From NCBI GenBank assembly GCA_965207065.1, contig OZ242260.1, positions 3,648,001 to 3,712,000 on the forward strand: DNA of 64,000 nt. The letters are read 5' to 3'. Below are positions 1-64,000 of the stretch, one piece after another. The notes under the pieces were generated by a model. That model searched no databases. It was not told the DNA's origin and saw nothing but the letters and a program-made list of their open reading frames with translations. The DNA is from a bacterium. Lineage in GTDB: Bacteria; UBA8248. The translations under genes and the position numbers were made by a program. Within the stretch, counting starts at the first letter, position 1; every line of letters begins with the position of its first letter.

Positions 1-97
1 AATGCGGCAAAATTGGACCGGAAGAGGCGTAGTTTGCCGACGATCCGAGGAGCGCGCGAAGCTCACGACTCCCCGGATGGAGCTGCGCGGGGGAAGA

Positions 98-541
98 CTA
101 CTCCACCTTCGCTTTCACGTTCTTTGCGAACTCGGAGAAGATCTTGTTCGCCTGGTTCTTGATGACGGTGAAGCCGAGCGAGCCGAGTTTGCCGAATACG
201 TCAACGCTCGAGTTGATGCGCACCTTCGTCTCGTTCTCGGAGACGGCCTCGAGCGTCACCTCGTTTTTCTGCTTTAGGCTCGCCGCGATTTTCGAGTCCT
301 TCCCCTCACCCACCGTGCGGATGTACTCGGGCGCGCGGACTTCCTCGATGTTGATCTGAAGCTGAAAGCTCGCCTTCAGGAAACTGACCTTCTGCTCGAC
401 CCGCACGCCGTAGGTCGTGTCGTCTATTTTCTCCACGTCCTTCACGCCGGGCACGCAGGAGGCGAACTCCTCGACCTGCCAGATGAAGTCCCACACCTTC
501 TCCCGGGGGGCGGCGACCGTAATCTCCTGATTGAATTCCAT
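98..541 (-). CDS. CoxG / SRPBCC family protein
   Basis: 147 aa. The pattern APREKVWDFI...ASCVPGV..VE and the C-terminal V.G.LGSLG..VI..QA are typical of CoxG-like SRPBCC proteins. Confidence 0.8.
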   Translation of the reverse strand: MEFNQEITVAAPREKVWDFIWQVEEFASCVPGVKDVEKIDDTTYGVRVEQKVSFLKASFQLQINIEEVRAPEYIRTVGEGKDSKIAASLKQKNEVTLEAVSENETKVRINSSVDVFGKLGSLGFTVIKNQANKIFSEFAKNVKAKVE

Positions 542-651
542 GTTGGATGTCCTTTTTGCTCAATGTGACGCGAAATGATAACCAAACGAAGGTATGATTC
601 TAGCAATACGGGAACTTTTCCTCCACAGACCCTTGCCTCTCAGGAACGACG

Positions 652-1335
652 ATGGCCGCCGAAACTCTCATCCTCTTCGCCAAACCGCCCCTCGCCGGCC
701 GGGTGAAGACGCGCCTCGCCGAAAGCCTCGGGCGCGAGGGCGCCGCGCGACTTTACGCGTGTTTCCTGCAAGACGCCGCCGAGACGGCGCGCGCGCTCAG
801 GGATGCGAGGCCGGGCGTCGGCATCGTCTGCGAATGGGCATTGGAGGAGGCTGAATCACTCGATGAATTTCCGCTCCCGGACTGGCTGCCCGGCGCATAT
901 CTCCACCGCGCGCAAACGGGCGCTGACCTGGGCGCGCGCATGGCGGCGGCATTGGGTCGATGCCTCGCTTTCGGGAGACGCGCCGTGCTCATCGGCACGG
1001 ATTTTCCGGATCTGCCGCATGAGGTTCTGATTACTGCGTTCGAGAATCTGGATAGCGGGGATGACGCCAAGATTACGCTCGGCCCCGCGGCGGACGGGGG
1101 CTACTACCTCGTCGGGATGAACCGGTTCGTCCCGGATATTTTTGCCGGCATCCCCTGGAGCACGGCCGAGGTGTTATCGCGCACGATGGAGAAGGCGCAC
1201 ACGCTCGGAGTCGGGACTTCGCTCCTCCCCGAATGGCACGACGTGGACGATGCGGATGATCTGGAGACCCTTAAAGACCGCCTCGCGAATCGCAGCGCCT
1301 CGCGCGCCCGGCATACGCGGGAATTCCTCTCCTGA
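652..1335 (+). CDS. TIGR04282/DUF2064-type glycosyltransferase (rSAM/selenodomain-associated, arsenosugar-type)
   Basis: Motifs FAKPP..GRVKTRLA, QTGADLGARM, IGTDFPDL, LGPAADGGYYLVG, WST..V, DVD..DL. Confidence 0.85.
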   Translation: MAAETLILFAKPPLAGRVKTRLAESLGREGAARLYACFLQDAAETARALRDARPGVGIVCEWALEEAESLDEFPLPDWLPGAYLHRAQTGADLGARMAAALGRCLAFGRRAVLIGTDFPDLPHEVLITAFENLDSGDDAKITLGPAADGGYYLVGMNRFVPDIFAGIPWSTAEVLSRTMEKAHTLGVGTSLLPEWHDVDDADDLETLKDRLANRSASRARHTREFLS

Positions 1336-1414
1336 TCCGCATCCTGCGTTTGCGCCGGAATAATTAAAATGAAAAGATTGGCGCTCAAGCCCGCCGAACG
1401 ATGAGGACAGCGCA

Positions 1415-2044
1415 TTGCCGAACCAATCCGTCGTAGAAGCCACCTACACCTATTGCGTCCACTGAGCCTGGTGCCTGATCGCGACCGGGCGGTTGCGAAA
1501 ACTGACCGAACAGGCGGAGGGACGCCTCGCCATCCGCTACCGCGCCTTTCTGCTCTCGCCCGAGCCGGACAATCGTCCGGCCCGCAAGGAGGCCATCATG
1601 GGACACTGGGCGATGGCGAAAAGCCACCCCGGCGGCGAGGAGATAAATCCCGAACTCATGGCGCGCCGCGACTTCCCCTACCCCCATTCCACGCCCGGCG
1701 CGGTCGCCATCAAGGCCTTCGCCGCCCAGATGCCGGAGCGCGAGGGCGCGTACCTCGAAGCCGTGGAGCGAACGCACCTGGTCGAGTGCAGGAACATCGA
1801 CGATGCCGAAGTGCTCGTAGCCGCCGCCGAGCGGCTGGGGGCGGAGCCCGCGATGATGCGCGAAGTCATGGCCGACCCGGATATGAAACAGCGCGTCCGG
1901 GCGGACCACATCGAGGCGGTGAACGCAGGCATACAGTCCACGCCCACGGTCGATTTTTCCGGCAGCTACAGAATCACCGGCGCGCAGCCCATGGAGATTT
2001 TCACAAAAGCCCTGGAGCGCGCCATGGCCGATCTGGACACATAG
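1415..2044 (+). CDS. DsbA/FrnE-like thioredoxin-fold protein, probable selenoprotein (Sec at TGA 1463-1465)
   Basis: ORF 1493-2044 lacks the catalytic N-terminus. Reading upstream in frame through one TGA gives TTG(1415) start and MPNQSVVEATYTYCVH-U-AWCLIATGRL. GAGGA RBS at 1403-1407. C-terminal GIQSTPT...ITGAQP is the DsbA cis-Pro loop. Confidence 0.82.
1479..1498 (+). promoter_or_regulatory. Putative bacterial SECIS hairpin
   Basis: Stem TCGCGACC/GGTTGCGA (8 bp, one G-U), loop GGGC starting 21 nt after the TGA. Confidence 0.7.
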
Positions 2045-2051
2045 CGCGGCC

Positions 2052-2969
2052 ATGCGATCAGCCTGGCGGCTCGGAAGGTTCATCGTCATACCGGCGGTGG
2101 TTTTGCTGCTTGCGGGCTGCGAGAACGTCCGCGCCTTATTCACCCCCTGGGAGAACAGGGGGGCCGGATTAACATCAAAACCTATTCAGAAGAAAAAACT
2201 TGAAGACCCGTACTTTTTCCGCGTGCTGACGCTCCCGACCTACGACATGGCGAAGGAGGCGTATGACAAGACGGCCATACTCGGGATTCCCTTCCGCAAG
2301 GTGGCCCGGGAGTTCAAGGAAAAGGCGACCGCCATCCGCATTGCGGAGCCTTCTGAATTCAGCGTCGGCGTCCGGGCCGAGGTGCAGGACTTGAAGCTCG
2401 GGGCGACGTCGAGAATCATCGAGTCGGACGAGGGGTTTTCGATCCTCCAGAAGACGACGAGCGCGCATTACGAGCGCGCCCTAAGGCTCATGGAGAAGAA
2501 AAAAGACGAGGCCGCGCTCAAGCTCATACGCCGCGATCTCGAGATCAACCCCGGAAACGTGAAGGCCTGGCTCGCCCTGGCGAAGATGACGGACGAGGCG
2601 GGGGAGCTCGAGGAAACGCTCGCCGCATACGAGAAGGCCCGCGAACTCGACCCCGGGAACCCGGTCGTCTCCAACAGGTACGCCAGATACCTGGTGTCTC
2701 AATACCGCTACGAGGAAGCCGAGAAAATCCTGAAAGACGCGGAGAAAAAATCGCCCGAGGACGTGGGCGTTCTGGTGAACCTCGCCTCCCTGCTCGTCTA
2801 CCTGAACAAGGAGCCGGACCTCGCCTTTCGCCTCATCGAGCGGGGTTCACGGGTCGACCCCGGCCGCGCGGCCTGGTACCGCCTCTCGGGCGTCATCCGG
2901 AAAAGACGGGAGCTGGGCATCGCGCCGAAAGCGAAAGGGGTGAATCAGGGGGTCAATCGCAACTGGTAA
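2052..2969 (+). CDS. Lipoprotein with parvulin/PPIase-like region and TPR repeats
   Basis: Lipobox LLLAGC. LKLGATSRIIESDEGFSILQK resembles a PpiC C-terminus. TPR motifs (LEINPGNVKAWLALA, AYEKARELDPGNP). Confidence 0.7.
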   Translation: MRSAWRLGRFIVIPAVVLLLAGCENVRALFTPWENRGAGLTSKPIQKKKLEDPYFFRVLTLPTYDMAKEAYDKTAILGIPFRKVAREFKEKATAIRIAEPSEFSVGVRAEVQDLKLGATSRIIESDEGFSILQKTTSAHYERALRLMEKKKDEAALKLIRRDLEINPGNVKAWLALAKMTDEAGELEETLAAYEKARELDPGNPVVSNRYARYLVSQYRYEEAEKILKDAEKKSPEDVGVLVNLASLLVYLNKEPDLAFRLIERGSRVDPGRAAWYRLSGVIRKRRELGIAPKAKGVNQGVNRNW

Positions 2970-2971
2970 AA

Positions 2972-3670
2972 GCACCCCCCTACCCCCCCCTTGTCGGGGC
3001 TGTTGCAGAAGTTCTGCTTTCGAGACCGGGCGTATATATTACCTGCCGAGGAGAAAGAAGAATCACTCCCATCTTGAGGGTCGGGCATCCCGAGGGGGTG
3101 AGTTGATCCAACCTGCCTGAAAGGGTTTGCGGTATTTATTGTAGGGGTCGCATACATGCGACCCGGCCTTTTTCGCCACCCGTCATGGGCCGCATATATG
3201 CGGCCCCTACACCTAATTGAAAATGTCGTAGGGACAGGTCGCGACCTGTCCGACACGCAATGCTTCTTGCAAAGGACAACCCCTCCTTGAAGTTGTCCTG
3301 CCCTTCGTGGTTGTCCTTCGTCAGGACAGGCACGGAGGCCTGCCCCTACAAAAGGCGGAACGGTTTTGTTCGTCATTCCGGCGAAAGCCGGAATCCATTT
3401 GCGGATGCGGATGAATGAACGGCGGGGTTTCCTACCTCGCCGATGCGCGGGAACCCTGACGAAAGGCAAAAGGCGAATATGGATTCCGTCAAACCCTCAC
3501 TCCCCGGTCGGCTCCGACGCCGGGATGACGGTGGGAACCAATTCCGAGCGAGGAAGGAATTCTCAATACCCCCCTGGGTCGATCAGTTCCTCCTTCTTCG
3601 GTCAGCGGACCTTCCCTCTTCGGTCGGCAAACCCTCCTTCCTCAGTCGGGTTTCATCCCTACGCCCTTAT
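2972..3670. repeat. Intergenic mosaic of REP-like palindromes (GTAG- and CGTC-type) plus a MITE-end fragment
   Basis: GTAGGGGTCGCATACATGCGACCC 3141-3164 with inverted partner 3187-3210; GTAGGGACAGGTCGCGACCTGTCC 3228-3251; 3324-3349; CGTCATTCCGGCGAAAGCCGGAATCCA 3371-3397; GGGGCTGTTGCAGAA at 2996. Confidence 0.8.
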
Positions 3671-3745
3671 GCGTCATAATGCCGACGTTCCCGAACCACG
3701 CGAAAAGTTTCACGCCGAATTATAAAATCATGAGAGGGCAACCGC

Positions 3746-5098
3746 ATGAGCGCCGACCTTTTGATCAAGAACGCGAAAATCGTGACGCCCACGGACACCT
3801 ACGAGGGCTGCGTCTACGTGGAGGGGGGGCGGATCTCCGCCATCACCCATAAAGCAGAAGCGGGCGCGGCGCGCGAAATCGACGCCGCGGGCCGCCATCT
3901 CCTGCCGGGCATGGTGGACGAGCACGTGCACATGATGGACCCGGGCTTCACGGACAGGGAAGACTGGACGACGGGCACCGAGGCGGCGGCCCGGGGCGGC
4001 ATCACCACCGTGATCGACCACCACCGGAGCGACCCGCTCGTCTACACGCGCGAGATTCTGGAGGACAAGACCGCCTACATCGACTCGCGCTCTGTGGTGG
4101 ATTTCGGCCAACTCGGCGGCCTCGACGTCGACAACCTCGAACACCTGCGCCCCATGTGGGAGGGCGGCGCGCTGGGCTTCAAGGGCTTCATGTGCGAGCT
4201 GCACGGCGTGCCCGACCTCTCAGAAGGGGTATTGTTGAACATCATGCGCGAGGTCAAATCCTTCGGCGGCACGGTGATGCTGCACTGCGAGAGCGATTCC
4301 ATCCTCAATAAATCGAAAGAGAAGATCGACGCCGATAACCGGACGGACTACATGTGCATCAGCGACTGGCGAAACCCGGAGAGCGAATACGTGGCGACGC
4401 TCGACGCCGTGGCCCTCGCCGAACTCACGGGCTGCACCGTGCTGGTGGCACACGTGAGCCAGCCCGTATTGCTGGAAGCCATCCAGGCGGCGCGCGGACG
4501 CGGGGCGCGGATATTCGCCGAAAGCTGCCCCCAGTATTTCTATCTCGACCACTCGCATCTCGAAGAACTCGGGCCGTTCGTCAAGTTCACGCCCGTCATC
4601 CGCTCCGCCGAGACGCGCGACGGAATGCGCGCCGCGCTCGGGCGCGGCATGGTGGACACCATCGGCACCGACCACTGCCCCTTCCCCCGCCAGCGGAAGG
4701 TGGACGGGCTCGAGAACATCCACGACGCGCCCTTCGGCATACCGGGCGTGGAGACGACGGTGCGCCTGATGCTGAACGCCGTGAGCGAGGGCGTCCTGAC
4801 GCTCAACCAGATGGCACGCATCTGCTGCGAGCAGCCCGCGCGCGTCTTCAGCATCTATCCCCGCAAGGGGTGCATCCAGGTGGGCGCGGATGCGGACTTC
4901 ATCGTCGTGGACATGGACCGGGAAGAGACGCTGCGCGACGCGGACATCGTCTCCAAATGCAAGTGGACGCCTTTCGACGGCTGGACGATGAAGGGCGCGC
5001 CCGTGATGACGCTCGTGCGCGGCGAGGTCGTGATGGAAGACGGCGAGGTGACCGGAAGGGCGGGGTACGGCGAGACCGTCGAGCGCGTGGGGGGTTGA
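3746..5098 (+). CDS. Allantoinase/dihydroorotase-family cyclic amidohydrolase
   Basis: LPGMVDEHVH, GT.AAARGGITTVID, GFKGFM (carbamylated Lys), HCE, AHVS, E.CPQY, GTDHCP, KG.I.VGADADF. Confidence 0.88.
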   Translation: MSADLLIKNAKIVTPTDTYEGCVYVEGGRISAITHKAEAGAAREIDAAGRHLLPGMVDEHVHMMDPGFTDREDWTTGTEAAARGGITTVIDHHRSDPLVYTREILEDKTAYIDSRSVVDFGQLGGLDVDNLEHLRPMWEGGALGFKGFMCELHGVPDLSEGVLLNIMREVKSFGGTVMLHCESDSILNKSKEKIDADNRTDYMCISDWRNPESEYVATLDAVALAELTGCTVLVAHVSQPVLLEAIQAARGRGARIFAESCPQYFYLDHSHLEELGPFVKFTPVIRSAETRDGMRAALGRGMVDTIGTDHCPFPRQRKVDGLENIHDAPFGIPGVETTVRLMLNAVSEGVLTLNQMARICCEQPARVFSIYPRKGCIQVGADADFIVVDMDREETLRDADIVSKCKWTPFDGWTMKGAPVMTLVRGEVVMEDGEVTGRAGYGETVERVGG

Positions 5099-5155
5099 GG
5101 GAGCGTTTGCATCACACGGCGGAATTTCCATCACCGGGCGCAATCCGCCATATCA

Positions 5156-5354
5156 GAGGTTGTTGAAAAATCCTGCGCGCCCCCTCGAATAGAGACTGCA
5201 GGGGCGGCCCCCTGTGGCCGCCCGCCGGCCGTATTCCCCCCGATACAGGAGGGGCGCGTGACCCAAGGACAGGCACGGGGGCCTGTCCCTACTCCTCCCT
5301 CCCCGGTCGGCTCCATACGCCGAATCACGAAATTGGGATTATTTCAACACCCCC
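5156..5354. mobile_element. MITE-like element with terminal inverted repeats and 5-bp target-site duplication
   Basis: Ends GAGGTTGTTGAAAA / TTTCAACACCCCC. TATCA lies directly on both sides (5151-5155, 5355-5359). Interior is a REP doublet. Confidence 0.75.
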
Positions 5355-5488
5355 TATCAGGCATGCCAGGACAGGTCGCGCCACAAGCAGCGCGCATCCA
5401 GTACCTCAAAAATCTCCCGGACGGGACCTGTATTCGCGGTGCGTCCGGTTCAAATTTCGAGTGAGAAGCAGGCTCGCAATTGACGCCT

Positions 5489-5718
5489 GAATTTCCGGAA
5501 ATATCGATAAATTCAGATAAATTCACGGGGTTTTTCGATAAATTACCGAGGGGAATTGCGGGGTTCTGCGGGGAGTTGCGGGGGTGGGATGCGCGTAAAT
5601 ACGGGCAAATGCGTGCGCGAAAACCGGTTGTGACGGCCGGATTCCGCCGCCCCCAGGCGCAGGGGAATTCTCCCATGGCCCGCAACACTCTCGATGACGG
5701 CAAATGCGGGCAAATGCG
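5489..5718. repeat. Block of 10-bp-period direct repeats, partly duplicated at 23836-24100
   Basis: GATAAATT at 5506, 5516, 5537; GGGA/GTTGCG-like units 5550-5584; GGCAAATGCG x2 at 5699-5718. Confidence 0.6.
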
Positions 5719-5794
5719 CATTGGCCCAGACGCCGTCAGACGCTCCTGAGTCCGCTCCTGCGAGTGACACGTTTCTTATCATAAGATGTTGATA

Positions 5795-6838
5795 TTACTT
5801 CTGTTTCCTCTCCCAATCCAGGAGTTTTCTCTTGCGCTCCACGCCCCAGCGGTAGCCTGCGAGGCCGCCGTCTCCCCGGATCGCCCGGTGGCAGGGAACG
5901 AGCAGCGCCACCGGATTGCGGGCGCATGCGCTCCCCACCGCCCGCGCGCCTTCGGGTACTCCTAAGTCACCGGCGATATCCTTGTATGTCATTGTTTTTC
6001 CGTGAGGTATGGATCTGAGACGCTCCCATACGCGGCACTGAAACGTGCTGGCGCGCACGTCGAGCGGCAAGGAACCGGAGGCCGGCGCTCCTTCGGCCAA
6101 GCCCACAACGACGTTCAAGTATTCCTTCAACTCATCATCGCTACGACTCAGAATCGCATGGGGATATTCGTTTTTGAGATCGGAGACGAGTTCGCCGACT
6201 CTCTCTCCGATGCTCACGCGGCACACACCCTTTTCAGTAGCCGCCACGAGCAGCCTGCCCAGGTGGCAAGAGGTTACCCCGTAGCGTATCGAAACGCCGG
6301 CCCCGCCCTTCTTATAGGTGGCCGGCGTCATGCCCAGATAGCGCGATGCGCCCTCGTACACCCCCCTGCTCGAGCCGTAACCGGCCTCATAACCGGCGCC
6401 CGCTAGGTCGCGCCCGTTCTTGAGCAACTCCTTGTAATTCTGTGCTTTAAGGGATTCGATATACTGGCGGGGGCTTACGCCCAGGGCCCGCTTGAAGGTG
6501 CGCTGCAAATGGTGAGGACTTGCTCCCACCACCCGCCCCAGCACCGCGAGCGTCGGGTTTTCGTCGGCGTGTTCTTCGATGTAGCGAACGGCTTTTCTCA
6601 CCTTCTCCAGGCGGGGGTCGCAGCCCGCATCCTGCGGAGCGCACCTGAGACAAGGCCTGAACCCGCGGGCTTCCGCCATCTCGGGGAATTCGAAGAACAA
6701 CACGTTGTTTTTCCTGGGCTTTCGGCTCGCGCACGAAGGACGGCAATAAATTCCGGTGGAGCGGACGGCGTATACGAAACGGCCATCCGCTTTTGCGTCG
6801 CGGTCGAGGACGGCTTCCCATCGAGCATTCATTTTCAC
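5795..6838 (-). CDS. ada: Bifunctional Ada transcriptional activator / O6-methylguanine-DNA methyltransferase
   Basis: N-terminal Zn domain GIYCRPSC...FRPCLRC, AraC HTH, C-terminal PCHR active site. GTG start at 6838 with a GGAGG RBS. Confidence 0.93.
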   Translation of the reverse strand: MKMNARWEAVLDRDAKADGRFVYAVRSTGIYCRPSCASRKPRKNNVLFFEFPEMAEARGFRPCLRCAPQDAGCDPRLEKVRKAVRYIEEHADENPTLAVLGRVVGASPHHLQRTFKRALGVSPRQYIESLKAQNYKELLKNGRDLAGAGYEAGYGSSRGVYEGASRYLGMTPATYKKGGAGVSIRYGVTSCHLGRLLVAATEKGVCRVSIGERVGELVSDLKNEYPHAILSRSDDELKEYLNVVVGLAEGAPASGSLPLDVRASTFQCRVWERLRSIPHGKTMTYKDIAGDLGVPEGARAVGSACARNPVALLVPCHRAIRGDGGLAGYRWGVERKRKLLDWERKQK

Positions 6839-6863
6839 CTGAGAACCTCCCAAAAGAAATGAA

Positions 6864-6940
6864 CGATTACATATTCATCTATAATGTAATCGCAACGCCG
6901 GGAGTCTTCTACCCGATTCTTGCCGTCAAATCCGATTCTT
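6864..6940 (-). promoter_or_regulatory. Candidate ada regulatory region
   Basis: Perfect 9-bp inverted repeat CGATTACAT/ATGTAATCG (6864-6872, 6884-6892); direct repeat CCGATTCTT (6913-6921, 6932-6940); minus-strand GCAA-GAAT-CGG. Confidence 0.45.
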
Positions 6941-7003
6941 CATGATTGAAGGACAGAAGCATAACTGACTAATATTCAAATAGATACATAGTTTCCCCCG
7001 GTT

Positions 7004-8680
7004 TCATATCCCCGAGCGGAAAACGATTTTCCCTCCGACCATCGTGAGCAAGGGCTTGGTGTCCCTGATCTGATCTTCGGGTATCTTCATGTAATCGCGG
7101 TCGAGCACGACGAGGTCGGCCAGTTTGCCCTTTTCGATGGAACCGAGTTCATTTTCCTTGAAAAACAGGTACGCGTTCGAACGCGTGTGGGCGATGAGCG
7201 CGTTTTTCCTGGAAACGGTTTCGGCCTCCAAAAGCGCCCTCTCCCCGCCCAAATCCATGCCCGTAACCGCCCACCAAAGGGAAAGCATGGGCGGATAAGG
7301 GGCCACGACGCCGGCATCCGTGCCGAGCCCCCAAACGACCCCGCTGTTCTGAACTGTCCTCAGCGGCGGCAGCGAGAGCGCCCGCTCGCCCAATCTCCGC
7401 CTCAAAGCGGAGCCCAGAATCGTCATTTTGCTGTGCAGCGCCAGGGTCATCCCGAGCGCTTTCGCCCGTTCGATGTTTCTCTTCGAGATGAAATCCGCGT
7501 GGTGAATCGACCAGCGCAGATTCGTTATGTTCTTTTTCTGATTGATTTTCTCGAAAATATCCAGATACCGCGTAATCGTCGTATCGCGAAAAGCATGTTC
7601 GTGAATCGTCCATCCCCCATCCGCCGCCGCCCGGGAAACCTTTGCAAATTCCGCGTAATCCTCATCCGGGTACCGGGAGGGCCGGAACGCCGAGTCGTGG
7701 ATTCGCGCGTACATATGCTCGCCAAGCGCGATATTTCCCATCATTCTGGCGGATTTCTCAGGGCGGGAGTTTCGAATTCTCTCAATCACTCTTTTGTTTT
7801 GCTCCGGAGATCGGGCCCGGAAGCGGGGTGTGTGAAAAATCCTCAGCGTGAGGCCGTCCTTATCAGCCAGTCTTTGCTTGATCATCTTGTAGGTGGCGTC
7901 CCGGACGCCGCCGCCACCCAGTTCAAATACGCTCGTGACGCCGGCGCGGTTGAAGTCCGCCATCAGCTTCTTGAGGCCTGATATGGTTTTGCCATCCGTT
8001 ACTTTTGGCAGTTCACGCCGCCAGAACCTGAAAATGGCCCGGCGGCCACGAATAACGCCCGTGGGAGCGCCGGATGCCGTTCTGGCTATCCGCCAGCCTC
8101 TCGGAGCTTCAAAATTCTCATCGATGCCCGCCTTCTTCAGAGCCAGGCTGTTCAGAATCATGAACCGGTATGACTGCTGGATGAACACGGGGTTGTTCGC
8201 GGCGGCCGAGTCCAACTCCGCTTTCGTGAACAATCCCGGCTTATTCCGGAATTGCCCGGGGCTCCATCCACCAATGATGAGCACCCATTCTCCGCGTTTC
8301 AGCGACTTCGCCCTGGCGGATATGATGTCCAGCGCCTTTTGACGCGAAGTGACTCCGTCGATTCTCGCTTCGTGCTCCCAGCGCAGCGCATGGCGGATGA
8401 AATGAACATGATTGTCTATCAGGCCGGGGATCAGCGTTTTCCCTTTCAGATCAATCACTTTCGTACCGGAATTCACCAGTTGCCTTATCTGAGAATTACC
8501 CCCCACAGACAAGATGCGTTCGCCCTGGATGGCCACCGCCTGTTGCGTGGAGAAATTCGCATCGACCGTTAATACTTTCCCGTTCACCAGGGCGATATCT
8601 GCGGTTTGAGCAAAGCCAGAAGATGGGAGAACCCCCAGAATTACGAGCATTACTGCGAAAATTCTAATTTTCAGAACCAT
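7004..8680 (-). CDS. Secreted amidohydrolase 3 (YtcJ-like)
   Basis: Signal peptide ending GFAQ; DLKGKTLIPGLIDNHVH, GTDA, GSIEKGKLADLVVLDRD, TMVGGKIV. Confidence 0.85.
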   Translation of the reverse strand: MVLKIRIFAVMLVILGVLPSSGFAQTADIALVNGKVLTVDANFSTQQAVAIQGERILSVGGNSQIRQLVNSGTKVIDLKGKTLIPGLIDNHVHFIRHALRWEHEARIDGVTSRQKALDIISARAKSLKRGEWVLIIGGWSPGQFRNKPGLFTKAELDSAAANNPVFIQQSYRFMILNSLALKKAGIDENFEAPRGWRIARTASGAPTGVIRGRRAIFRFWRRELPKVTDGKTISGLKKLMADFNRAGVTSVFELGGGGVRDATYKMIKQRLADKDGLTLRIFHTPRFRARSPEQNKRVIERIRNSRPEKSARMMGNIALGEHMYARIHDSAFRPSRYPDEDYAEFAKVSRAAADGGWTIHEHAFRDTTITRYLDIFEKINQKKNITNLRWSIHHADFISKRNIERAKALGMTLALHSKMTILGSALRRRLGERALSLPPLRTVQNSGVVWGLGTDAGVVAPYPPMLSLWWAVTGMDLGGERALLEAETVSRKNALIAHTRSNAYLFFKENELGSIEKGKLADLVVLDRDYMKIPEDQIRDTKPLLTMVGGKIVFRSGI

Positions 8681-8840
8681 GCGATACCCCCTGAAACCAA
8701 AACATATTCTCTATGATTCACCCAAAGATCGAGGGATAGAAATACATCCGTGATGGTGATACCATATTCGCCCGGATCACCAATGACAGCAAATGCGTGG
8801 TTGGAGAAATGGTAATTCTCACCGTCGAGGAGGACCAAAA

Positions 8841-9842
8841 ATGAATACTTCCAATAATTCAAACCAGCAAACCCCCAGACCGAAAACAACCGTGGCGCCG
8901 GTTACCGTCATTCGCTTCGGAGAAATGATTCCTGATTGGGGTGAATATCATGAATCAAATATGGAGGGGAATCACCGGGCGATTTACCGATACATCGGAG
9001 GTATTTCCGGTCAAAATCTCCGCTCTCCCCTCCCCGGCTGGGAATTCACCTGCGGCATCGCCATGGCTCCTCCCCAAAACGGCGCACCGCTCCACGATCA
9101 CCCTGACGAAGAGATATTCATGGTCTGGGAAGGTGAATTCGAGATATTCTGGGAGGAATTCGAAACCAATGCTCCCAAAAGCGTCGTTTTGGGCAAATAC
9201 GATCTCATCCGCGTACCCTCCGGCATCATGCGCGGGTTCAGGAATGTCGGAAACGATGACGGGTTCATTCATTTCATCCACGGCCAGGGCGACTACCAGT
9301 ATCCCGTCTACCCTGATTCGCTGCGAGAAGGTCTGCCGGATGGCGCTCGAACCGAATCTTACGTCAAAAAACCCGCCTATGACCCGGCAACCCAACTGGT
9401 CCGCCACGAGGAATGTCCCCGGAACTGGAGCGTTTATTATGAGGCGAAACTTCCCGAGGGAGTTCGGTCTCTCAGGCGCTATATCGGCGGCGTATCCGGT
9501 GATACGGATGAAGGTCCACCGCCTTCCCTGTCCGAAGGAGAGATAGGATACGCGATGGTGGAATGCGGCAATGGCCGCGGCGCGCCGCTTCATGACCATC
9601 CATGCGAGGAACTTTTTATCGCTTTAGAGGGCAGATGGGTCGTCTATTGGGCCGACGAGCGGGGAAACATCGAGCAAGCCGTTCTCGAACCATGGGATGC
9701 CTGCTGGGTGCCTACCGGTGTGCAGCGCGGATTCCGAAATGCCGACCGAACCGAAGGGAAAATCCACATCATCCAGGGACAAGGAGCAACCCCGGCCCCT
9801 AACTACACGAAAGATTATGCTGCCCTGAAAGAAAATGCCTAG
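8841..9842 (+). CDS. Bicupin (internally duplicated cupin)
   Basis: Two copies of RYIGG...GAPLHDHPxEE.F...EG...VP.G..RGFRN...I.GQG. ATG 8841 follows AGGAGG. Confidence 0.8.
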   Translation: MNTSNNSNQQTPRPKTTVAPVTVIRFGEMIPDWGEYHESNMEGNHRAIYRYIGGISGQNLRSPLPGWEFTCGIAMAPPQNGAPLHDHPDEEIFMVWEGEFEIFWEEFETNAPKSVVLGKYDLIRVPSGIMRGFRNVGNDDGFIHFIHGQGDYQYPVYPDSLREGLPDGARTESYVKKPAYDPATQLVRHEECPRNWSVYYEAKLPEGVRSLRRYIGGVSGDTDEGPPPSLSEGEIGYAMVECGNGRGAPLHDHPCEELFIALEGRWVVYWADERGNIEQAVLEPWDACWVPTGVQRGFRNADRTEGKIHIIQGQGATPAPNYTKDYAALKENA

Positions 9843-9963
9843 ATGAACCCGCAGGATAGCGATTGAATGTGTATTTTGCGAGCATGGAAAACAGAAGCTA
9901 GATCAAATAGTTAGGGGGAAACATCCCTGACGGGGGGTGCGACCCGTTTGTATCGCTCAGCTT

Positions 9964-11052
9964 CTAATGCCCTTCTCCCAAAGGCAATTGCACGGCCTCT
10001 CCCGTTTTGGAAGACAATTCCATCGCTATCGTCACTTCCAGGGTCTGACGCGCATCCTCGGCCGTGGCGTGGGTTGTCGGCCTCCCGTTGATGACATGAT
10101 CCAGCCAGCTTCTTGTTTCATCACCCAGCGGACCCCAATAATCACCCGCCGCCCAGTCACCAGGCGTCGTACTGCTCAAAAATGCCGTATTGATGTGATG
10201 ATCCGGTATATATGTGTGCGGAATTCCCTTGTCGGTATACAGCATTTCATCCTTGTGGTCTTCGTCCAGCATTAAAACGCCGTCCGTACCGTAAATCTCC
10301 ATTCTCACGCTTTGGCCCAGCGCCGGATATTTTGCGGGCAGAGCGTAAAAAACGCCCAGATTCATTACCGCTCCATTGTCAAAGGTGACGATTGACCAAG
10401 TGACGTCGTTCGCTGAATAGCCGAGTTCTTTATATATTTTCCCGTTTCCACGAGCGACCACCTCGACTGGTCGATGGCCTTCCATGAACCAGCAGGCCAT
10501 ATCCACCCAATACGTGAGAACGTCCAGCACAGGCGTTGCGTGAGGGGAGCGCTTCAGAATCTGCAGCCCCTGGGCGCGGGTGTTACAGGTACGGCCCGTG
10601 CCGGCGAGGATTTCCCCAAGCCTTCCCTGAATAATTTGCTCTTTCGCCATCTGGTAGCGACGTTTGAATCGTTGAGCATAACCTACCCGAAGTTCAGTGC
10701 CTGTCCTCTCGGCAACCGAGAGTATGCGGTCGGCGTCTTCCAATGTGAGGGAAATCGGTTTTTCCACCAACACCGGCTTGCCCAATTCCAGGGCATGGAT
10801 GATGGAATCGGCATGATCGTGCTCGGGTGTGGATACGATAACGGTCGTGACATCGGGGTGTTCAATAACTTCTTCATTCTTACCGGTAGCGAGTTGGGCG
10901 CCTACCTTGCCCCCCAAGTCTTTCGCCCGCTCCTGATCGATGTCCGATACCGCCAAAAATTCAAGAGACGGATGATGTGAGACCAGATTCGCCCGCAAAG
11001 TCCCTATTCTACCGGAACCCACAACACCCACACCTAACGCTTTTTTGTCCAT
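9964..11052 (-). CDS. Gfo/Idh/MocA family NAD(P)-dependent oxidoreductase
   Basis: GVVGSGRIG, VSTPEHDH, GKPVLVEKP. Confidence 0.88.
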   Translation of the reverse strand: MDKKALGVGVVGSGRIGTLRANLVSHHPSLEFLAVSDIDQERAKDLGGKVGAQLATGKNEEVIEHPDVTTVIVSTPEHDHADSIIHALELGKPVLVEKPISLTLEDADRILSVAERTGTELRVGYAQRFKRRYQMAKEQIIQGRLGEILAGTGRTCNTRAQGLQILKRSPHATPVLDVLTYWVDMACWFMEGHRPVEVVARGNGKIYKELGYSANDVTWSIVTFDNGAVMNLGVFYALPAKYPALGQSVRMEIYGTDGVLMLDEDHKDEMLYTDKGIPHTYIPDHHINTAFLSSTTPGDWAAGDYWGPLGDETRSWLDHVINGRPTTHATAEDARQTLEVTIAMELSSKTGEAVQLPLGEGH

Positions 11053-11138
11053 TTTACCCTCTGAATTTCCTTGAAAAGTTATCTAGACAGAAGCCGAATC
11101 AAGTAATGCCCTGCTTCTCTCCCTCGTAGGAGCAAATG

Positions 11139-11166
11139 AAAAAAACCGGCCTCCAAGGAGACCGGT
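11139..11166 (-). terminator. Rho-independent terminator after pnp
   Basis: Minus strand ACCGGTCTCC-TT-GGAGGCCGGT followed by a T-run. Confidence 0.8.
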
Positions 11167-11189
11167 GCACACATCAAAATCCGGGAGCA

Positions 11190-13325
11190 TCAAGTCACGG
11201 GTGCATAGAATTGCTTCCATTCTTCGGGCAACTCTTCTTCTGTCACATCTTTCATGGAGAGACGGATTCTCCCATTCCCTTCCACTTCAATGCATTTCAC
11301 CAAAACCTTCTGGCCTTCTTTCAAGACATCAGTCACTGAACCAATTCTCTTCTTGGCAATCATGCTGATATGACAAAGACCATCCGTACCCGGGAAAATT
11401 TCAACGAATGCTCCAAAATCCATGATTTTTCTGACTGTCCCATGGTAAATCGTGCCCTTCTCGGCTTCCTGAGTCAGTTCACGAATGATCTCAATCGCCC
11501 TGAGAGCAGCCGACTCATCCGTGGATGAGATGAAGATGGTTCCATCATCTTCAATATCTACATCCGCCCCAGTCTCCTCGACAATGCCGCGAATTACTTT
11601 TCCGCCTGGTCCGATCACATCCCTCACGCGATCTTTCGAGACCTGAATCGTCATAATCCTCGGCGCATAAGGGGAAATCTCTTCGCTTGGCTGAGAAATC
11701 ACTTTATCCATCTGATCAAGTACATGCATTCTCGCGTCGTTGGCCTGTGACAAAGCATCCCTCACGAGGCTCAGTTGCAACCCTTTGATTTTGATGTCCA
11801 TTTGAAGGGCCGTAATGCCATGGCGCGTGCCACCAACCTTGAAGTCCATATCTCCCAAATGATCTTCCAAACCGAGGATATCCGTGAGTATTGCCGTTCT
11901 TCCTGTGGATTCTTCACTGATCAAACCCATGGCAATGCCGGCCACTGGAGATGTTATCGGTACGCCCGCGGTCATCAAGGCCAGACTGGCCCCGCAGATG
12001 CTCGCCATGGATGAGCTGCCATTGCTCTCCGTGATGTCTGAAACCACGCGGATTGTATAGGGGAAATCTTCCTGTTCAGGCAAAATCGCCTGCACGGCGC
12101 GAGAAGCCAACGCACCGTGGCCAATTTCGCGGCGGCCAGGGCCGCGGTTCGGCTTCGCTTCACCAACGCTAAAGCCAGGGAAATTGTAGTGCAGCAGAAA
12201 AGTCCTGTCGGCTTTGCCGTCCAGGGAGTCTATCAATTGCGCTTCGGAGGCAGTACCCAACGTTACAGTCACCAACGCCTGTGTCTCACCCCGTGTGAAC
12301 AATGCGCTGCCATGAGGCCTGGCAAGGGGTGACATTCTGATGGTAATCGGCCTGACATCACGCAGCCCCCGACCATCCGAACGTTTCCCCTCATCCAAAA
12401 TCAAGCCACGGAAAACTTCTTTTTCGAGTTTGCCAAAACAATCCGAGACATCACCCTTATCAGGAGCCCCATCCTCGTCTGTACAAAGAGAGTCAACCGC
12501 AGCAGCTTTCGCCTCATCAATTGCGCCATATTGTCCTGCTTTGTCGTGAATCTCGGCAGCCGCTTGTAATTTGGGAACTACAATTTCACGAACCTTCCCC
12601 AATAGTTCCGCATCTTCTTCCTCTGTTTCGATGATGCGTTTGGTTTTTCCGCATTCGGTCCTGAGTTCTTCTTGTAGGACACACAACTCTTTAATTACCG
12701 AATGGCCTTGCTCAAACGCTTCCATATATACGTCTTCGGAAACTTCAAAACTTCCTGCTTCCACCATGACAATTGCGTCCGATGTGCCGGCCATCACACA
12801 GTTCAGATCGCTGTCAATTTGCTGTTCTACCGTCGGATTAACAATGATTTCGCCATCAATTCGCCCGACACGAACAGCACCGATAGGACCGGCGAATGGG
12901 ATGTCCGAGATGTGGAGAGCGGCGGAAGTGCCATTGATTGCCAAAATGTCGGAGTCATTCAACTTGTCATAAGACATGACCATAATCTGAATCATCGTCT
13001 CACAACGAAATTCCTTCGGGAAAAGAGGCCGGATTGGCCTATCGATTAAACGACAAGTTAATGTTTCTCTCTCGCCAGGCTTTGCTTCGCGCCGAAAAAA
13101 GTTGCCGGGAATAATTCCTGCTGCGTAGAAAAATTCCCGGTAGTCAACCGTAAGCGGGAAAAAGTCTATCCCTTCACGAGTAGAGTGCGAGGCGCAAGCC
13201 GTACAGAGCACACTGGTTTCACCATAATGCATCATTACGGCGCCGCCGGCTTGCTTGGCTATCTCACCTGTTTCAAAAGCAAGAGTATAACCATTGATAG
13301 ATATGTCTTTACGATACGGTGGCAT
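11190..13325 (-). CDS. pnp: Polyribonucleotide nucleotidyltransferase (PNPase)
   Basis: DFFPLTVDYRE, RLIDRPIRPLFP, HGSALFTRGETQ, SNGSSSMAS, KH and S1 domains. Start taken at MPPYR (13325). Confidence 0.97.
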   Translation of the reverse strand: MPPYRKDISINGYTLAFETGEIAKQAGGAVMMHYGETSVLCTACASHSTREGIDFFPLTVDYREFFYAAGIIPGNFFRREAKPGERETLTCRLIDRPIRPLFPKEFRCETMIQIMVMSYDKLNDSDILAINGTSAALHISDIPFAGPIGAVRVGRIDGEIIVNPTVEQQIDSDLNCVMAGTSDAIVMVEAGSFEVSEDVYMEAFEQGHSVIKELCVLQEELRTECGKTKRIIETEEEDAELLGKVREIVVPKLQAAAEIHDKAGQYGAIDEAKAAAVDSLCTDEDGAPDKGDVSDCFGKLEKEVFRGLILDEGKRSDGRGLRDVRPITIRMSPLARPHGSALFTRGETQALVTVTLGTASEAQLIDSLDGKADRTFLLHYNFPGFSVGEAKPNRGPGRREIGHGALASRAVQAILPEQEDFPYTIRVVSDITESNGSSSMASICGASLALMTAGVPITSPVAGIAMGLISEESTGRTAILTDILGLEDHLGDMDFKVGGTRHGITALQMDIKIKGLQLSLVRDALSQANDARMHVLDQMDKVISQPSEEISPYAPRIMTIQVSKDRVRDVIGPGGKVIRGIVEETGADVDIEDDGTIFISSTDESAALRAIEIIRELTQEAEKGTIYHGTVRKIMDFGAFVEIFPGTDGLCHISMIAKKRIGSVTDVLKEGQKVLVKCIEVEGNGRIRLSMKDVTEEELPEEWKQFYAPVT

Positions 13326-13357
13326 TAGATAGCTTCCCTCTGATGCAAGACCCACAT

Positions 13358-13627
13358 CTAGCGACGCAGGCCAAGATCCTGAATGATCGTGCGATAGCGG
13401 CTGATGTCCTTTTCTTTCAAATAATCAAGGAGACGCCGCCGCTGACCCACGAGTTTCAATAGCCCTCTTCGGGAATGATGATCTTTCTTGTGGGTCTTGA
13501 AATGGTCTGTGAGGTAGGTAATACGCTCGGTTAGGATAGCTACCTGCACTTCTGGTGAACCGGTATCGGTGTCATGTGTGCGGAACTTTTCAATAACTTC
13601 CGATTTTCGCTCCTTTGCTAGGGGCAT
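13358..13627 (-). CDS. rpsO: 30S ribosomal protein S15
   Basis: [38 protein letters not shown]. Start at MPLAK after GGAGG. Confidence 0.98.
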
Positions 13628-13708
13628 TTCTGTCACTTCCTCCACTGCTTATATCGCCGCTCTCGATTCTGCCGAGCCACTTTGGTGTAACTTCTTGAAA
13701 ACGGGCGG

Positions 13709-13737
13709 ATTCTATACAACTTTTCCATCAATGTAAA
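13709..13737 (-). promoter_or_regulatory. Sigma70-type promoter for rpsO-pnp
   Basis: Minus strand TTTACA-17 nt-TAGAAT. Confidence 0.6.
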
Positions 13738-13761
13738 TACAGAACGTATTTTCTCTTAAAT

Positions 13762-14688
13762 CTAAATGGCAAACACTTTTTCAGGCGCCACAAACCCTTG
13801 GCTTCGTTTTCGTGCATTTTCATGGACCATCTTTCCGACCGCCAATAACTCCCCCGGTTCACTCAACATACGGACACGAGTATCTACTGGCAAATCAACA
13901 GCTTCCCGAACATCTTCGAACCTGATCATAGCACCATTCAGCACCCGCACCTCCGCTCTCGGGTGTACATGGATAGCAGGTAAATGCGCGAGAGCCTGTG
14001 CAGGACTTATGAGAATATCCATAAGGCGTCTTTCTCTCGAATAGCGTTGAACATCTTCAAGAGAATGAGTATTCGCGAGTTCAAACGGGCCCAAAGCGGT
14101 TCGCGTGAGCGCTTGCAAACAACCGCCAGCCCCTTGATTGGCCCCAATATCATGACATATCGAGCGAATATATGTTCCCCGTGAACAGGTAACATCAAAG
14201 GTAAGTTGGGGACCTACTATGCTAATTGCCTTGATCCTGAACACCTCTATGGGCCGCTTATCTCTTTCAATTTCCTTGCCAGAACGCGCTAATTCATGCA
14301 GACGCTTTCCATTGGATTTCAAAGCAGAATACATTGGGGGCATCTGCTTTGTCTTACCAAGCATCGCATTCAGCAGCTCTTGGGCTCGAGTAATTGTAAT
14401 CTCCCCTGGCTCAGATTCGGCTAACAATTTTCCCGTAATATCCTGTGTATCTGTTACTCGCCCAAACAACATGACAGCCCGGTATGTTTTCTTGCACTCT
14501 AAAAAATATGAGAATAATTTCGTCGAGGGGCCAATACAAATTGGCAACACTCCTTCGGCCATAGGGTCAAGTGTACCTGCATGCCCCACTTTAGTTTTTC
14601 TAGGAAGAAGTTTTCTCACTTCATCAACCATATCGTGTGAAGTAGGACCATTCGTTTTCTTCAGATTCAAAACACCCGAAAGTTCCAA
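13762..14688 (-). CDS. truB: tRNA pseudouridine(55) synthase
   Basis: KVGHAGTLDPMAEGVL, TDTQD, PPMYSALK, CSRGTYIRS. Confidence 0.96.
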   Translation of the reverse strand: MELSGVLNLKKTNGPTSHDMVDEVRKLLPRKTKVGHAGTLDPMAEGVLPICIGPSTKLFSYFLECKKTYRAVMLFGRVTDTQDITGKLLAESEPGEITITRAQELLNAMLGKTKQMPPMYSALKSNGKRLHELARSGKEIERDKRPIEVFRIKAISIVGPQLTFDVTCSRGTYIRSICHDIGANQGAGGCLQALTRTALGPFELANTHSLEDVQRYSRERRLMDILISPAQALAHLPAIHVHPRAEVRVLNGAMIRFEDVREAVDLPVDTRVRMLSEPGELLAVGKMVHENARKRSQGFVAPEKVFAI

Positions 14689-14691
14689 AAT

Positions 14692-15066
14692 CTAACCCTT
14701 TTTTGAACTTACCTCTTTACATACATCCGATAACAAACGTTCAATTTCGGCGCTATATGCCAAACTGTGGTCGACGAAGAATTTTAGCTTGGGTGTACTT
14801 TTCAATTTCAAACGCTCGGCAAGTTTCATCTGCAAGAATCCACTGGCGCGTTCGAGTCCCTTCAAACCTTCTTCTATCTCTTCCACATTACCTTGATTTT
14901 CACCGTATCGGCTAAAGTAGACCTTCGCAACTCTTAAATCCGTGGACACTTCCACCCGGGTAATCACAACATGTTGCACGCGCGGATCTTTTACATCCCT
15001 CATCACCATATTTGCGAGTTCGGATTGTATGAGTTCCGCTACGCGCAGCAAACGAGAATTGCCCAT
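14692..15066 (-). CDS. rbfA: Ribosome-binding factor A
   Basis: RVAELIQ..LA, KDPR, VEVSTDL..AKVY, TPKLKF; expected position in the operon. Confidence 0.95.
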   Translation of the reverse strand: MGNSRLLRVAELIQSELANMVMRDVKDPRVQHVVITRVEVSTDLRVAKVYFSRYGENQGNVEEIEEGLKGLERASGFLQMKLAERLKLKSTPKLKFFVDHSLAYSAEIERLLSDVCKEVSSKKG

Positions 15067-15090
15067 GCTATCAATTTCCCTCCATAAAAT

Positions 15091-15375
15091 TCAAAAAATC
15101 TCGATATCAAAATCCAGTACAATCATTAAACCCATTCCCTCAATAAAATTCAGCACTTTTCTAAGCTGGCTATCTACAAATCGACTATCATTGCTTACGA
15201 CGCATACACCGATACGACATCTCTGCCACTTATCTTGATAATCGACTTCCGCGACAGACACATTAAACCTCTGACGCAGGCGTGTCGTGACTGACTGAAC
15301 TATCTTACGCTTTGCCTTGAGCGAACGGCATTCAGGAATCTGAACATCGATATTCAATAGACCTACGACAGGCAT
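15091..15375 (-). CDS. DUF503 (YlxP-like) protein
   Basis: SLKAKRKIV...FNVSVAEVDYQDKWQR; lies between infB and rbfA. Confidence 0.9.
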   Translation of the reverse strand: MPVVGLLNIDVQIPECRSLKAKRKIVQSVTTRLRQRFNVSVAEVDYQDKWQRCRIGVCVVSNDSRFVDSQLRKVLNFIEGMGLMIVLDFDIEIF

Positions 15376-15411
15376 GGAGTTGTGATTTCAAAATAGGTGA
15401 TGCAAATCAAG

Positions 15412-17670
15412 CTAAAGCGTCCGCGAAACTTCTTCCGTAACATACGGTTCTACGATATCGCCTTGCTTGATGTCATTATAATTCTCAATTCCGATTCCAC
15501 ACTCATAACCAGATTGAACCTCGTTAACATCATCCTTGAATCGCCTCAAAGATGAAATAGTGCCCGTATATATGACCACATTATCCCGGATGAGACGCAC
15601 GTTCGAATTTCTGTTGATATTCCCATCGGTGACATAACAACCCGCTATGGTACCCACATTGGGAACATGGAATAACTCCCGGATTTCCGCGTGCCCACGA
15701 ACTACTTCTCTCTGGACGGGTTCGAGTATTCCCTCAAGAGCCGACTTGATTTCATCGATAGCGTCATAGATGACCGAATATAAACGAATGTCTACTTTTT
15801 CATGTTTCGCGACTTCTCTGGCTCCTGGCGTCGGACGAACATTAAAACCTACGATTACGGCTGCCGAGGCAGCTGCAAGCATCACGTCGGTTTCTGTAAT
15901 TCCACCCACCGCACTATGTAGGACCTTAACCCCTACTTCCTCATTCCCCAGTTTGCCCAAGGATTCTTTCAAAGCTTCTATGCTACCCTGCACATCCGCT
16001 TTTAAGATTAAGCTCAGTTCTTTCACCTGGCCTTCTTCTACGCTTTCCATGAAACTTTCCAAAGAAACACGCGCAGAAGCCATAAGCGCCGCCATACGTT
16101 CACGTTGTTGACGTCTTGCGCTTATTTCTCTCGTCATCTTCTCATCATCTAAAACCGTAAATGTATCACCCGCCTCAGGAACACCTGCGAATCCCAAAAT
16201 TTCTACTGGTGTAGAGGGCCCTGCAAACTTCAATTTGCGCCCTTGGTCATCTAATAATGCGCGAACTTTGCCATTCCATTTACCGGCCACGAAGTTATCA
16301 CTCACATTCAAAGTACCTCGTTGAACCAAAACAGTAGCAACCGGACCACGTCCCCTATCCAGCTTTGCTTCCACGACAACACCGTTAGCGAGGCGGCTCG
16401 GGTTTGCCTTCAATTCCATGAGTTCGGCCTGCAGAATGGCAAGGTCCAAAAGATCATCAATTCCGATATTCTCTTTTGCGGAAATTTCCGAATAAACCGT
16501 GTCTCCACCCCAATCTTCCGGAATTAAGTCCAATGTCGAAAGTTGCTGTTTTACTCTGTCGGGATTAGCGTCTGCCAAGTCCATTTTATTCATCGCCACC
16601 ATAATAGGGACTCCAGCGGCTTTTGCATGATCGATCGCCTCTCGAGTCTGGGGCATGACACCTTCATTCGCAGCAACTACGATGATAGCTAAATCTGTCA
16701 CTTGCGCCCCCCGCGCCCTCATTGCTGTAAAGGCTTCGTGTCCAGGGGTATCCAAGAATACAGCTGTCCCTTTATCCGTAGTGACTCGATAAGCGCCTAT
16801 ATGTTGCGTGATTCCACCTGCTTCGCCTTCCATCACATTGGCTTTGCGGATTGCATCGAGAAGTCTCGTTTTCCCATGATCAACATGACCCATAATCGTT
16901 ATGACAGGAGATCTGGGCTGAAGATCTTCCACCCTATCCTCTTCTTGAATCAGCAGATCTTCAATATTGTCTTTGGATATTTCAACTTCATAGCCGAAGG
17001 TTTCAGATATATTTGTAGCCGTATTGTGATCTATCATTTGATTGATAGTCGTCATCTGGCCCTTTTTCATCAACTCCTTGATAACTTCCGTCGCCTTTAC
17101 GTTAATTTTTTCAGCAAGTTCTTTCACCGTTATCGTCTCTGCAATACGTACGCGCCCTCCATGTCGACGAGTAGGTTTCTCTTTGCTGACATCGCGCTCA
17201 ACCTTGGGACTTGGTGATGGCGTGATTGTTTTATCTACTGGCAACGGAGTTGCTTGGTCGATGACTGTTTGTTCATTTGTACTAGCATCGACTTTTTCCG
17301 CGCTTGGCTTTTCGTCAACAGCGACATCTTCTGATGTGACAATTTCTTGAACTTCTGCTTCTGGAATGGCGGGAGAGACTGTAGTTGCTTCTTTGGATTC
17401 TACATCTTCAGAGGAAGGTTCACTTGCTTTTTTCGGCTTTTCAACTTTTGTCTTTGTTGAAATCTTTTTTTCAGTCTTGCTTGGTGGCGCCTCTTTTTCC
17501 TCTTGGAGTGATTCCTGAGAAAAAAGCGCCATCACCAGTTCGGCAGTTTCATCATCCACAGTACTCATATGGCTTTTAACTACGATTCCTTCTCTGGCTA
17601 ATTCCTCAACAAAAGTCCTGCTGTCGTAACCAAGATTTTTAGCCAATTGGTATACGCGTACGCTCGCCAT
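15412..17670 (-). CDS. infB: Translation initiation factor IF-2
   Basis: RVYQLAK N-domain, [29 protein letters not shown]. Confidence 0.98.
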
Positions 17671-17748
17671 AAAACCTCCACTGCAGATTATTTACATCCA
17701 TGAGCCAACAAAAAGTAAATCCATGATGCGCCCGATACATATCTTGCT

Positions 17749-18312
17749 TCAACCGTTGCCAATTCCTCTTTCCTGCATCAAGCGCAAGCAAATGCTGTCT
17801 ACGAGAAGCACATCATCGATAAATAACAGGCCAAACGGTTTTCTACTCAAGCATTCTCCAAGTTCGTTCATCGTAAAAGGCAGAATATAAAATTCTTCCG
17901 ACATGCGTTTCAAGTTCACCAAACTTTTAGTTGATATATCTTTCGAAACAAACGGTCTCCCAAATTTCGAGAGTTTTATCTTTTTGGAAACCGCCTCTTT
18001 TCCAAAGGAGAGTACACCCTTTCTTTTAGAAGCAATCAACATACCTTCGAGGTTTCGCCTAAGAAGCATTCTCACATTCTGAAGCAACTCGTCCGAATGA
18101 ATCCTGAAATTCCTTCTTTTCAGCGCAATTTCCAAACGATTCGAAGAAACAAGCTTTGAAATGCAATTCATGTCAAAACAACAATGTGCCCCTCTTCCTG
18201 GCAATATTCTTCTTATTTCGCAAACGACATCCCCGGTCGGGCCAAATACCATTCGAAAAAATATATTCGCATTTCCTTTTTTTCGACAAACTATACATGT
18301 TCTATCCGGCAA
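17749..18312 (-). CDS. YlxR (DUF448) domain fused to a degenerate L7Ae-like domain
   Basis: PDRTCIVCR...PGRGAHCC...C; located between nusA and infB. Confidence 0.75.
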   Translation of the reverse strand: MPDRTCIVCRKKGNANIFFRMVFGPTGDVVCEIRRILPGRGAHCCFDMNCISKLVSSNRLEIALKRRNFRIHSDELLQNVRMLLRRNLEGMLIASKRKGVLSFGKEAVSKKIKLSKFGRPFVSKDISTKSLVNLKRMSEEFYILPFTMNELGECLSRKPFGLLFIDDVLLVDSICLRLMQERGIGNG

Positions 18313-18324
18313 ACAATCATCCCT

Positions 18325-19677
18325 TTATTGGCCGTCTTCGGACTCCGAACCTGTGGATTCTTCATGAGTGCGAGCAGCTTCAATCAACATCTCGGCTCTC
18401 TTCGGGCCAATTCCAGGAACCTCGCACAATTCATCCGTCGATGCCGCACTAATCGCCGCAATTGAAGAAAACCCATTATCAGCCAAAAGCCGCGCCATTT
18501 TCTCACCGACAAGATCTAGTTCCATCAATTCACTGGAAGTGTCTCCATCAACTTCAGCAGGCTGAATGCTCTCGTCTTGAGCTGCTTCACCCGCACCATT
18601 CTCTTCTCGCTCATCGCTCGAAAATGCCTGTTCGGCGATAATTCGTCGATACTCGCCCTCACCTTTCAGATCAATTTTCCAGCCCAGGAGTTTTGCCGCC
18701 AAGCGAACATTTTGGCCGCCTTTTCCGATCGCCAAAGATAGCTGATCGTCAGGTACCAACACCTCCATTCGGCCTTCATCTTCAAATAAAGTAATATGCT
18801 GAATCTTCGCAGGACTTAGCGCATTTGCCGCATAGGTGCGTATGTCGTCACTCCAGGAGATGATGTCGATCTTCTCCCCCCTGAGTTCTTGAACTATCGA
18901 TTGCACACGACTGCCCCTTGTCCCTACGCATGCACCTACGGGGTCAATGTCTCGCTCATGGCTTACAACAGAAACTTTGGAGCGTCCGCTAGGCTCTCGG
19001 ACGCAACCTTTTATTGCCACTATCCCGTCATAAATTTCGGGCACTTCCATCTCAAAAAGACGAATCAGCAAACCAGGATGCGTTCTGCTGAGAACGATTT
19101 GTGGCCCCTTTGTTATCTCTCGCACCTCCATGATATAGGCGCGGATACGATCTCCACGTTTATAAACCTCTCTGAAAATTTGCTCCCGACGAGGGAGGAT
19201 CGCTTCTGTCCGCCCAATATCCACATAGATATTCCCGCGCTCTACTTGGGAGACAGACCCTGTAATCAAATCACCTTCACGTTCCTTGAACTCCTGGTAA
19301 ATATTCGCACGCTCCGCCTCTCGTACGCGCTGTAATATCACTTGTTTCGCGATTTGTGCGGCTATTCTGCCCAGTCCTTCTGTTTCTACACCTTGCGAAA
19401 GAAAATCCCCAACCTGTATATCGGGGTTTTCTTTCCGCGCTTCATCCAAGAGGATCTCACTCTGGGGGTTCTGTATGATCCTGACGACTTCTTTCGCCGC
19501 CATGACGTCAATTTCACCCGTTTGTTCATCAAATGATACGTCTACATTTTTACCCAAACCATATTGCTTCTTCGCAGCTGACGCCATCGCGACTTTCAGT
19601 GTGTCGAGTAGCACATCTTTGGAGACACCCCGCTCTCGTTCCAATTGTGTCAGGACAGCAATCAATTCTTGACTCAC
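18325..19677 (-). CDS. nusA: Transcription termination/antitermination factor NusA
   Basis: GRIAAQIAKQVI, LSRTHP, EVPEI, DPVGACVG.RG, LSLAIGKGGQNVRLA, C-terminal HhH repeats. Confidence 0.98.
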   Translation of the reverse strand: MSQELIAVLTQLERERGVSKDVLLDTLKVAMASAAKKQYGLGKNVDVSFDEQTGEIDVMAAKEVVRIIQNPQSEILLDEARKENPDIQVGDFLSQGVETEGLGRIAAQIAKQVILQRVREAERANIYQEFKEREGDLITGSVSQVERGNIYVDIGRTEAILPRREQIFREVYKRGDRIRAYIMEVREITKGPQIVLSRTHPGLLIRLFEMEVPEIYDGIVAIKGCVREPSGRSKVSVVSHERDIDPVGACVGTRGSRVQSIVQELRGEKIDIISWSDDIRTYAANALSPAKIQHITLFEDEGRMEVLVPDDQLSLAIGKGGQNVRLAAKLLGWKIDLKGEGEYRRIIAEQAFSSDEREENGAGEAAQDESIQPAEVDGDTSSELMELDLVGEKMARLLADNGFSSIAAISAASTDELCEVPGIGPKRAEMLIEAARTHEESTGSESEDGQ

Positions 19678-19710
19678 AAAACTACTCCTCTAAGATGGAT
19701 TGAGTCGATT

Positions 19711-20208
19711 CTAATTCTTGTTCTTCAAACCTTGAAATTCCATTTCCCAATCCACATCCAAGTTCGCTTTTGCGATATCAGCCAGTGAAAATGATACCTT
19801 CTCCCCACTCTCGAAAAGTAGGCAAACAAAATTTTCCTCAACCTCAACCAACTGACCTACAATTTTCCTCTTGCCCTTCAGCCTTCCTTTAAGGCGTATC
19901 CGCACTCTATGCCCGAGATAACGCTCATAATCCTGGATTTTCCGTAAAGGCCTCTCAATACCGGGACTCGATACTTCAAGGCGATAAGATTTTTCAATGA
20001 CGTCTTTCTCATCGAGACATTCTCCGAGATTCCGGCTGACGACTACACAATCAGAGAGAAGAATACCTCCTGACTTTTCAATGTATACCCGAATTGCCAG
20101 TTGGCTGCGGTTACCGGTCAGTTCAATGTCAACCAATTCATACCCAAGGTCAGAAACTACTTCCTGGGTAATGTTCCAGATTTGATTTTCAACATCAATT
20201 GTCACCAT
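19711..20208 (-). CDS. rimP: Ribosome maturation factor RimP
   Basis: GYELVDIE, DC..VSR, YRLEVSSPGIERPL. Confidence 0.96.
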   Translation of the reverse strand: MVTIDVENQIWNITQEVVSDLGYELVDIELTGNRSQLAIRVYIEKSGGILLSDCVVVSRNLGECLDEKDVIEKSYRLEVSSPGIERPLRKIQDYERYLGHRVRIRLKGRLKGKRKIVGQLVEVEENFVCLLFESGEKVSFSLADIAKANLDVDWEMEFQGLKNKN

Positions 20209-20230
20209 AAACTCAATTCTGAGTGTGAAT

Positions 20231-20259
20231 AAAAAAATGGGCCATCAATTGACCCACTT
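20231..20259 (-). promoter_or_regulatory. rimP leader hairpin (terminator/attenuator-like)
   Basis: Minus strand AAGTGGGTC-AATTGAT-GGCCCATT followed by a T-run just upstream of rimP. A similar hairpin is a known conserved feature of rimP leaders. Confidence 0.6.
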
Positions 20260-20522
20260 ACTCAACAGTCAAAATCATCGATACTTTAATCGCCATTAAA
20301 GCAAAGCGCAAGTGTAATAACTTCTTTGTATTACATGAGGTAATTCTTGCTCGAAGAAATGGGGCGTGTTAAATTCTGCCGAATTGAGCGAATATACTAT
20401 TCTGAAACATAACGAACGGCGAATCATCTTTGCATTTTGTTCGAAGAAACGCCGCGGGTTGCCTTGCCCAAAGATAGAGTTGTCTCCTGGTTAGGCATAT
20501 TCATCAGAGAAGAGTTAAATCC

Positions 20523-21494
20523 ATGATTCGATTAACCAAAGTCAAGTCTCTGTGGATTTACGAAACGATGGTCCGCATTCGAAGGTTCGAGGAGCGTTCC
20601 ATTGAACTATTCCAGGCAGGGGAATTGCCGGGTTTTCTCCATGCCTACATCGGCGAAGAAGCCGTCGCCGCCGGGGTGTGTGCTCACCTAACCCCTAAAG
20701 ACCAGATCACATCTACACACCGCGGCCATGGGCACATGATTGCCAAGGGGCTCGAATACAAGGGCATGTTCGCCGAGTTGTACGCTCGCGCGACCGGTTA
20801 TTGCAAAGGGAAAGGAGGCTCCATGCACATCGCCGACCAGGACTTGGGTGCGCTGGGTGCGAATGGCATTGTGGGCGGAGGAATCCCTATCGCTACGGGA
20901 GCCGCTTTGGGGCTTCAGTTGAAGGGTGAAAAACATGTCGCCGTCAGTTTTTTTGGCGACGGGGCCAGCAATGAAGGCGCTTTCCATGAAGGTATCAACA
21001 TCGCTGCTACCTGGAAGCTGCCTGCCGTATTTGTGTGCGAGAACAACGGATTTGCCGAAAGCACGCCTCGCGCCACCCACCAGGCGGTTCAGGACATCGC
21101 GGATCGAGCAAAGGCTTACGGTATGCCCGGTATTGTTGTCGATGGTATGGACCCTCAAGCCGTATACGAAGTGGCAGGTGAAGCGATTGCGCGCGCACGC
21201 AAAGGGCGAGGACCTACGCTGATCGAAGCGAAAACAATGCGTTTCCTGGGCCATTACGTGGGCGACCCGGGCACCGCTTACGGACATGACAAAGAGGTGG
21301 GCAAGTGGCTCAAGCGTGACCCGCTCATCACATTTGCCGAAACACTCAAGCAGAAAAAATGGCTGAGCAAGAAAAGTATCGAAGCCATCCATGCGATCGT
21401 GAACAATGAGATGGAAGAGGCCATCGAATTCGCCCGGAAAAGCCCGGAACCCGATCTTGATGACGCCATGACCGACATCTACGCATCCGTTTAG
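20523..21494 (+). CDS. TPP-dependent pyruvate/acetoin dehydrogenase E1 alpha
   Basis: GFLHAYIGEEA, STHRGHGH, GKGGSMH, FFGDGASNEG...CENN. Confidence 0.92.
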   Translation: MIRLTKVKSLWIYETMVRIRRFEERSIELFQAGELPGFLHAYIGEEAVAAGVCAHLTPKDQITSTHRGHGHMIAKGLEYKGMFAELYARATGYCKGKGGSMHIADQDLGALGANGIVGGGIPIATGAALGLQLKGEKHVAVSFFGDGASNEGAFHEGINIAATWKLPAVFVCENNGFAESTPRATHQAVQDIADRAKAYGMPGIVVDGMDPQAVYEVAGEAIARARKGRGPTLIEAKTMRFLGHYVGDPGTAYGHDKEVGKWLKRDPLITFAETLKQKKWLSKKSIEAIHAIVNNEMEEAIEFARKSPEPDLDDAMTDIYASV

Positions 21495-21504
21495 GAAAAG
21501 GGAA

Positions 21505-22485
21505 ATGCGCGAGATATTATACCGAGAAGCTATCATCGAGGCCATGGATGAGGAAATGGCGAGGGATGATTCGGTTTTCCTGCTCGGAGAGGATATTGCC
21601 GAATTCGGCGGCTCATACAAGACGACAGTGGGGCTACTGAGCAAATATGGCGCTGAGAGGGTGAGGAATACTCCCATCTCGGAGCAAGGAATCATCGGCG
21701 CCGCCCTTGGGGCTGCGCTCGTCGGCATGCGGCCTGTGGCGGAGTTGATGTATATCGATTTTTCCGCTGTCGCTATGGATCAAATCGTCAACCAGGTCGC
21801 CAAGGTCCGCTATATGTTTGGGGGGAAAGCGAACACTTCGCTCGTCATCAGAACCCAAGGCGGCGCGGGACGCAGCTCCGCCGCCCAGCACGCGCAAAGC
21901 CTGGAGGCGTGGTTCGTTCACGTGCCTGGCCTCAAAGTGGTCATGCCCTCCAGCGCGCGTGACGCAAAAGGCCTTTTGAAAGCGGCTATCAGGGATGACG
22001 ACCCGGTATTTTTCATCGAACACAAGCTCCTTTATCTGGAAAGAGGCATTGTTCCCGAGGAAGAGGAAGTGATCCCCATCGGCGTCGCTGAGGTGAAAAA
22101 AGAGGGAAAAGACCTCACGATTGTCGCTACCTCCTCCATGGTCGGAAAATCACTTGTCGCGGCGGAGGAACTTGAAAAAGAAGGAGTACGCTGCGAGGTC
22201 ATCGACCCCAGAACGCTTTTCCCCCTGGATACGGAGACGATACTCGCCTCTGTCCGCAAAACGGGCCGGCTCCTCATCACACATGAGGCGGTGCAGCGTT
22301 GCGGCTGGGGGGCGGAAATCGCCGCCCTGGCCGCAAAAGAAGCTTTTGATTACCTGGACGCGCCCATTGAACGCGTCTGCGCCAAGGAAACACCGGTGCC
22401 TTTTTCGCCCAAACTCGAATCCTATGTCATACCCGACAAAGATGACGTAATCGCCGGGGTTCGTGGTATGTTAGAGACTGTATAA
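21505..22485 (+). CDS. Pyruvate/acetoin dehydrogenase E1 beta
   Basis: LGEDI, RVRNTPISE, AAQHAQS, VIDPRTL.PLD. Confidence 0.92.
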   Translation: MREILYREAIIEAMDEEMARDDSVFLLGEDIAEFGGSYKTTVGLLSKYGAERVRNTPISEQGIIGAALGAALVGMRPVAELMYIDFSAVAMDQIVNQVAKVRYMFGGKANTSLVIRTQGGAGRSSAAQHAQSLEAWFVHVPGLKVVMPSSARDAKGLLKAAIRDDDPVFFIEHKLLYLERGIVPEEEEVIPIGVAEVKKEGKDLTIVATSSMVGKSLVAAEELEKEGVRCEVIDPRTLFPLDTETILASVRKTGRLLITHEAVQRCGWGAEIAALAAKEAFDYLDAPIERVCAKETPVPFSPKLESYVIPDKDDVIAGVRGMLETV

Positions 22486-22521
22486 CTTCAAAACACATCC
22501 AATTCTTAGGAGCAAAGATTC

Positions 22522-23772
22522 ATGGCCACTCCCCTCCCGATGCCTAAACTCGGCCTCACCATGGAAGAAGGAACTATCCTCAAGTGGCGAAAGGACGAGG
22601 GTGAAGCGGTCGAAAAGGGCGAGATCATCCTCGACATCCAGACCGACAAGGTCGAATACGAGGTCGAATCGCCGGACGGCGGCCTCCTGCTCAAAACACT
22701 GGCGGGAGAAGGCGACGTCGTTCCCTGCGGGACGGACATTGCCGTTATCGGCGAGGCGGGAGAGGATACCAGCAGCTTTGGAAGCACTCCCGCACAGGCC
22801 TCTGCGGAACCCGAACCTTCGGCGACGGAAGCGCCCGCGACGCCAACGCCCGCACTTGCGCCAACCCCTGCTCCGCCAGCATCTATGGCAGCTCAACCCG
22901 CGCCCACGGGCCGGGTATTTGCCAGTCCGGCCGCCAGGCGCGTGGCCCGCGAACTCGGAATCGACTACCGCGCGCTCAACGGCTCAGGCCCCGGCGGGAG
23001 AATCGTACAGGCCGACGTAAGAGCGGCAGCGGCATCGGGCCTTCCCGCTGCACCGGTCGCCGCTGCGAGCGGCCCTGCGGCCGTGGCGGGTTCAACGCCC
23101 CTGGCCGGGATGCGGAAAATCATTGCCGATCGCATGCTCTCGAGTTGGTCCCAGGTGCCGCGCATCACCATGCAGGCCGAGGTGGACCTCACGAACCTCC
23201 TCGCCGTGCGCGAGGCCAGCCGCCAGGCGTGGGAAAACGACCTCGGCGTCAAGGTGTCCATCAACGATCTCATCCTCTTCTACACCGCCCGCGCCGTACG
23301 TCGCTGTCCGGCCGTGAATGTTCGCCTCGGCGATAACGCTCTGGAACAAATGCAGGACGTGAACATCGGCGTGGCCGTCGCCGTCGAGCAGGGGCTGATG
23401 GTGCCCGTCATACGGGGCGCTGATCAGAAATCGATCGACGCCATCTCGCGCGAGTCGCGAGCGCTGGCCGAAGCGGCCCGCGCGGGCGCCTTGGGGCTGG
23501 ATGCGCTGGAAGGCGGCACTTTCACGGTCTCGAATCTGGGAGCGTACGGGGTCGACCATTTCAGCGCCATCATCAACCACCCCGAATCCGCCATCCTCTC
23601 GGTCGGCGCGGCGCGAGAGCGCGCCGTCGTGCGAAACGGCGAGGTCGTGGCCCGGACGACGGCCTTCGTCGGCATCAACGCCGACCACCGACTGGTGGAC
23701 GGTGCGCCGGCGGCCGAGTTCCTCTCCACGCTCAAGGAGATGCTCGAGCATCCCAAGGTGATGCCCGCATAA
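22522..23772 (+). CDS. Dihydrolipoamide acyltransferase E2
   Basis: Lipoyl domain (TDKVEYEVESP), Pro/Ala linker, E3-binding domain SPAARR...GSGPGGRI, catalytic DHRLVDG. Confidence 0.93.
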   Translation: MATPLPMPKLGLTMEEGTILKWRKDEGEAVEKGEIILDIQTDKVEYEVESPDGGLLLKTLAGEGDVVPCGTDIAVIGEAGEDTSSFGSTPAQASAEPEPSATEAPATPTPALAPTPAPPASMAAQPAPTGRVFASPAARRVARELGIDYRALNGSGPGGRIVQADVRAAAASGLPAAPVAAASGPAAVAGSTPLAGMRKIIADRMLSSWSQVPRITMQAEVDLTNLLAVREASRQAWENDLGVKVSINDLILFYTARAVRRCPAVNVRLGDNALEQMQDVNIGVAVAVEQGLMVPVIRGADQKSIDAISRESRALAEAARAGALGLDALEGGTFTVSNLGAYGVDHFSAIINHPESAILSVGAARERAVVRNGEVVARTTAFVGINADHRLVDGAPAAEFLSTLKEMLEHPKVMPA

Positions 23773-23835
23773 ACGGCAACCCTTTTTATTTCTGAACCTT
23801 ATAACAGTTTATTCAACCAGTTTATATTTTCATTT

Positions 23836-24100
23836 ATTTACCGGAAAATCCCGTGAATTTATCTATATTTATCGAATTGTTCGGGAATTCCCTGACGGTC
23901 CGTCCCGGGATCGATTTCGGTTCGCCGAGCCGGGGAGAAGAAGAACCTCCTGGCTGAAGATTTGCTGTTGTTCCGATCCGAATCTGAATCGTCCTTTCCA
24001 TTTTCTCCCCTGCTCTCATCCACGAGAACACTCACGTTCGCGCGCGGGATTCTCGCCCATCCCGACGAAAAACCGCCGGCGGCAAATGCGGGCAAATGCG
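23836..24100. repeat. Second copy of the 10-bp-period repeat modules
   Basis: 23836-23890 is a near reverse complement of 5489-5544. GGCAAATGCGGGCAAATGCG at 24081-24100 is identical to 5699-5718. Confidence 0.6.
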
Positions 24101-24396
24101 CGCCCGACGACGAGCCATGCGAAATGAGAATTCATGAACATTCGGTGGCGTGGGCTCAGCACATTAGATTTGCATCGGCTGACGACCGCGAGCCCTCCTT
24201 TTCGCAGGGCTCGCGGACAGGCATTGTCTCCTTATTGGCCTGCGCAATCCCACCCTCGGCAGCCGAAATTGACCCCGTTTACCTCTCCTCGCATCGTGTT
24301 GTATGATGATTTGCGTTGTGGCGCGCGTCTTGGAGCCGCCCATGATTCGAGAATATCCCGCCCCCCGGAGAGCCCGGGTCAATCAGGAGACTGGCA

Positions 24397-24807
24397 ATGG
24401 CCGAGACAGTTCGGGAAGTACCCTACTACTACATCAACGCTTCGAACAAACCGGGAGAGGGCGCCGCCCTCGCCGAGCTTTTCAAGGATGCGGGCGTCAG
24501 CCTGCTGGCGATGCACGCCTTCCCCTCGCGCAGGCGGGTCCAGGTCGATTTCGTTCCCGAGGACGCGCGGGCATTCACCTCCTTCGCGCGCAAGGCGAAG
24601 CTCAAGCTCAGCCCCCGGAAAAAGGCCTTTCTCGTCGAGGGCACGGACCGCACCGGGGCGCTCGTGCCGGTTTTCACCAAACTCGCCGAAGCAGACATCA
24701 ACATCACCGCCATCACGGCCATCGCAGCGGGTAAAAAGCGCTACGGCGCCATCTTGTGGGTGAATCCCAAGGACCAGCGCAGGGCCAAGCGAGCGCTGGG
24801 GGCGTAA
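24397..24807 (+). CDS. Tandem ACT-domain protein
   Basis: NKPGEGA and DRTGAL...KLAEADINI ACT signatures; AGGAG RBS. Confidence 0.75.
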   Translation: MAETVREVPYYYINASNKPGEGAALAELFKDAGVSLLAMHAFPSRRRVQVDFVPEDARAFTSFARKAKLKLSPRKKAFLVEGTDRTGALVPVFTKLAEADINITAITAIAAGKKRYGAILWVNPKDQRRAKRALGA

Positions 24808-24839
24808 ACCCGACCGAGGAGGCAGGGTACCGGAACTCC

Positions 24840-24898
24840 GTAGGGACAACCCCCTGTGGTTGTCCTCCGTCAGGACAGGCGCGGGGGCCTGTCCCTAC
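24840..24898. repeat. GTAG-type REP doublet
   Basis: GTAGGGACAACCCCTGTGGTTGTCC ... GGACAGGCGCGGGGGCCTGTCCCTAC, similar to about 3305-3349 and 5267-5292. Confidence 0.8.
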
Positions 24899-24932
24899 GT
24901 TGCTTTTGCGGATTGAACGATACGCCTGACTC

Positions 24933-25406
24933 TCACCCCTGCCCCAACGCCAACTCCATGAAAACCACACCCTCCACGGGAGTTTCGTCGTAAGGGACGA
25001 TTTCCCTGAAGACCATGGAGCGGTAAAGAGCGATGGCCGCGCGCATGGCGGGCAGCGTATGGAGCCGCACCGAGGCGTAGCCCATCTCCTTTGCCGCACG
25101 AACTATTTCCTCCGCGCACTTTCTCCCCAGCCCCCGTCCCCTGAAACCGGGCCGCACATAGAGACGCTTCATCTCACAGGTTTTTCCTCCTGAATCCACA
25201 AGGGCGACGCAACCGGCGGTCTCCTCCTCCACGCGGAGTAAAAGAAATCTCCCGCCAGGCGGACCGTACATCTGCTCGAGGCTTTCGAGTTCTTCGGGAA
25301 AACCCTGAAAACACAGGTCGATTCCGAGATCGGCCTCGTACTCGCGCAGCAAGTCTGCAGCCAAGCGGTAGATTTCTTTCGTCTCTGCGATAATGAATTC
25401 GGGCAT
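24933..25406 (-). CDS. GNAT family N-acetyltransferase
   Basis: DLCFQGF..EL, GCVAL, CEMKRLYVRP.FRGRGLG, A..LY. Confidence 0.9.
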   Translation of the reverse strand: MPEFIIAETKEIYRLAADLLREYEADLGIDLCFQGFPEELESLEQMYGPPGGRFLLLRVEEETAGCVALVDSGGKTCEMKRLYVRPGFRGRGLGRKCAEEIVRAAKEMGYASVRLHTLPAMRAAIALYRSMVFREIVPYDETPVEGVVFMELALGQG

Positions 25407-25603
25407 TCTAAGACTGCCTCCTTATACTCCCATCCTACAGTGAGCGGGGCGGTTCGTGAATCACCCTAAGAACGGCTCAGGAGCATTAGCCCAAAATATG
25501 TAGCGGACAAGCCCCTGCACCTGTCCGAGGGCGCGACCTGCCCATACCAGAGGAGAGTTCGCAGGGGGTGACCCATTTCTACCTTCGCTTCTTTGCCTTT
25601 GTT

Positions 25604-25740
25604 CGTCATTCCGGCGAATGCCGGAATCCAGAACCGATGAGAGGAATAATCAACGGCAATTCCATCCCTTCATACAACTCGTACAAGACACAAAAGAGAA
25701 AAAACAAAATCTCTGGATTCCGGCATTCACCGGGATTACG
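25604..25740. repeat. CGTC-type REP doublet
   Basis: CGTCATTCCGGCGAATGCCGGAATCCAG ... CTGGATTCCGGCATTCACCGGGATTACG; same family as 3371-3397. Confidence 0.78.
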
Positions 25741-25929
25741 GCGGTAAAACCTGATTCTTCTTTCTGAAGAATCGCCCCTCCCCGGTCGCGTCGAACACTC
25801 ATCCATCAATCGCGTTTGACCCCTTGCGCATCACACTTTCGGGAACGATATTGAATCACATAGGCGGTCGTTTACTCCTGGCCGCTGACGAGATATGGCG
25901 TAGATGGCCGCAGATCCGGAGGTCACGCC

Positions 25930-26262
25930 ATGAAAAAAACCTTTCTCCTCGGTTGCTTCTTCCTCACCTGGCTCGCATCCGGAGCCCTCTTTCCGTCCGC
26001 TGATGGCGTCATCCCCATCATCGGCGAGGCGCAGGCGCACAAGTTCATGAAGAAAGTATCCACGACCCACTACCGCGAGGCTCTCATGGAGAACCTGAAA
26101 ACCCTGGACGTGGTGCCGGTGCGGACCGGAGATAGCGCCCCGCGCATGAGACGAGCGACACCAGTACACTTCAATCACAATCCGGCTCGAAGAGCCGACG
26201 GATGCATGTCCTGCCACTACCTCCCTTTCGCAAAAGACGAAACCAAAACGAATGGCGGTTGA
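25930..26262 (+). CDS. Small exported protein with one CxxCH heme-binding motif
   Basis: GGAGG RBS, hydrophobic N-terminus ending AQA, PVHFNH...GCMSCH. Confidence 0.6.
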   Translation: MKKTFLLGCFFLTWLASGALFPSADGVIPIIGEAQAHKFMKKVSTTHYREALMENLKTLDVVPVRTGDSAPRMRRATPVHFNHNPARRADGCMSCHYLPFAKDETKTNGG

Positions 26263-26307
26263 GCAGGCGTGATTTAAGTCATCGACAAATCGAGCATTAT
26301 TGTTTTT

Positions 26308-26355
26308 CACTCCCCACTTGAGGGGGTTGTTGAAAAACCCTCAAGGGAGGAATGA
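26308..26355. repeat. Collapsed copy of the MITE/palindrome family
   Basis: CACTCCCCACTTGAGGG-GGTTGTTGAAAAA-CCCTCAAGGGAGGAATGA combines the palindrome arms with one terminal repeat. Confidence 0.6.
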
Positions 26356-26441
26356 TTTCAAGTGATGACGCGGACTCAACCCACGCTTATAATGGGGCAT
26401 CGCCCGGTTGCGGCTCGATTGTAGGAAAGGAGTCCCGGACC

Positions 26442-26777
26442 ATGACGCAAGTCGACGACGCGCTCCTCCAGAAAATGGTGAATACCATCGTGGACGAAGT
26501 CGATCCCGAGCAGGTGATCCTCTTCGGCTCGCGCGCGCGTGGCGATGCAGCGGCGGATTCCGACGTGGATTTCGTGGTGGTGGAAGCGGCGCCTTTTGGC
26601 GATGGCCGGGATAGGCGCGCCGAGACGACGCGGCTTTGGCGCGCACTGGCGGGTTTTGACGTTTCCAAAGACATACTGCTCTTCAGCCGCGACGAGGTGG
26701 AATACTGGCGCGATTCCCTCAACCACGTCCTGGCGCGCGCCCTGCGCGAAGGCGAAATGCTATATGAGCGATCTTGA
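26442..26777 (+). CDS. Minimal nucleotidyltransferase (MNT-type antitoxin)
   Basis: ILFGSRARGDA..DSDVDFVVV, DIL, ALREG..LYE; AAGGAG RBS. Confidence 0.9.
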   Translation: MTQVDDALLQKMVNTIVDEVDPEQVILFGSRARGDAAADSDVDFVVVEAAPFGDGRDRRAETTRLWRALAGFDVSKDILLFSRDEVEYWRDSLNHVLARALREGEMLYERS

Positions 26778-27299
26778 AAGAAGCAATAGAGTGGCTGAGA
26801 GTAATGGAGAGTTGATACAAGCCTTTTGCGCCGCCGTAGGAGAACTCATCCTATGGGGAGCTGCTATAGATTCACAACTCACTAAGGCTGTTATCCGGCT
26901 GTTCTTACTAAAAGAAACCCCGATGCTTGAGTCTGTAATTGCTGAACTACCTACTCGAACCAAAATCGCCCTCCTGCGAGCCGATTCGAGGCAAATCACG
27001 GCTTCCGATTGGCAACAGAAGATAAAGGATTGGGCTAAGCTAGCTGGGAAAGTCAACGATTACCGCAACATTGTGGCCCACCATCAAGTGAAATTCGAAA
27101 ATGAGAAACCCGTTCTTTTTCGTCACAGGCGACAAGACTCTTAAATAGAATCGATGGTTCAAATATACAGCCAGCCCAAAACATAGACGATATTCGTGAG
27201 TGGATAGACACCGCGAAAAAAACAATCATGCAGGGAGAAACACTTCTGCAAAATCTAGATCGGTTTGTTGAGGAATATACGAGACGTCAAACAAGTTAG
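26764..27299 (+). pseudogene. HEPN-like putative RNase toxin, apparently frameshifted near 27116-27120
   Basis: ATG overlaps the MNT end; contains RNIVAH (RxxxxH). The frame stops at 27144, but the -1 frame is open 27105-27299 (SSQATRLLNRIDG...EEYTRRQTS), with a T5 run at the junction. Confidence 0.6.
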
Positions 27300-27411
27300 C
27301 CCCCCTTTTTTCAGTGGCTCTTTTCCACTCTCCATTGATCCCCACCCCTCCTTACGCGAGAATGCACCCTCACTCTCATCCGTTCACGCATCACCAGAAA
27401 GGGATTCCGCT

Positions 27412-28074
27412 ATGCCGATAAATGAAGCCACCGGCCTCTCTCAGGATATGGGCGTCACCGAGGAGATGATGGCCTGCCCCCTCCCCCGGGTGCCTATGAT
27501 CGATCCGGACAACATCCCCGAACACCTGGCCGAAGAACTCGCGCCCCTCTATGAGCGCGGCGTGAAGCGCTGGGGCAAAGTGTCGCGCTTTTTGCGCCTG
27601 CTCGGCTGGGCGCCCGGCTTCGTCGAGGGCTGGCAGATCATGGACGGCAAGCTCAGGGTCCAGCACCGCGACTCCGACCCCGAATACATCCACATGGCCC
27701 AGCTCGTCATCATCAAGACGGCCATCCTGACCGAGTGCAACAACTGACTCGGGCACAACGTCGAGCTCGGTCGGGCTCAGGGCATCGAACAGGAAAAAAT
27801 CAATCTGCTGGAGGGCGACGGCTGGCGGGACAGCGACCTCTTCGACGAAAAGGAAAAAGCCGCCATCAACTGGGCGGAGGAAGTAACGAACCTGACGGCG
27901 AAGGGGAACGACGCGGCCTTCGAGGCCATGCAGAAACATTTCTCCACCGAACAACTCGTCTCGCTGACCCTCATCTGCGGGCTGTGGAACCTGACGGGCC
28001 GCGTGGCCGAGGCCTTACACCTCGTCGTGGAACCCCCGGGCGAGCGCATCGCGTTTCAGGAGGGGAGTGAGTAG
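27412..28074 (+). CDS. AhpD/carboxymuconolactone-decarboxylase-like protein, probable selenoprotein (Sec at TGA 27745-27747)
   Basis: LVIIKTAILTECNN-U-LGH matches the AhpD-like CxxC..H motif. The same frame continues 108 codons with family-typical FDEKEKAAINWAEEVT and HFSTEQLVSLT...WN. Confidence 0.87.
27763..27778 (+). promoter_or_regulatory. Putative bacterial SECIS hairpin
   Basis: Stem GAGCTC/GGGCTC, loop GGTC starting 21 nt after the TGA; extendable by GTC/GGC across an AG bulge. Confidence 0.7.
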
Positions 28075-28155
28075 GGGGAGACAAACCCAATTGGAAGGAA
28101 TTGCAGGGGGCGCTTATATGCGGCCCTTCCCGTCAGACAGGCGGGTCGCCTATTT

Positions 28156-28437
28156 GGGGCTGTTGAAAAGTCACGGGGAGCGAATTTAGTTGCGCGCTTG
28201 CTTTTGAAGTTCACTCCCCCCTTGAGGGGGAGTCGGTGAGGTAAGGGCGCATGCCCACAAGCGAACCGGTGGGGGGTAGAATTCGGAATTGCGATCAAAC
28301 ACGTTTTACCCCCCACCGAATCGGCCTTCGCCCAAGGGCTTGGCCTCTTCGACTCCCCCTCAAGGGGGGAGTAATTCTACTCTCTCATCGGATGGGTTCA
28401 AAAGCTGAATCACGAAATTGGCTTTTTCAACAACCCC
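28156..28437 (+). mobile_element. MITE-like element with internal long palindrome
   Basis: Ends GGGGCTGTTGAAAAG / TTTTTCAACAACCCC. Interior ACTCCCCCCTTGAGGGGGAGTCG...CGACTCCCCCTCAAGGGGGGAGT. Confidence 0.78.
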
Positions 28438-28467
28438 AAATATGGGTCCCTTCCATTTTCATAAAGA

Positions 28468-28653
28468 CTAGGTCAAAGGTATCGGATCCCCTTCTTCCTC
28501 CAAAACCTCGATATAACCCTCAATGGCTTCTCGAATATTCTCTACCGCTTCTTGTTTGGATTGGCCCTGGCTGATGCAACCGGGCAGACTCGGACATTCG
28601 GCGACCCAGAAACCATCTTCTCCGGGCTTGATGATGACCTGTCTCAAGTGCAT
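28468..28653 (-). CDS. hicB: HicB-family antitoxin (short, no hicA adjacent)
   Basis: EDGFWVAECPSLPGCISQG.S..EAVENIREAI. Confidence 0.85.
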   Translation of the reverse strand: MHLRQVIIKPGEDGFWVAECPSLPGCISQGQSKQEAVENIREAIEGYIEVLEEEGDPIPLT

Positions 28654-28707
28654 TCCCCCTCTCGCTTACTTCAGATAAAGAATCGACGTCTGCTTCCTAT
28701 ATGAACA

Positions 28708-28965
28708 TCAACTATTTCCATAATAGGTTGTTCCGGTGATGTATGCCAAAAAAGACAGGAGGATCACTATTAGGATCATAATCGCCAAAATACCAAACCT
28801 TACCCTCAAGTCGATGGTGACCGGAGCTTTGCCTAGTATCCTGTTAGAAAGGCTGAAATCTTCCTCGTCAAACAGGACTTCACCAAATTCCTCCATACTC
28901 TTTCGTCTCTTTTCCTTCAATGCTTCACTCTCTACTAACCACCAAGGATGACTTTCTTTCTTCAT
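28708..28965 (-). CDS. Small hypothetical membrane protein
   Basis: ATG 28965 after GGAGGG; 85 aa with a C-terminal hydrophobic helix; low GC. Confidence 0.5.
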   Translation of the reverse strand: MKKESHPWWLVESEALKEKRRKSMEEFGEVLFDEEDFSLSNRILGKAPVTIDLRVRFGILAIMILIVILLSFLAYITGTTYYGNS

Positions 28966-29035
28966 CGGACTTTCCCTCCTGTCAAAACAAGAGACTAATA
29001 CATTTTGTGAGAGGCAGCCCTGCTGCTTGCAAACC

Positions 29036-29647
29036 TCATGGCGTGACGCCCACAAGTACGAGAGGAACCGCAGGAACCCCGCGGCCTTGCCGCAAGACGT
29101 TCAGCAAATCACGCTCATAGTAGGCGACGCCGGAGGACATCTCCCGCTCCAGTTCCTTCATGGGGAGTATCTCCACGCCTACGTCGATGATGTCGGAAAC
29201 GTAAAAACTCAAATGCTTCACGAACAGGTCATGCGCGACGAAGGCGTACTTGCCGAACTGCACCTCCACCGCGACGCGTTCTTTCACGAAATCCGTCTGG
29301 TTGTAGGACATGATGGGCTCGTATCCCGCTTCCTCGATGGCGCGTTTCTGCTCCTTTTCCGACAGGCCGTATATGCCGCGCATGAGCTTCTCGTCCGCCG
29401 TGAGCCAGAATGTGCTCCTGCGCTCGCTCCAGCCGCGCGCCTTGAGCCCGTCCTTGAACGCACGATTCATATCGGCGGGTGAGAACAGCACTTTTCCGGG
29501 CATGGTTTTTTCTCTGGAAACCTTGGTCCGGCAAGCCATCGCGTCTACTTCCACGATGACTTCCTTCACCTCGTCCCACAACTGTTTGCGGTGGACGAGC
29601 AGGTATTCCTCGCCGTTCAGATGCGAATACTTGGCTTCGATGCGCAC
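29036..29647 (-). CDS. Type II restriction endonuclease, BglII/BstYI family
   Basis: NQTDFVKERVAVEVQFGKY (D...ExQ catalytic motif); translationally coupled to the upstream MTase (TAGTG). Confidence 0.85.
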   Translation of the reverse strand: MRIEAKYSHLNGEEYLLVHRKQLWDEVKEVIVEVDAMACRTKVSREKTMPGKVLFSPADMNRAFKDGLKARGWSERRSTFWLTADEKLMRGIYGLSEKEQKRAIEEAGYEPIMSYNQTDFVKERVAVEVQFGKYAFVAHDLFVKHLSFYVSDIIDVGVEILPMKELEREMSSGVAYYERDLLNVLRQGRGVPAVPLVLVGVTP

Positions 29648-30561
29648 TAATGTCCGCCGTTTGGTTTTGCGGGATCGTAGACGGGCTTTCCCATCGGACG
29701 CGTTTTGAGGGTTCCCGCATACAGTCGCCTCACCCGGTCGAGCGCGATATCCACATATTCGGATACGACTTCGCAGCCATAGGCCGTTCTCCCGTGCATG
29801 AGCGAGGCGACGACGGAGGAGCCGACTCCCATGTAGGGGTCAAACACCGCATCGCCCTCATCCGTCATGGAGAGTACGAGGCGCTCGACGAGTTCAACGG
29901 GGAACTGGCAGGGGTGAATCGTTTTTTCCGGGTGGTTGCTCTTCACGTTCGGGAAAGTCCACACGTCGCTGGGGTTCTTACCCTTGGGATTCCCCGAGAG
30001 TTTGCCGATGTTCGGTCCCTTGAAGTGTTTCTTGCCGGGATATTTCGCCGGAACCCGTATCGGATCGAGATTCCAGGTGTAGTCGTCGCCCTTCGTCCAC
30101 CAGTTGATGGTTTCGTATCTTCCCGAGAGCCGTTTGGTGCAATGAAGCCCGTGACCGAAACTCCAGACGATTCGGTTGCGGAGTTTAAGGCCCTGCGCCC
30201 GAAAAATGGGGTAGAGAATAGCGTCGAGCGGAATAATCTCTCCGTTATCCACATAGTTGCCGACCTGCCAGCAAATGGAGCCTTTTGGGTGCAGCAGGCG
30301 AACGCACTCGTGAATTACTTTCTCCTGCGTATCCATGTAAGCGTCGAGCGGGGTTCTCGATTCGTATTCCTTCCCCAGGTTGTAAGGGGGTGAGGTGACG
30401 ATGAGCTTCATCCGCTCGTCGGGAAGCTCGCTCATGAAAACGAGGTTGTCCGCGCACGCGAGGACGGGTTGGCTTTTGGGTTTTTCCCCCTCCAATCGGG
30501 GGAGCATATCCTGCACCGGCTGCCGCGCCGTGCCCTCAACATGCGAAGCGGCGTTGGTCAT
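29647..30561 (-). CDS. Beta-class DNA methyltransferase (probably N4-cytosine)
   Basis: TSPPYN precedes HPCQFP and DPYMGVGS. Confidence 0.9.
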   Translation of the reverse strand: MTNAASHVEGTARQPVQDMLPRLEGEKPKSQPVLACADNLVFMSELPDERMKLIVTSPPYNLGKEYESRTPLDAYMDTQEKVIHECVRLLHPKGSICWQVGNYVDNGEIIPLDAILYPIFRAQGLKLRNRIVWSFGHGLHCTKRLSGRYETINWWTKGDDYTWNLDPIRVPAKYPGKKHFKGPNIGKLSGNPKGKNPSDVWTFPNVKSNHPEKTIHPCQFPVELVERLVLSMTDEGDAVFDPYMGVGSSVVASLMHGRTAYGCEVVSEYVDIALDRVRRLYAGTLKTRPMGKPVYDPAKPNGGH

Positions 30562-30671
30562 CCGAGTTCCTCACGGGCGGCAATGTCTGATTCTAATCGT
30601 GCATTATCATACAATCCGTCATATCGGTTCTCAAGCCCAACGTTTATCTCAGGCTTTTCAATACATTTCTC

Positions 30672-31541
30672 TCACGCGGCGCATCCCACCCTGCGTTCAT
30701 TCTCCACCCCCCTCACTGCCAAGACTTCCATGGCGGGTGATCGATCACCCGTGCAACTGATCCGGCGCGGACCTTCGAGGAACGAGAGGGTGAAACCGTT
30801 TTCTTCGTATAACCGCACGATTCTCTCCGTCGCCTGGTTCGAGAGGACGACAGGGCCTTCGTGCGCGGCGAGAAATTCCGCGAGGCGCACCTGATCCGCC
30901 CAGGAGAAATCCTCCTTTGCGTATTTGGTGAACTCTACGTCATAGGGCGGATCCGCATAAATGAAATCATCAGGCCGTATGGGTAGCGTCTCGAAATCCT
31001 GGCAGCAAAACTCCCAGCCTTCGAATATCTCCCGGTAGGCGCTGAAATTTTTCACGTAGTTTATCGTCTTGTATCTGCCGAAGGGGACGTTGAACTCGCC
31101 CTTGCTGTTGAATCGGCAAAGCCCGTTGTAGCCCGTGCGGTTCAGGTAATAAAAAAGCTCCGCCGCCTCCTTGTTGCGTCCCCGTCCGCTCATGAGCAGC
31201 GCGTTGAACCGCTCCCTGTGGGCGTAGTAGGCATCCGCGTCGTTTCGCATTCCTATCCGTGTTCGAGAAAGACCCTTCTTGAGCCATGCGTAGAAGTTCA
31301 TGAGCGGTGCGTTGATGTCGTTCAGAAGCGCCCTCTCGGGAGCGAGGCCGAGCGCGACGGCAAGCCCTCCGCAGAAAGGCTCGACGAGCCTGCTCTTGCT
31401 GTGCTTTTCCCAATACGCCCGGATGTGCGGGACGAGCCACCGCTTGCCGCCCGCCCATTTGAGAGGCGGCGTCAGCTTCTCATCGGCAGGGCGGACCTTT
31501 CTCTTTGGTTTGCGAGCTTTCGCTTTCGTGGCTGTGGACAT
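30672..31541 (-). CDS. Dam/D12-class DNA adenine methyltransferase
   Basis: LKWAGGK, EPFCGG, YLNRTGYNGLCRFN..GEFNVPFG, YADPPY. Confidence 0.92.
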   Translation of the reverse strand: MSTATKAKARKPKRKVRPADEKLTPPLKWAGGKRWLVPHIRAYWEKHSKSRLVEPFCGGLAVALGLAPERALLNDINAPLMNFYAWLKKGLSRTRIGMRNDADAYYAHRERFNALLMSGRGRNKEAAELFYYLNRTGYNGLCRFNSKGEFNVPFGRYKTINYVKNFSAYREIFEGWEFCCQDFETLPIRPDDFIYADPPYDVEFTKYAKEDFSWADQVRLAEFLAAHEGPVVLSNQATERIVRLYEENGFTLSFLEGPRRISCTGDRSPAMEVLAVRGVENERRVGCAA

Positions 31542-31654
31542 TCGGAAGTCTCAAAACGCTTCAGTGGGCGGATGATGCGGACACCATACCACAAGCGCGA
31601 GCCTGAGCCAGCGCACAAACCTTCTCTGATGACTGTGGCTCACTCTCACCGAAT

Positions 31655-31991
31655 GGGGCTGTTGAAAAAGGCCTCGAACAATGGGGGAAAGATGAATCAA
31701 TTGATATATGCCATATAGAATCATCCCCCATGAGACGAGCCTGGAATTCACTCCCCCCTTGAGGGGGAGTCGAAGAGGCCGAGCGGTTTATGCGAAGGCC
31801 GATTCGGTGGGGGGGTGAATCGCGTTTTATCGCCACTCCGAGTTATACCCCCCACCGAATCGCTTTCGGGCTTACGCCCGCAGCTCTTCGTCGGTCTACC
31901 CGAGGAGGATAGACCGACCCTCAAGGGGGGAGTGAAATTCAAAAGCGAGCACGCAACCCAAATTGTTTCCCGGGACTTTTTCAACAGCCCC
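31655..31991 (-). mobile_element. MITE-like element, inverted relative to 28156-28437
   Basis: Ends GGGGCTGTTGAAAAAG / CTTTTTCAACAGCCCC. The reverse complement of its right end matches the left end of the 28156 copy over about 75 nt. Confidence 0.78.
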
Positions 31992-32148
31992 CTCAACTGG
32001 GGCGTAATGTCTCTTCCCTCCCCGCTTAGTCCTATACACAGAATTACGAAATCAAGACTTTCGGACAATATGGTTTGCGCTCTTTGCTGATTGTTATTAC
32101 GATCTGTCGTGTCCGACAAAAAAGACGGAAGGAAAGGAAAGAGAAATA

Positions 32149-32457
32149 ATGGCGAGAAAGCGAAAGAATAAGGCACCGATGGAGGCGGAAGACCGCACCC
32201 TGACCAAGAAGATGCTGGAGGCAATGCGTCCCGCCTCGGAAGTCGTGCCAGAGATCGTCGCGGCCCACGCACGGGGAGAACTGGCGGGCAACGCGCCGCG
32301 CCGATTCCGCGGCCCCCAGAAAAAGCCCACCAAGGTTCAGACCACCATTCGCCTCGATGAGGACGTGGTGGCACACTTCAAAGAAGGCGGCAAGGGGTGG
32401 CAGTCCCGCATTAACACCGCCCTGCGCGAAACCGCGTTCGGCAACAACGCGGATTAA
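32149..32457 (+). CDS. BrnA-family antitoxin (no intact brnT)
   Basis: RGPQKKPTKVQTTIRLDEDVVAHFK..GKGWQSRIN.ALR. Confidence 0.88.
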   Translation: MARKRKNKAPMEAEDRTLTKKMLEAMRPASEVVPEIVAAHARGELAGNAPRRFRGPQKKPTKVQTTIRLDEDVVAHFKEGGKGWQSRINTALRETAFGNNAD

Positions 32458-32472
32458 CTTCAGCCGACCCCC

Positions 32473-33522
32473 CTACCCCCCGATCTCCTCACGCACGATA
32501 GCGGCTCCCTCCGCCATGGACTTGAGCTTGCCGAAGGCGACGTCGCGGGCCATGTATTTCATCCCGCAGTCGGGCGCCAGGATGAGCCGCTCGGGCGATA
32601 TGTGCTCGAGCGCCGCCCGGATGCGCGCGGCCACGGTTTCGGGCGTTTCGATCTCGGGGTCGTCGTTGTCGATGACGCCCAGGATGATGGTCTTGTCCGG
32701 CAGCTTCTCCAACACGGCGAGGTCGATGCCCGGCTGGGCCGCCTCGATGGATATCTGGTCGATGTCGCTCTCGTTGAGTTCCGGGAGGAAGGAATATGCG
32801 TCGGGCTTGCCGAGTCCCTGCCAGGCGTGGATGGCCGCGTAGCCGAAACACATGTGGAGAGCCGTGGTTCCTTCCACGCCCTTTAACGCCTCGCCGAGCA
32901 CTTCCAGGGCGAATTCCCTGGCAATCTCCGCGCGCGCCTGCATATAGGGCTCGTCTAACTGCACCACGTCGGCGCCTGCGGCGAACATATCCTTCACCTC
33001 CTCGTTCACAGCGCGGGCGTAGTCGAGCGCCATCGCGCGCTGATCGCCTCCGTAGTAGTCATCCTGCGCCTGCTGCGTCATGGTGAAGGGGCCCGGCAGC
33101 GTGATCTTGATTTGCCGGTCCGTATTGGCGCGCAGAAACTCCACGTCGCTCACCTCGATAGGCCTTGCGCGGTGGATCTTGCCTATCACGCGGGGGACGG
33201 GATTGTCCCGGCCCGAGCGGTCTTTCGCATAGCCGTGGTTCTCGGTATCGATGCCGCCCAGGGCCGTGGAGACGCGGTTCGAATAGCTCTCGCGGCGTGC
33301 CTCGCCGTCTGAGATGATGTCGATTCCCGCTCGCTCCATGTCGCGAATCGCGAGGAGGGTGGCGTCATCCTGCGCGGCTTCCAGGAACTCGGGCGGTATG
33401 CGCCACAATTCCTGCACGCGCACGCGCGGAGGAAGGCGCGTGTTGAGATTCTCGCGGTCGATGAGCCAGTCCGGCTGTGTGTAGCTGCCCACGACGGTGG
33501 TGGGCAGGAGCTTCTCAGGCAT
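32473..33522 (-). CDS. Short cobalamin-independent methionine synthase II (MetE C-domain) family protein
   Basis: TTVVGSY, GIDIISDGE.RR, TLPGPFT, QLDEP; Zn ligands HMC...E...PDCG. Confidence 0.85.
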   Translation of the reverse strand: MPEKLLPTTVVGSYTQPDWLIDRENLNTRLPPRVRVQELWRIPPEFLEAAQDDATLLAIRDMERAGIDIISDGEARRESYSNRVSTALGGIDTENHGYAKDRSGRDNPVPRVIGKIHRARPIEVSDVEFLRANTDRQIKITLPGPFTMTQQAQDDYYGGDQRAMALDYARAVNEEVKDMFAAGADVVQLDEPYMQARAEIAREFALEVLGEALKGVEGTTALHMCFGYAAIHAWQGLGKPDAYSFLPELNESDIDQISIEAAQPGIDLAVLEKLPDKTIILGVIDNDDPEIETPETVAARIRAALEHISPERLILAPDCGMKYMARDVAFGKLKSMAEGAAIVREEIGG

Positions 33523-33609
33523 GGATTTCTCTCCTCATGTCGCCGAAGCCGAAACCGGCTCCACGCGTCTCAAGCGCCGCTGAGCGGCGATGCTATCCTC
33601 TCGAAAAAT

Positions 33610-34680
33610 CTAGGGCGTCAGCATTACGCGCATCACGCCGTCTTCTCGCGCCTTGAACATGCGCATCGCCTCGTTGAACTCATCGAGCGCGAACGAGTGC
33701 GTGAGCATTTTGTCGGTGGCGATGTGGCCGTCGGCGATGATCTGGATGGCCCTCGGGTAGCAGTTGGGCGAGCCGCGCCCGCCGAATATGGCGATCTCAT
33801 CGAGCACGATGCGGTCGGTGTTGAGAGATACCTCCTGGCCACCGTTGATCCCTTCCAGCACCACGCGCCCGCCGCGCCGCGCCATGTCCACCGCCTGGCG
33901 CATCACCTCGGGCGGGCCTGCGCACTCGATGACGAGGTCCACCCCGCGGCCGTCGGTCTCGTTCATCACGACCTCGACGGGGTCTTCCTTCGTGATGTCG
34001 ATGGTGCGGTCGGCGCCCAGTTCCTCAGCGATCCCCAGCCGGTAGCCGCGTCCGGTGATGAAGGTCTTGGAAGCGCCCATCATCTTCACGAGTTGGAGCA
34101 CGGCGAGGCCCAGCAGGCCGGGACCCAGGATCGCTACGGTGTCGGCCGGCTCCACGCCCCCGCGCTCCAGGGCGTGGAGCGCGATGACTACCTGGTTCAC
34201 GATCACCGCGTCCTCCCACTTCATGGATTCGGGCATCTTGTGGAGGTTGTTCGCCGGAGCCAGGCCGTATTCGCTGAACGCGCCGTTCGCCGTATGGCCC
34301 AGCAGCTTGTAGCCGCCGTCTGGCTTCGCGGCGTTCTCGCAGATGTGGTAGTCGCCCCGGATGCAGGTGGCGCAAGCGCCGCAGCCGACCGTCGGCTCCA
34401 TGATGACGCGGTCGCCAATCTGCAAGTCGGTCTTCGCGCTGCTTCCGATGGCGGCCACCTCCCCGGCCCACTCGTGGCCCTGGATGAAGGGATAAAAGGG
34501 CGGCCACATCGGGCGCATGTGCCCCTCGTAGATATGGATGTCCGTGCCGCAGATGCCGCAGGCGGCGACCTTCACCAGCACATGGTCGGGTTCGTAATCG
34601 GGAACAGGAATCTGCTCGATGCGCACCTCGTGCGCGTCATGTGTGACGGCGGCCTTCATGGTTTCTGGAATATTGCTCAT
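33610..34680 (-). CDS. Zinc-dependent alcohol dehydrogenase (threonine/polyol dehydrogenase-like)
   Basis: CGICGTD, GHEWAG, CGACATC..G...C, GPGLLG. Confidence 0.9.
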   Translation of the reverse strand: MSNIPETMKAAVTHDAHEVRIEQIPVPDYEPDHVLVKVAACGICGTDIHIYEGHMRPMWPPFYPFIQGHEWAGEVAAIGSSAKTDLQIGDRVIMEPTVGCGACATCIRGDYHICENAAKPDGGYKLLGHTANGAFSEYGLAPANNLHKMPESMKWEDAVIVNQVVIALHALERGGVEPADTVAILGPGLLGLAVLQLVKMMGASKTFITGRGYRLGIAEELGADRTIDITKEDPVEVVMNETDGRGVDLVIECAGPPEVMRQAVDMARRGGRVVLEGINGGQEVSLNTDRIVLDEIAIFGGRGSPNCYPRAIQIIADGHIATDKMLTHSFALDEFNEAMRMFKAREDGVMRVMLTP

Positions 34681-34722
34681 CTCACTCCCCTCCTTCGCTT
34701 AGAAGGATATCGATTATGACAA

Positions 34723-35367
34723 TCAGCCCTTGGGGCTGAACTGCGTCGTTTTCCTGTCGGGTCGCTGCATGTCGAAAACGTCGTGCGAGCGGCAGTATCC
34801 GTTCCCCGCGAGCCTGCCCACGGGCCGGAGCAGCACGGGGTCGATGTATTTCCCCTCCTCGATCATCACGTCCTCGCGCACGTGCCAGCGCACCACCTCG
34901 CCGATGATGACGTTCGTCAGGTGCTCGCGCCCGTTCGTGATGAGGTGGCGGAACTGGCACTCCATGGCCACCGGGGCCTCGGCGATGCGCGGGGCCTTCA
35001 CGAGATCGGAATCGAGCGGCGTCAAGCCCGCTTCCTCGAACTCGCTCACCTCGAAGGGATAGTCGTCCGCGCAGATGTTCATCTGCTCCTCGAGGCCGTC
35101 CACCACCGTGTGGATGACGTAGCCCTGCGTCTCCATGATGTTGCGCGCCGTGTCCTTGTAGGAACTTTCGCGCACGCCTACCGATATCGAGAGGAGCGGC
35201 GGGTCGTGGCCCACGCAGGTGAAGAAGCTGAAGGGCGCCAGGTTCGCGTGGCCGTCCGCGCTGATTGTGCTCACCCAGGCGATGGGCCTCGGCACGACGG
35301 AGCCGACGAGCAGGCGGTAGTTCTGCCGCCAGTGGTTATCGGCGGGATTGATGGTTTTATAGTTCAT
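34723..35367 (-). CDS. Flavin reductase family protein
   Basis: VVPRPIAWVST, NLAPFSFF, KDT.RNI, RLAGN.Y. Confidence 0.9.
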   Translation of the reverse strand: MNYKTINPADNHWRQNYRLLVGSVVPRPIAWVSTISADGHANLAPFSFFTCVGHDPPLLSISVGVRESSYKDTARNIMETQGYVIHTVVDGLEEQMNICADDYPFEVSEFEEAGLTPLDSDLVKAPRIAEAPVAMECQFRHLITNGREHLTNVIIGEVVRWHVREDVMIEEGKYIDPVLLRPVGRLAGNGYCRSHDVFDMQRPDRKTTQFSPKG

Positions 35368-35451
35368 GCGTTTTCATACTCCTGTAGTTGTAAACCGATG
35401 AGCACGCCCTTTCGCGAAGTCGATGGCGAACGCATTGATGGCCATAAAAAA

Positions 35452-36267
35452 TCACTGCCCCGAATCCGCCGACGCCATCGCAGATTCCATCGCCGTGAAG
35501 CACGCTCCCTGCGGGTCCATGATTCCGCCGATCCTCCCCACGTCGGGAACATCGATAGGGGGGAAAGTGCCCTGCCCGCCCAGGCTGATTGCCTTTTCGA
35601 GCGCGGTGTCGAAATTTTCCACCTGAAAATATACCCCCCAGTGCGGGGGCATCTCGCCCATCTCGGGCTTGAGTTCGATCATCCCGGCGCGCGGCTCCTC
35701 GCCGCTCATGAACACCGTGTAGTCCCCGCCCGAGGGGTCTGGCATCACTGTGCTCGTCCAGCCGAACAGATCACGGTAGAAAGCACCGGCGCGTTCTACG
35801 TCTTTCGTGAGCAGTTCGTTCCAGTTGAGCGCACCCGGCTCATTCATGATATCCGCGCCCTTGTGCGCCTTCGGCTGCCATAGGCACAGGAACGCCTCCC
35901 CCGGGTCGCGAATCATCGCCATGCGGCCCACGTCGAACACGTCGCACGGCTCCTGGGCAGCCTGACCGCCGAGTTCCACCGCCTTCTTCACAGTCTCATC
36001 GGCGTTTTCCACCGACACGTAGCTCTGCCAGAAAGAGGGGTGGCCGCTCTCAAGCATTCCCGGAAACATCTCGAACATGGCGCAAACCTGTTTTCCGTCT
36101 TTCGAGAATATTGTGTAGACGGCTTCCTCCATCACGGGCCGATCCTCAAACGTCCAGCCGAACAGGGCCGTATAGAAATCCTTGGCGACGCCCACCTCCT
36201 TCGCCACCAGATCGGCCCAGCAAAAACTCCCCGGTGCGTATTTCCTTTCCTCGGACACGAATTTCAT
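35452..36267 (-). CDS. Two-domain VOC/glyoxalase family protein
   Basis: PGSFCWADL, FY..LFGW x2, DP.GA.F; start MKFVSE after GGAGG. Confidence 0.87.
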   Translation of the reverse strand: MKFVSEERKYAPGSFCWADLVAKEVGVAKDFYTALFGWTFEDRPVMEEAVYTIFSKDGKQVCAMFEMFPGMLESGHPSFWQSYVSVENADETVKKAVELGGQAAQEPCDVFDVGRMAMIRDPGEAFLCLWQPKAHKGADIMNEPGALNWNELLTKDVERAGAFYRDLFGWTSTVMPDPSGGDYTVFMSGEEPRAGMIELKPEMGEMPPHWGVYFQVENFDTALEKAISLGGQGTFPPIDVPDVGRIGGIMDPQGACFTAMESAMASADSGQ

Positions 36268-36430
36268 TCCTCCATGGATGACGGCGAATGACACGAAATG
36301 AATTCCCTGGATGATAACGGCAAATAATGATCGGGCATGAGGCCTTTCGCGATTGACCACTCAATACTGCTTCAGCCCTCTGGGAATCGGGCGAAAATCA
36401 TAGCGCGAAGGGGCGGCGGCGAACAAGCGC

Positions 36431-38566
36431 TCATGCGTCCTCGTCGTATTCATATCGCAGGCCGTCGGGCTCGTCGGGGTCGGCGAGACGAGAAGCAGGC
36501 GCCGGGGCCTCTTCATCCTGCGGGGTCTCTATCGCCTCCTCTTCCAGCAGCCAGCGCTCATACAGTTCTTCGGGCAGTTCTTCCACATATCTCGAAAGCC
36601 TGGAGAACGCACCCATCTTCCACGCCTCGCTCTCAAGCATGGGCTGGCACATGTAGAGTTCGTCCTTCGCCCGCGTGAGGGCGACGTAGAAAAGCCGCCG
36701 CTCCTCTTCTTCACCTCCGGGGTCCGCCAGCGAACGCGTCGAGGGAAAGCGGGTGTCGGTGAGCCAGAGGAGGAACACCACCTTCCACTCCAGCCCCTTC
36801 GCCTGATGAACCGAAGTCAGGATCATCGACTCGTCCGGCTCGTCTTGATCCCCTGGGGCCGCGGGTCCCGCGGCGGCGGCCGTTCCCATGAGCGCGAGTT
36901 CCGAGAGGAACGCCGTCGCCTCATCGTATTGCACCGCGTATTCCGCGAGTTGGCGCACGTCCTCGATGCGCGCTTCGGCATCTTCAAAGGTGTTCTCGAC
37001 ATATTCCTGATAGAACCGATCCAGCACGAGGTTTATCATCTCCGTCGGCGGGAGGGCGGATTGCTCAACGCCCTTAACCGCGCGCGGCGCGCCCGTCAGA
37101 TCGACGACCAGCTTGCTGAAAACATCAAAACCCTTGCGCGCGTTCCCGGGGACGGAACCCACTTCGCCGCTCGCGAGAAAAGAGAAGGGCTCCTCATATA
37201 TTTTCACCTGCTCCCACACCCGGTGCGCCGTCACGTCCCCCACGCCGGGCAGGAGCTTGAGCGCGCGCTTCCAGGCCAATTCGTCCGCAGGGGAACTCAC
37301 GAGCCTTAAGAACGCCGTGACGTCCTTGATGTGGCGCTGCTCGAAAAAGCGCAGCCCGCTCCTGATCTCGAAGGGAATGCCCCGGCGCGTGAGCTCCATC
37401 TGAAGCTCCATCGAGTGGTAGTGCGCCCGGTAGAGCACCGCGATCTGGGAGAGCGGCACGTCCTCCTCATCGCGCAGCGCCAGCGTGCGGTCGACCACGA
37501 AGTCGGCCTGCTGCATGGCGTCGCGTGCGGCCACGAGGGCGGGCTTCATCCCCTCCCCGCGCGTGGTTTTGAGGTTTTTCTCGAACTGGCGCTTGTTGTG
37601 GGCGATGGAGGCGTTGGCCAACTCGAGAATTGAGGCCGTGCTCCTGTAGTTTTCCTCCAGGTGGAATAGCCTGGCGTCCGGGTATCGCTCGGGAAACGTG
37701 ATGATGTTCTCGAAATGTGCGCCCCGGAAGCTGTAGATGCTCTGCGCGTCATCCCCCACCACGGTGACGTTTTTCTGCTCTCCGGCGAGGAGGTCCACCA
37801 GGTCGGCCTGCACCTTGTTCGTGTCCTGGTATTCATCCACGAGGATGTAGCGAAAGCGCGCCTGGAGTTCTTTGCGCACCTCCTCGTGTTCTGCGAGCAG
37901 GTTCCGCGTGAGAGAGAGCAGTCCCGAGAAATCCACCGCCTGAATCTCTTTCTTGCGCGTCTCGTAATGGCTGGCGATTTGCTCTATCTCGCCCAGGCGG
38001 TCCGCCAGGTATGAATACCGGTTCAGCAACGTCTCCGCCACGCTGCGGTCGGTATCGGCGGCGAGGGCGAATATCGCTTCCAGCACGCGGCCTCTCGGGA
38101 AATACTTCTCCTTCGGGTCGAACCCCGCGAGGCGGATGCACTCGGTCACCAGATCGGCTGCGTCTTCTCTGTCCAGGATGGTGAAGTTCGGCTCATAACC
38201 CATGAGGCTCCCGTAGCGCCTCAGTATCAGATTCCCCACGTGGTGGAACGTGCCGCCCCACACGCGCCGCGCGTCGGTCTGGATGAGGGAGGCGGCCCGG
38301 TGGAGCATCTCGCGCGCCGCCTTGTTCGTAAAAGTGACGAGGAGGATGGATTCGGGCGCGACGCCGTCTTCCACGAGGCGCGCGAGGCGGTAGGTGATGG
38401 TGTGCGTCTTGCCGCTGCCCGCGCCCGCGATGACGAGAAGCGGGCCCCCGCCCGCCATCACCACTTCCAGTTGCTGGGGGTTGAGCTTTTCCTCATACGC
38501 CTTGCGCCGCGCGGGCGAAGGCGCGGGCCGCTTCAGCGTATAGGTCCTGTGCTCTCTCGCACTCAT
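36431..38566 (-). CDS. UvrD/PcrA-family ATP-dependent helicase
   Basis: AGAGSGKT, TFTNKAA, VDEYQD, GDDAQSIYSFRGA, NYRS, HQAKGLEW, EERRLFYVALTRA. Confidence 0.95.
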   Translation of the reverse strand: MSAREHRTYTLKRPAPSPARRKAYEEKLNPQQLEVVMAGGGPLLVIAGAGSGKTHTITYRLARLVEDGVAPESILLVTFTNKAAREMLHRAASLIQTDARRVWGGTFHHVGNLILRRYGSLMGYEPNFTILDREDAADLVTECIRLAGFDPKEKYFPRGRVLEAIFALAADTDRSVAETLLNRYSYLADRLGEIEQIASHYETRKKEIQAVDFSGLLSLTRNLLAEHEEVRKELQARFRYILVDEYQDTNKVQADLVDLLAGEQKNVTVVGDDAQSIYSFRGAHFENIITFPERYPDARLFHLEENYRSTASILELANASIAHNKRQFEKNLKTTRGEGMKPALVAARDAMQQADFVVDRTLALRDEEDVPLSQIAVLYRAHYHSMELQMELTRRGIPFEIRSGLRFFEQRHIKDVTAFLRLVSSPADELAWKRALKLLPGVGDVTAHRVWEQVKIYEEPFSFLASGEVGSVPGNARKGFDVFSKLVVDLTGAPRAVKGVEQSALPPTEMINLVLDRFYQEYVENTFEDAEARIEDVRQLAEYAVQYDEATAFLSELALMGTAAAAGPAAPGDQDEPDESMILTSVHQAKGLEWKVVFLLWLTDTRFPSTRSLADPGGEEEERRLFYVALTRAKDELYMCQPMLESEAWKMGAFSRLSRYVEELPEELYERWLLEEEAIETPQDEEAPAPASRLADPDEPDGLRYEYDEDA

Positions 38567-38753
38567 TTTAATATTCTCTGGTGTGGGTCAAACTTGCAGC
38601 CCTTGTCCAAACAACGCGCAGATGAAGCGCCCCCGTCATTCCAGCACCTTAACGCTTCTCGGCGAAACGGCCCAACTGCCCATTCGGTTGACAGGCGAAC
38701 GCCCCCGAAGCTAAGGTGAATCCATACACGAAATCACAGGCCGGAGCGTTCAG

Positions 38754-38945
38754 ATGGGCGGATACCAGACATTCCTCGACGGGGTGGCCCTGGGCTTTTT
38801 CCTGGGATTCATCGCCTTTTATCTGCTGTACCGCTACATGGCGTCCAAGCGGAAAAAACCGAAAACCGAGGTCGACCACCTCGTCGACGATATTCAGGAC
38901 TACTACCGGAACGTCTCCGACCCCGAAGGCAAGGACTACGACTGA
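38754..38945 (+). CDS. Small membrane protein
   Basis: 63 aa, one N-terminal transmembrane segment followed by a basic patch; GGAG RBS; host-like codon usage. Confidence 0.55.
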   Translation: MGGYQTFLDGVALGFFLGFIAFYLLYRYMASKRKKPKTEVDHLVDDIQDYYRNVSDPEGKDYD

Positions 38946-38972
38946 GCCGCGGGTTCACCTCGCAACCCATCC

Positions 38973-39629
38973 TCAGATATAAGGCTGATACGGGTTCCGC
39001 TCCGAGACGGGCGCGTCCTGTAAGTGCGCCAGGGAGTTCATCGTCACGACGCTCCAGCCCCGCTCGGGCGTATGCTCGATGATGTTCATCGCCGCGTTGT
39101 GCTGACGTATGCGCCTGAAGCCGTTGAGCTCCACGCCCAGAATCCGGCACAGGATCATGATGATCGCCAGATTGTGGCTCACCGCGGCGATGACCTCGTT
39201 TTCATGCGCAGCGAGGAAACGCTCCATCGTGGCCCAGGCCCGCTCCTGCAACTCCGCGAGCGTCTCGCCGCCCGGCATGCGCGCGCGAGCGGGCTGGTTC
39301 CACCATACGTGCATGAAATCGGGGTGCGTCTCGGGAAGTCTGCGAAAGGGCTCTCCCTCGAGTTCGCCCTGGTTCAGTTCGGCGATGCCCGCTTCCTCGT
39401 GCAGGGGCGCATCGAGGGCTTGCGCGACAATCTCGGCGGTGCGCCTCGCGCGCATCAGCGGACTCGCATAGACGCGAACGATCGGGCGTTCGCGCAGCGC
39501 GCATGCGAGCGCTTCGGCCTGTGCGACGCCCACGTCGTTGAGCGCGGTGTCAGAGACGCCCTGTATGCGCTGTTCGACGTTCCAGTCCGTCTCACCGTGT
39601 CGCAAGAGATAGAGAAGCAAAGCTGTCAA
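38973..39629 (-). CDS. Histidine phosphatase (phosphoglycerate mutase family)
   Basis: LRHGETDWN, SPL.RA..TA, E...G..EG, VSH. Confidence 0.9.
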   Translation of the reverse strand: MTALLLYLLRHGETDWNVEQRIQGVSDTALNDVGVAQAEALACALRERPIVRVYASPLMRARRTAEIVAQALDAPLHEEAGIAELNQGELEGEPFRRLPETHPDFMHVWWNQPARARMPGGETLAELQERAWATMERFLAAHENEVIAAVSHNLAIIMILCRILGVELNGFRRIRQHNAAMNIIEHTPERGWSVVTMNSLAHLQDAPVSERNPYQPYI

Positions 39630-39664
39630 ACTCCGGTGGGGGCGACGCCCGGGCGAGCCTCGCC

Positions 39665-40228
39665 TTAGTTGTTGTCCTCTTTCAGAAAGTCATCGGGCTT
39701 GAGGTCCTTGAGCCATTCCTTGATGTCTTCGGGCTCCTCCTCCATCGGCTTTTCCGAGTCGGGGGGATTGTCTTCTCCTCCGCGCACCTCCATGCCGGAA
39801 ACGCCCTCTTTCACTTCCTCTTCGTTGAACTGGATGCTCTTCGCCTCCTCGAGCACCTTCTCCTCCACGAAAATCGGGCTTTCCATGCGCAGGGCCACGG
39901 CGATGGCGTCTGAGGGTCTCGAGTCGACGACGATTTCCGAGCTGTTCACGGAAAGATGTATTTCGGCGAAAAATGTATTGTCCCGCAGATCGTTGATGAG
40001 GATTTTATCCACCTTGCCCTTCAAGTCGTTGATCATGTTCTTGATCAGATCGTGGGTCATCGGACGCGGCGTCTCGAAGCTCTCGATCTCGCGCGCGATG
40101 GCGTGCGCCTCGAAAATGCCTACCCATATGGGCAGCGCTCGATCTCCCTCGGTCTCGCGAAGCACCACAATCGGAACATTGGTGTGCGGATCGAGCGTGA
40201 GGCCCTTGACTTTCATCTCGATCATCAT
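39665..40228 (-). CDS. Bifunctional nuclease family (DUF151)
   Basis: LPIWVG.FEA.AI, PRPMTHDL, DSRPSDAIA.ALR. Confidence 0.92.
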   Translation of the reverse strand: MMIEMKVKGLTLDPHTNVPIVVLRETEGDRALPIWVGIFEAHAIAREIESFETPRPMTHDLIKNMINDLKGKVDKILINDLRDNTFFAEIHLSVNSSEIVVDSRPSDAIAVALRMESPIFVEEKVLEEAKSIQFNEEEVKEGVSGMEVRGGEDNPPDSEKPMEEEPEDIKEWLKDLKPDDFLKEDNN

Positions 40229-41619
40229 GCGTCTTCCTCCATCGCCACTGCGCTTGGCGGCGAGACTCCGGCCAGAGAGTGAATACCGCCCCTCATGATT
40301 TTCACCTCGACCACATCCCCAGGCTCCGGTGTATAACCCTCCGCGTATAATTGTACCCTGTGATTGCCTCGACTGCGACCCGCATACCAGTTCGAATCCG
40401 TTTCATCGGCAAAATTCACGCACCCCGCGCATCCTGCGGGCGCGCTCTTGGGCTTCACGGCTCCCTCCACCATCACCTCCTGAACGCCGCCGACGAGTTC
40501 CGCATGCAGATTCTCCGTCATCTCGCGCTGCACCCGGCTCGCCTCCTCGAAGCGTTCTGTGAGCACTTCATCGGGAAGGGTGTCCGTCATGTCGAACGCG
40601 GGCGTTCCGGGCCGGGGGGAGTATTTGAACATGTAAATGTTGTCGTAGCGCGCCTCGCGCAAAATGCGGAGCGTACCCTCGAAATCCTCGTCCCTTTCGC
40701 CGGGGAAGCCGATGATGACGTCAGAAGTCAACACCCCGTTCTTTACTCGCTCCCTGAAGAGGGAAACCTTTTCGAGATACTCTTCCGCCGAATAGCCGCG
40801 CTCCATGCGCGCGAGCACCGCGTCCGCCCCCGATTGAACCGGAAGATGAAGATGCTCACACACTTTTGAGGATTCCCCCATTGCGTCGACCATATCCTCA
40901 TCACAATCATTTGGATGCGACGTCATGAAGCGGATGCGCGCGAGCCCGTCCACCTTGTTCAGGCGCCTGAGCAGTCCACCGAAGGAAAGCTCATCCGGTG
41001 ATTTGAGACCGTAGGAGTTCACGTTCTGGCCAAGGAGCGTGACCTCCCGGAAACCCTCCTCTACCGCACGCTCTACTTCTTCCACGATAAGTTCGCTCGG
41101 CTTGCTCCACTCGGGACCGCGCGTATAGGGCACGACGCAGAAGGTGCAGAAATTATCGCATCCGCGCGCAATGCTCACGAAAGCGTTCAGCCCGCCTCCG
41201 CGCACCATCGGAGCGAGTTCTGTGAAATCAGGCGCAATGGGCTCGGTATCGACCACCCGGCGCTCCTCCATCTCCTCGAGCAGCATCGGGAGCTTGGCGA
41301 TGTTCTGGGTGCCGAATACGAGGTCGACCGCTTTGCCGCGCTTCGCAATCGCCTCCCCGTCGCGCGTGGCGAAACAGCCGCACACACCGACTTTGAGGGC
41401 GGGATTCGTTTTCTTGAGCTTGTCGAGGCGCCCGATCTGGCTATAAACCTTCTGCTCCGCCTTGTCGCGTATCGAGCAGGTGTTCAGCAGTATGAGGTCG
41501 GCCGCCTCGTTAGATTCGGTCTCCTCATACCCTTCAGCTTCCAGATATCCGGTAATCGTCTCCGTATCGTAGCGGTTCATCTGGCAGCCGTATGTGAATA
41601 TCTTGAACTTCTTGCTCAA
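40225..41619 (-). CDS. miaB: tRNA-2-methylthio-N6-dimethylallyladenosine synthase
   Basis: TYGCQMN, NTCSIR, GCDNFCTFCVVPYTRG radical-SAM motif, YSPRPGT, TRAM domain. Confidence 0.95.
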   Translation of the reverse strand: MSKKFKIFTYGCQMNRYDTETITGYLEAEGYEETESNEAADLILLNTCSIRDKAEQKVYSQIGRLDKLKKTNPALKVGVCGCFATRDGEAIAKRGKAVDLVFGTQNIAKLPMLLEEMEERRVVDTEPIAPDFTELAPMVRGGGLNAFVSIARGCDNFCTFCVVPYTRGPEWSKPSELIVEEVERAVEEGFREVTLLGQNVNSYGLKSPDELSFGGLLRRLNKVDGLARIRFMTSHPNDCDEDMVDAMGESSKVCEHLHLPVQSGADAVLARMERGYSAEEYLEKVSLFRERVKNGVLTSDVIIGFPGERDEDFEGTLRILREARYDNIYMFKYSPRPGTPAFDMTDTLPDEVLTERFEEASRVQREMTENLHAELVGGVQEVMVEGAVKPKSAPAGCAGCVNFADETDSNWYAGRSRGNHRVQLYAEGYTPEPGDVVEVKIMRGGIHSLAGVSPPSAVAMEEDA

Positions 41620-41699
41620 AACACACTCTCCATTATCCGCCCGGCCATCGACGCTACGAAACTCCTGGGCGGCGCGGGTTGCGGGAAATCATTGGGGCC

Positions 41700-41728
41700 A
41701 TATTGCGAGGGCGCGTTTTCGATGTCAA
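41700..41728 (-). promoter_or_regulatory. Sigma70-type promoter upstream of miaB
   Basis: Minus strand TTGACA-17 nt-CAATAT. Confidence 0.45.
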
Positions 41729-41812
41729 CTTGAATGATGGAAAAGAACCTTCGATTTTGTTAAAGCTGTCGAGGGTTTGCAATTATTTCTCCTGCAGAGC
41801 GGGATGAATGCC

Positions 41813-42373
41813 ATGCGCGTTGTATGTTTTCATGGAAGACGCGAAATCGGCGGGGAGGACCTTTTCCTGAACGCTGCGCGCATCTTCGCCGGCGCAGCCA
41901 ACCGGGCCGGGTTCTCCGCCCAGGTGCGTACGCCAGGCTTCCCCTCCCCGCCCGGCTCGCCCGACAGGGCGGTGGTGAAAATTTCACGAGATCAATTCGC
42001 CGATCTCGCCATCCCGGCGGAGTATGATCTCGAAATCGTCTGCGACCCCCTCCTCGCCGTCGTCCCCCCGATGGGAAACGCCTTAAAGCCCGGCGGCGTC
42101 CTGGTCTTGAACACGCAAAACGTCATCCAAGGCCGCGAGATCCGCATCGCTTCGCTGGACCTGGACGCCATTGCCTCGGAGCACGCCGCTACGCCCGAGG
42201 CGACGCATCTGGGAGCGGCCCTTGCCGGCTGGGAAACGCTGGAGGGCGGGATATCTACCCTAAACGTCATCGAGGCGTACCGAGAGATCAGGGGCGAGGC
42301 CATGCCCGTGGCGGAAGAAGAAGCTCTATCCGAAGCCGTCTCGGCGACGCAAAGAGCATTAAATTCTGGATAG
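41813..42373 (+). CDS. Divergent 2-oxoacid:ferredoxin oxidoreductase gamma-subunit-like protein
   Basis: V.FHGR..GG...AA.I.A.AA...G, VKIS, D....DP.L, LKPGGVLVLN. Start uncertain (41804 or 41813). Confidence 0.55.
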   Translation: MRVVCFHGRREIGGEDLFLNAARIFAGAANRAGFSAQVRTPGFPSPPGSPDRAVVKISRDQFADLAIPAEYDLEIVCDPLLAVVPPMGNALKPGGVLVLNTQNVIQGREIRIASLDLDAIASEHAATPEATHLGAALAGWETLEGGISTLNVIEAYREIRGEAMPVAEEEALSEAVSATQRALNSG

Positions 42374-42548
42374 CGAGCAGTCGGACCGGGTGAGATCGCA
42401 TTTTTTGTGCTGCATTCATTCTTTTTCCCGAAATCTTCCCGTTTCCGTTGACCGCCCATTGGCGCAAAGTGTAGTTTGTGCGCATCGTTTCCGCCCGGTG
42501 GAAAATGAATAACTCCTCGCCTACCTCACCCGCCCACGGAAAACACGG

Positions 42549-43793
42549 ATGAAGCGACTCTCGCGCATAGGCGCGCTTTCCCTTTTGATCATCGCGCTCC
42601 TGGTTTATGGATGTTCTTCGTTTCACGAGAATTCTCTCGTGCGATTTTTTGCGCCCAAACCATTCGAAATCGGCCTTTGGGTGCAGGCGGAGGGCGCGAA
42701 CCGTACCTTCGACAGCGCAGAAAAAATCAAGGCGCTGGTGAAGCGATCTTGCACCGCAGGCGTGACGGACATCTACGCGCAGGTCTACCGCTCGGGCCGC
42801 GCGTGGTTTCCCACCAGACTGGCCGATGACTCCCCTTCAAGGCGCGCGGGACAAGACCCGCTGGCCTTGCTGCTCGATCTGGCCTCCCGAGAGGAGGAAT
42901 ACGGCTGCACCATCAGGGTTCATGCGTGGATAAATGCTTTCGCACTTGCGAGAAACAAGAAAGCGCCCATCATCCGCGAACTCGGGAAAGAAGCCGTGCT
43001 CAAGGATCAACACGGGCGCTCACTCCTCGAATATCCCCTTTCGGGAAAACCCGCATGGGCGAAAGGCTTCGGCCTCGGAACACCGGGAATATTTCTCGAC
43101 CCCGGCAATCCGGGCGTGCGGGGGCGCATCGTCGAGGTCTCGGCGCATCTCGTGCGGAACTATCCGCGACTTGCGGGCATCCATCTCGATTTCATCCGCT
43201 ACCCCTACGCGCTACCCATATCGCCGGGCTCTCGTTTCTCCCCGCGTCTTGATTTCGGCTACAGCGAGGCTTCGGTCGCCCGTTTCAAGCAAGAAACCAG
43301 GAAAACAGCGCCACGCGCTGGCGCGAGCGTGAAGCGGACGGACGCGGCGGCCTGGGACGCCTGGCGTCGCGCGCAAGTTACGGCGGCGGTGCAGGGCGTC
43401 TATGAGACAACTAGAGGTTTAAGGAAACAAGTTATTGTTTCTGCTGCTGTTCTCCCCTGGGCGGAACGGGCCTATCTCTCCGCGTTTCAGGATTGGCGCG
43501 GTTGGCTGGAAAGCGGGTTTCTGGATAAGGCCGTGGTCATGAACTATTCCCGCGATGAACATCTGGCCACCCAGATCAGCCGAAGCGCACTCGCCGCCAG
43601 GAGGGTGAGAACCCTGAATCCGCATACACCCAGGGTCGTCATCGGTTTAGGAGCTTATCTGTTCAGTAAAAATCCCGCGGGCCTATGGCGCGAATGGCGC
43701 GCCGCACGGGAGGCGGGAGCCGACGGCGTTGCCCTGTTCTCCTATGATCAGATGGTCGGGAAAGATGCGATGTGGCAATTCCCCGTTCGGTGA
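42549..43793 (+). CDS. YddW/GHL10-like glycoside hydrolase lipoprotein
   Basis: Lipobox LVYGC, YAQV, DPL, VHAWIN, FLDPG.P, GIHLDFIRYP, QDW..W. Confidence 0.82.
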   Translation: MKRLSRIGALSLLIIALLVYGCSSFHENSLVRFFAPKPFEIGLWVQAEGANRTFDSAEKIKALVKRSCTAGVTDIYAQVYRSGRAWFPTRLADDSPSRRAGQDPLALLLDLASREEEYGCTIRVHAWINAFALARNKKAPIIRELGKEAVLKDQHGRSLLEYPLSGKPAWAKGFGLGTPGIFLDPGNPGVRGRIVEVSAHLVRNYPRLAGIHLDFIRYPYALPISPGSRFSPRLDFGYSEASVARFKQETRKTAPRAGASVKRTDAAAWDAWRRAQVTAAVQGVYETTRGLRKQVIVSAAVLPWAERAYLSAFQDWRGWLESGFLDKAVVMNYSRDEHLATQISRSALAARRVRTLNPHTPRVVIGLGAYLFSKNPAGLWREWRAAREAGADGVALFSYDQMVGKDAMWQFPVR

Positions 43794-43830
43794 ATTCGCC
43801 GCCAACCATTGGCGGACAAGCGTTTTGGGC

Positions 43831-43859
43831 TTGCGTGAAACTTATTGGATAGCTATAAT
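43831..43859 (+). promoter_or_regulatory. Sigma70-type promoter for hup
   Basis: TTGCGT-17 nt-TATAAT. Confidence 0.65.
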
Positions 43860-44012
43860 TCGTCTCTAGAAACGTGAATACCCGCCCCGAACATCAATTC
43901 CGCCTAACACATTTTAGTTTCTGTTGTTGGACGTGGTTTCAGCAATTAGATGAGGCGTGAGCGCGCACGCACCGCCCGCGCGCCGCTCAGGGCGAAAAAG
44001 GAGAAGAAGAAA

Positions 44013-44285
44013 ATGAACAAAGGCGAACTCGCAGACGCCATCGCCGCGCAGGCAAACCTGAGCAAGTCGAGCGCACAGGGCGTAGTCGACGCATTCGTGG
44101 GCGCCGTAACCTCGGCGCTCCAGAGCGGAGACAAAGTAACGCTCACGGGCTTCGGCACTTTCAGCGTCTCCCAGCGGGCGGCCCGCAAGGCGCGCAACCC
44201 GAGAACGGGCGAAGAGATAACGGTGGCGGCGGCCACGGTGCCGAAGTTCAAGGCGGGAGCGGGCCTGAAGGCCTCCGTGAACTAG
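44013..44285 (+). CDS. hup: DNA-binding protein HU
   Basis: [29 protein letters not shown]. Confidence 0.96.
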
Positions 44286-44532
44286 AACTTACAATCCCGA
44301 AGGCCGGGAAATCCGGCTCGACGCAGCAGAACCCCTGTAACCACGGGATAGTCCTGCCCTGAAGTACAAGGAATATGCGTGGACAACCGGGTGCGGGGAT
44401 AGGTTTGCCCGGACGAAGATCTGAAAATTGTCTTTGCTAATCAATCGGCGCAATAAGGGAGAACCGGGCTTTCGGTTTTCAGCGAAAATGATATTTTGAA
44501 GTTGCATTTCATTTCGGAATAAGGGAGCGGAA

Positions 44533-45342
44533 TCAAGAAATCATGCCGTCTATGGCGACCTCTCCTTCCCATGCCTCCCAGTCCGAAAGCGCATCCACGG
44601 ATTCGTCAATGAATTCCATGTAATCGCCCGTCATACGCGCTCCCTCTTCTATCAGGCGGCACGTCCTCTCCGTGTTCTCCTCGCTGAATGGCAGCCGGAG
44701 TTTTCTCAGGACAATCTTCGTCCGGCCCCCCACGAAGAGCTGGTCGACGTCGTGCATATCACCATAAAACTTGCGTGGCGCGCCGCGAGCCCGCGCGACT
44801 TTCTCCGGCGCACAACCATATAAAGCGCCGAGACCCTCGGCGTATTCCTGTTTCTGCGCGTCGCTCATCGCGTTCTGGGCGTCCCGGAGTTGCTCCCCCA
44901 CCGTCCCGTCGTCGAGATGTATGGCGTAATCCACTGCGATTTCTACCAGCACGTGCGCGAGGTAGTGAAGGGTCGACTCATCGGCCGAAACGTCCATTTC
45001 TTTCGTGAATTCACGCATCAGGGGAATGAGTTCGACCCCCTTGAGGTAGGTGTAGCCCCGCTTTTGGGAGGGAGACAGCCCGCCCCCCACCTTGGCGATG
45101 CTCCCGTAGTGACAGATGTTGTCGACCACCAGATGGCATTTCACCCACAAGAGTTTCGGGAATCGGCCCATGATCCCTGCCGGCGGGGTGAAGCGGTGGG
45201 TTTCCCTCGCCTTGAATTCCCCGGAGAGGGGCAAGGAATCGGGTGCTACGTTATAGACGTAGGCGTCTTCCCCTGCGTGGGGCATCTCGGGGTGACGCTC
45301 CAGCAGTTCCCGCAAAACCAGCGTGTGGCAGTTCGTGAGCAA
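44533..45342 (-). CDS. Hypothetical metal-binding protein, Zn-dependent phospholipase C-like pattern
   Basis: N-terminal His, NVAPD, TH, HLVVD...H, HYLAHVLVEIAVD. Confidence 0.5.
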   Translation of the reverse strand: MLTNCHTLVLRELLERHPEMPHAGEDAYVYNVAPDSLPLSGEFKARETHRFTPPAGIMGRFPKLLWVKCHLVVDNICHYGSIAKVGGGLSPSQKRGYTYLKGVELIPLMREFTKEMDVSADESTLHYLAHVLVEIAVDYAIHLDDGTVGEQLRDAQNAMSDAQKQEYAEGLGALYGCAPEKVARARGAPRKFYGDMHDVDQLFVGGRTKIVLRKLRLPFSEENTERTCRLIEEGARMTGDYMEFIDESVDALSDWEAWEGEVAIDGMIS

Positions 45343-45355
45343 AACCCTCGCCTCC

Positions 45356-46186
45356 CTAAAGCGGCCCCGTCAATGAGTAGCGCCCATCGGCGCACGCGAC
45401 TTCTCCGGATTCCACGAATCTCTCCAGGTACAGCGATATCACGCGCGCGCCAAGGTCTTTCTGACGCTCGGGCAAATCCTGATAAACGAGGTCCGCGATC
45501 TTCGCTGGCGTATCGTGGCCTGCGTTCAGCGCCTCGAGATACTGCACACCGCGCATCTTGCGGTGCTCGATGAGCTCGTCGATTCTGGCAATCGGATCCT
45601 CGATCACCGGGCCGTGTCCCGGATAGATGAGACGGGGGGCGAGCTTCTTCACCTTCTCCAGCGAGTCGAGATAATCGCCCAGATTTCCCTTCGGCGCGAC
45701 CAGCGCCGTGGTCGATGGCAGGAGAATGTTGTCACCTCCCAGGAGAATCTCCTCCTCCTCCCACCAGAAAGAAAGATGCCCGGGAGAATGGCCCGGCGTG
45801 AGAATGGCTTCCAGGCGCATATCTCCCGACTCGATGAATTCCCCTTCCCTGATCGGTAAGACGGGAAGACCCGGCTGCTCTTCTTCCAGGTAGTCCATCT
45901 CCAGAGGGTGGGCGTAGGCCTGCACGCCAAATCTGTCGCACGCCGCCCTGGCGCCGCCCGAGTGGTCGAAGTGGTGATGGGTCAGAACCAGTTTCTCCAA
46001 CACGCCTCCGGTACGCGCCTCCACCCAGGAGAGCATCTCGGGAATACACTCGCGGTAGCCGGCGTCAAACAGGATGAAAGGCCCATCCCCGATGAGGACC
46101 ACCTCCACATGTTCCATGAACGAACCCTTAGGGGCTTCCAGCCTGTGGGTCTGGATAAGTTGCGAACCGGTCGATTTCACGTTCAA
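45356..46186 (-). CDS. MBL-fold metallo-hydrolase (LACTB2-like)
   Basis: THHHFDHSGG, TPGHSPGH, GD, YPGHGP. Confidence 0.9.
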   Translation of the reverse strand: MNVKSTGSQLIQTHRLEAPKGSFMEHVEVVLIGDGPFILFDAGYRECIPEMLSWVEARTGGVLEKLVLTHHHFDHSGGARAACDRFGVQAYAHPLEMDYLEEEQPGLPVLPIREGEFIESGDMRLEAILTPGHSPGHLSFWWEEEEILLGGDNILLPSTTALVAPKGNLGDYLDSLEKVKKLAPRLIYPGHGPVIEDPIARIDELIEHRKMRGVQYLEALNAGHDTPAKIADLVYQDLPERQKDLGARVISLYLERFVESGEVACADGRYSLTGPL

Positions 46187-46547
46187 GAAAAATCCTCTCT
46201 CAGAATTTCATCCAGTGGAGAAAAACTTGCGGGGCCGAGGCCTCGATGAACCGCTCGAGACAACTTGCGTTCGTCCACTGCGAGAGAGACATTTCCTTCC
46301 CTCGCTATTCTCGAGGATGAACAGAAAATCATCGGCCCGGATTTTCGCCAGCCGGAAAAGAAGGTATTTGACAGACACCGAAAATCTGTTATCTTCACTA
46401 TCATAAAAACCCACAGACAGTAAAGAAAACAACCTATTATTGCGTCGTTTTCTATCGTCTGGGAGTTTTTCTGGGAAAAGCGAAGCAAGCGAAACTTTTT
46501 AACCGGGGCTATGTTCCCCACTCTATTCCTGTATGAGGAGATTTTCG

Positions 46548-47654
46548 ATGAAATTCCGTAGCCATTTATTTGTCGCCGCCGTCGTGGCGGTGGCCGTCTT
46601 CGCCTCGGGCGCGCTCGTATCCGAAGCGATGATGAAAAACCAGAAAGAGCTCGTACGCGCGGCGAAAAAAGAGGGCGCCGTGACGATCATTAACCCCCTG
46701 TTCAGTGACCGCACGGCCAAGCGCATGGGCCCCGCTTTCGCCAAGCACTATGGCCTCGGCAGTGGCTTCAAATTCCGTAACCTGCGCAAAGGCACCGGCG
46801 CCACCGTCTCCCAGGTGCGTCAGGAGATGCGGGCCAACAAGTTCACCGTCGACGTCCACGTGGTGAGCGCGCCCGGCTTCTTCGCCGCTGCCCATAAACG
46901 CGGCGCGTACCACAAGCTCGATAGCGCCGAGTGGAACAAACATTTCGCGGGAGTGATCAAAAAAGCCGGTCAGTACGCGAACTACCCCTACGTCGTCACG
47001 CCGCTGGCCTACACCTTCCAGCCGGTGTGGAACAGCGCCTGTAAGGGCATGGAGAAAATCAACGTGACGAAGTATGCCGACACCATCGCGAAGAACGTGA
47101 TGGGCCAGACCATCGCCGGCGACATCACGAAGAGCTTCACCTACACCAACACCGTCATCTCGCTCATCGAGAACGGCATGGACATGAACAAGTACTGGGA
47201 CGCCCTGAAAGCCACGAAGCCCGTCGTCATGTTCCGCACGGAGCCGAAGATGCAGGTGCTCATCAACTGCGAGCGCGGCCTCGACCCCTGGAACATTACC
47301 GGCCGTGTGTATCAGAACGTCATCAAGAAGCCCGACCTCGCTAAAGTCCTCAAGATAGGCTACTACGAAGAAGGCCAGGTCATGCTGGGCAACCAGGCGG
47401 CTGTCCTGAACGGCGCGCCGAACCCCAACGCCGGCAAACTGCTGGTTGAATTCCTCCTCACCAAAGAGGGCACCGACGTATACGTGGAAGGCGAGGCCGT
47501 CTACAGCTTCCGCGCAGGTTACAAGCCACCTAAGGTTGTGGCTCCCTACCTCCTCGACCTCAGCAAGCATAAGCTGCTGGGTCTCAAGGACTGGGTGTCA
47601 GCACAGAAGAAATTCAAGGCGACGCGCGCCGAATTCATCAAGCGCTTCAAGTAG
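46548..47654 (+). CDS. ABC transporter substrate-binding protein (Fe3+/polyamine/thiamine type)
   Basis: Signal peptide, AAKKEG.V, APNPNAGKLLVEFLLTKEG. Confidence 0.85.
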   Translation: MKFRSHLFVAAVVAVAVFASGALVSEAMMKNQKELVRAAKKEGAVTIINPLFSDRTAKRMGPAFAKHYGLGSGFKFRNLRKGTGATVSQVRQEMRANKFTVDVHVVSAPGFFAAAHKRGAYHKLDSAEWNKHFAGVIKKAGQYANYPYVVTPLAYTFQPVWNSACKGMEKINVTKYADTIAKNVMGQTIAGDITKSFTYTNTVISLIENGMDMNKYWDALKATKPVVMFRTEPKMQVLINCERGLDPWNITGRVYQNVIKKPDLAKVLKIGYYEEGQVMLGNQAAVLNGAPNPNAGKLLVEFLLTKEGTDVYVEGEAVYSFRAGYKPPKVVAPYLLDLSKHKLLGLKDWVSAQKKFKATRAEFIKRFK

Positions 47655-47673
47655 GACGAATATCGGTTGTTGC

Positions 47674-47722
47674 CCGGAAGGGTGGGAGCCTCTCAATAGG
47701 GGCTCCCACCCTTCCGGTTTTT
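47674..47722 (+). terminator. Strong hairpin with T-run after the SBP gene
   Basis: CCGGAAGGGTGGGAGCC...GGCTCCCACCCTTCCGG-TTTTT. Confidence 0.85.
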
Positions 47723-47941
47723 ATCATGAAACGGGAAATGAGCGGCGCGCCATGCCGCGAGGATTCAGTCGGGGATGGCCGAGAGCGCATCAGCCGCAAG
47801 CCCGGCGGAGCCTTCGCGAGATAGTGAGCCGTGAAGATATTCTATTAACTGACTCCCCCCGCGAATCAGCGCACTGGCTTGTGGGGAGAAACTTTTGAAG
47901 GCGGCGCATGATTCGCCGGAAAGATTTTATCTGATACAGCT

Positions 47942-49690
47942 ATGACCACAGACACTGCATCACCTCATATCGACGTTGCCCCACCGAGGGGCTGGCGCAC
48001 ATGGTTCACGCAGGAAAACCTCATTACGACCGTCGTCGGCATCATCGTGGCGGTGGCCGTCTTCCTGCCGCTAATCGCGCTCGTCATCAACAGCTTTCTG
48101 GTGCTCGACGACTTGGGCTTCGACACCGAATGGGGACTCCAGAACTACAGGGAGGTATTCCAGGGCCGCGTCATCAGAAAAGCCCTCGTCAATACCGCAC
48201 TCATCAGCACGGGCTGCACCATCCTGGCCACGCTGTTGGGCGTATCGCTTGCGTGGATCAACGCGAGAACCAACTGCCCGTTCAGAGAACAGCTCGAGCC
48301 CTTCAACCTCATCCCCTTCTTCCTGAGCCCTTTCGTCGGCGCCATCGCCTGGCACAACCTGGCTTCCCCGAAAGTCGGCCTCTTGAACAACATGGCGAAA
48401 AGCATTTTCGGCATTTCCTTCCCGCTGTTCAACGTCAACAATCTGTGGGGCGTCATCTGGGTGACGGGGATTTTCTTCGCCCCCCTCGTCTACCTGTTCG
48501 TGGTGGGTTCGCTCAGGCGCATGGACCCCTCTCTGGAGGACAGCGCCAGAACCACGGGAGCGGGCTTGCTCCGAACCACCATGACAATCACCCTGCCCCT
48601 GGTGACGCCCGCGATTCTCTCGGGCGCCATTATCGTGTTCGTGACGACGGCCGGGGAGTTCGGCGTACCCTTCAAGCTCTCCGCCCCCTTCGGCTGGGAG
48701 ACGCTGACCACGCAGATTTTCACAAAAGCGGTGGGTGATGACGCGAACCACTACCTCGGCGCCGCCATGAGCATGGTGGTGGGCGTGGTGACGGCGTTCT
48801 TCATATGGATTCAGCACAGAATCATCGCGCCTCGGGCCTATACGACGGTGACCGGCAAGGGCTTCCGGCCGAATTTAATCGACCTGGGGAGATGGAAGTG
48901 GCTGGCCTTCGGCTACAACGTGTTCTACGTGTGCGTCGCCGTTATTCTTCCCATCATCTGTCTTTTATTCGTGAGTCTTCACAAAATCTGGTCGGGGAGC
49001 GTCATCTGGTCGGAACTCACCTTTTGGAACTACCAGAAAGTGCTCTTTTTCTGGTGGCCCGAGAGCATCGACGCGGCCACCAACGGCATCATCAACAGCT
49101 TTATACTCGCGTTCGGCGGCGCTTCAATCGCCATGGTGCTGGCCATCATCGTGAGCTATATGATCCACCGCACCAAGGGCTTCGGTTCGAAAATGCTCGA
49201 TTTCCTGAGCGTCATCCCCATCGGGTTCCCCGGCATCGTGCTGGCCATGGGCGTTCTCGTCACCTACATCAAGACGCCCATCTACGCCACGCTGTGGATA
49301 CTGCTGCTCGGCTACATCACGCGCTTCTTCCCGTACGGGCAGCGGAACATCTCCTCCATCATGATGGCCGTATCGGAAGAACTCGACCAGAGTTCGCGCA
49401 TGGCGGGGGCTTCCTGGCTCACCACGCTCAGGAGAATCACGATTCCGCTTCTCAAGCCGGGCATTTTCGCCGGGTGGATTCTCCTGTTCGTCATATTCTT
49501 GAGGGAACTCTCCATCTCCATCATACTGTATTCCGTCGGCACGGAGACGCTCTCCGTCGGCGTGTATTATCTGTCCAATTTCGAAAACGAACCCATGACG
49601 GCGGCCCTTTCCATCGCGCAGACGGTCGCGCTTTTGATTTGCGTCGTCATTTTCCGAAAAGTAGCCGGCAAAGAGGCGCTTACCGCATAA
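47942..49690 (+). CDS. ABC transporter permease, FbpB-like fused double domain
   Basis: Two EAA-like loops (LEDSARTTGA, LDQSSRMAGA) and many transmembrane helices. Confidence 0.9.
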   Translation: MTTDTASPHIDVAPPRGWRTWFTQENLITTVVGIIVAVAVFLPLIALVINSFLVLDDLGFDTEWGLQNYREVFQGRVIRKALVNTALISTGCTILATLLGVSLAWINARTNCPFREQLEPFNLIPFFLSPFVGAIAWHNLASPKVGLLNNMAKSIFGISFPLFNVNNLWGVIWVTGIFFAPLVYLFVVGSLRRMDPSLEDSARTTGAGLLRTTMTITLPLVTPAILSGAIIVFVTTAGEFGVPFKLSAPFGWETLTTQIFTKAVGDDANHYLGAAMSMVVGVVTAFFIWIQHRIIAPRAYTTVTGKGFRPNLIDLGRWKWLAFGYNVFYVCVAVILPIICLLFVSLHKIWSGSVIWSELTFWNYQKVLFFWWPESIDAATNGIINSFILAFGGASIAMVLAIIVSYMIHRTKGFGSKMLDFLSVIPIGFPGIVLAMGVLVTYIKTPIYATLWILLLGYITRFFPYGQRNISSIMMAVSEELDQSSRMAGASWLTTLRRITIPLLKPGIFAGWILLFVIFLRELSISIILYSVGTETLSVGVYYLSNFENEPMTAALSIAQTVALLICVVIFRKVAGKEALTA

Positions 49691-49694
49691 GACT

Positions 49695-50792
49695 ATGACT
49701 GATAACAACTATCTCCAGGTAGACTACCTCGTAAAATACTTCGGCGACGACCGCGCCGTGGACGGCATTTCCTTCGGCATTCCGGAGGGGAAATTCCTCA
49801 CCCTGCTCGGCCCCTCGGGCTGCGGGAAGACCACGACGCTCATGTGCATCGCCGGCCTCCACAAGCCGGACGCGGGCGAGATTCGCATCGGCGCGGACCC
49901 GGTCACCTCGATGGAGAAGCGCATCAACATTGCTCCCGAGAAACGCAACATCGGCATGGTTTTCCAAAGCTACGCCATCTGGCCGCACATGGACGTGACG
50001 CAGAACGTGGCCTATCCGCTCGAGATTCGTAACATGGCGCAATCCGAAATCGACGACCGCGTCGCCCATGCGCTCAAAATCGTCGGCCTCACCGACATGG
50101 CGGACAAAAACGCCACGCAACTCTCGGGCGGCCAGCAGCAAAGGGCAGCCCTCGCGCGCGCCATGGTCTTCCGGCCGCGCCTTCTGCTCTTCGACGAGCC
50201 GCTGAGCAACCTGGACCTGAAGCTCAGGGAACAGATGCGCGTCGAACTCAAGCGGATTCAGCACGAAATCGGCATCACCTCGATCTACGTGACGCACGAC
50301 CAGGCGGAAGCCCTCGTGATGAGTGACGAGATTATCGTGATGAGCAAGGGAAACATCGAACAATCGGGCGGCCCCCACGCCATCTACGCGCGGCCCGTGA
50401 ACAAATTCGTGAGCGATTTCATCGGCGTGGCGAATCTGACCGAGGGCAGAATCGTCGGAAACGGCGGTGCGGGAACGGGAACCATCGAGATAGCCCAGGG
50501 CGGTGAGGACGTACAACTTCCCTGCCTGCTCGCCGACGGACTCACGGAGGGCGACGACGCCTATCTCTCCGTTCGCCCCGAGAACGTGAACGCCTCGCGT
50601 AAGCCTGTGGACGGCCCCAGAATCGAAGGCGAGGTCATTCAATCGGTCTTTCTGGGCAACTGCCTCGATTGCCGGGTGAAGTGGGGAGAGTTCGAGTGGA
50701 AGGTGCTGGCGCATTCGAGAGAACGCCTGCGCGTGGGCGAAAAGGTGTACGTGAGCCTCGACCCCGATCATACGCTGGCCGTCAAGCCCTAG
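49695..50792 (+). CDS. ABC transporter ATP-binding protein 1 (PotA/FbpC-like)
   Basis: GPSGCGKT, LSGGQQQR, DEPLSNLD, TOBE C-terminus. Confidence 0.93.
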   Translation: MTDNNYLQVDYLVKYFGDDRAVDGISFGIPEGKFLTLLGPSGCGKTTTLMCIAGLHKPDAGEIRIGADPVTSMEKRINIAPEKRNIGMVFQSYAIWPHMDVTQNVAYPLEIRNMAQSEIDDRVAHALKIVGLTDMADKNATQLSGGQQQRAALARAMVFRPRLLLFDEPLSNLDLKLREQMRVELKRIQHEIGITSIYVTHDQAEALVMSDEIIVMSKGNIEQSGGPHAIYARPVNKFVSDFIGVANLTEGRIVGNGGAGTGTIEIAQGGEDVQLPCLLADGLTEGDDAYLSVRPENVNASRKPVDGPRIEGEVIQSVFLGNCLDCRVKWGEFEWKVLAHSRERLRVGEKVYVSLDPDHTLAVKP

Positions 50793-50804
50793 AGGATAAA
50801 GAGA

Positions 50805-51902
50805 GTGTCATTCGTCGAAATCACGAAACTGGTTAAATCATTCGGGCCCGAAGTGGCCGTGGCGGGCATTGATTTGTCCGTCGAGCAAGGGGAGTTCGTC
50901 ACCCTGCTGGGGCCATCGGGCTGCGGAAAAACCACTACTTTGAGGTGCATCGCCGGCCTCGAGCATCCCGACAGCGGGGATATTCAAATCGAGGGAGACT
51001 ACGTCACCTCCGCTACAAACGACGTTTTCCTGACGCCCGAAGAAAGAAACCTGGGCATGGTGTTCCAGAGCTACGCCGTCTGGCCGCACATGACGGTCTT
51101 CGACAACGTGGCATACGGCCTGAGGATACGGCGCGAAACCAGGGCTGCCATCAAGGAGAAAACGACGAAGGCGCTCAATCTCGTGGGCCTGGGCCATCTG
51201 GCCGAACGCTACGCCACCAAGCTCTCCGGCGGCCAGCGCCAGCGCGTCGCCCTCGCCCGCGCCATCGTCTACAACCCAAAAGTCGTGCTTTTCGATGAAC
51301 CCCTGAGCAACCTCGACGCCAAACTGCGCGAGCAGATGCGCATCGAACTCACGCGCTTGCAGCACGACGTGGGCATCACCTCGATTTACGTCACGCACGA
51401 CCAGACCGAGGCGCTCGTCATGAGCGACAGGGTCGTGGTGATGGACAAGGGCGTGATCCAGCAAATCGGCGACCCCGAATCCATCTATGCAGAGCCCACG
51501 AACGCGTTCGTGGCGAATTTCATCGGCGTGGCCAACTTGATGGAGGGCAAGCTGCTCGGCCACGACGGGGAGCTGACGGATATCGAAATTCCCCTTGGTG
51601 ACGGAAACGCACCCGTCCGCCTCAGGGCCACCGGCGCGGAAGGCGCGCCCGTAGGCGCAAGAATCATCCTGAGCATCCGTCCCGAGGATATCCTTCTGCA
51701 CCTCGAAAAACCGGCCGACGCATCGAACCTCATCGAAGGCGAGGTGATCGACACCGTATACCTGGGCAACTTCCTCGACTGCCAGGTCCAGGTCGGCCCG
51801 CATGAGGTCGGCGTGCAAATCGACCACTTCGAGGAACTCGACCTCGGCCAGAAAGTGTATCTCTCTTTCACACCCGACCACGGCCTGTGTCTCACTGAAT
51901 AA
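50805..51902 (+). CDS. ABC transporter ATP-binding protein 2 (paralogue)
   Basis: GPSGCGKT, LSGGQRQR, DEPLSNLD. Confidence 0.93.
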   Translation: MSFVEITKLVKSFGPEVAVAGIDLSVEQGEFVTLLGPSGCGKTTTLRCIAGLEHPDSGDIQIEGDYVTSATNDVFLTPEERNLGMVFQSYAVWPHMTVFDNVAYGLRIRRETRAAIKEKTTKALNLVGLGHLAERYATKLSGGQRQRVALARAIVYNPKVVLFDEPLSNLDAKLREQMRIELTRLQHDVGITSIYVTHDQTEALVMSDRVVVMDKGVIQQIGDPESIYAEPTNAFVANFIGVANLMEGKLLGHDGELTDIEIPLGDGNAPVRLRATGAEGAPVGARIILSIRPEDILLHLEKPADASNLIEGEVIDTVYLGNFLDCQVQVGPHEVGVQIDHFEELDLGQKVYLSFTPDHGLCLTE

Positions 51903-51906
51903 TCCC

Positions 51907-52953
51907 ATGCCCCCACGCACGAAGGATGGCCCCAAACTTCTGGCGGGAGGGGACATCGCCATCAACCGCTCGGAGGCGAAAGGCGCTTTCGGCAAGCTGA
52001 TTCCCCTCCTCCGGGAAGCGGACGTCTCTTTCGCCAATCTGGAACTGCCGCTGTCGCACAACGGAAAACCCGCGCCCGAGAAAATTCTGCTGCGCGGCGC
52101 GCCGGATATGGCCCACGCCCTCACCGAAGCGGGCTTCGACGTCATGGCCTTTGCGAATAACCATGTGCTCGACTATGGGGAGGGCGCCTTTGCGGAAACC
52201 ATGTCGCTCATGGACTCTCTGGGCGTTGCGCTCGTGGGCGGCGGCATGAACCTCGCACAGGCGAGGAAGCCCGTTCTCATCGAGCGCGGAAGCCTCAAGG
52301 TCGGCTTTCTGGCGTATTGCTCCGTCATCCCGAGAGGGTTCGAGGCGACTGCATCTGATCCGGGCGTGAACCCCATACGCGCCCACACGGCCTATCGCCC
52401 CTGGCGTGACCTCTCCGAATACCCCGGTACCCCGCCGCGAATCGACACATGGGCGGAACCCGCCCATCTCGCGCGCATGAAGCGCGACATCAGAAATTTG
52501 AAGAAACAAGCGGACCTGGTCGTGGTGAACCACCACTGGGGCACGAGCATGACGCACGAGGTGATGGATTTTGAGCGGGAAATCGCCCACGCCAGCATCG
52601 ACGCGGGCGCGGACCTCGTTTTAGGCGGGCATCCGCACGTTCTCCAGGCGATTGAATTTTACAAGGGCGCGCCCATCGTCTACAGCATGGGGAACCTGAT
52701 CTTCGATTTTGAAATTCCATTCTTCACAGACGAAACGCACGACACCTTCCTGTTCGGCTGCACCCTGACCAAGCAGGGAGTGGGAGAACTCTATCTGATG
52801 CCCGTGACGGCCGGCGTATTTTCCAAACCCAGGCTCCATTCTCCCAGCCGGGGAGATGGCCGCCGAATCGTCGACGTGATGAACGCGCTCAACGAGCCAT
52901 TCGGGACCAGGCTGAAAGTTCAGGATGATCGTGTATTGATATCCGCCCCCTGA
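51907..52953 (+). CDS. CapA family metallophosphoesterase-like protein
   Basis: AGGD, ANLE, ANNHVLDYG, HWG, GADLVLGGHPHVLQ, YSMGN. Start taken at ATG 51907. Confidence 0.88.
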   Translation: MPPRTKDGPKLLAGGDIAINRSEAKGAFGKLIPLLREADVSFANLELPLSHNGKPAPEKILLRGAPDMAHALTEAGFDVMAFANNHVLDYGEGAFAETMSLMDSLGVALVGGGMNLAQARKPVLIERGSLKVGFLAYCSVIPRGFEATASDPGVNPIRAHTAYRPWRDLSEYPGTPPRIDTWAEPAHLARMKRDIRNLKKQADLVVVNHHWGTSMTHEVMDFEREIAHASIDAGADLVLGGHPHVLQAIEFYKGAPIVYSMGNLIFDFEIPFFTDETHDTFLFGCTLTKQGVGELYLMPVTAGVFSKPRLHSPSRGDGRRIVDVMNALNEPFGTRLKVQDDRVLISAP

Positions 52954-53016
52954 AAACTCACACCCGCGTAGGCTTCAATTACCCTCACCCGACGTATTTT
53001 CCCTTTCCGGAATCCT

Positions 53017-53376
53017 CTAACTCAGCACCCCTTCAGCATCGCGGACCGGCCCCTTGATGATGATGGCCTGCATCTTCTCGCCCACAGCCGCCGTCTTGTG
53101 CTCCATGCCTGCCGGAATGAACGCCACAGCCCCCGGGTAGAGGTCGATTTTCTCGCCGTGCGTTTCCGTATAGCCCCGCCCGCTCAGCACCCAGATGACT
53201 TCCTCCTGTCCGGGATGCGCGTGCGGCTCATGCGGGGTCGCAGGGTCGTACTCGGTGAGTCCCACGCGCACGTGCTCGGAGCCGTTCGCTGTCGGACTCA
53301 CCAGGATTTTTGTCTGCCCCCACTCCACGGGCTTGAAAGCAGTTTTTGCAACGTCCACCACTGATTTTTCCGGCAT
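53017..53376 (-). CDS. Cupin domain protein
   Basis: PHAHPGQEEVIWVLSG...FIPAGMEH. Confidence 0.88.
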   Translation of the reverse strand: MPEKSVVDVAKTAFKPVEWGQTKILVSPTANGSEHVRVGLTEYDPATPHEPHAHPGQEEVIWVLSGRGYTETHGEKIDLYPGAVAFIPAGMEHKTAAVGEKMQAIIIKGPVRDAEGVLS

Positions 53377-53421
53377 TTTTCATCTCCTGTATATTACTTT
53401 AATAACTCCCTGTAACTTGTT

Positions 53422-54477
53422 CTATTTCAATCGGTTTCTTACGGCATCTCCGCATTCTTTCGTAGTCAACTTCCCCCCGAGATCCGCCGTACGTTCCCCG
53501 TGCGCGATGGCCCCTTCCACGGCGCGCCGGATGGCCGCTCCGCCCTCTCCGCAGCCGAGATGGTCCAGCAGCAGAGCGCCCGTCAAAATGGCCGCCATCG
53601 GGTTGGCGATGCCGCGTCCATAGATATCAGGAGCCGTGCCGTGCACCGGTTCGAACATCGAAACCCCCTCGAGATTCACGTTCGCAGAAGGCGCAAGACC
53701 CAGCCCGCCCACGAGGCCCGAAGTGACGTCGCTCAGGATGTCGCCAAACATGTTGTTGGTAACGATGACGTCGAATTCACTCGGATGCTGGATTACCTCC
53801 ATCGCCACCGCGTCGATGTGCTTGGCTTCGGACTCGATATCTTCAAAATCCGCCCTCACCTCATCGAACACGCGCCGCCAGATCCCGCCTGCGTAGCGAA
53901 GCCCGCTCGCCTTGTCCGCCATAGTGACTTTTCTGCGCTTATGACGCCTCGCGAAATCGAACGACGCCCTTATGACGCGCTCCACCCCCTTGTATGTGTG
54001 CACTTCTTCCTGCAGGGCGACCTCGTCTTTCGTACCCTGCTTGAAAAATCCGCCCACGTTCACGAACAGGCCCTCGGTGTTCTCGCGCACTACCACGTGG
54101 TCGACCTCCCCTGCCCCTTTATTCTTGAGCGGCGTCAAATCCTCGTGATAAAGCCTGCAGGGACGGATGTTGGCGTATAAGTCCAGCCCGAAGCGGACCC
54201 CCAGAATCACCTCTTCCTGCACGATCGAGCCGGGAACCCGCGGATCACCGATGGCGCCTTGAAACACGGCGTCGAAGCCCGCTCGAAGCGTATCGCACCC
54301 GTCTTCGGGCATGCCCCTGCCCTGCTCCAGATACCGATCGCTTCCCCAGTCGAAGTATTCGAAATCTACCGGAAACGTGGCCGCCTCCGCCGCCGCCTTG
54401 AGCGTCTCCTCCGCTTCGGGCATCACTTCGTTCGCAATACCGTCTCCACGCACCACCGCTATGCGAGCCACTTTCAT
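53422..54477 (-). CDS. Isocitrate/isopropylmalate/tartrate dehydrogenase family protein
   Basis: GDGI..EV, VRENTEG, NMFGDILSD, FEPVHGTAPDI, ANP. Start taken at MKVARI. Confidence 0.9.
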   Translation of the reverse strand: MKVARIAVVRGDGIANEVMPEAEETLKAAAEAATFPVDFEYFDWGSDRYLEQGRGMPEDGCDTLRAGFDAVFQGAIGDPRVPGSIVQEEVILGVRFGLDLYANIRPCRLYHEDLTPLKNKGAGEVDHVVVRENTEGLFVNVGGFFKQGTKDEVALQEEVHTYKGVERVIRASFDFARRHKRRKVTMADKASGLRYAGGIWRRVFDEVRADFEDIESEAKHIDAVAMEVIQHPSEFDVIVTNNMFGDILSDVTSGLVGGLGLAPSANVNLEGVSMFEPVHGTAPDIYGRGIANPMAAILTGALLLDHLGCGEGGAAIRRAVEGAIAHGERTADLGGKLTTKECGDAVRNRLK

Positions 54478-54652
54478 CTCTCCCCTGTTCCAAAGCGTAA
54501 ATCCCGGAAAGAAGCGCATTCTGACAAAAGGCGAGCACCACCCGCAAGGTGCTGCGCACTCCTGTGAGACTTCCCGAAAAACGCAAAGAAAGGCTAAGAT
54601 GGCACGGCATTTACAGCATCAACAATAGTCAACATTTTTCGAGGAGGTTTTC

Positions 54653-55750
54653 ATGGTCGAGTCCGGTCCCCTGCCCGAAGGCACGGTAAGGTTTCCCCCC
54701 GAAGTCGTCGAAGAGTTCGTCTACACCATATTCCGCAGCAAGGACGTGCCCGAAGATGACGCCCACCTGGTGGCGAAAGTATTGGTCAGCGCCGATTTGA
54801 GAGGCATACGCAGCCACGGGGCGGCGCGGCTGACGTTCTTCATGGTTCGCCTCGAAAACGGCGTACTCAACAGCAGACCCGACATGAAGTTCTTCAAGGG
54901 AAGCGACACCACCGGCCTTCTCGACGCGGACGACGCCATCGGCATCGTCGCCTCGAACCGTGCGATGGACGAAGCCCTCGCCATGGCGGAAAAGCATGGT
55001 TCCGGCTTCGTGACCGTCCGCAACAGCAGCCACTTCGGCTATGCAGGCTATTGGGCCAAGAAGGCGATGGAAGCGGGCTATATCGGCATCAGCATGACGA
55101 ACGGCGGACGCCGCACCGCCCCCACTTTTGGGGGGGAAGCGCTCTTCGGCACCAACCCGATGAGCGTGGCGATACCCGGCGGACCGGGAGGAACCGATTT
55201 TCACCTCGACATGGCCACCGCCGTGACAGCCGTCGGTAAAATCGAGACGGCCCTGCGCGAAGGCCGGGAAATTCCCAAAGGCTGGGTGCTCTCCTCGATG
55301 GGAACGCCTACCTTGAACGAGAAGAGCATCCTGAACTACGAGGTGCCGCTCGCTCCCCTGGGCGGCGAAGGAGACGAGAACGGGGGCCACAAGGGCTATG
55401 GCCTACAACTCATGATCGAACTTCTGTGCGGCGTGCTCTCGGGCGCGGGCCTTGAGAGCCGCATGGCGGGCGCATCAGGTACGGCGAAATCCGCCACGGG
55501 TCATTTCATGGGCGCAATCAAGATGTCGGGCTTCAGGGACTTATCCGCCATGTTCGGGGACATGGGGAAACTCTTCGACGTCATCCGGGGCGCAAAGAAG
55601 GCACCGGGCCACGACCGTATCTACATCCACGGTGAGCCCGAGGCGATCGCCGAGGAGGAGAACAGGCGCATCGGCGTACCCATCACACCTGCCGTCCTGG
55701 AGCAGATACAAAGGCTGAACGAAGAGCTTGAACTCGGTTTCGAGCTTTGA
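54653..55750 (+). CDS. Ldh_2 family oxidoreductase (malate/L-lactate/ureidoglycolate/sulfolactate dehydrogenase type 2)
   Basis: ADLRGIRSHG, NSSHFG, GTNP, LDMAT, GHKGYGL. Confidence 0.9.
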   Translation: MVESGPLPEGTVRFPPEVVEEFVYTIFRSKDVPEDDAHLVAKVLVSADLRGIRSHGAARLTFFMVRLENGVLNSRPDMKFFKGSDTTGLLDADDAIGIVASNRAMDEALAMAEKHGSGFVTVRNSSHFGYAGYWAKKAMEAGYIGISMTNGGRRTAPTFGGEALFGTNPMSVAIPGGPGGTDFHLDMATAVTAVGKIETALREGREIPKGWVLSSMGTPTLNEKSILNYEVPLAPLGGEGDENGGHKGYGLQLMIELLCGVLSGAGLESRMAGASGTAKSATGHFMGAIKMSGFRDLSAMFGDMGKLFDVIRGAKKAPGHDRIYIHGEPEAIAEEENRRIGVPITPAVLEQIQRLNEELELGFEL

Positions 55751-55776
55751 AGTTTCAGGTGCTTCAGAGGTGGTTT

Positions 55777-56382
55777 TCAGGAACGAACCGCTTGTCTTAG
55801 ATATTCGACAATCGCGGGAGCGTCCCATTTGCGGGCGCCGATAACTTTCTGCAAGAGACGGCCCTGGCGGTCCACGATGAACGTCTCCGGCACGCCTGTC
55901 GTGCGGTAGAGTTTCTTGATGCTCCCGCGCGGGTCGAGCAGAATCGGGAACGTGAGGCCGAAGCGATCGACGAATTTCCGGACAGCGTCCGCTCCCAGGG
56001 CGTCGATGCTTACCGCCAGGATCTCGAACGGCGCGCCGTCTTTTTTCATCCGGGCGTAGAGGCGCTGCAAATCCGGCATCTCATCCAGACACGGAACGCA
56101 CCACGTTGCCCACACGTTGATGAGCACCACCTTGTTCTTCAGACTCGCCAGGGAGGAAGTCCCCCCGCCCAGAAGCGGATACTCGAAAAGCGGAACCTGG
56201 CCGCCGGTTTCGAGTTTGGGGGCGGGCGTCTCTTCGACTCGTTCCGTCGTCAGACGCTCACCGACCGCCCAGAGCAGCGTCAGCAGAAGTGGAGCCAGGA
56301 TGAACGCCAGGGCCAGCCGTTTCGCTTTTCGCTGGTCAGGTCTCGAGCTTTTAGACGCTTCCATGCCTTCAGCTTTTCTCAT
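55777..56382 (-). CDS. TlpA/ResA-like thiol-disulfide reductase
   Basis: Membrane anchor, NVWATWCVPC..EMP, GVPETF. Confidence 0.9.
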   Translation of the reverse strand: MRKAEGMEASKSSRPDQRKAKRLALAFILAPLLLTLLWAVGERLTTERVEETPAPKLETGGQVPLFEYPLLGGGTSSLASLKNKVVLINVWATWCVPCLDEMPDLQRLYARMKKDGAPFEILAVSIDALGADAVRKFVDRFGLTFPILLDPRGSIKKLYRTTGVPETFIVDRQGRLLQKVIGARKWDAPAIVEYLRQAVRS

Positions 56383-57052
56383 CGAGCAGATGTCCTACGA
56401 GAGCAAAAGCAGCCTCACTGTCCCATTCGCGGGGGCCTACGCCATAGCCCACAACTTGGCCTTTTCTGTCCAGGAGATACGATGTCGGCAGTCCCCGCAC
56501 CTTGTAAAGCGCCTTCGCCCTGTGCTCGGGGTCGAGGACGATGGGAAAAGTCAGTTTCAATTTCGCTACGAAATCACGCACTTCCTGCTCATTGCCCTGG
56601 TCCAGCGATATCGCAACTATCTCGAGGCCTTGCGGCTTAAACTTCGCATATAGCCGCTCCATTGAAGGCATTTCACGGATGCACGGCTGACACCAAGTCG
56701 CCCAGAAATTCACCAGTACGAGTTTCCCCGCGTGCTGTGTGAGGGAATGATTCTGCCCATCCAGAGCTTTGAGCAACACATCCGGGGCATCGGCGCGCTT
56801 GGCCTGCTTCAGAAAAATCATGTCGCGGTACAGGGCGGCGTCATCCCCCGCGAACAGCTTGCCCTCTGGCTGCGCTTGCTTTACCTCAATCTCCCGGGTC
56901 GGCGTCGCATCTTGATTCCCGAAATGCACCATCATCCAGACCACCAGGACGAGGCTGATAACCATCCCAATCAGCCGCCACTTGATGCTCCTGCGTTTTG
57001 GAGAAATCCCATCGAGGTTTCTGGCAAGTTCGGACTTGGGATTATAGTTCAT
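56369..57052 (-). CDS. TlpA/ResA-like thiol-disulfide reductase
   Basis: Membrane anchor, NFWATWCQPC.REMP, GLPTSY. Start taken at MNYNP. Confidence 0.9.
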   Translation of the reverse strand: MNYNPKSELARNLDGISPKRRSIKWRLIGMVISLVLVVWMMVHFGNQDATPTREIEVKQAQPEGKLFAGDDAALYRDMIFLKQAKRADAPDVLLKALDGQNHSLTQHAGKLVLVNFWATWCQPCIREMPSMERLYAKFKPQGLEIVAISLDQGNEQEVRDFVAKLKLTFPIVLDPEHRAKALYKVRGLPTSYLLDRKGQVVGYGVGPREWDSEAAFALVGHLLDEKS

Positions 57053-57083
57053 CAAAAACTCCCGGCTTGCGGAGTATGGCGGC

Positions 57084-57572
57084 TCAACCCTCGAAATCAC
57101 CAAGCTCGCGCTGCAGACGATTTTCAAGAGAGTCATCCGAGGCGGCGACACGCGGGACTTCTCTGCTGACTTGGTTTTGCTCTGCCTCTTCCGGGCGTCT
57201 TGCCCATGACCTCACAAGGACGAAGACAACGCCGAAGCCCGCCAGCAACCCTCCGAATGGAAGAAGCCAGGCGGTGAGATAAAAACCCTCCGCCGGTGGT
57301 TTGGGCAAAACGTCTCTACCGTATACTTCAACGAAATACTGGACGATCTGCTCTTTCGACTCCCCGGCGAATATCTTGCGGCGCACGAGTTCACGGAGTT
57401 GGGCGCCCTCACTGCTTGGGCAGTCATGCAACAGTTTTCCGGGGCAGACCGGACTCATGAGGGCGCTTGCCACCTCGGAGAATGTGGTCTTGGCTCCCGG
57501 CGAGGCGGCCTGCACCGCCTGATGCGGATAAATGACGATTACAAGACACAAGGCGAGCAAAATACGCATCAT
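57084..57572 (-). CDS. ccmH: Cytochrome c biogenesis protein CcmH (variant motif)
   Basis: LMSPVCPG..L.DCPS, G.SKEQI..YFV..YG..VL..PP..GF...AWLLP. Confidence 0.82.
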   Translation of the reverse strand: MMRILLALCLVIVIYPHQAVQAASPGAKTTFSEVASALMSPVCPGKLLHDCPSSEGAQLRELVRRKIFAGESKEQIVQYFVEVYGRDVLPKPPAEGFYLTAWLLPFGGLLAGFGVVFVLVRSWARRPEEAEQNQVSREVPRVAASDDSLENRLQRELGDFEG

Positions 57573-57703
57573 GGGGAATCTTCCCTTGGGTTAAGTTTTT
57601 TCTCCTCCTCCACCAAAATATCCATCCGCGCCTTGAGAGTCCACCAATAAAGCGCGAACCCGCCCAAAACGACGATGTACGCCGCCGCCACGTAGCCCAT
57701 CAT
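57569..57703 (-). CDS. ccmD: Heme exporter protein CcmD
   Basis: 44 aa MMGYVAAAYIVVLGGFALYWWTL...; coupled to the ccmC stop (ATGA). Confidence 0.75.
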   Translation of the reverse strand: MMGYVAAAYIVVLGGFALYWWTLKARMDILVEEEKKLNPREDSP

Positions 57704-58398
57704 GCTCCCTCCCGCGCGGCGCGGGCTTCTTCCACCCGCGCGTTCAGACACTCGATCTGCGCGCGCTTTCGGACAAAACAGACGAACAGGAGCATAAAGG
57801 CCAGCAAGGTGCTCCACAAGGCGACGTGCATGGAATCGGGCAAGTCCCTTAGTCCGCCAGAGCGCATTACCACGGGCTTGGGATGCAGCGTACGCCACCA
57901 TTCCACCGACATGTGCACGATGGGCACGTTCAGGAAACCGACAATCCCCATCACGGCGGCGAAACGCGCCCTTTGTTCGGGTTCCGTCATATAGGCGCGC
58001 AGCATCAGATATCCCACGTATATCATCCACAGGATGAGCGTGGTGGTGAGTCTAGCGTCCCACGTCCACCACACGCCCCATACCGGCCGCGCCCAGATTG
58101 GGCCGGTGATGAGCACCAGCGTGCAGAAGACGACCCCCGACTCCGCGCAGGCGTGCGCGCGGATGTCGTCGTCCGGATTCCTTCTCGCCAGATATTTAAT
58201 TGAAAAAATGAAGACCAGGAAAAAAGCGAAATATGCCACCCAGGCCGATGGGACGTGTATGTAGAAAATCCGTTGTGGCACTCCCTGGAGCCTGTCGGTG
58301 CCGGCGATAAAAAAATCCGCGAAAATAGCGAAAGCAAGAATGACCAGTGTGAGAACCGGCAACCACTGAAAGACGCCCCGCTCGTCTCGATACATCAT
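57700..58398 (-). CDS. ccmC: Heme exporter protein CcmC
   Basis: RIFYIHVP, WARPVWGVWWTWDARLT (WWD domain), WRTLHP. Confidence 0.95.
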   Translation of the reverse strand: MMYRDERGVFQWLPVLTLVILAFAIFADFFIAGTDRLQGVPQRIFYIHVPSAWVAYFAFFLVFIFSIKYLARRNPDDDIRAHACAESGVVFCTLVLITGPIWARPVWGVWWTWDARLTTTLILWMIYVGYLMLRAYMTEPEQRARFAAVMGIVGFLNVPIVHMSVEWWRTLHPKPVVMRSGGLRDLPDSMHVALWSTLLAFMLLFVCFVRKRAQIECLNARVEEARAAREGA

Positions 58399-58474
58399 GC
58401 GCTCCTCCCTGAGGTGCAGAGCGGCGGCAGGGAATAAAGTAACATAATAAATACAGAGGCATAACTCATTGATA

Positions 58475-59164
58475 TTATTCTTCTAGAATATATTCGAAAA
58501 CCAAAGAGGCGGCCACCAGGAATACAACATCATACACCAACATCAAGCGAATCCAATCCCTTGAATCCGCCCAACCGCCACCGCCGAGATGAGCTTCGGT
58601 CGCCTTGGCTGCGGCGATCAGAACAGGCACGAGAACGGGAAACATCAAGACGGGCAGCAAGACCTCGCGCGTTCGCGTGCGCGCGCTCATTGCTGAGAAC
58701 AAAGTACCCGCAGCCGCGATTCCAACTGTGGCGGATATGGCGACGAGCGCAAGTGCACCGGCCGATTTCCACACGTTCGCTTGATAGAGAACGGCCAGAA
58801 CGGCGAAGCCCACCAGTTCCATAATCCCCATCAAAACGGCCACGGACACCACTTTGCCCAAGTACAGCGCGGAGGGGTCGGAAGGACTCAGGTACATGGC
58901 CGAAAACCCCGCACTCTCGCGCTCCACGCTCATGGTCCGAGAAAGCCCGATGACACAGGCGAACAAGAAGGATATCCACAGAATACCCGCCTGCACGGCG
59001 CGGGCGTTCTCTCCGCTGCCGCCCCCCGGGCCAAAGGCGAAGCTGAACAACGTGAGCACCAGCAGCGCAAAAACCACCATGACGAGTAGGCTTTCCTTCG
59101 TCCGCCATTCTAGGCGCAAATCCTTTTCCACGACCGCGAATAGGACGGAGAAAAAACGCCTCAT
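58475..59164 (-). CDS. ccmB: Heme exporter protein CcmB
   Basis: KDLRLEWR, E.E.G, LYLGK, REVLLPVL.FP..VPVLI. Confidence 0.93.
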   Translation of the reverse strand: MRRFFSVLFAVVEKDLRLEWRTKESLLVMVVFALLVLTLFSFAFGPGGGSGENARAVQAGILWISFLFACVIGLSRTMSVERESAGFSAMYLSPSDPSALYLGKVVSVAVLMGIMELVGFAVLAVLYQANVWKSAGALALVAISATVGIAAAGTLFSAMSARTRTREVLLPVLMFPVLVPVLIAAAKATEAHLGGGGWADSRDWIRLMLVYDVVFLVAASLVFEYILEE

Positions 59165-59865
59165 GCCGGACCTTCGGAGGACTCATCGAACGCGGCCAAC
59201 AACTCTTCTTCTTTCGAATTATCAGCATTCCCCTCATAGGCAAGCCTGCCACCACCTAAAACGGCGATCCTGCCCGCCATATCAAAGGCTTTTGACAGGT
59301 CGTGCGTCGTAAACACCACGATGCGAGCATGATGCTCGCAAAGCGCACGCACGACGCTCTCCAGACGTCCGGCGGCTTCGGGGTCAAGGCCGGAGAATGG
59401 CTCATCGAGCAAAACGACTTCAGGATCGTGTAAAAGCGCGCGCGCAAGGGATGCGCGCTGCCTGAGGCCCTGGCTCAATACGCGCACGGGCTCAGCGAGA
59501 CGATCCGTAATGCCGAGCGTCTCCGCCAACAACTCCACACGCCCCGAAATATCTCCACTCTCCATGCCAAAGAGCTTGGCGAAATAGCCGAGGTTTTCAC
59601 GTATCGTCAGACCTGCATAGAGCATGGGTTCGTGTGTGAGCAGGCCGATTCCACCCTTCGCCTCGCGGGAGATCGGCTCCCCGCCTACCCTCACCGTTCC
59701 TTCCGTGGGCATCAACAGACCGGCAAAGGTTTTGAGAAGCGTGGTCTTGCCCGAGCCGTTCTTGCCAAGAAGAGCCAGCGTCTCTCCTGGGGAGACGGAC
59801 AGGTTCAAATCCTTGAGCGCCCACCTCCATCCATATCGCCTGGATACGCCAAGAGCCTCCAGCAC
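59161..59865 (-). CDS. ccmA: Heme ABC exporter ATP-binding protein CcmA
   Basis: GKNGSGKTT, LSQGLRQR, LLDEPFSGLD; coupled to ccmB. Confidence 0.9.
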   Translation of the reverse strand: MLEALGVSRRYGWRWALKDLNLSVSPGETLALLGKNGSGKTTLLKTFAGLLMPTEGTVRVGGEPISREAKGGIGLLTHEPMLYAGLTIRENLGYFAKLFGMESGDISGRVELLAETLGITDRLAEPVRVLSQGLRQRASLARALLHDPEVVLLDEPFSGLDPEAAGRLESVVRALCEHHARIVVFTTHDLSKAFDMAGRIAVLGGGRLAYEGNADNSKEEELLAAFDESSEGPA

Positions 59866-59878
59866 GGCATCCGCCCTC

Positions 59879-60781
59879 TTAGTCCGAGAGTTCTTTCAGG
59901 CGCTCGTAACGCGTTGCGCGCTCGCGGCCATGATCGTCGGCGGAAATCTCTCCCGCTGCAAGCCTGTCATCGAGCAAAGCGATGGCGCGCAGTATCTCCT
60001 CGCGCTCCACCTGGGCGGAGTAGGCCGTGTTCCTTTTTCTGCGGATGTAAACCCCCACCCCCAGGCTCAAGACGACCATAACGCCACCTACGATGTAAAA
60101 AACACCCAAGCCGCCCATCGAATCGGGCGCCTGCATATCGATCTGCACCACCGCACCCGCCTTCGCAGTCCCCACGAAACGATTGTATTCCCTGTTCTGA
60201 AACTTGACGTCGGGCTGTACTGAAAGGCCGATAGCCTGGGCCTGTACGCGATCTTTCTCGGGCAGGACGGCCAGACTCGGTGTGTCGTAAAGAATCGGTT
60301 TTTCCACCCTGATGCCGCCGAATTCATCCTCGAGCCGATAAAGCAGGACGATAAATTTACGTCCCGGTGGTATGGGTTCGCTCGTTCTCAGTTCATTCCC
60401 CACAGAGGCGAGGAATTTAGGGTCCAACCCGGAGGGCGCCGCGCCCCATCGCGCTCTGGGGTTTCTGATGTTGCTGCTTCTCGGCAAAACGAAGCGCAGC
60501 GTGGGAGCGCCGCCTTTCGAGACGATGGTGGCGCTGCCCTCGTTCTCGAAATCCATCATCTCCACAAACTCGAAAAAACCCTTCTCCAGCCGGATGGTGA
60601 CGATGTCGCGTTTGAGCTTGAGACGGGAGAGGTCGGTCGTCGTGGGGCCTGAGGTTTGAACCTTCGCCTTGGGCGGCGCGGCCTGTAATTTCGCCGTACC
60701 CGCATATGAGAAGACGGGCGCGGAACAGGCCACGAATAAGCTCAGGAAGATAAATGACCAAGTGGGTCTGAAGCGTTTCAA
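59879..60781 (-). CDS. Hypothetical membrane-anchored periplasmic protein in the ccm operon
   Basis: Signal peptide, beta-rich body, C-terminal transmembrane helix, then REEIL.AIA.LDD...AGEI tail. Confidence 0.6.
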   Translation of the reverse strand: MKRFRPTWSFIFLSLFVACSAPVFSYAGTAKLQAAPPKAKVQTSGPTTTDLSRLKLKRDIVTIRLEKGFFEFVEMMDFENEGSATIVSKGGAPTLRFVLPRSSNIRNPRARWGAAPSGLDPKFLASVGNELRTSEPIPPGRKFIVLLYRLEDEFGGIRVEKPILYDTPSLAVLPEKDRVQAQAIGLSVQPDVKFQNREYNRFVGTAKAGAVVQIDMQAPDSMGGLGVFYIVGGVMVVLSLGVGVYIRRKRNTAYSAQVEREEILRAIALLDDRLAAGEISADDHGRERATRYERLKELSD

Positions 60782-61389
60782 CTTAGCTGGCGCCCACAGG
60801 CGGCGCAGAAATTATCCGTTTGGCTCACGGCGTTGCCGCACGAGGCGCAAAACCGGGGTTTCGGGCTTTTCGCTTGCTCATCAGATGGCGGATCGGCCAA
60901 TTCAACTGGCGATTTACCCACCTGTTTTCTATAGCGCAGGATTTCCGCCTCCAGGCGCTCATCGAGCGAGTGTGGCTTCTCAATCACGACTTTTTCGGTT
61001 GGCGGGCGTTTCGTTTCGAGCCGTGCCGCCGCCTCGGTCGCTTCTCGTTCGCTAATTCGAACGGGCGCCATGCCCTCCTTCACCCCTCGGGCATCGAGGC
61101 GTCTGAGCACCCCTACCGCACGGGCGCGTGCAGGCGTCATCATCTGGTCGTAGTCTTCATCGGAGAGCTTGCCCATCTCCTTGTCGAACTCGATATCCAT
61201 GATGTTCTTGTAGGCCTGCTCACGCTCCATCAACAGTCGCGTCACCTCCCGGTCCGTAAGCGGCTGAGCGCTATCCTCATCCGGCAAGACGCCCTGGGCC
61301 GTCTGGGGGCGCATGATGGGCAAGATGGTGTAGAAAAACGCCGCGCCTACGGCCCCTGTAGCGATGATGACCCCCAGAATTTCCATCAC
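60778..61389 (-). CDS. CcmI-like N-terminus plus C-terminal zinc ribbon
   Basis: N-terminal transmembrane helix, I.DIEFD..MGKLS.EDY, FCASCG...FCAACG. Confidence 0.7.
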   Translation of the reverse strand: MMEILGVIIATGAVGAAFFYTILPIMRPQTAQGVLPDEDSAQPLTDREVTRLLMEREQAYKNIMDIEFDKEMGKLSDEDYDQMMTPARARAVGVLRRLDARGVKEGMAPVRISEREATEAAARLETKRPPTEKVVIEKPHSLDERLEAEILRYRKQVGKSPVELADPPSDEQAKSPKPRFCASCGNAVSQTDNFCAACGRQLS

Positions 61390-61390
61390 G

Positions 61391-63355
61391 CTAAGCCCGC
61401 TTTTTTCTTCGCCTGCCCCAGCGCTCCGGCAGGAAGCAGACGATTGAGCCGAGCGTGAAGACGACGCCTCCCGCCCACACCCAGTTCACCAACGGGTTCA
61501 CCATGAACTTGAACGTGGCCGTGCCGTCGGGGTCCGCCTCTGCGAAGACGGCATAGATGTCCGAACGCGCCCCCCGGCGGATGCCGGGCTCCGTCGTCGG
61601 CTGCGGCGGCGTGAAATAAAGTCTTTTCTCCGGTTCCACTTCTCCGATGCGATACCCCGCCCGATAGACGCCCAGGCGCGCGAAGGCGGAGCGGTATTGC
61701 GGCGTCGTGTTCTCGCGAATCCCCTCATAGCGCATCCGTACGCCGTTGAGCGCGAAACTCTCGCCCAGGCGCAGTCGCACCTCACCCACTTCCTGATAGG
61801 CCGAGGACGCCGCTACGCCCACGAACAATATCGCCATTCCCAGGTGGACGATGTAGCCCCCGAATCGCCTCTTGTTGCGCATGGTGAGTTCCCACGCGGC
61901 CTGGACGATGCGCTCCCCCTGGTGACGAACGCGCGAGGATATACCCCGCCAATACTCCAAAACGATGGTTCCCACTACGAACGCGCTCAAACCGAACGCG
62001 AGCGCCGCGTATACGTGGTGGACGCCGAATAGCATCAAAACGACCAGGGCGCCCACGGCCACCACCGAGGGATAGACGAAACTCCTGTTCATCTGTTTTC
62101 GCGAGGTCCTGCGCCATGCGAAAAGAGGACCCGCGCCGCAAAGCAAAATCAGCAACAGCCCGATGGGCACGTTCACCTGATTGAAAAACGGCGGCCCCAC
62201 GGTGACCTTGACGCCCTTCACGGCTTCAGAGACGACCGGAAAAATCGTCCCCCAGAAGACGGCGAACGTGATGCCCATGAGTACGACGTTGTTGAGCAGA
62301 AAACTCGCCTCGCGCGAGAAGAAGCTCTCCATCTCGTGTTCGCTCTGAAGTTCGGGCAGACGCCAAATCATCAGGCCAAAGGATATGACGACCGCCACCA
62401 ATAAGTAGACCAGAAACGCCCAGCCGAACGATGAGTCCGCAAAGGCATGCACGCTCGAGATAATGCCGCTTCGCGTGAGGAAAGTGCCGAAAATCGTGAG
62501 TGCGTATGTGATGATGATGAGCGAGACGTTCCAGACCTTGAGCATCCCGCGTTTTTCCTGAATCATCACCGAATGCAGAAAAGCGGTCCCCACGAGCCAG
62601 GGCATGAGGCTCGCGTTCTCCACCGGGTCCCACGCCCAGTATCCGCCCCAGCCCAGTTCCTTGTAGGCCCATGCGCCGCCGAGCAGGATGCCGACGCCGT
62701 TGAAGAACCAGGCGAACAGCGTCCAGCGGCGCGTTGAGGTGATCCAGTCGGTATCGAGCTTGCCGCTCGCCAGGGCGCCGATGCAAAAGGCAAAAGGAAC
62801 GGCGAAACCCACGTAGCCGAGATACAGATTGGGCGGGTGGATCACCATCCCCCAATCCTGGAGCAGCGGGTTCAGGCCGCGTCCATCCGCTGGGGGGGTA
62901 GCAAGCGTATCAAAGGGCGGGGTGACGAAATTGAGAATCACCAGGAAGAAGAGCGCCGTGGCCATGAGCGTAGCCGTGACATACGGCATCAATTCCAGGT
63001 TCCTGTGGCGGTTTTGCCGGATGACGACGAACGCATACACGCACAAGAGCAAGAGCCACAGCAGTAGGCTGCCCTCCTGCCCTCCCCAGAACGCGCTGAA
63101 GCGGTAAAAGCCGTTCAACGTGTTGTTGACGTGTCCCGCCACGTATTCCACGCGGTAATCGCGCACCATCAACAGATAAACGAGGGCCACACTCGCGCCG
63201 CTCACCAGCCAGAAAACTCCGATGGCGGCGTTTCGGCCCGCGGCGATGAGGTCGGCCCTGCGCTTTATAGCGCCGAAAATGCAAGCTCCGATCCCGAACA
63301 CCGCCAGGACGAGCGACGCCAGCAAACTGTAATGTCCGAACTGGATGGCGATCAA
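61391..63355 (-). CDS. ccmF: Heme lyase CcmF
   Basis: WGGQEGSLLLW, GLNPLLQ, IHPP, WAY.ELGWGGYWAWDPVEN, SVHAF. Confidence 0.96.
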   Translation of the reverse strand: MIAIQFGHYSLLASLVLAVFGIGACIFGAIKRRADLIAAGRNAAIGVFWLVSGASVALVYLLMVRDYRVEYVAGHVNNTLNGFYRFSAFWGGQEGSLLLWLLLLCVYAFVVIRQNRHRNLELMPYVTATLMATALFFLVILNFVTPPFDTLATPPADGRGLNPLLQDWGMVIHPPNLYLGYVGFAVPFAFCIGALASGKLDTDWITSTRRWTLFAWFFNGVGILLGGAWAYKELGWGGYWAWDPVENASLMPWLVGTAFLHSVMIQEKRGMLKVWNVSLIIITYALTIFGTFLTRSGIISSVHAFADSSFGWAFLVYLLVAVVISFGLMIWRLPELQSEHEMESFFSREASFLLNNVVLMGITFAVFWGTIFPVVSEAVKGVKVTVGPPFFNQVNVPIGLLLILLCGAGPLFAWRRTSRKQMNRSFVYPSVVAVGALVVLMLFGVHHVYAALAFGLSAFVVGTIVLEYWRGISSRVRHQGERIVQAAWELTMRNKRRFGGYIVHLGMAILFVGVAASSAYQEVGEVRLRLGESFALNGVRMRYEGIRENTTPQYRSAFARLGVYRAGYRIGEVEPEKRLYFTPPQPTTEPGIRRGARSDIYAVFAEADPDGTATFKFMVNPLVNWVWAGGVVFTLGSIVCFLPERWGRRRKKRA

Positions 63356-63428
63356 CTGAAGACTCCCGGGGTGGAGGGGATATTCAAGACAGCACGAGAT
63401 ACAAGGGTCTTTCCTCGCGGATTTGGGG

Positions 63429-63905
63429 CTAACGGGCCTCAGACATCTGCTTGCGCTTCGTGGCTTGTTTCATCAATGCCTCGTGATCCGTCGGTATGCT
63501 CTCCCCCGCCTCCTTCATTTCCTCGAATTTCGAGGGGCACGCTACCATCAGGTTCTTCGCCACCAAAACCCCTTTGCCGTTGAGCTTTCCCTCGGCAATG
63601 ACCGGAAACCCGTTCTCGAGCAAATCGGGGGGAACCCCCTTGTAACTCACGGGCAAGGTCCCCTTCTCACCCTGGATATGGAAGGCGAGCAGCATGGCGT
63701 CGGGATTTTTCTGGAGTGTCCTGGGCACAATCTTGCCCTGCACCCTGATGCCGCGTCCCCCCAGAGCCGGCGCCTTCTGGGACACCTCGTCCACGGTCAG
63801 GAAGTACACCAGATTCTCGCTCTGGAACCCTGAAATGGCCAGATAGGCGAAAGCGCTCAAGATGACAACGCCCGCGATAATAAACTTGATTTTCTGAACG
63901 CTCAT
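63429..63905 (-). CDS. ccmE: Heme chaperone CcmE (Cys-type)
   Basis: N-terminal transmembrane helix, YFLTVDE, IRVQG, V.Y.G..PD, V.AEG, CPSKF. Confidence 0.9.
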   Translation of the reverse strand: MSVQKIKFIIAGVVILSAFAYLAISGFQSENLVYFLTVDEVSQKAPALGGRGIRVQGKIVPRTLQKNPDAMLLAFHIQGEKGTLPVSYKGVPPDLLENGFPVIAEGKLNGKGVLVAKNLMVACPSKFEEMKEAGESIPTDHEALMKQATKRKQMSEAR

Positions 63906-64000
63906 CCATTACCTCTCGGCGGCCCAAAACAGCGTCTGTCAAGAATACGACGCTCGTATGTTTCTTTCAACCGAGCCGTGGGCATAGCCTCCACATAACT

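Follow-up and report, generated by a model that had tools for sequence, protein, structure and literature searches.

The window analysed here, a 64,000-nucleotide stretch of bacterial DNA, carries two unrelated genes in which an in-frame TGA is followed, at exactly the same distance, by a small hairpin with a GGNC loop, and it raises the question of whether this likeness reflects a coding rule particular to the organism. The first-pass annotation had proposed such a rule, in the form of one tightly constrained SECIS consensus, TGA-N20-C-GGN-CGG, that would imprint Gly-Arg on unrelated proteins and could be used to find selenoproteins of unknown families. We conclude that both sites are real, correctly spotted and ordinary: with a probability of about 90%, they belong to two independent selenoprotein genes served by standard bacterial selenocysteine (Sec) decoding, with SelB binding and Sec insertion presumed. 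The features concerned are the following.

1415..2044, + strand: predicted DsbA-like (FrnE-like) selenoprotein gene, 209 codons, active site C-V-H-U-A-W-C
1463..1465, + strand: Sec-encoding TGA of the DsbA-like gene, with coding frame on both sides, aligned with the first Cys of CxxC
1479..1498, + strand: SECIS hairpin 1, stem 1479-1486 (TCGCGACC) / 1491-1498 (GGTTGCGA), loop GGGC at 1487-1490
27412..28074, + strand: predicted AhpD-like / CMD-family selenoprotein gene, 220 codons from ATG 27412, active site C-N-N-U-L-G-H
27745..27747, + strand: Sec-encoding TGA of the AhpD-like gene, aligned with the second Cys of CxxC(xxH) in eight full-length Cys homologues and in PDB chains
27763..27778, + strand: SECIS hairpin 2, stem 27763-27768 (GAGCTC) / 27773-27778 (GGGCTC), loop GGTC at 27769-27772

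The genome encodes the full Sec machinery, for which the first-pass annotation had suggested a search. Aragorn places a tRNA-Sec with anticodon tca at 690478-690574, and selB, selA and selD score 386, 579 and 334 bits, with TIGR00475, TIGR00474 and TIGR00476 all above their curated cut-offs; selD carries an in-frame TGA of its own. With this set, SelD would make selenophosphate, SelA would convert Ser-tRNA-Sec to Sec-tRNA-Sec, and SelB would bring the latter to the in-frame UGA via a small coding-sequence hairpin just downstream.

The product of the first gene is predicted to be a DsbA-like thiol-disulfide oxidoreductase with a UxxC active site. It is matched by the Pfam family PF01323 (DSBA) over residues 15-200 with an E-value of 6e-17, U17 lying inside the match, and the CPWC motifs of the PDB homologues SCO1869 and FrnE align to its U-A-W-C. 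Of 68 aligned homologues, 64 have Cys both where U stands and three residues on (+3). The TGA is retained in all 25 loci (this genome counted), with peptide conservation on both sides at identities down to 48%. The TTG at 1415 is a provisional start; gene callers begin the gene at another TTG, in frame at codon +10.

The second gene is predicted to encode an AhpD-like redox protein of the carboxymuconolactone decarboxylase (CMD) family, with a CxxU active site. Its product scores 21.5 bits against PF02627, slightly below the 23-bit cut-off, with paralogues at 23-58 bits, and it matches AhpD-core chains in the PDB with E-values of 1.8e-15 to 1e-5; the best of these, Atu0492 (2gmy, 1.8e-15), aligns its CxxC with the active site. 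The full-length Cys homologues are 47-53% identical and share the start Met. All 30 loci retain the TGA, the peptide is conserved on both sides of it at identities down to 60% in the loci examined, and codon-usage scores are positive upstream and downstream of TGA 27745. The same genome holds 12 more CMD-family genes with an in-frame TGA, 11 with a TGA-aligned paralogue and one (866494) identified on Pfam alone, which brings the Sec paralogues to 13. Elsewhere in the phylum, 47 further genomes match, with 1-15 AhpD-like matches apiece, and 148 of the 149 matches listed contain a TGA.

The shared layout described in the first-pass annotation holds at both sites: 21 nt separate the TGA from the loop, so that the first loop G falls 22 nt after the UGA, a C-G pair closes the GGNC tetraloop, and Gly-Arg follows at +8/+9 when TGA 1463 and TGA 27745 are read as U (UAWCLIATGR and ULGHNVELGR, respectively). 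Hairpin 1 has an 8-bp stem with one G.U pair, and hairpin 2 a 6-bp stem with one U.G pair. Both fall within the bSECISearch model of Zhang & Gladyshev 2005, which, as summarised in PMC13188914, describes a loop of 3-9 nt, a stem of 4-16 bp, a G within the first two loop positions, a spacing of 16-37 nt and a minimum free energy (MFE) of at most -7.5: the loops are of 4 nt and begin G[G/U]N (GGGC and GGUC), and the hairpin-only energies are -12.6 kcal/mol at site 1 and, narrowly inside the limit, -7.8 kcal/mol at site 2. Folding of the single sequences is not exceptional. At site 1 the 48-nt MFE structure is another hairpin (z -1.97), and hairpin 1 forms the apex of the 60-nt MFE structure; at site 2, z is -0.19.

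Both hairpins are conserved in relatives, with compensatory substitutions in that of the AhpD-like gene. The 6-bp core of hairpin 1, GC(G/A)ACC/GGTTGC, is kept together with its codons in 25 of 25 loci, in which the loop reads GGGC, GGUC or GUGC. No pair of this hairpin changes on both sides among those loci, the only change being G.U to A-U, and its support is conservation. Hairpin 2 is kept in all 30 loci, with U.G replaced by U-A in four. Among ten in-genome paralogues, 88% of the cells of the AhpD hairpin are paired, against 27-52% in slid controls; four of its six pairs change on both sides, and the observed covariation score was reached in none of 500 shuffles. Together with the alignment of both TGAs to Cys, this bears out the reading of the two codons as Sec codons, each with a SECIS-type hairpin. 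Nineteen orthologues from the genus show no variation at the third positions of codons +5 and +7 to +10 of the DsbA-like gene, and within the hairpins the minor codons TTG (9.8% of Leu codons), GCT (8.6% of Ala codons) and GGT (13% of Gly codons) do not vary across orthologues. These patterns support a constraint of the hairpins on the coding sequence at synonymous sites.

Whether the hairpins also dictate amino acids, as the first-pass annotation had claimed for Gly-Arg, was examined in Sec and Cys homologues. In the DsbA-like family, Gly stands at +8 in 24 of 25 Sec orthologues, the exception having Val and the loop GUGC, and in only one of 64 Cys (CxxC) homologues, whereas Arg at +9 is already present in 46 of those 64. 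Among eight near Cys homologues of the AhpD-like product, Arg occupies +9 in six and Gly +8 in four. Four of ten AhpD paralogues close the loop with U-A and have Gln at +9, and C-G goes with Arg. The claimed imprint thus survives for the frozen synonymous codons and, in the DsbA-like family, for Gly at +8, the only residue that looks Sec-specific; it fails for Arg at +9, the majority residue of the Cys homologues. Equal conservation of Gly-Arg in Cys forms had been named in advance as evidence against the idea, and the frequency of Arg at +9 in those forms goes part of the way towards it.

We considered whether the TGA of either gene, or of both, is a true stop, with the DsbA-like gene starting at the TTG ten codons downstream and the AhpD-like gene split or a pseudogene. 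Database gene models do begin at that TTG or at a later ATG (P0012 and others), and AhpD-like fragments end at the TGA (P0008, P0009). Peptide conservation spans the TGA in 25 DsbA-like and 30 AhpD-like loci, the catalytic Cys of homologues aligns to it, truncation would remove the redox motif, and coding signal continues past TGA 27745, all of which makes this reading highly improbable. Equally improbable is the proposal that the organism's SelB demands TGA-N20-C-GGN-CGG, forcing Gly-Arg and furnishing a selenoprotein finder. The motif does fit both window sites and an AhpD paralogue at 1383132, it is absent from 772 true-stop TGAs, and L-G-R recurs at +7 to +9 in an unassigned candidate at 1212966. 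The two window sites and the AhpD paralogue are the only fits among the 50 Sec sites of a reference set curated in this analysis, 29 of which were scanned against Pfam, with the best matched stretch spanning the TGA in 23, and the remaining 21 of which are supported by TGA- or TGC-aligned paralogues. Genome-wide, the motif has 85 matches among 132,637 TGA trinucleotides, no excess over the 57-135 obtained with other spacings from N14 to N29, and only three matches can form a stem of 6 bp or more, one of them in a non-coding frame. As a finder of unknown families, it yielded no selenoprotein beyond the two window genes and the one AhpD paralogue. SECIS geometry over the 50 sites is diverse: in other families the loop starts 13-34 nt after the TGA, mostly 17-22, loops and closing pairs vary, and typical offsets are 22 for AhpD, 20 for UGSC, 17 for deiodinase-like, 21 for OsmC, 19 for GrdB, 26 for GrdA, and 18 and 20 for rhodanese. 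In all, 14 of 16 family groups depart in offset, loop or closing pair, as do the AhpD paralogues with U-A and Gln and the DsbA orthologue with Val within the two families themselves. The resemblance of the hairpins is not a genome-specific grammar.

A softer version holds that C-GGNC-G at +22, or the GGUC tetraloop generally, is a SECIS subclass preferred by SelB, on which unrelated families converged under selection. GGUC lies at offset 22 in nine of 13 CMD-family sites and replaces GGGC in two DsbA orthologues (L096, L097); the 13-mer GCTCGGTCGGGCT of site 2 recurs in a GrdB-like gene (TGA 1074816), in a different frame and with a loop offset of 18; and in 39 of 50 sites the TGA is followed after 18-22 nt by the first loop G, a range that includes the 20 nt of the essential apical-loop residue G23 of the E. 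coli SECIS, as given in the available text of PMC8659212. Against this, the GrdB-like gene has a weak hairpin of 4 bp (-4.3 kcal/mol), paralogues of one family do not count as independent cases, and other families have GUG, GUA, AGGU or GGG loops at different offsets. The sharing of features between the two window families is itself weak evidence, because only one of 120 family pairs is identical in loop offset, loop length, closing pair and first two loop bases, and shuffling the features gives at least one identical pair in about 10% of trials. We regard this version as unlikely. Somewhat less doubtful, and still speculative, is the idea that SelB in a Sec-rich lineage imposes a narrower geometry than the published model, with C-GGUC-G recurring in three unrelated families and in different frames, and with the hairpin shaping protein sequence; if true, a lineage-tuned SECIS model might recover families missing from current lists, for which PF04273 phosphatase-like genes with H-U-x5-R and a PF01144 CoA-transferase gene of this genome are candidates. 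We favour two independent genes under standard decoding, in which the resemblance would come partly from a general SelB need for a small G[G/U]N loop some 18-22 nt after the UGA, and partly from a coincidence of reading frame and a family-typical Arg codon.

The practical lesson is one of method: a motif drawn from two neighbouring selenoprotein genes resembles a grammar yet recovers 6% of the genome's Sec sites. Of the 50 Sec sites, 38 are followed by a bSECIS-like hairpin, as are 102 of the 772 true stops, and a looser rule (a small loop starting with G, 17-22 nt after the UGA, at most -7.5 kcal/mol) separates the two classes about 17-fold, with 34 of 50 Sec sites (68%) against 31 of 772 true stops (4%). 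The selenoproteome is large, as the first-pass annotation had supposed, with at least 52 supported sites (the 50 curated, SelD and a third DsbA-like gene), and gene callers truncate both window genes and dozens more of this genome at the TGA. The claim that this selenoproteome is under-annotated is true of the gene callers and not of the literature, where the lineage is already known among the most selenoprotein-rich bacteria: in BSepDB, according to the available text of PMC13326102, three MAGs of UBA8248 that go under the names Nitrospinota, Nitrospinaceae or Nitrospinae have 48-54 selenoprotein genes. Publications already cover the families, the SECIS model and how Sec-rich the lineage is; the two sites add nothing new for biology.

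The comparison with known systems is correspondingly close. DsbA-like form 1 (PF01323, UxxC; Sargasso Sea 2005) and the AhpD-like / CMD-like CxxU proteins (TIGR01926, PF02627) are both given as known selenoprotein families in the available text of PMC13188914. Like DsbA-like form 1, the product of the first gene has a DSBA fold according to Pfam, with U-x-x-C replacing C-P-W-C; it differs in an extra Cys three residues ahead of U and in the Gly at +8 that is rare among Cys homologues. The second has the C-x-x-U-x-x-H active site of its family and is homologous to AhpD-core structures; it stands apart in the strong expansion of the family in this genome. The apical loop of the E. coli fdhF SECIS reads GGUC. 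Like the fdhF-type element, the two hairpins present a small apical stem-loop, with a G in its loop, at a short and constant spacing from the UGA, although that G lies 2 nt farther from the UGA here (22 versus 20 nt). As in the bSECIS consensus, they lie inside the coding sequence immediately 3' of the UGA, and nothing essential sets them apart from it, the spacing in this genome spanning a narrower range than the model permits.

The two TGA codons lie in forward-strand frames of two different families.

1415-2044, forward strand: DsbA-like gene of 209 codons, in-frame TGA at 1463-1465 (site 1)
Frame ending at 28074, forward strand: AhpD-like gene, in-frame TGA at 27745-27747 (site 2)

In a Pfam scan, the DsbA-like product matches PF01323, the DSBA-like thioredoxin domain, over residues 15-200 (E = 6e-17); its active-site motif is C-V-H-U-A-W-C, U denoting selenocysteine (Sec). 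Sec is residue 17 of this product and, counting from the ATG at 27412, residue 112 of the AhpD-like one. The AhpD-like product is a carboxymuconolactone-decarboxylase (CMD)/AhpD-type protein with the motif C-N-N-U-L-G-H; it scores 21.5 bits against PF02627, slightly below the 23-bit cut-off, and matches Atu0492 in the PDB at E = 1.8e-15. The call of both genes as selenoprotein genes in the first-pass annotation is confirmed as correct. Both TGAs align with catalytic cysteines and are retained in related genomes. Site 1 aligns with the first cysteine of C-P-W-C in SCO1869 and FrnE, and 64 of 68 aligned DsbA-like homologues in a representative library have cysteine at this position and at +3, codons being counted after Sec (the 68 are those of 147 listed, P0036-P0182, whose match starts at query residue 17 or earlier). 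Site 2 aligns with the second cysteine of CxxC in eight full-length homologues and in PDB chains. Across 51 genomes of the phylum, the TGA is kept, with conserved peptide on both sides, in 25 DsbA-like loci (48-100% identity) and 30 AhpD-like loci. The genome, a single contig of 4,476,866 bp, contains all the machinery that had been proposed as a check, namely tRNA-Sec, selA, selB and selD, and its selD has an in-frame TGA of its own.

The neighbourhood of site 1 is also conserved: the gene upstream (652-1360, forward strand) keeps its position at orthologous loci, and all but one of the 19 genus-level loci (L077-L095; not seen in L083) have an E-W-A-L-E peptide roughly 630 nt before the TGA.

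Both hairpins are as first described, with a loop starting 21 nt after the TGA, a C-G closing pair and Gly-Arg encoded at +8/+9. At site 1, the stem TCGCGACC / GGTTGCGA carries the loop GGGC; at site 2, GAGCTC / GGGCTC carries GGTC. Their single-sequence thermodynamics are unimpressive; the comparative evidence is good. The site 1 core, GC(G/A)ACC / GGTTGC, is kept in 25/25 loci with G.U to A-U as the sole stem change, the loop reading GGGC, GGUC or GUGC, and third codon positions +5 and +7 to +10 are invariant in 19 genus orthologues, with adjacent codons free to vary. The site 2 hairpin is kept in 30/30 loci, its sole stem change being U.G to U-A. Minor codons are fixed within the stems (TTG, 9.8% of Leu; GCT, 8.6% of Ala; GGT, 13% of Gly).

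Covariation among in-genome AhpD paralogues is real. In an alignment of ten of the 13 CMD paralogues, the three most divergent being omitted, 88% of cells are paired, compared with 27-52% when partners are slid; four of six pairs changed on both sides, and the covariation score was reached in 0 of 500 shuffles. Row 135501, which is out of register by 3 columns, counts against pairing. For site 1, a 48-nt fold gives an alternative hairpin starting 3 nt after the UGA, which we set aside because a 60-nt fold gives the hairpin originally described and because the frozen synonymous sites belong to the latter. Rfam returned no family at gathering score across the whole window, and near the two sites chance-level matches only (E 0.5-9).

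The first-pass annotation had further proposed that one tight grammar, TGA-N20-C-GGN-CGG, governs Sec sites in this organism. To assemble a reference set, we scanned codon usage for in-frame TGAs, looked for paralogues whose alignment spans the TGA, ran Pfam scans and curated the result by eye, which yielded 50 sites.

Sec sites in the reference set, by family
CMD/AhpD-like: 13
UGSC: 8
OsmC: 5
Deiodinase-like: 3
GrdB-like: 3
AhpC/TSA: 3
Thioredoxin-like: 2
Rhodanese: 2
PF04273 phosphatase-like: 2
DSBA: 2
Unassigned: 2
GrdB, GrdA, DUF3179, DsrE and CoA-transferase: 1 each

Pfam scans covered 29 of the 50, with the TGA inside the best matched stretch in 23; support for the remaining 21 comes from paralogues that have TGA or TGC at the aligned position. 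With SelD and a third DsbA-like gene, the supported total is 52. Dropped during curation were TGA 901024 (an HU gene, then an NYN-domain fragment), TGAs 2274271 and 895511 (without a Pfam family) and many scan candidates at gene junctions, where a ribosome-binding site and ATG follow the TGA, or in repeated elements. A scan of all TGAs by hairpin and codon score gave 69 extra candidates, none with a redox motif and most with the appearance of shadow frames; it failed to recover SelD and the third DsbA-like gene, and is therefore neither specific nor complete.

The strict motif occurs at 3 of the 50 Sec sites, namely sites 1 and 2 and the AhpD paralogue at 1383132, at none of 772 true-stop TGAs, and at 85 of 132,637 TGA trinucleotides genome-wide, with no excess over other spacings (N14-N29, 57-135 matches each). 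The best G-loop hairpin starts anywhere from 13 to 34 nt after the TGA, at a position typical of each family, and is closed by C-G (24 sites), G-C (10), A-U (9), U-A (6) or G-U (1). Just 1 of 120 family pairs agrees in all four of offset, loop length, closing pair and the first two bases of the loop, and shuffling these features gives at least one identical pair in 10% of trials. A hairpin meeting the published loose bacterial SECIS (bSECIS) model is found at 38/50 Sec sites versus 102/772 true stops, and a loop starting 17-22 nt after the TGA at 34/50 versus 31/772. The general feature of Sec sites is the published loose model; the claim of one grammar is not supported.

The GrdB-like gene with TGA 1074816 (reverse strand; L044) contains the 13-mer GCTCGGTCGGGCT, the apical part of the site 2 hairpin, read in another frame (R-S-V-G-L) and with its GGUC loop 17 rather than 21 nt after the TGA; with 4 bp and -4.3 kcal/mol, this hairpin is weak. 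TGAs 1212966 (L064) and 337229 (L062), both on the reverse strand, lie in small frames with redox-like motifs (D-C-G-N-U and E-C-D-G-V-U) and strong hairpins; a secure Pfam family was found for neither. Residues +7 to +9 of the former read L-G-R, its GGC loop lies 21 nt downstream of the TGA, and no in-frame start codon was found upstream.

The idea that the hairpin imprints Gly-Arg on the protein holds in part. In DsbA-like proteins, 24 of 25 Sec loci have Gly at +8, versus 1 of 64 Cys homologues; among AhpD paralogues, a C-G closing pair goes with Arg (CGN) at +9 and U-A with Gln (CAA). The frozen synonymous sites within the hairpins also count for an imprint. Against it, the Arg is common in Cys forms: the DsbA-like CxxC homologues have Arg at +9 in 46/64 and Leu at +10 in 53/64, SCO1869 and FrnE likewise have Arg at +9, and both residues are family features. 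In the AhpD-like Cys sample (eight near homologues and three distinct PDB proteins), the homologues have Gly or Ala at +8 (4/8 each) and Arg at +9 in 6/8, with Ser-Arg in Atu0492 and Ala-Arg in PA0269.

Other Sec families of the genome include the following, in coordinates of its contig (G000:C1).

G000:C1:1354407-1354859, forward strand: PF04273 gene (BLH phosphatase-like/DSP-PTPase-like; this and the next are the pair L057, L058)
G000:C1:4140378-4140893, reverse strand: PF04273 paralogue
G000:C1:3021183-3022055, reverse strand: CoA-transferase gene (PF01144, E = 7e-21; L066)

Both PF04273 genes have TGA at the catalytic Cys of the H-C-x5-R loop (FVH-U-KATGRAG). The 58 matches are spread over 35 of the 51 phylum genomes; 57 contain a TGA, and the one without is a fragment of 44 residues at the end of a contig. 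The main text of a 2026 review (PMC13188914) contains neither 'phosphatase' nor PF04273 nor DUF442, and these genes may represent a selenoprotein family absent from current lists. In the CoA-transferase gene, TGA encodes residue 117 (TEHA-U-ASVLAGL) and precedes a strong hairpin of -14.9 kcal/mol, whose GGC loop lies 24 nt downstream of the TGA. A TGA is kept in 35 matches (63-99% identity) from 34 phylum genomes; paralogues at 35-53% identity lack one, and one in-genome paralogue has TGC at the aligned position. Neither 'CoA transferase' nor PF01144 is named in the main text of that review. Sec-containing AhpD/CMD-like genes are strongly expanded, with 13 here (TGAs at, for example, 235548, 478755, 571320, 1383132, 1673393, 2851726, 3286979 and 3371279) and 1-15 matches per genome in the other 47 matching phylum genomes; TGA is present in 148 of 149 among the matches listed, with 204 further matches beyond these. 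The UGSC family (PF24696) has eight Sec genes.

Both hairpins satisfy the bSECIS model as given in the review PMC13188914, which names AhpD-like (CxxU) and DsbA-like form 1 (UxxC) proteins among the selenoprotein families recognised from the Sargasso Sea study onwards. The essential loop residue of E. coli, G23, lies 20 nt after the UGA (PMC8659212), close to the 18-22 nt found in 39 of the 50 Sec sites here. The large, under-annotated selenoproteome suggested from the two genes is real in its size, and gene callers cut both genes short; such richness is already published. BSepDB (PMC13326102), which spans 111 families, includes three MAGs of UBA8248, the probable lineage of this genome, labelled Nitrospinota, Nitrospinaceae or Nitrospinae; their selenoprotein genes number 54, 50 and 48, and they rank there among the ten selenoprotein-richest bacteria.
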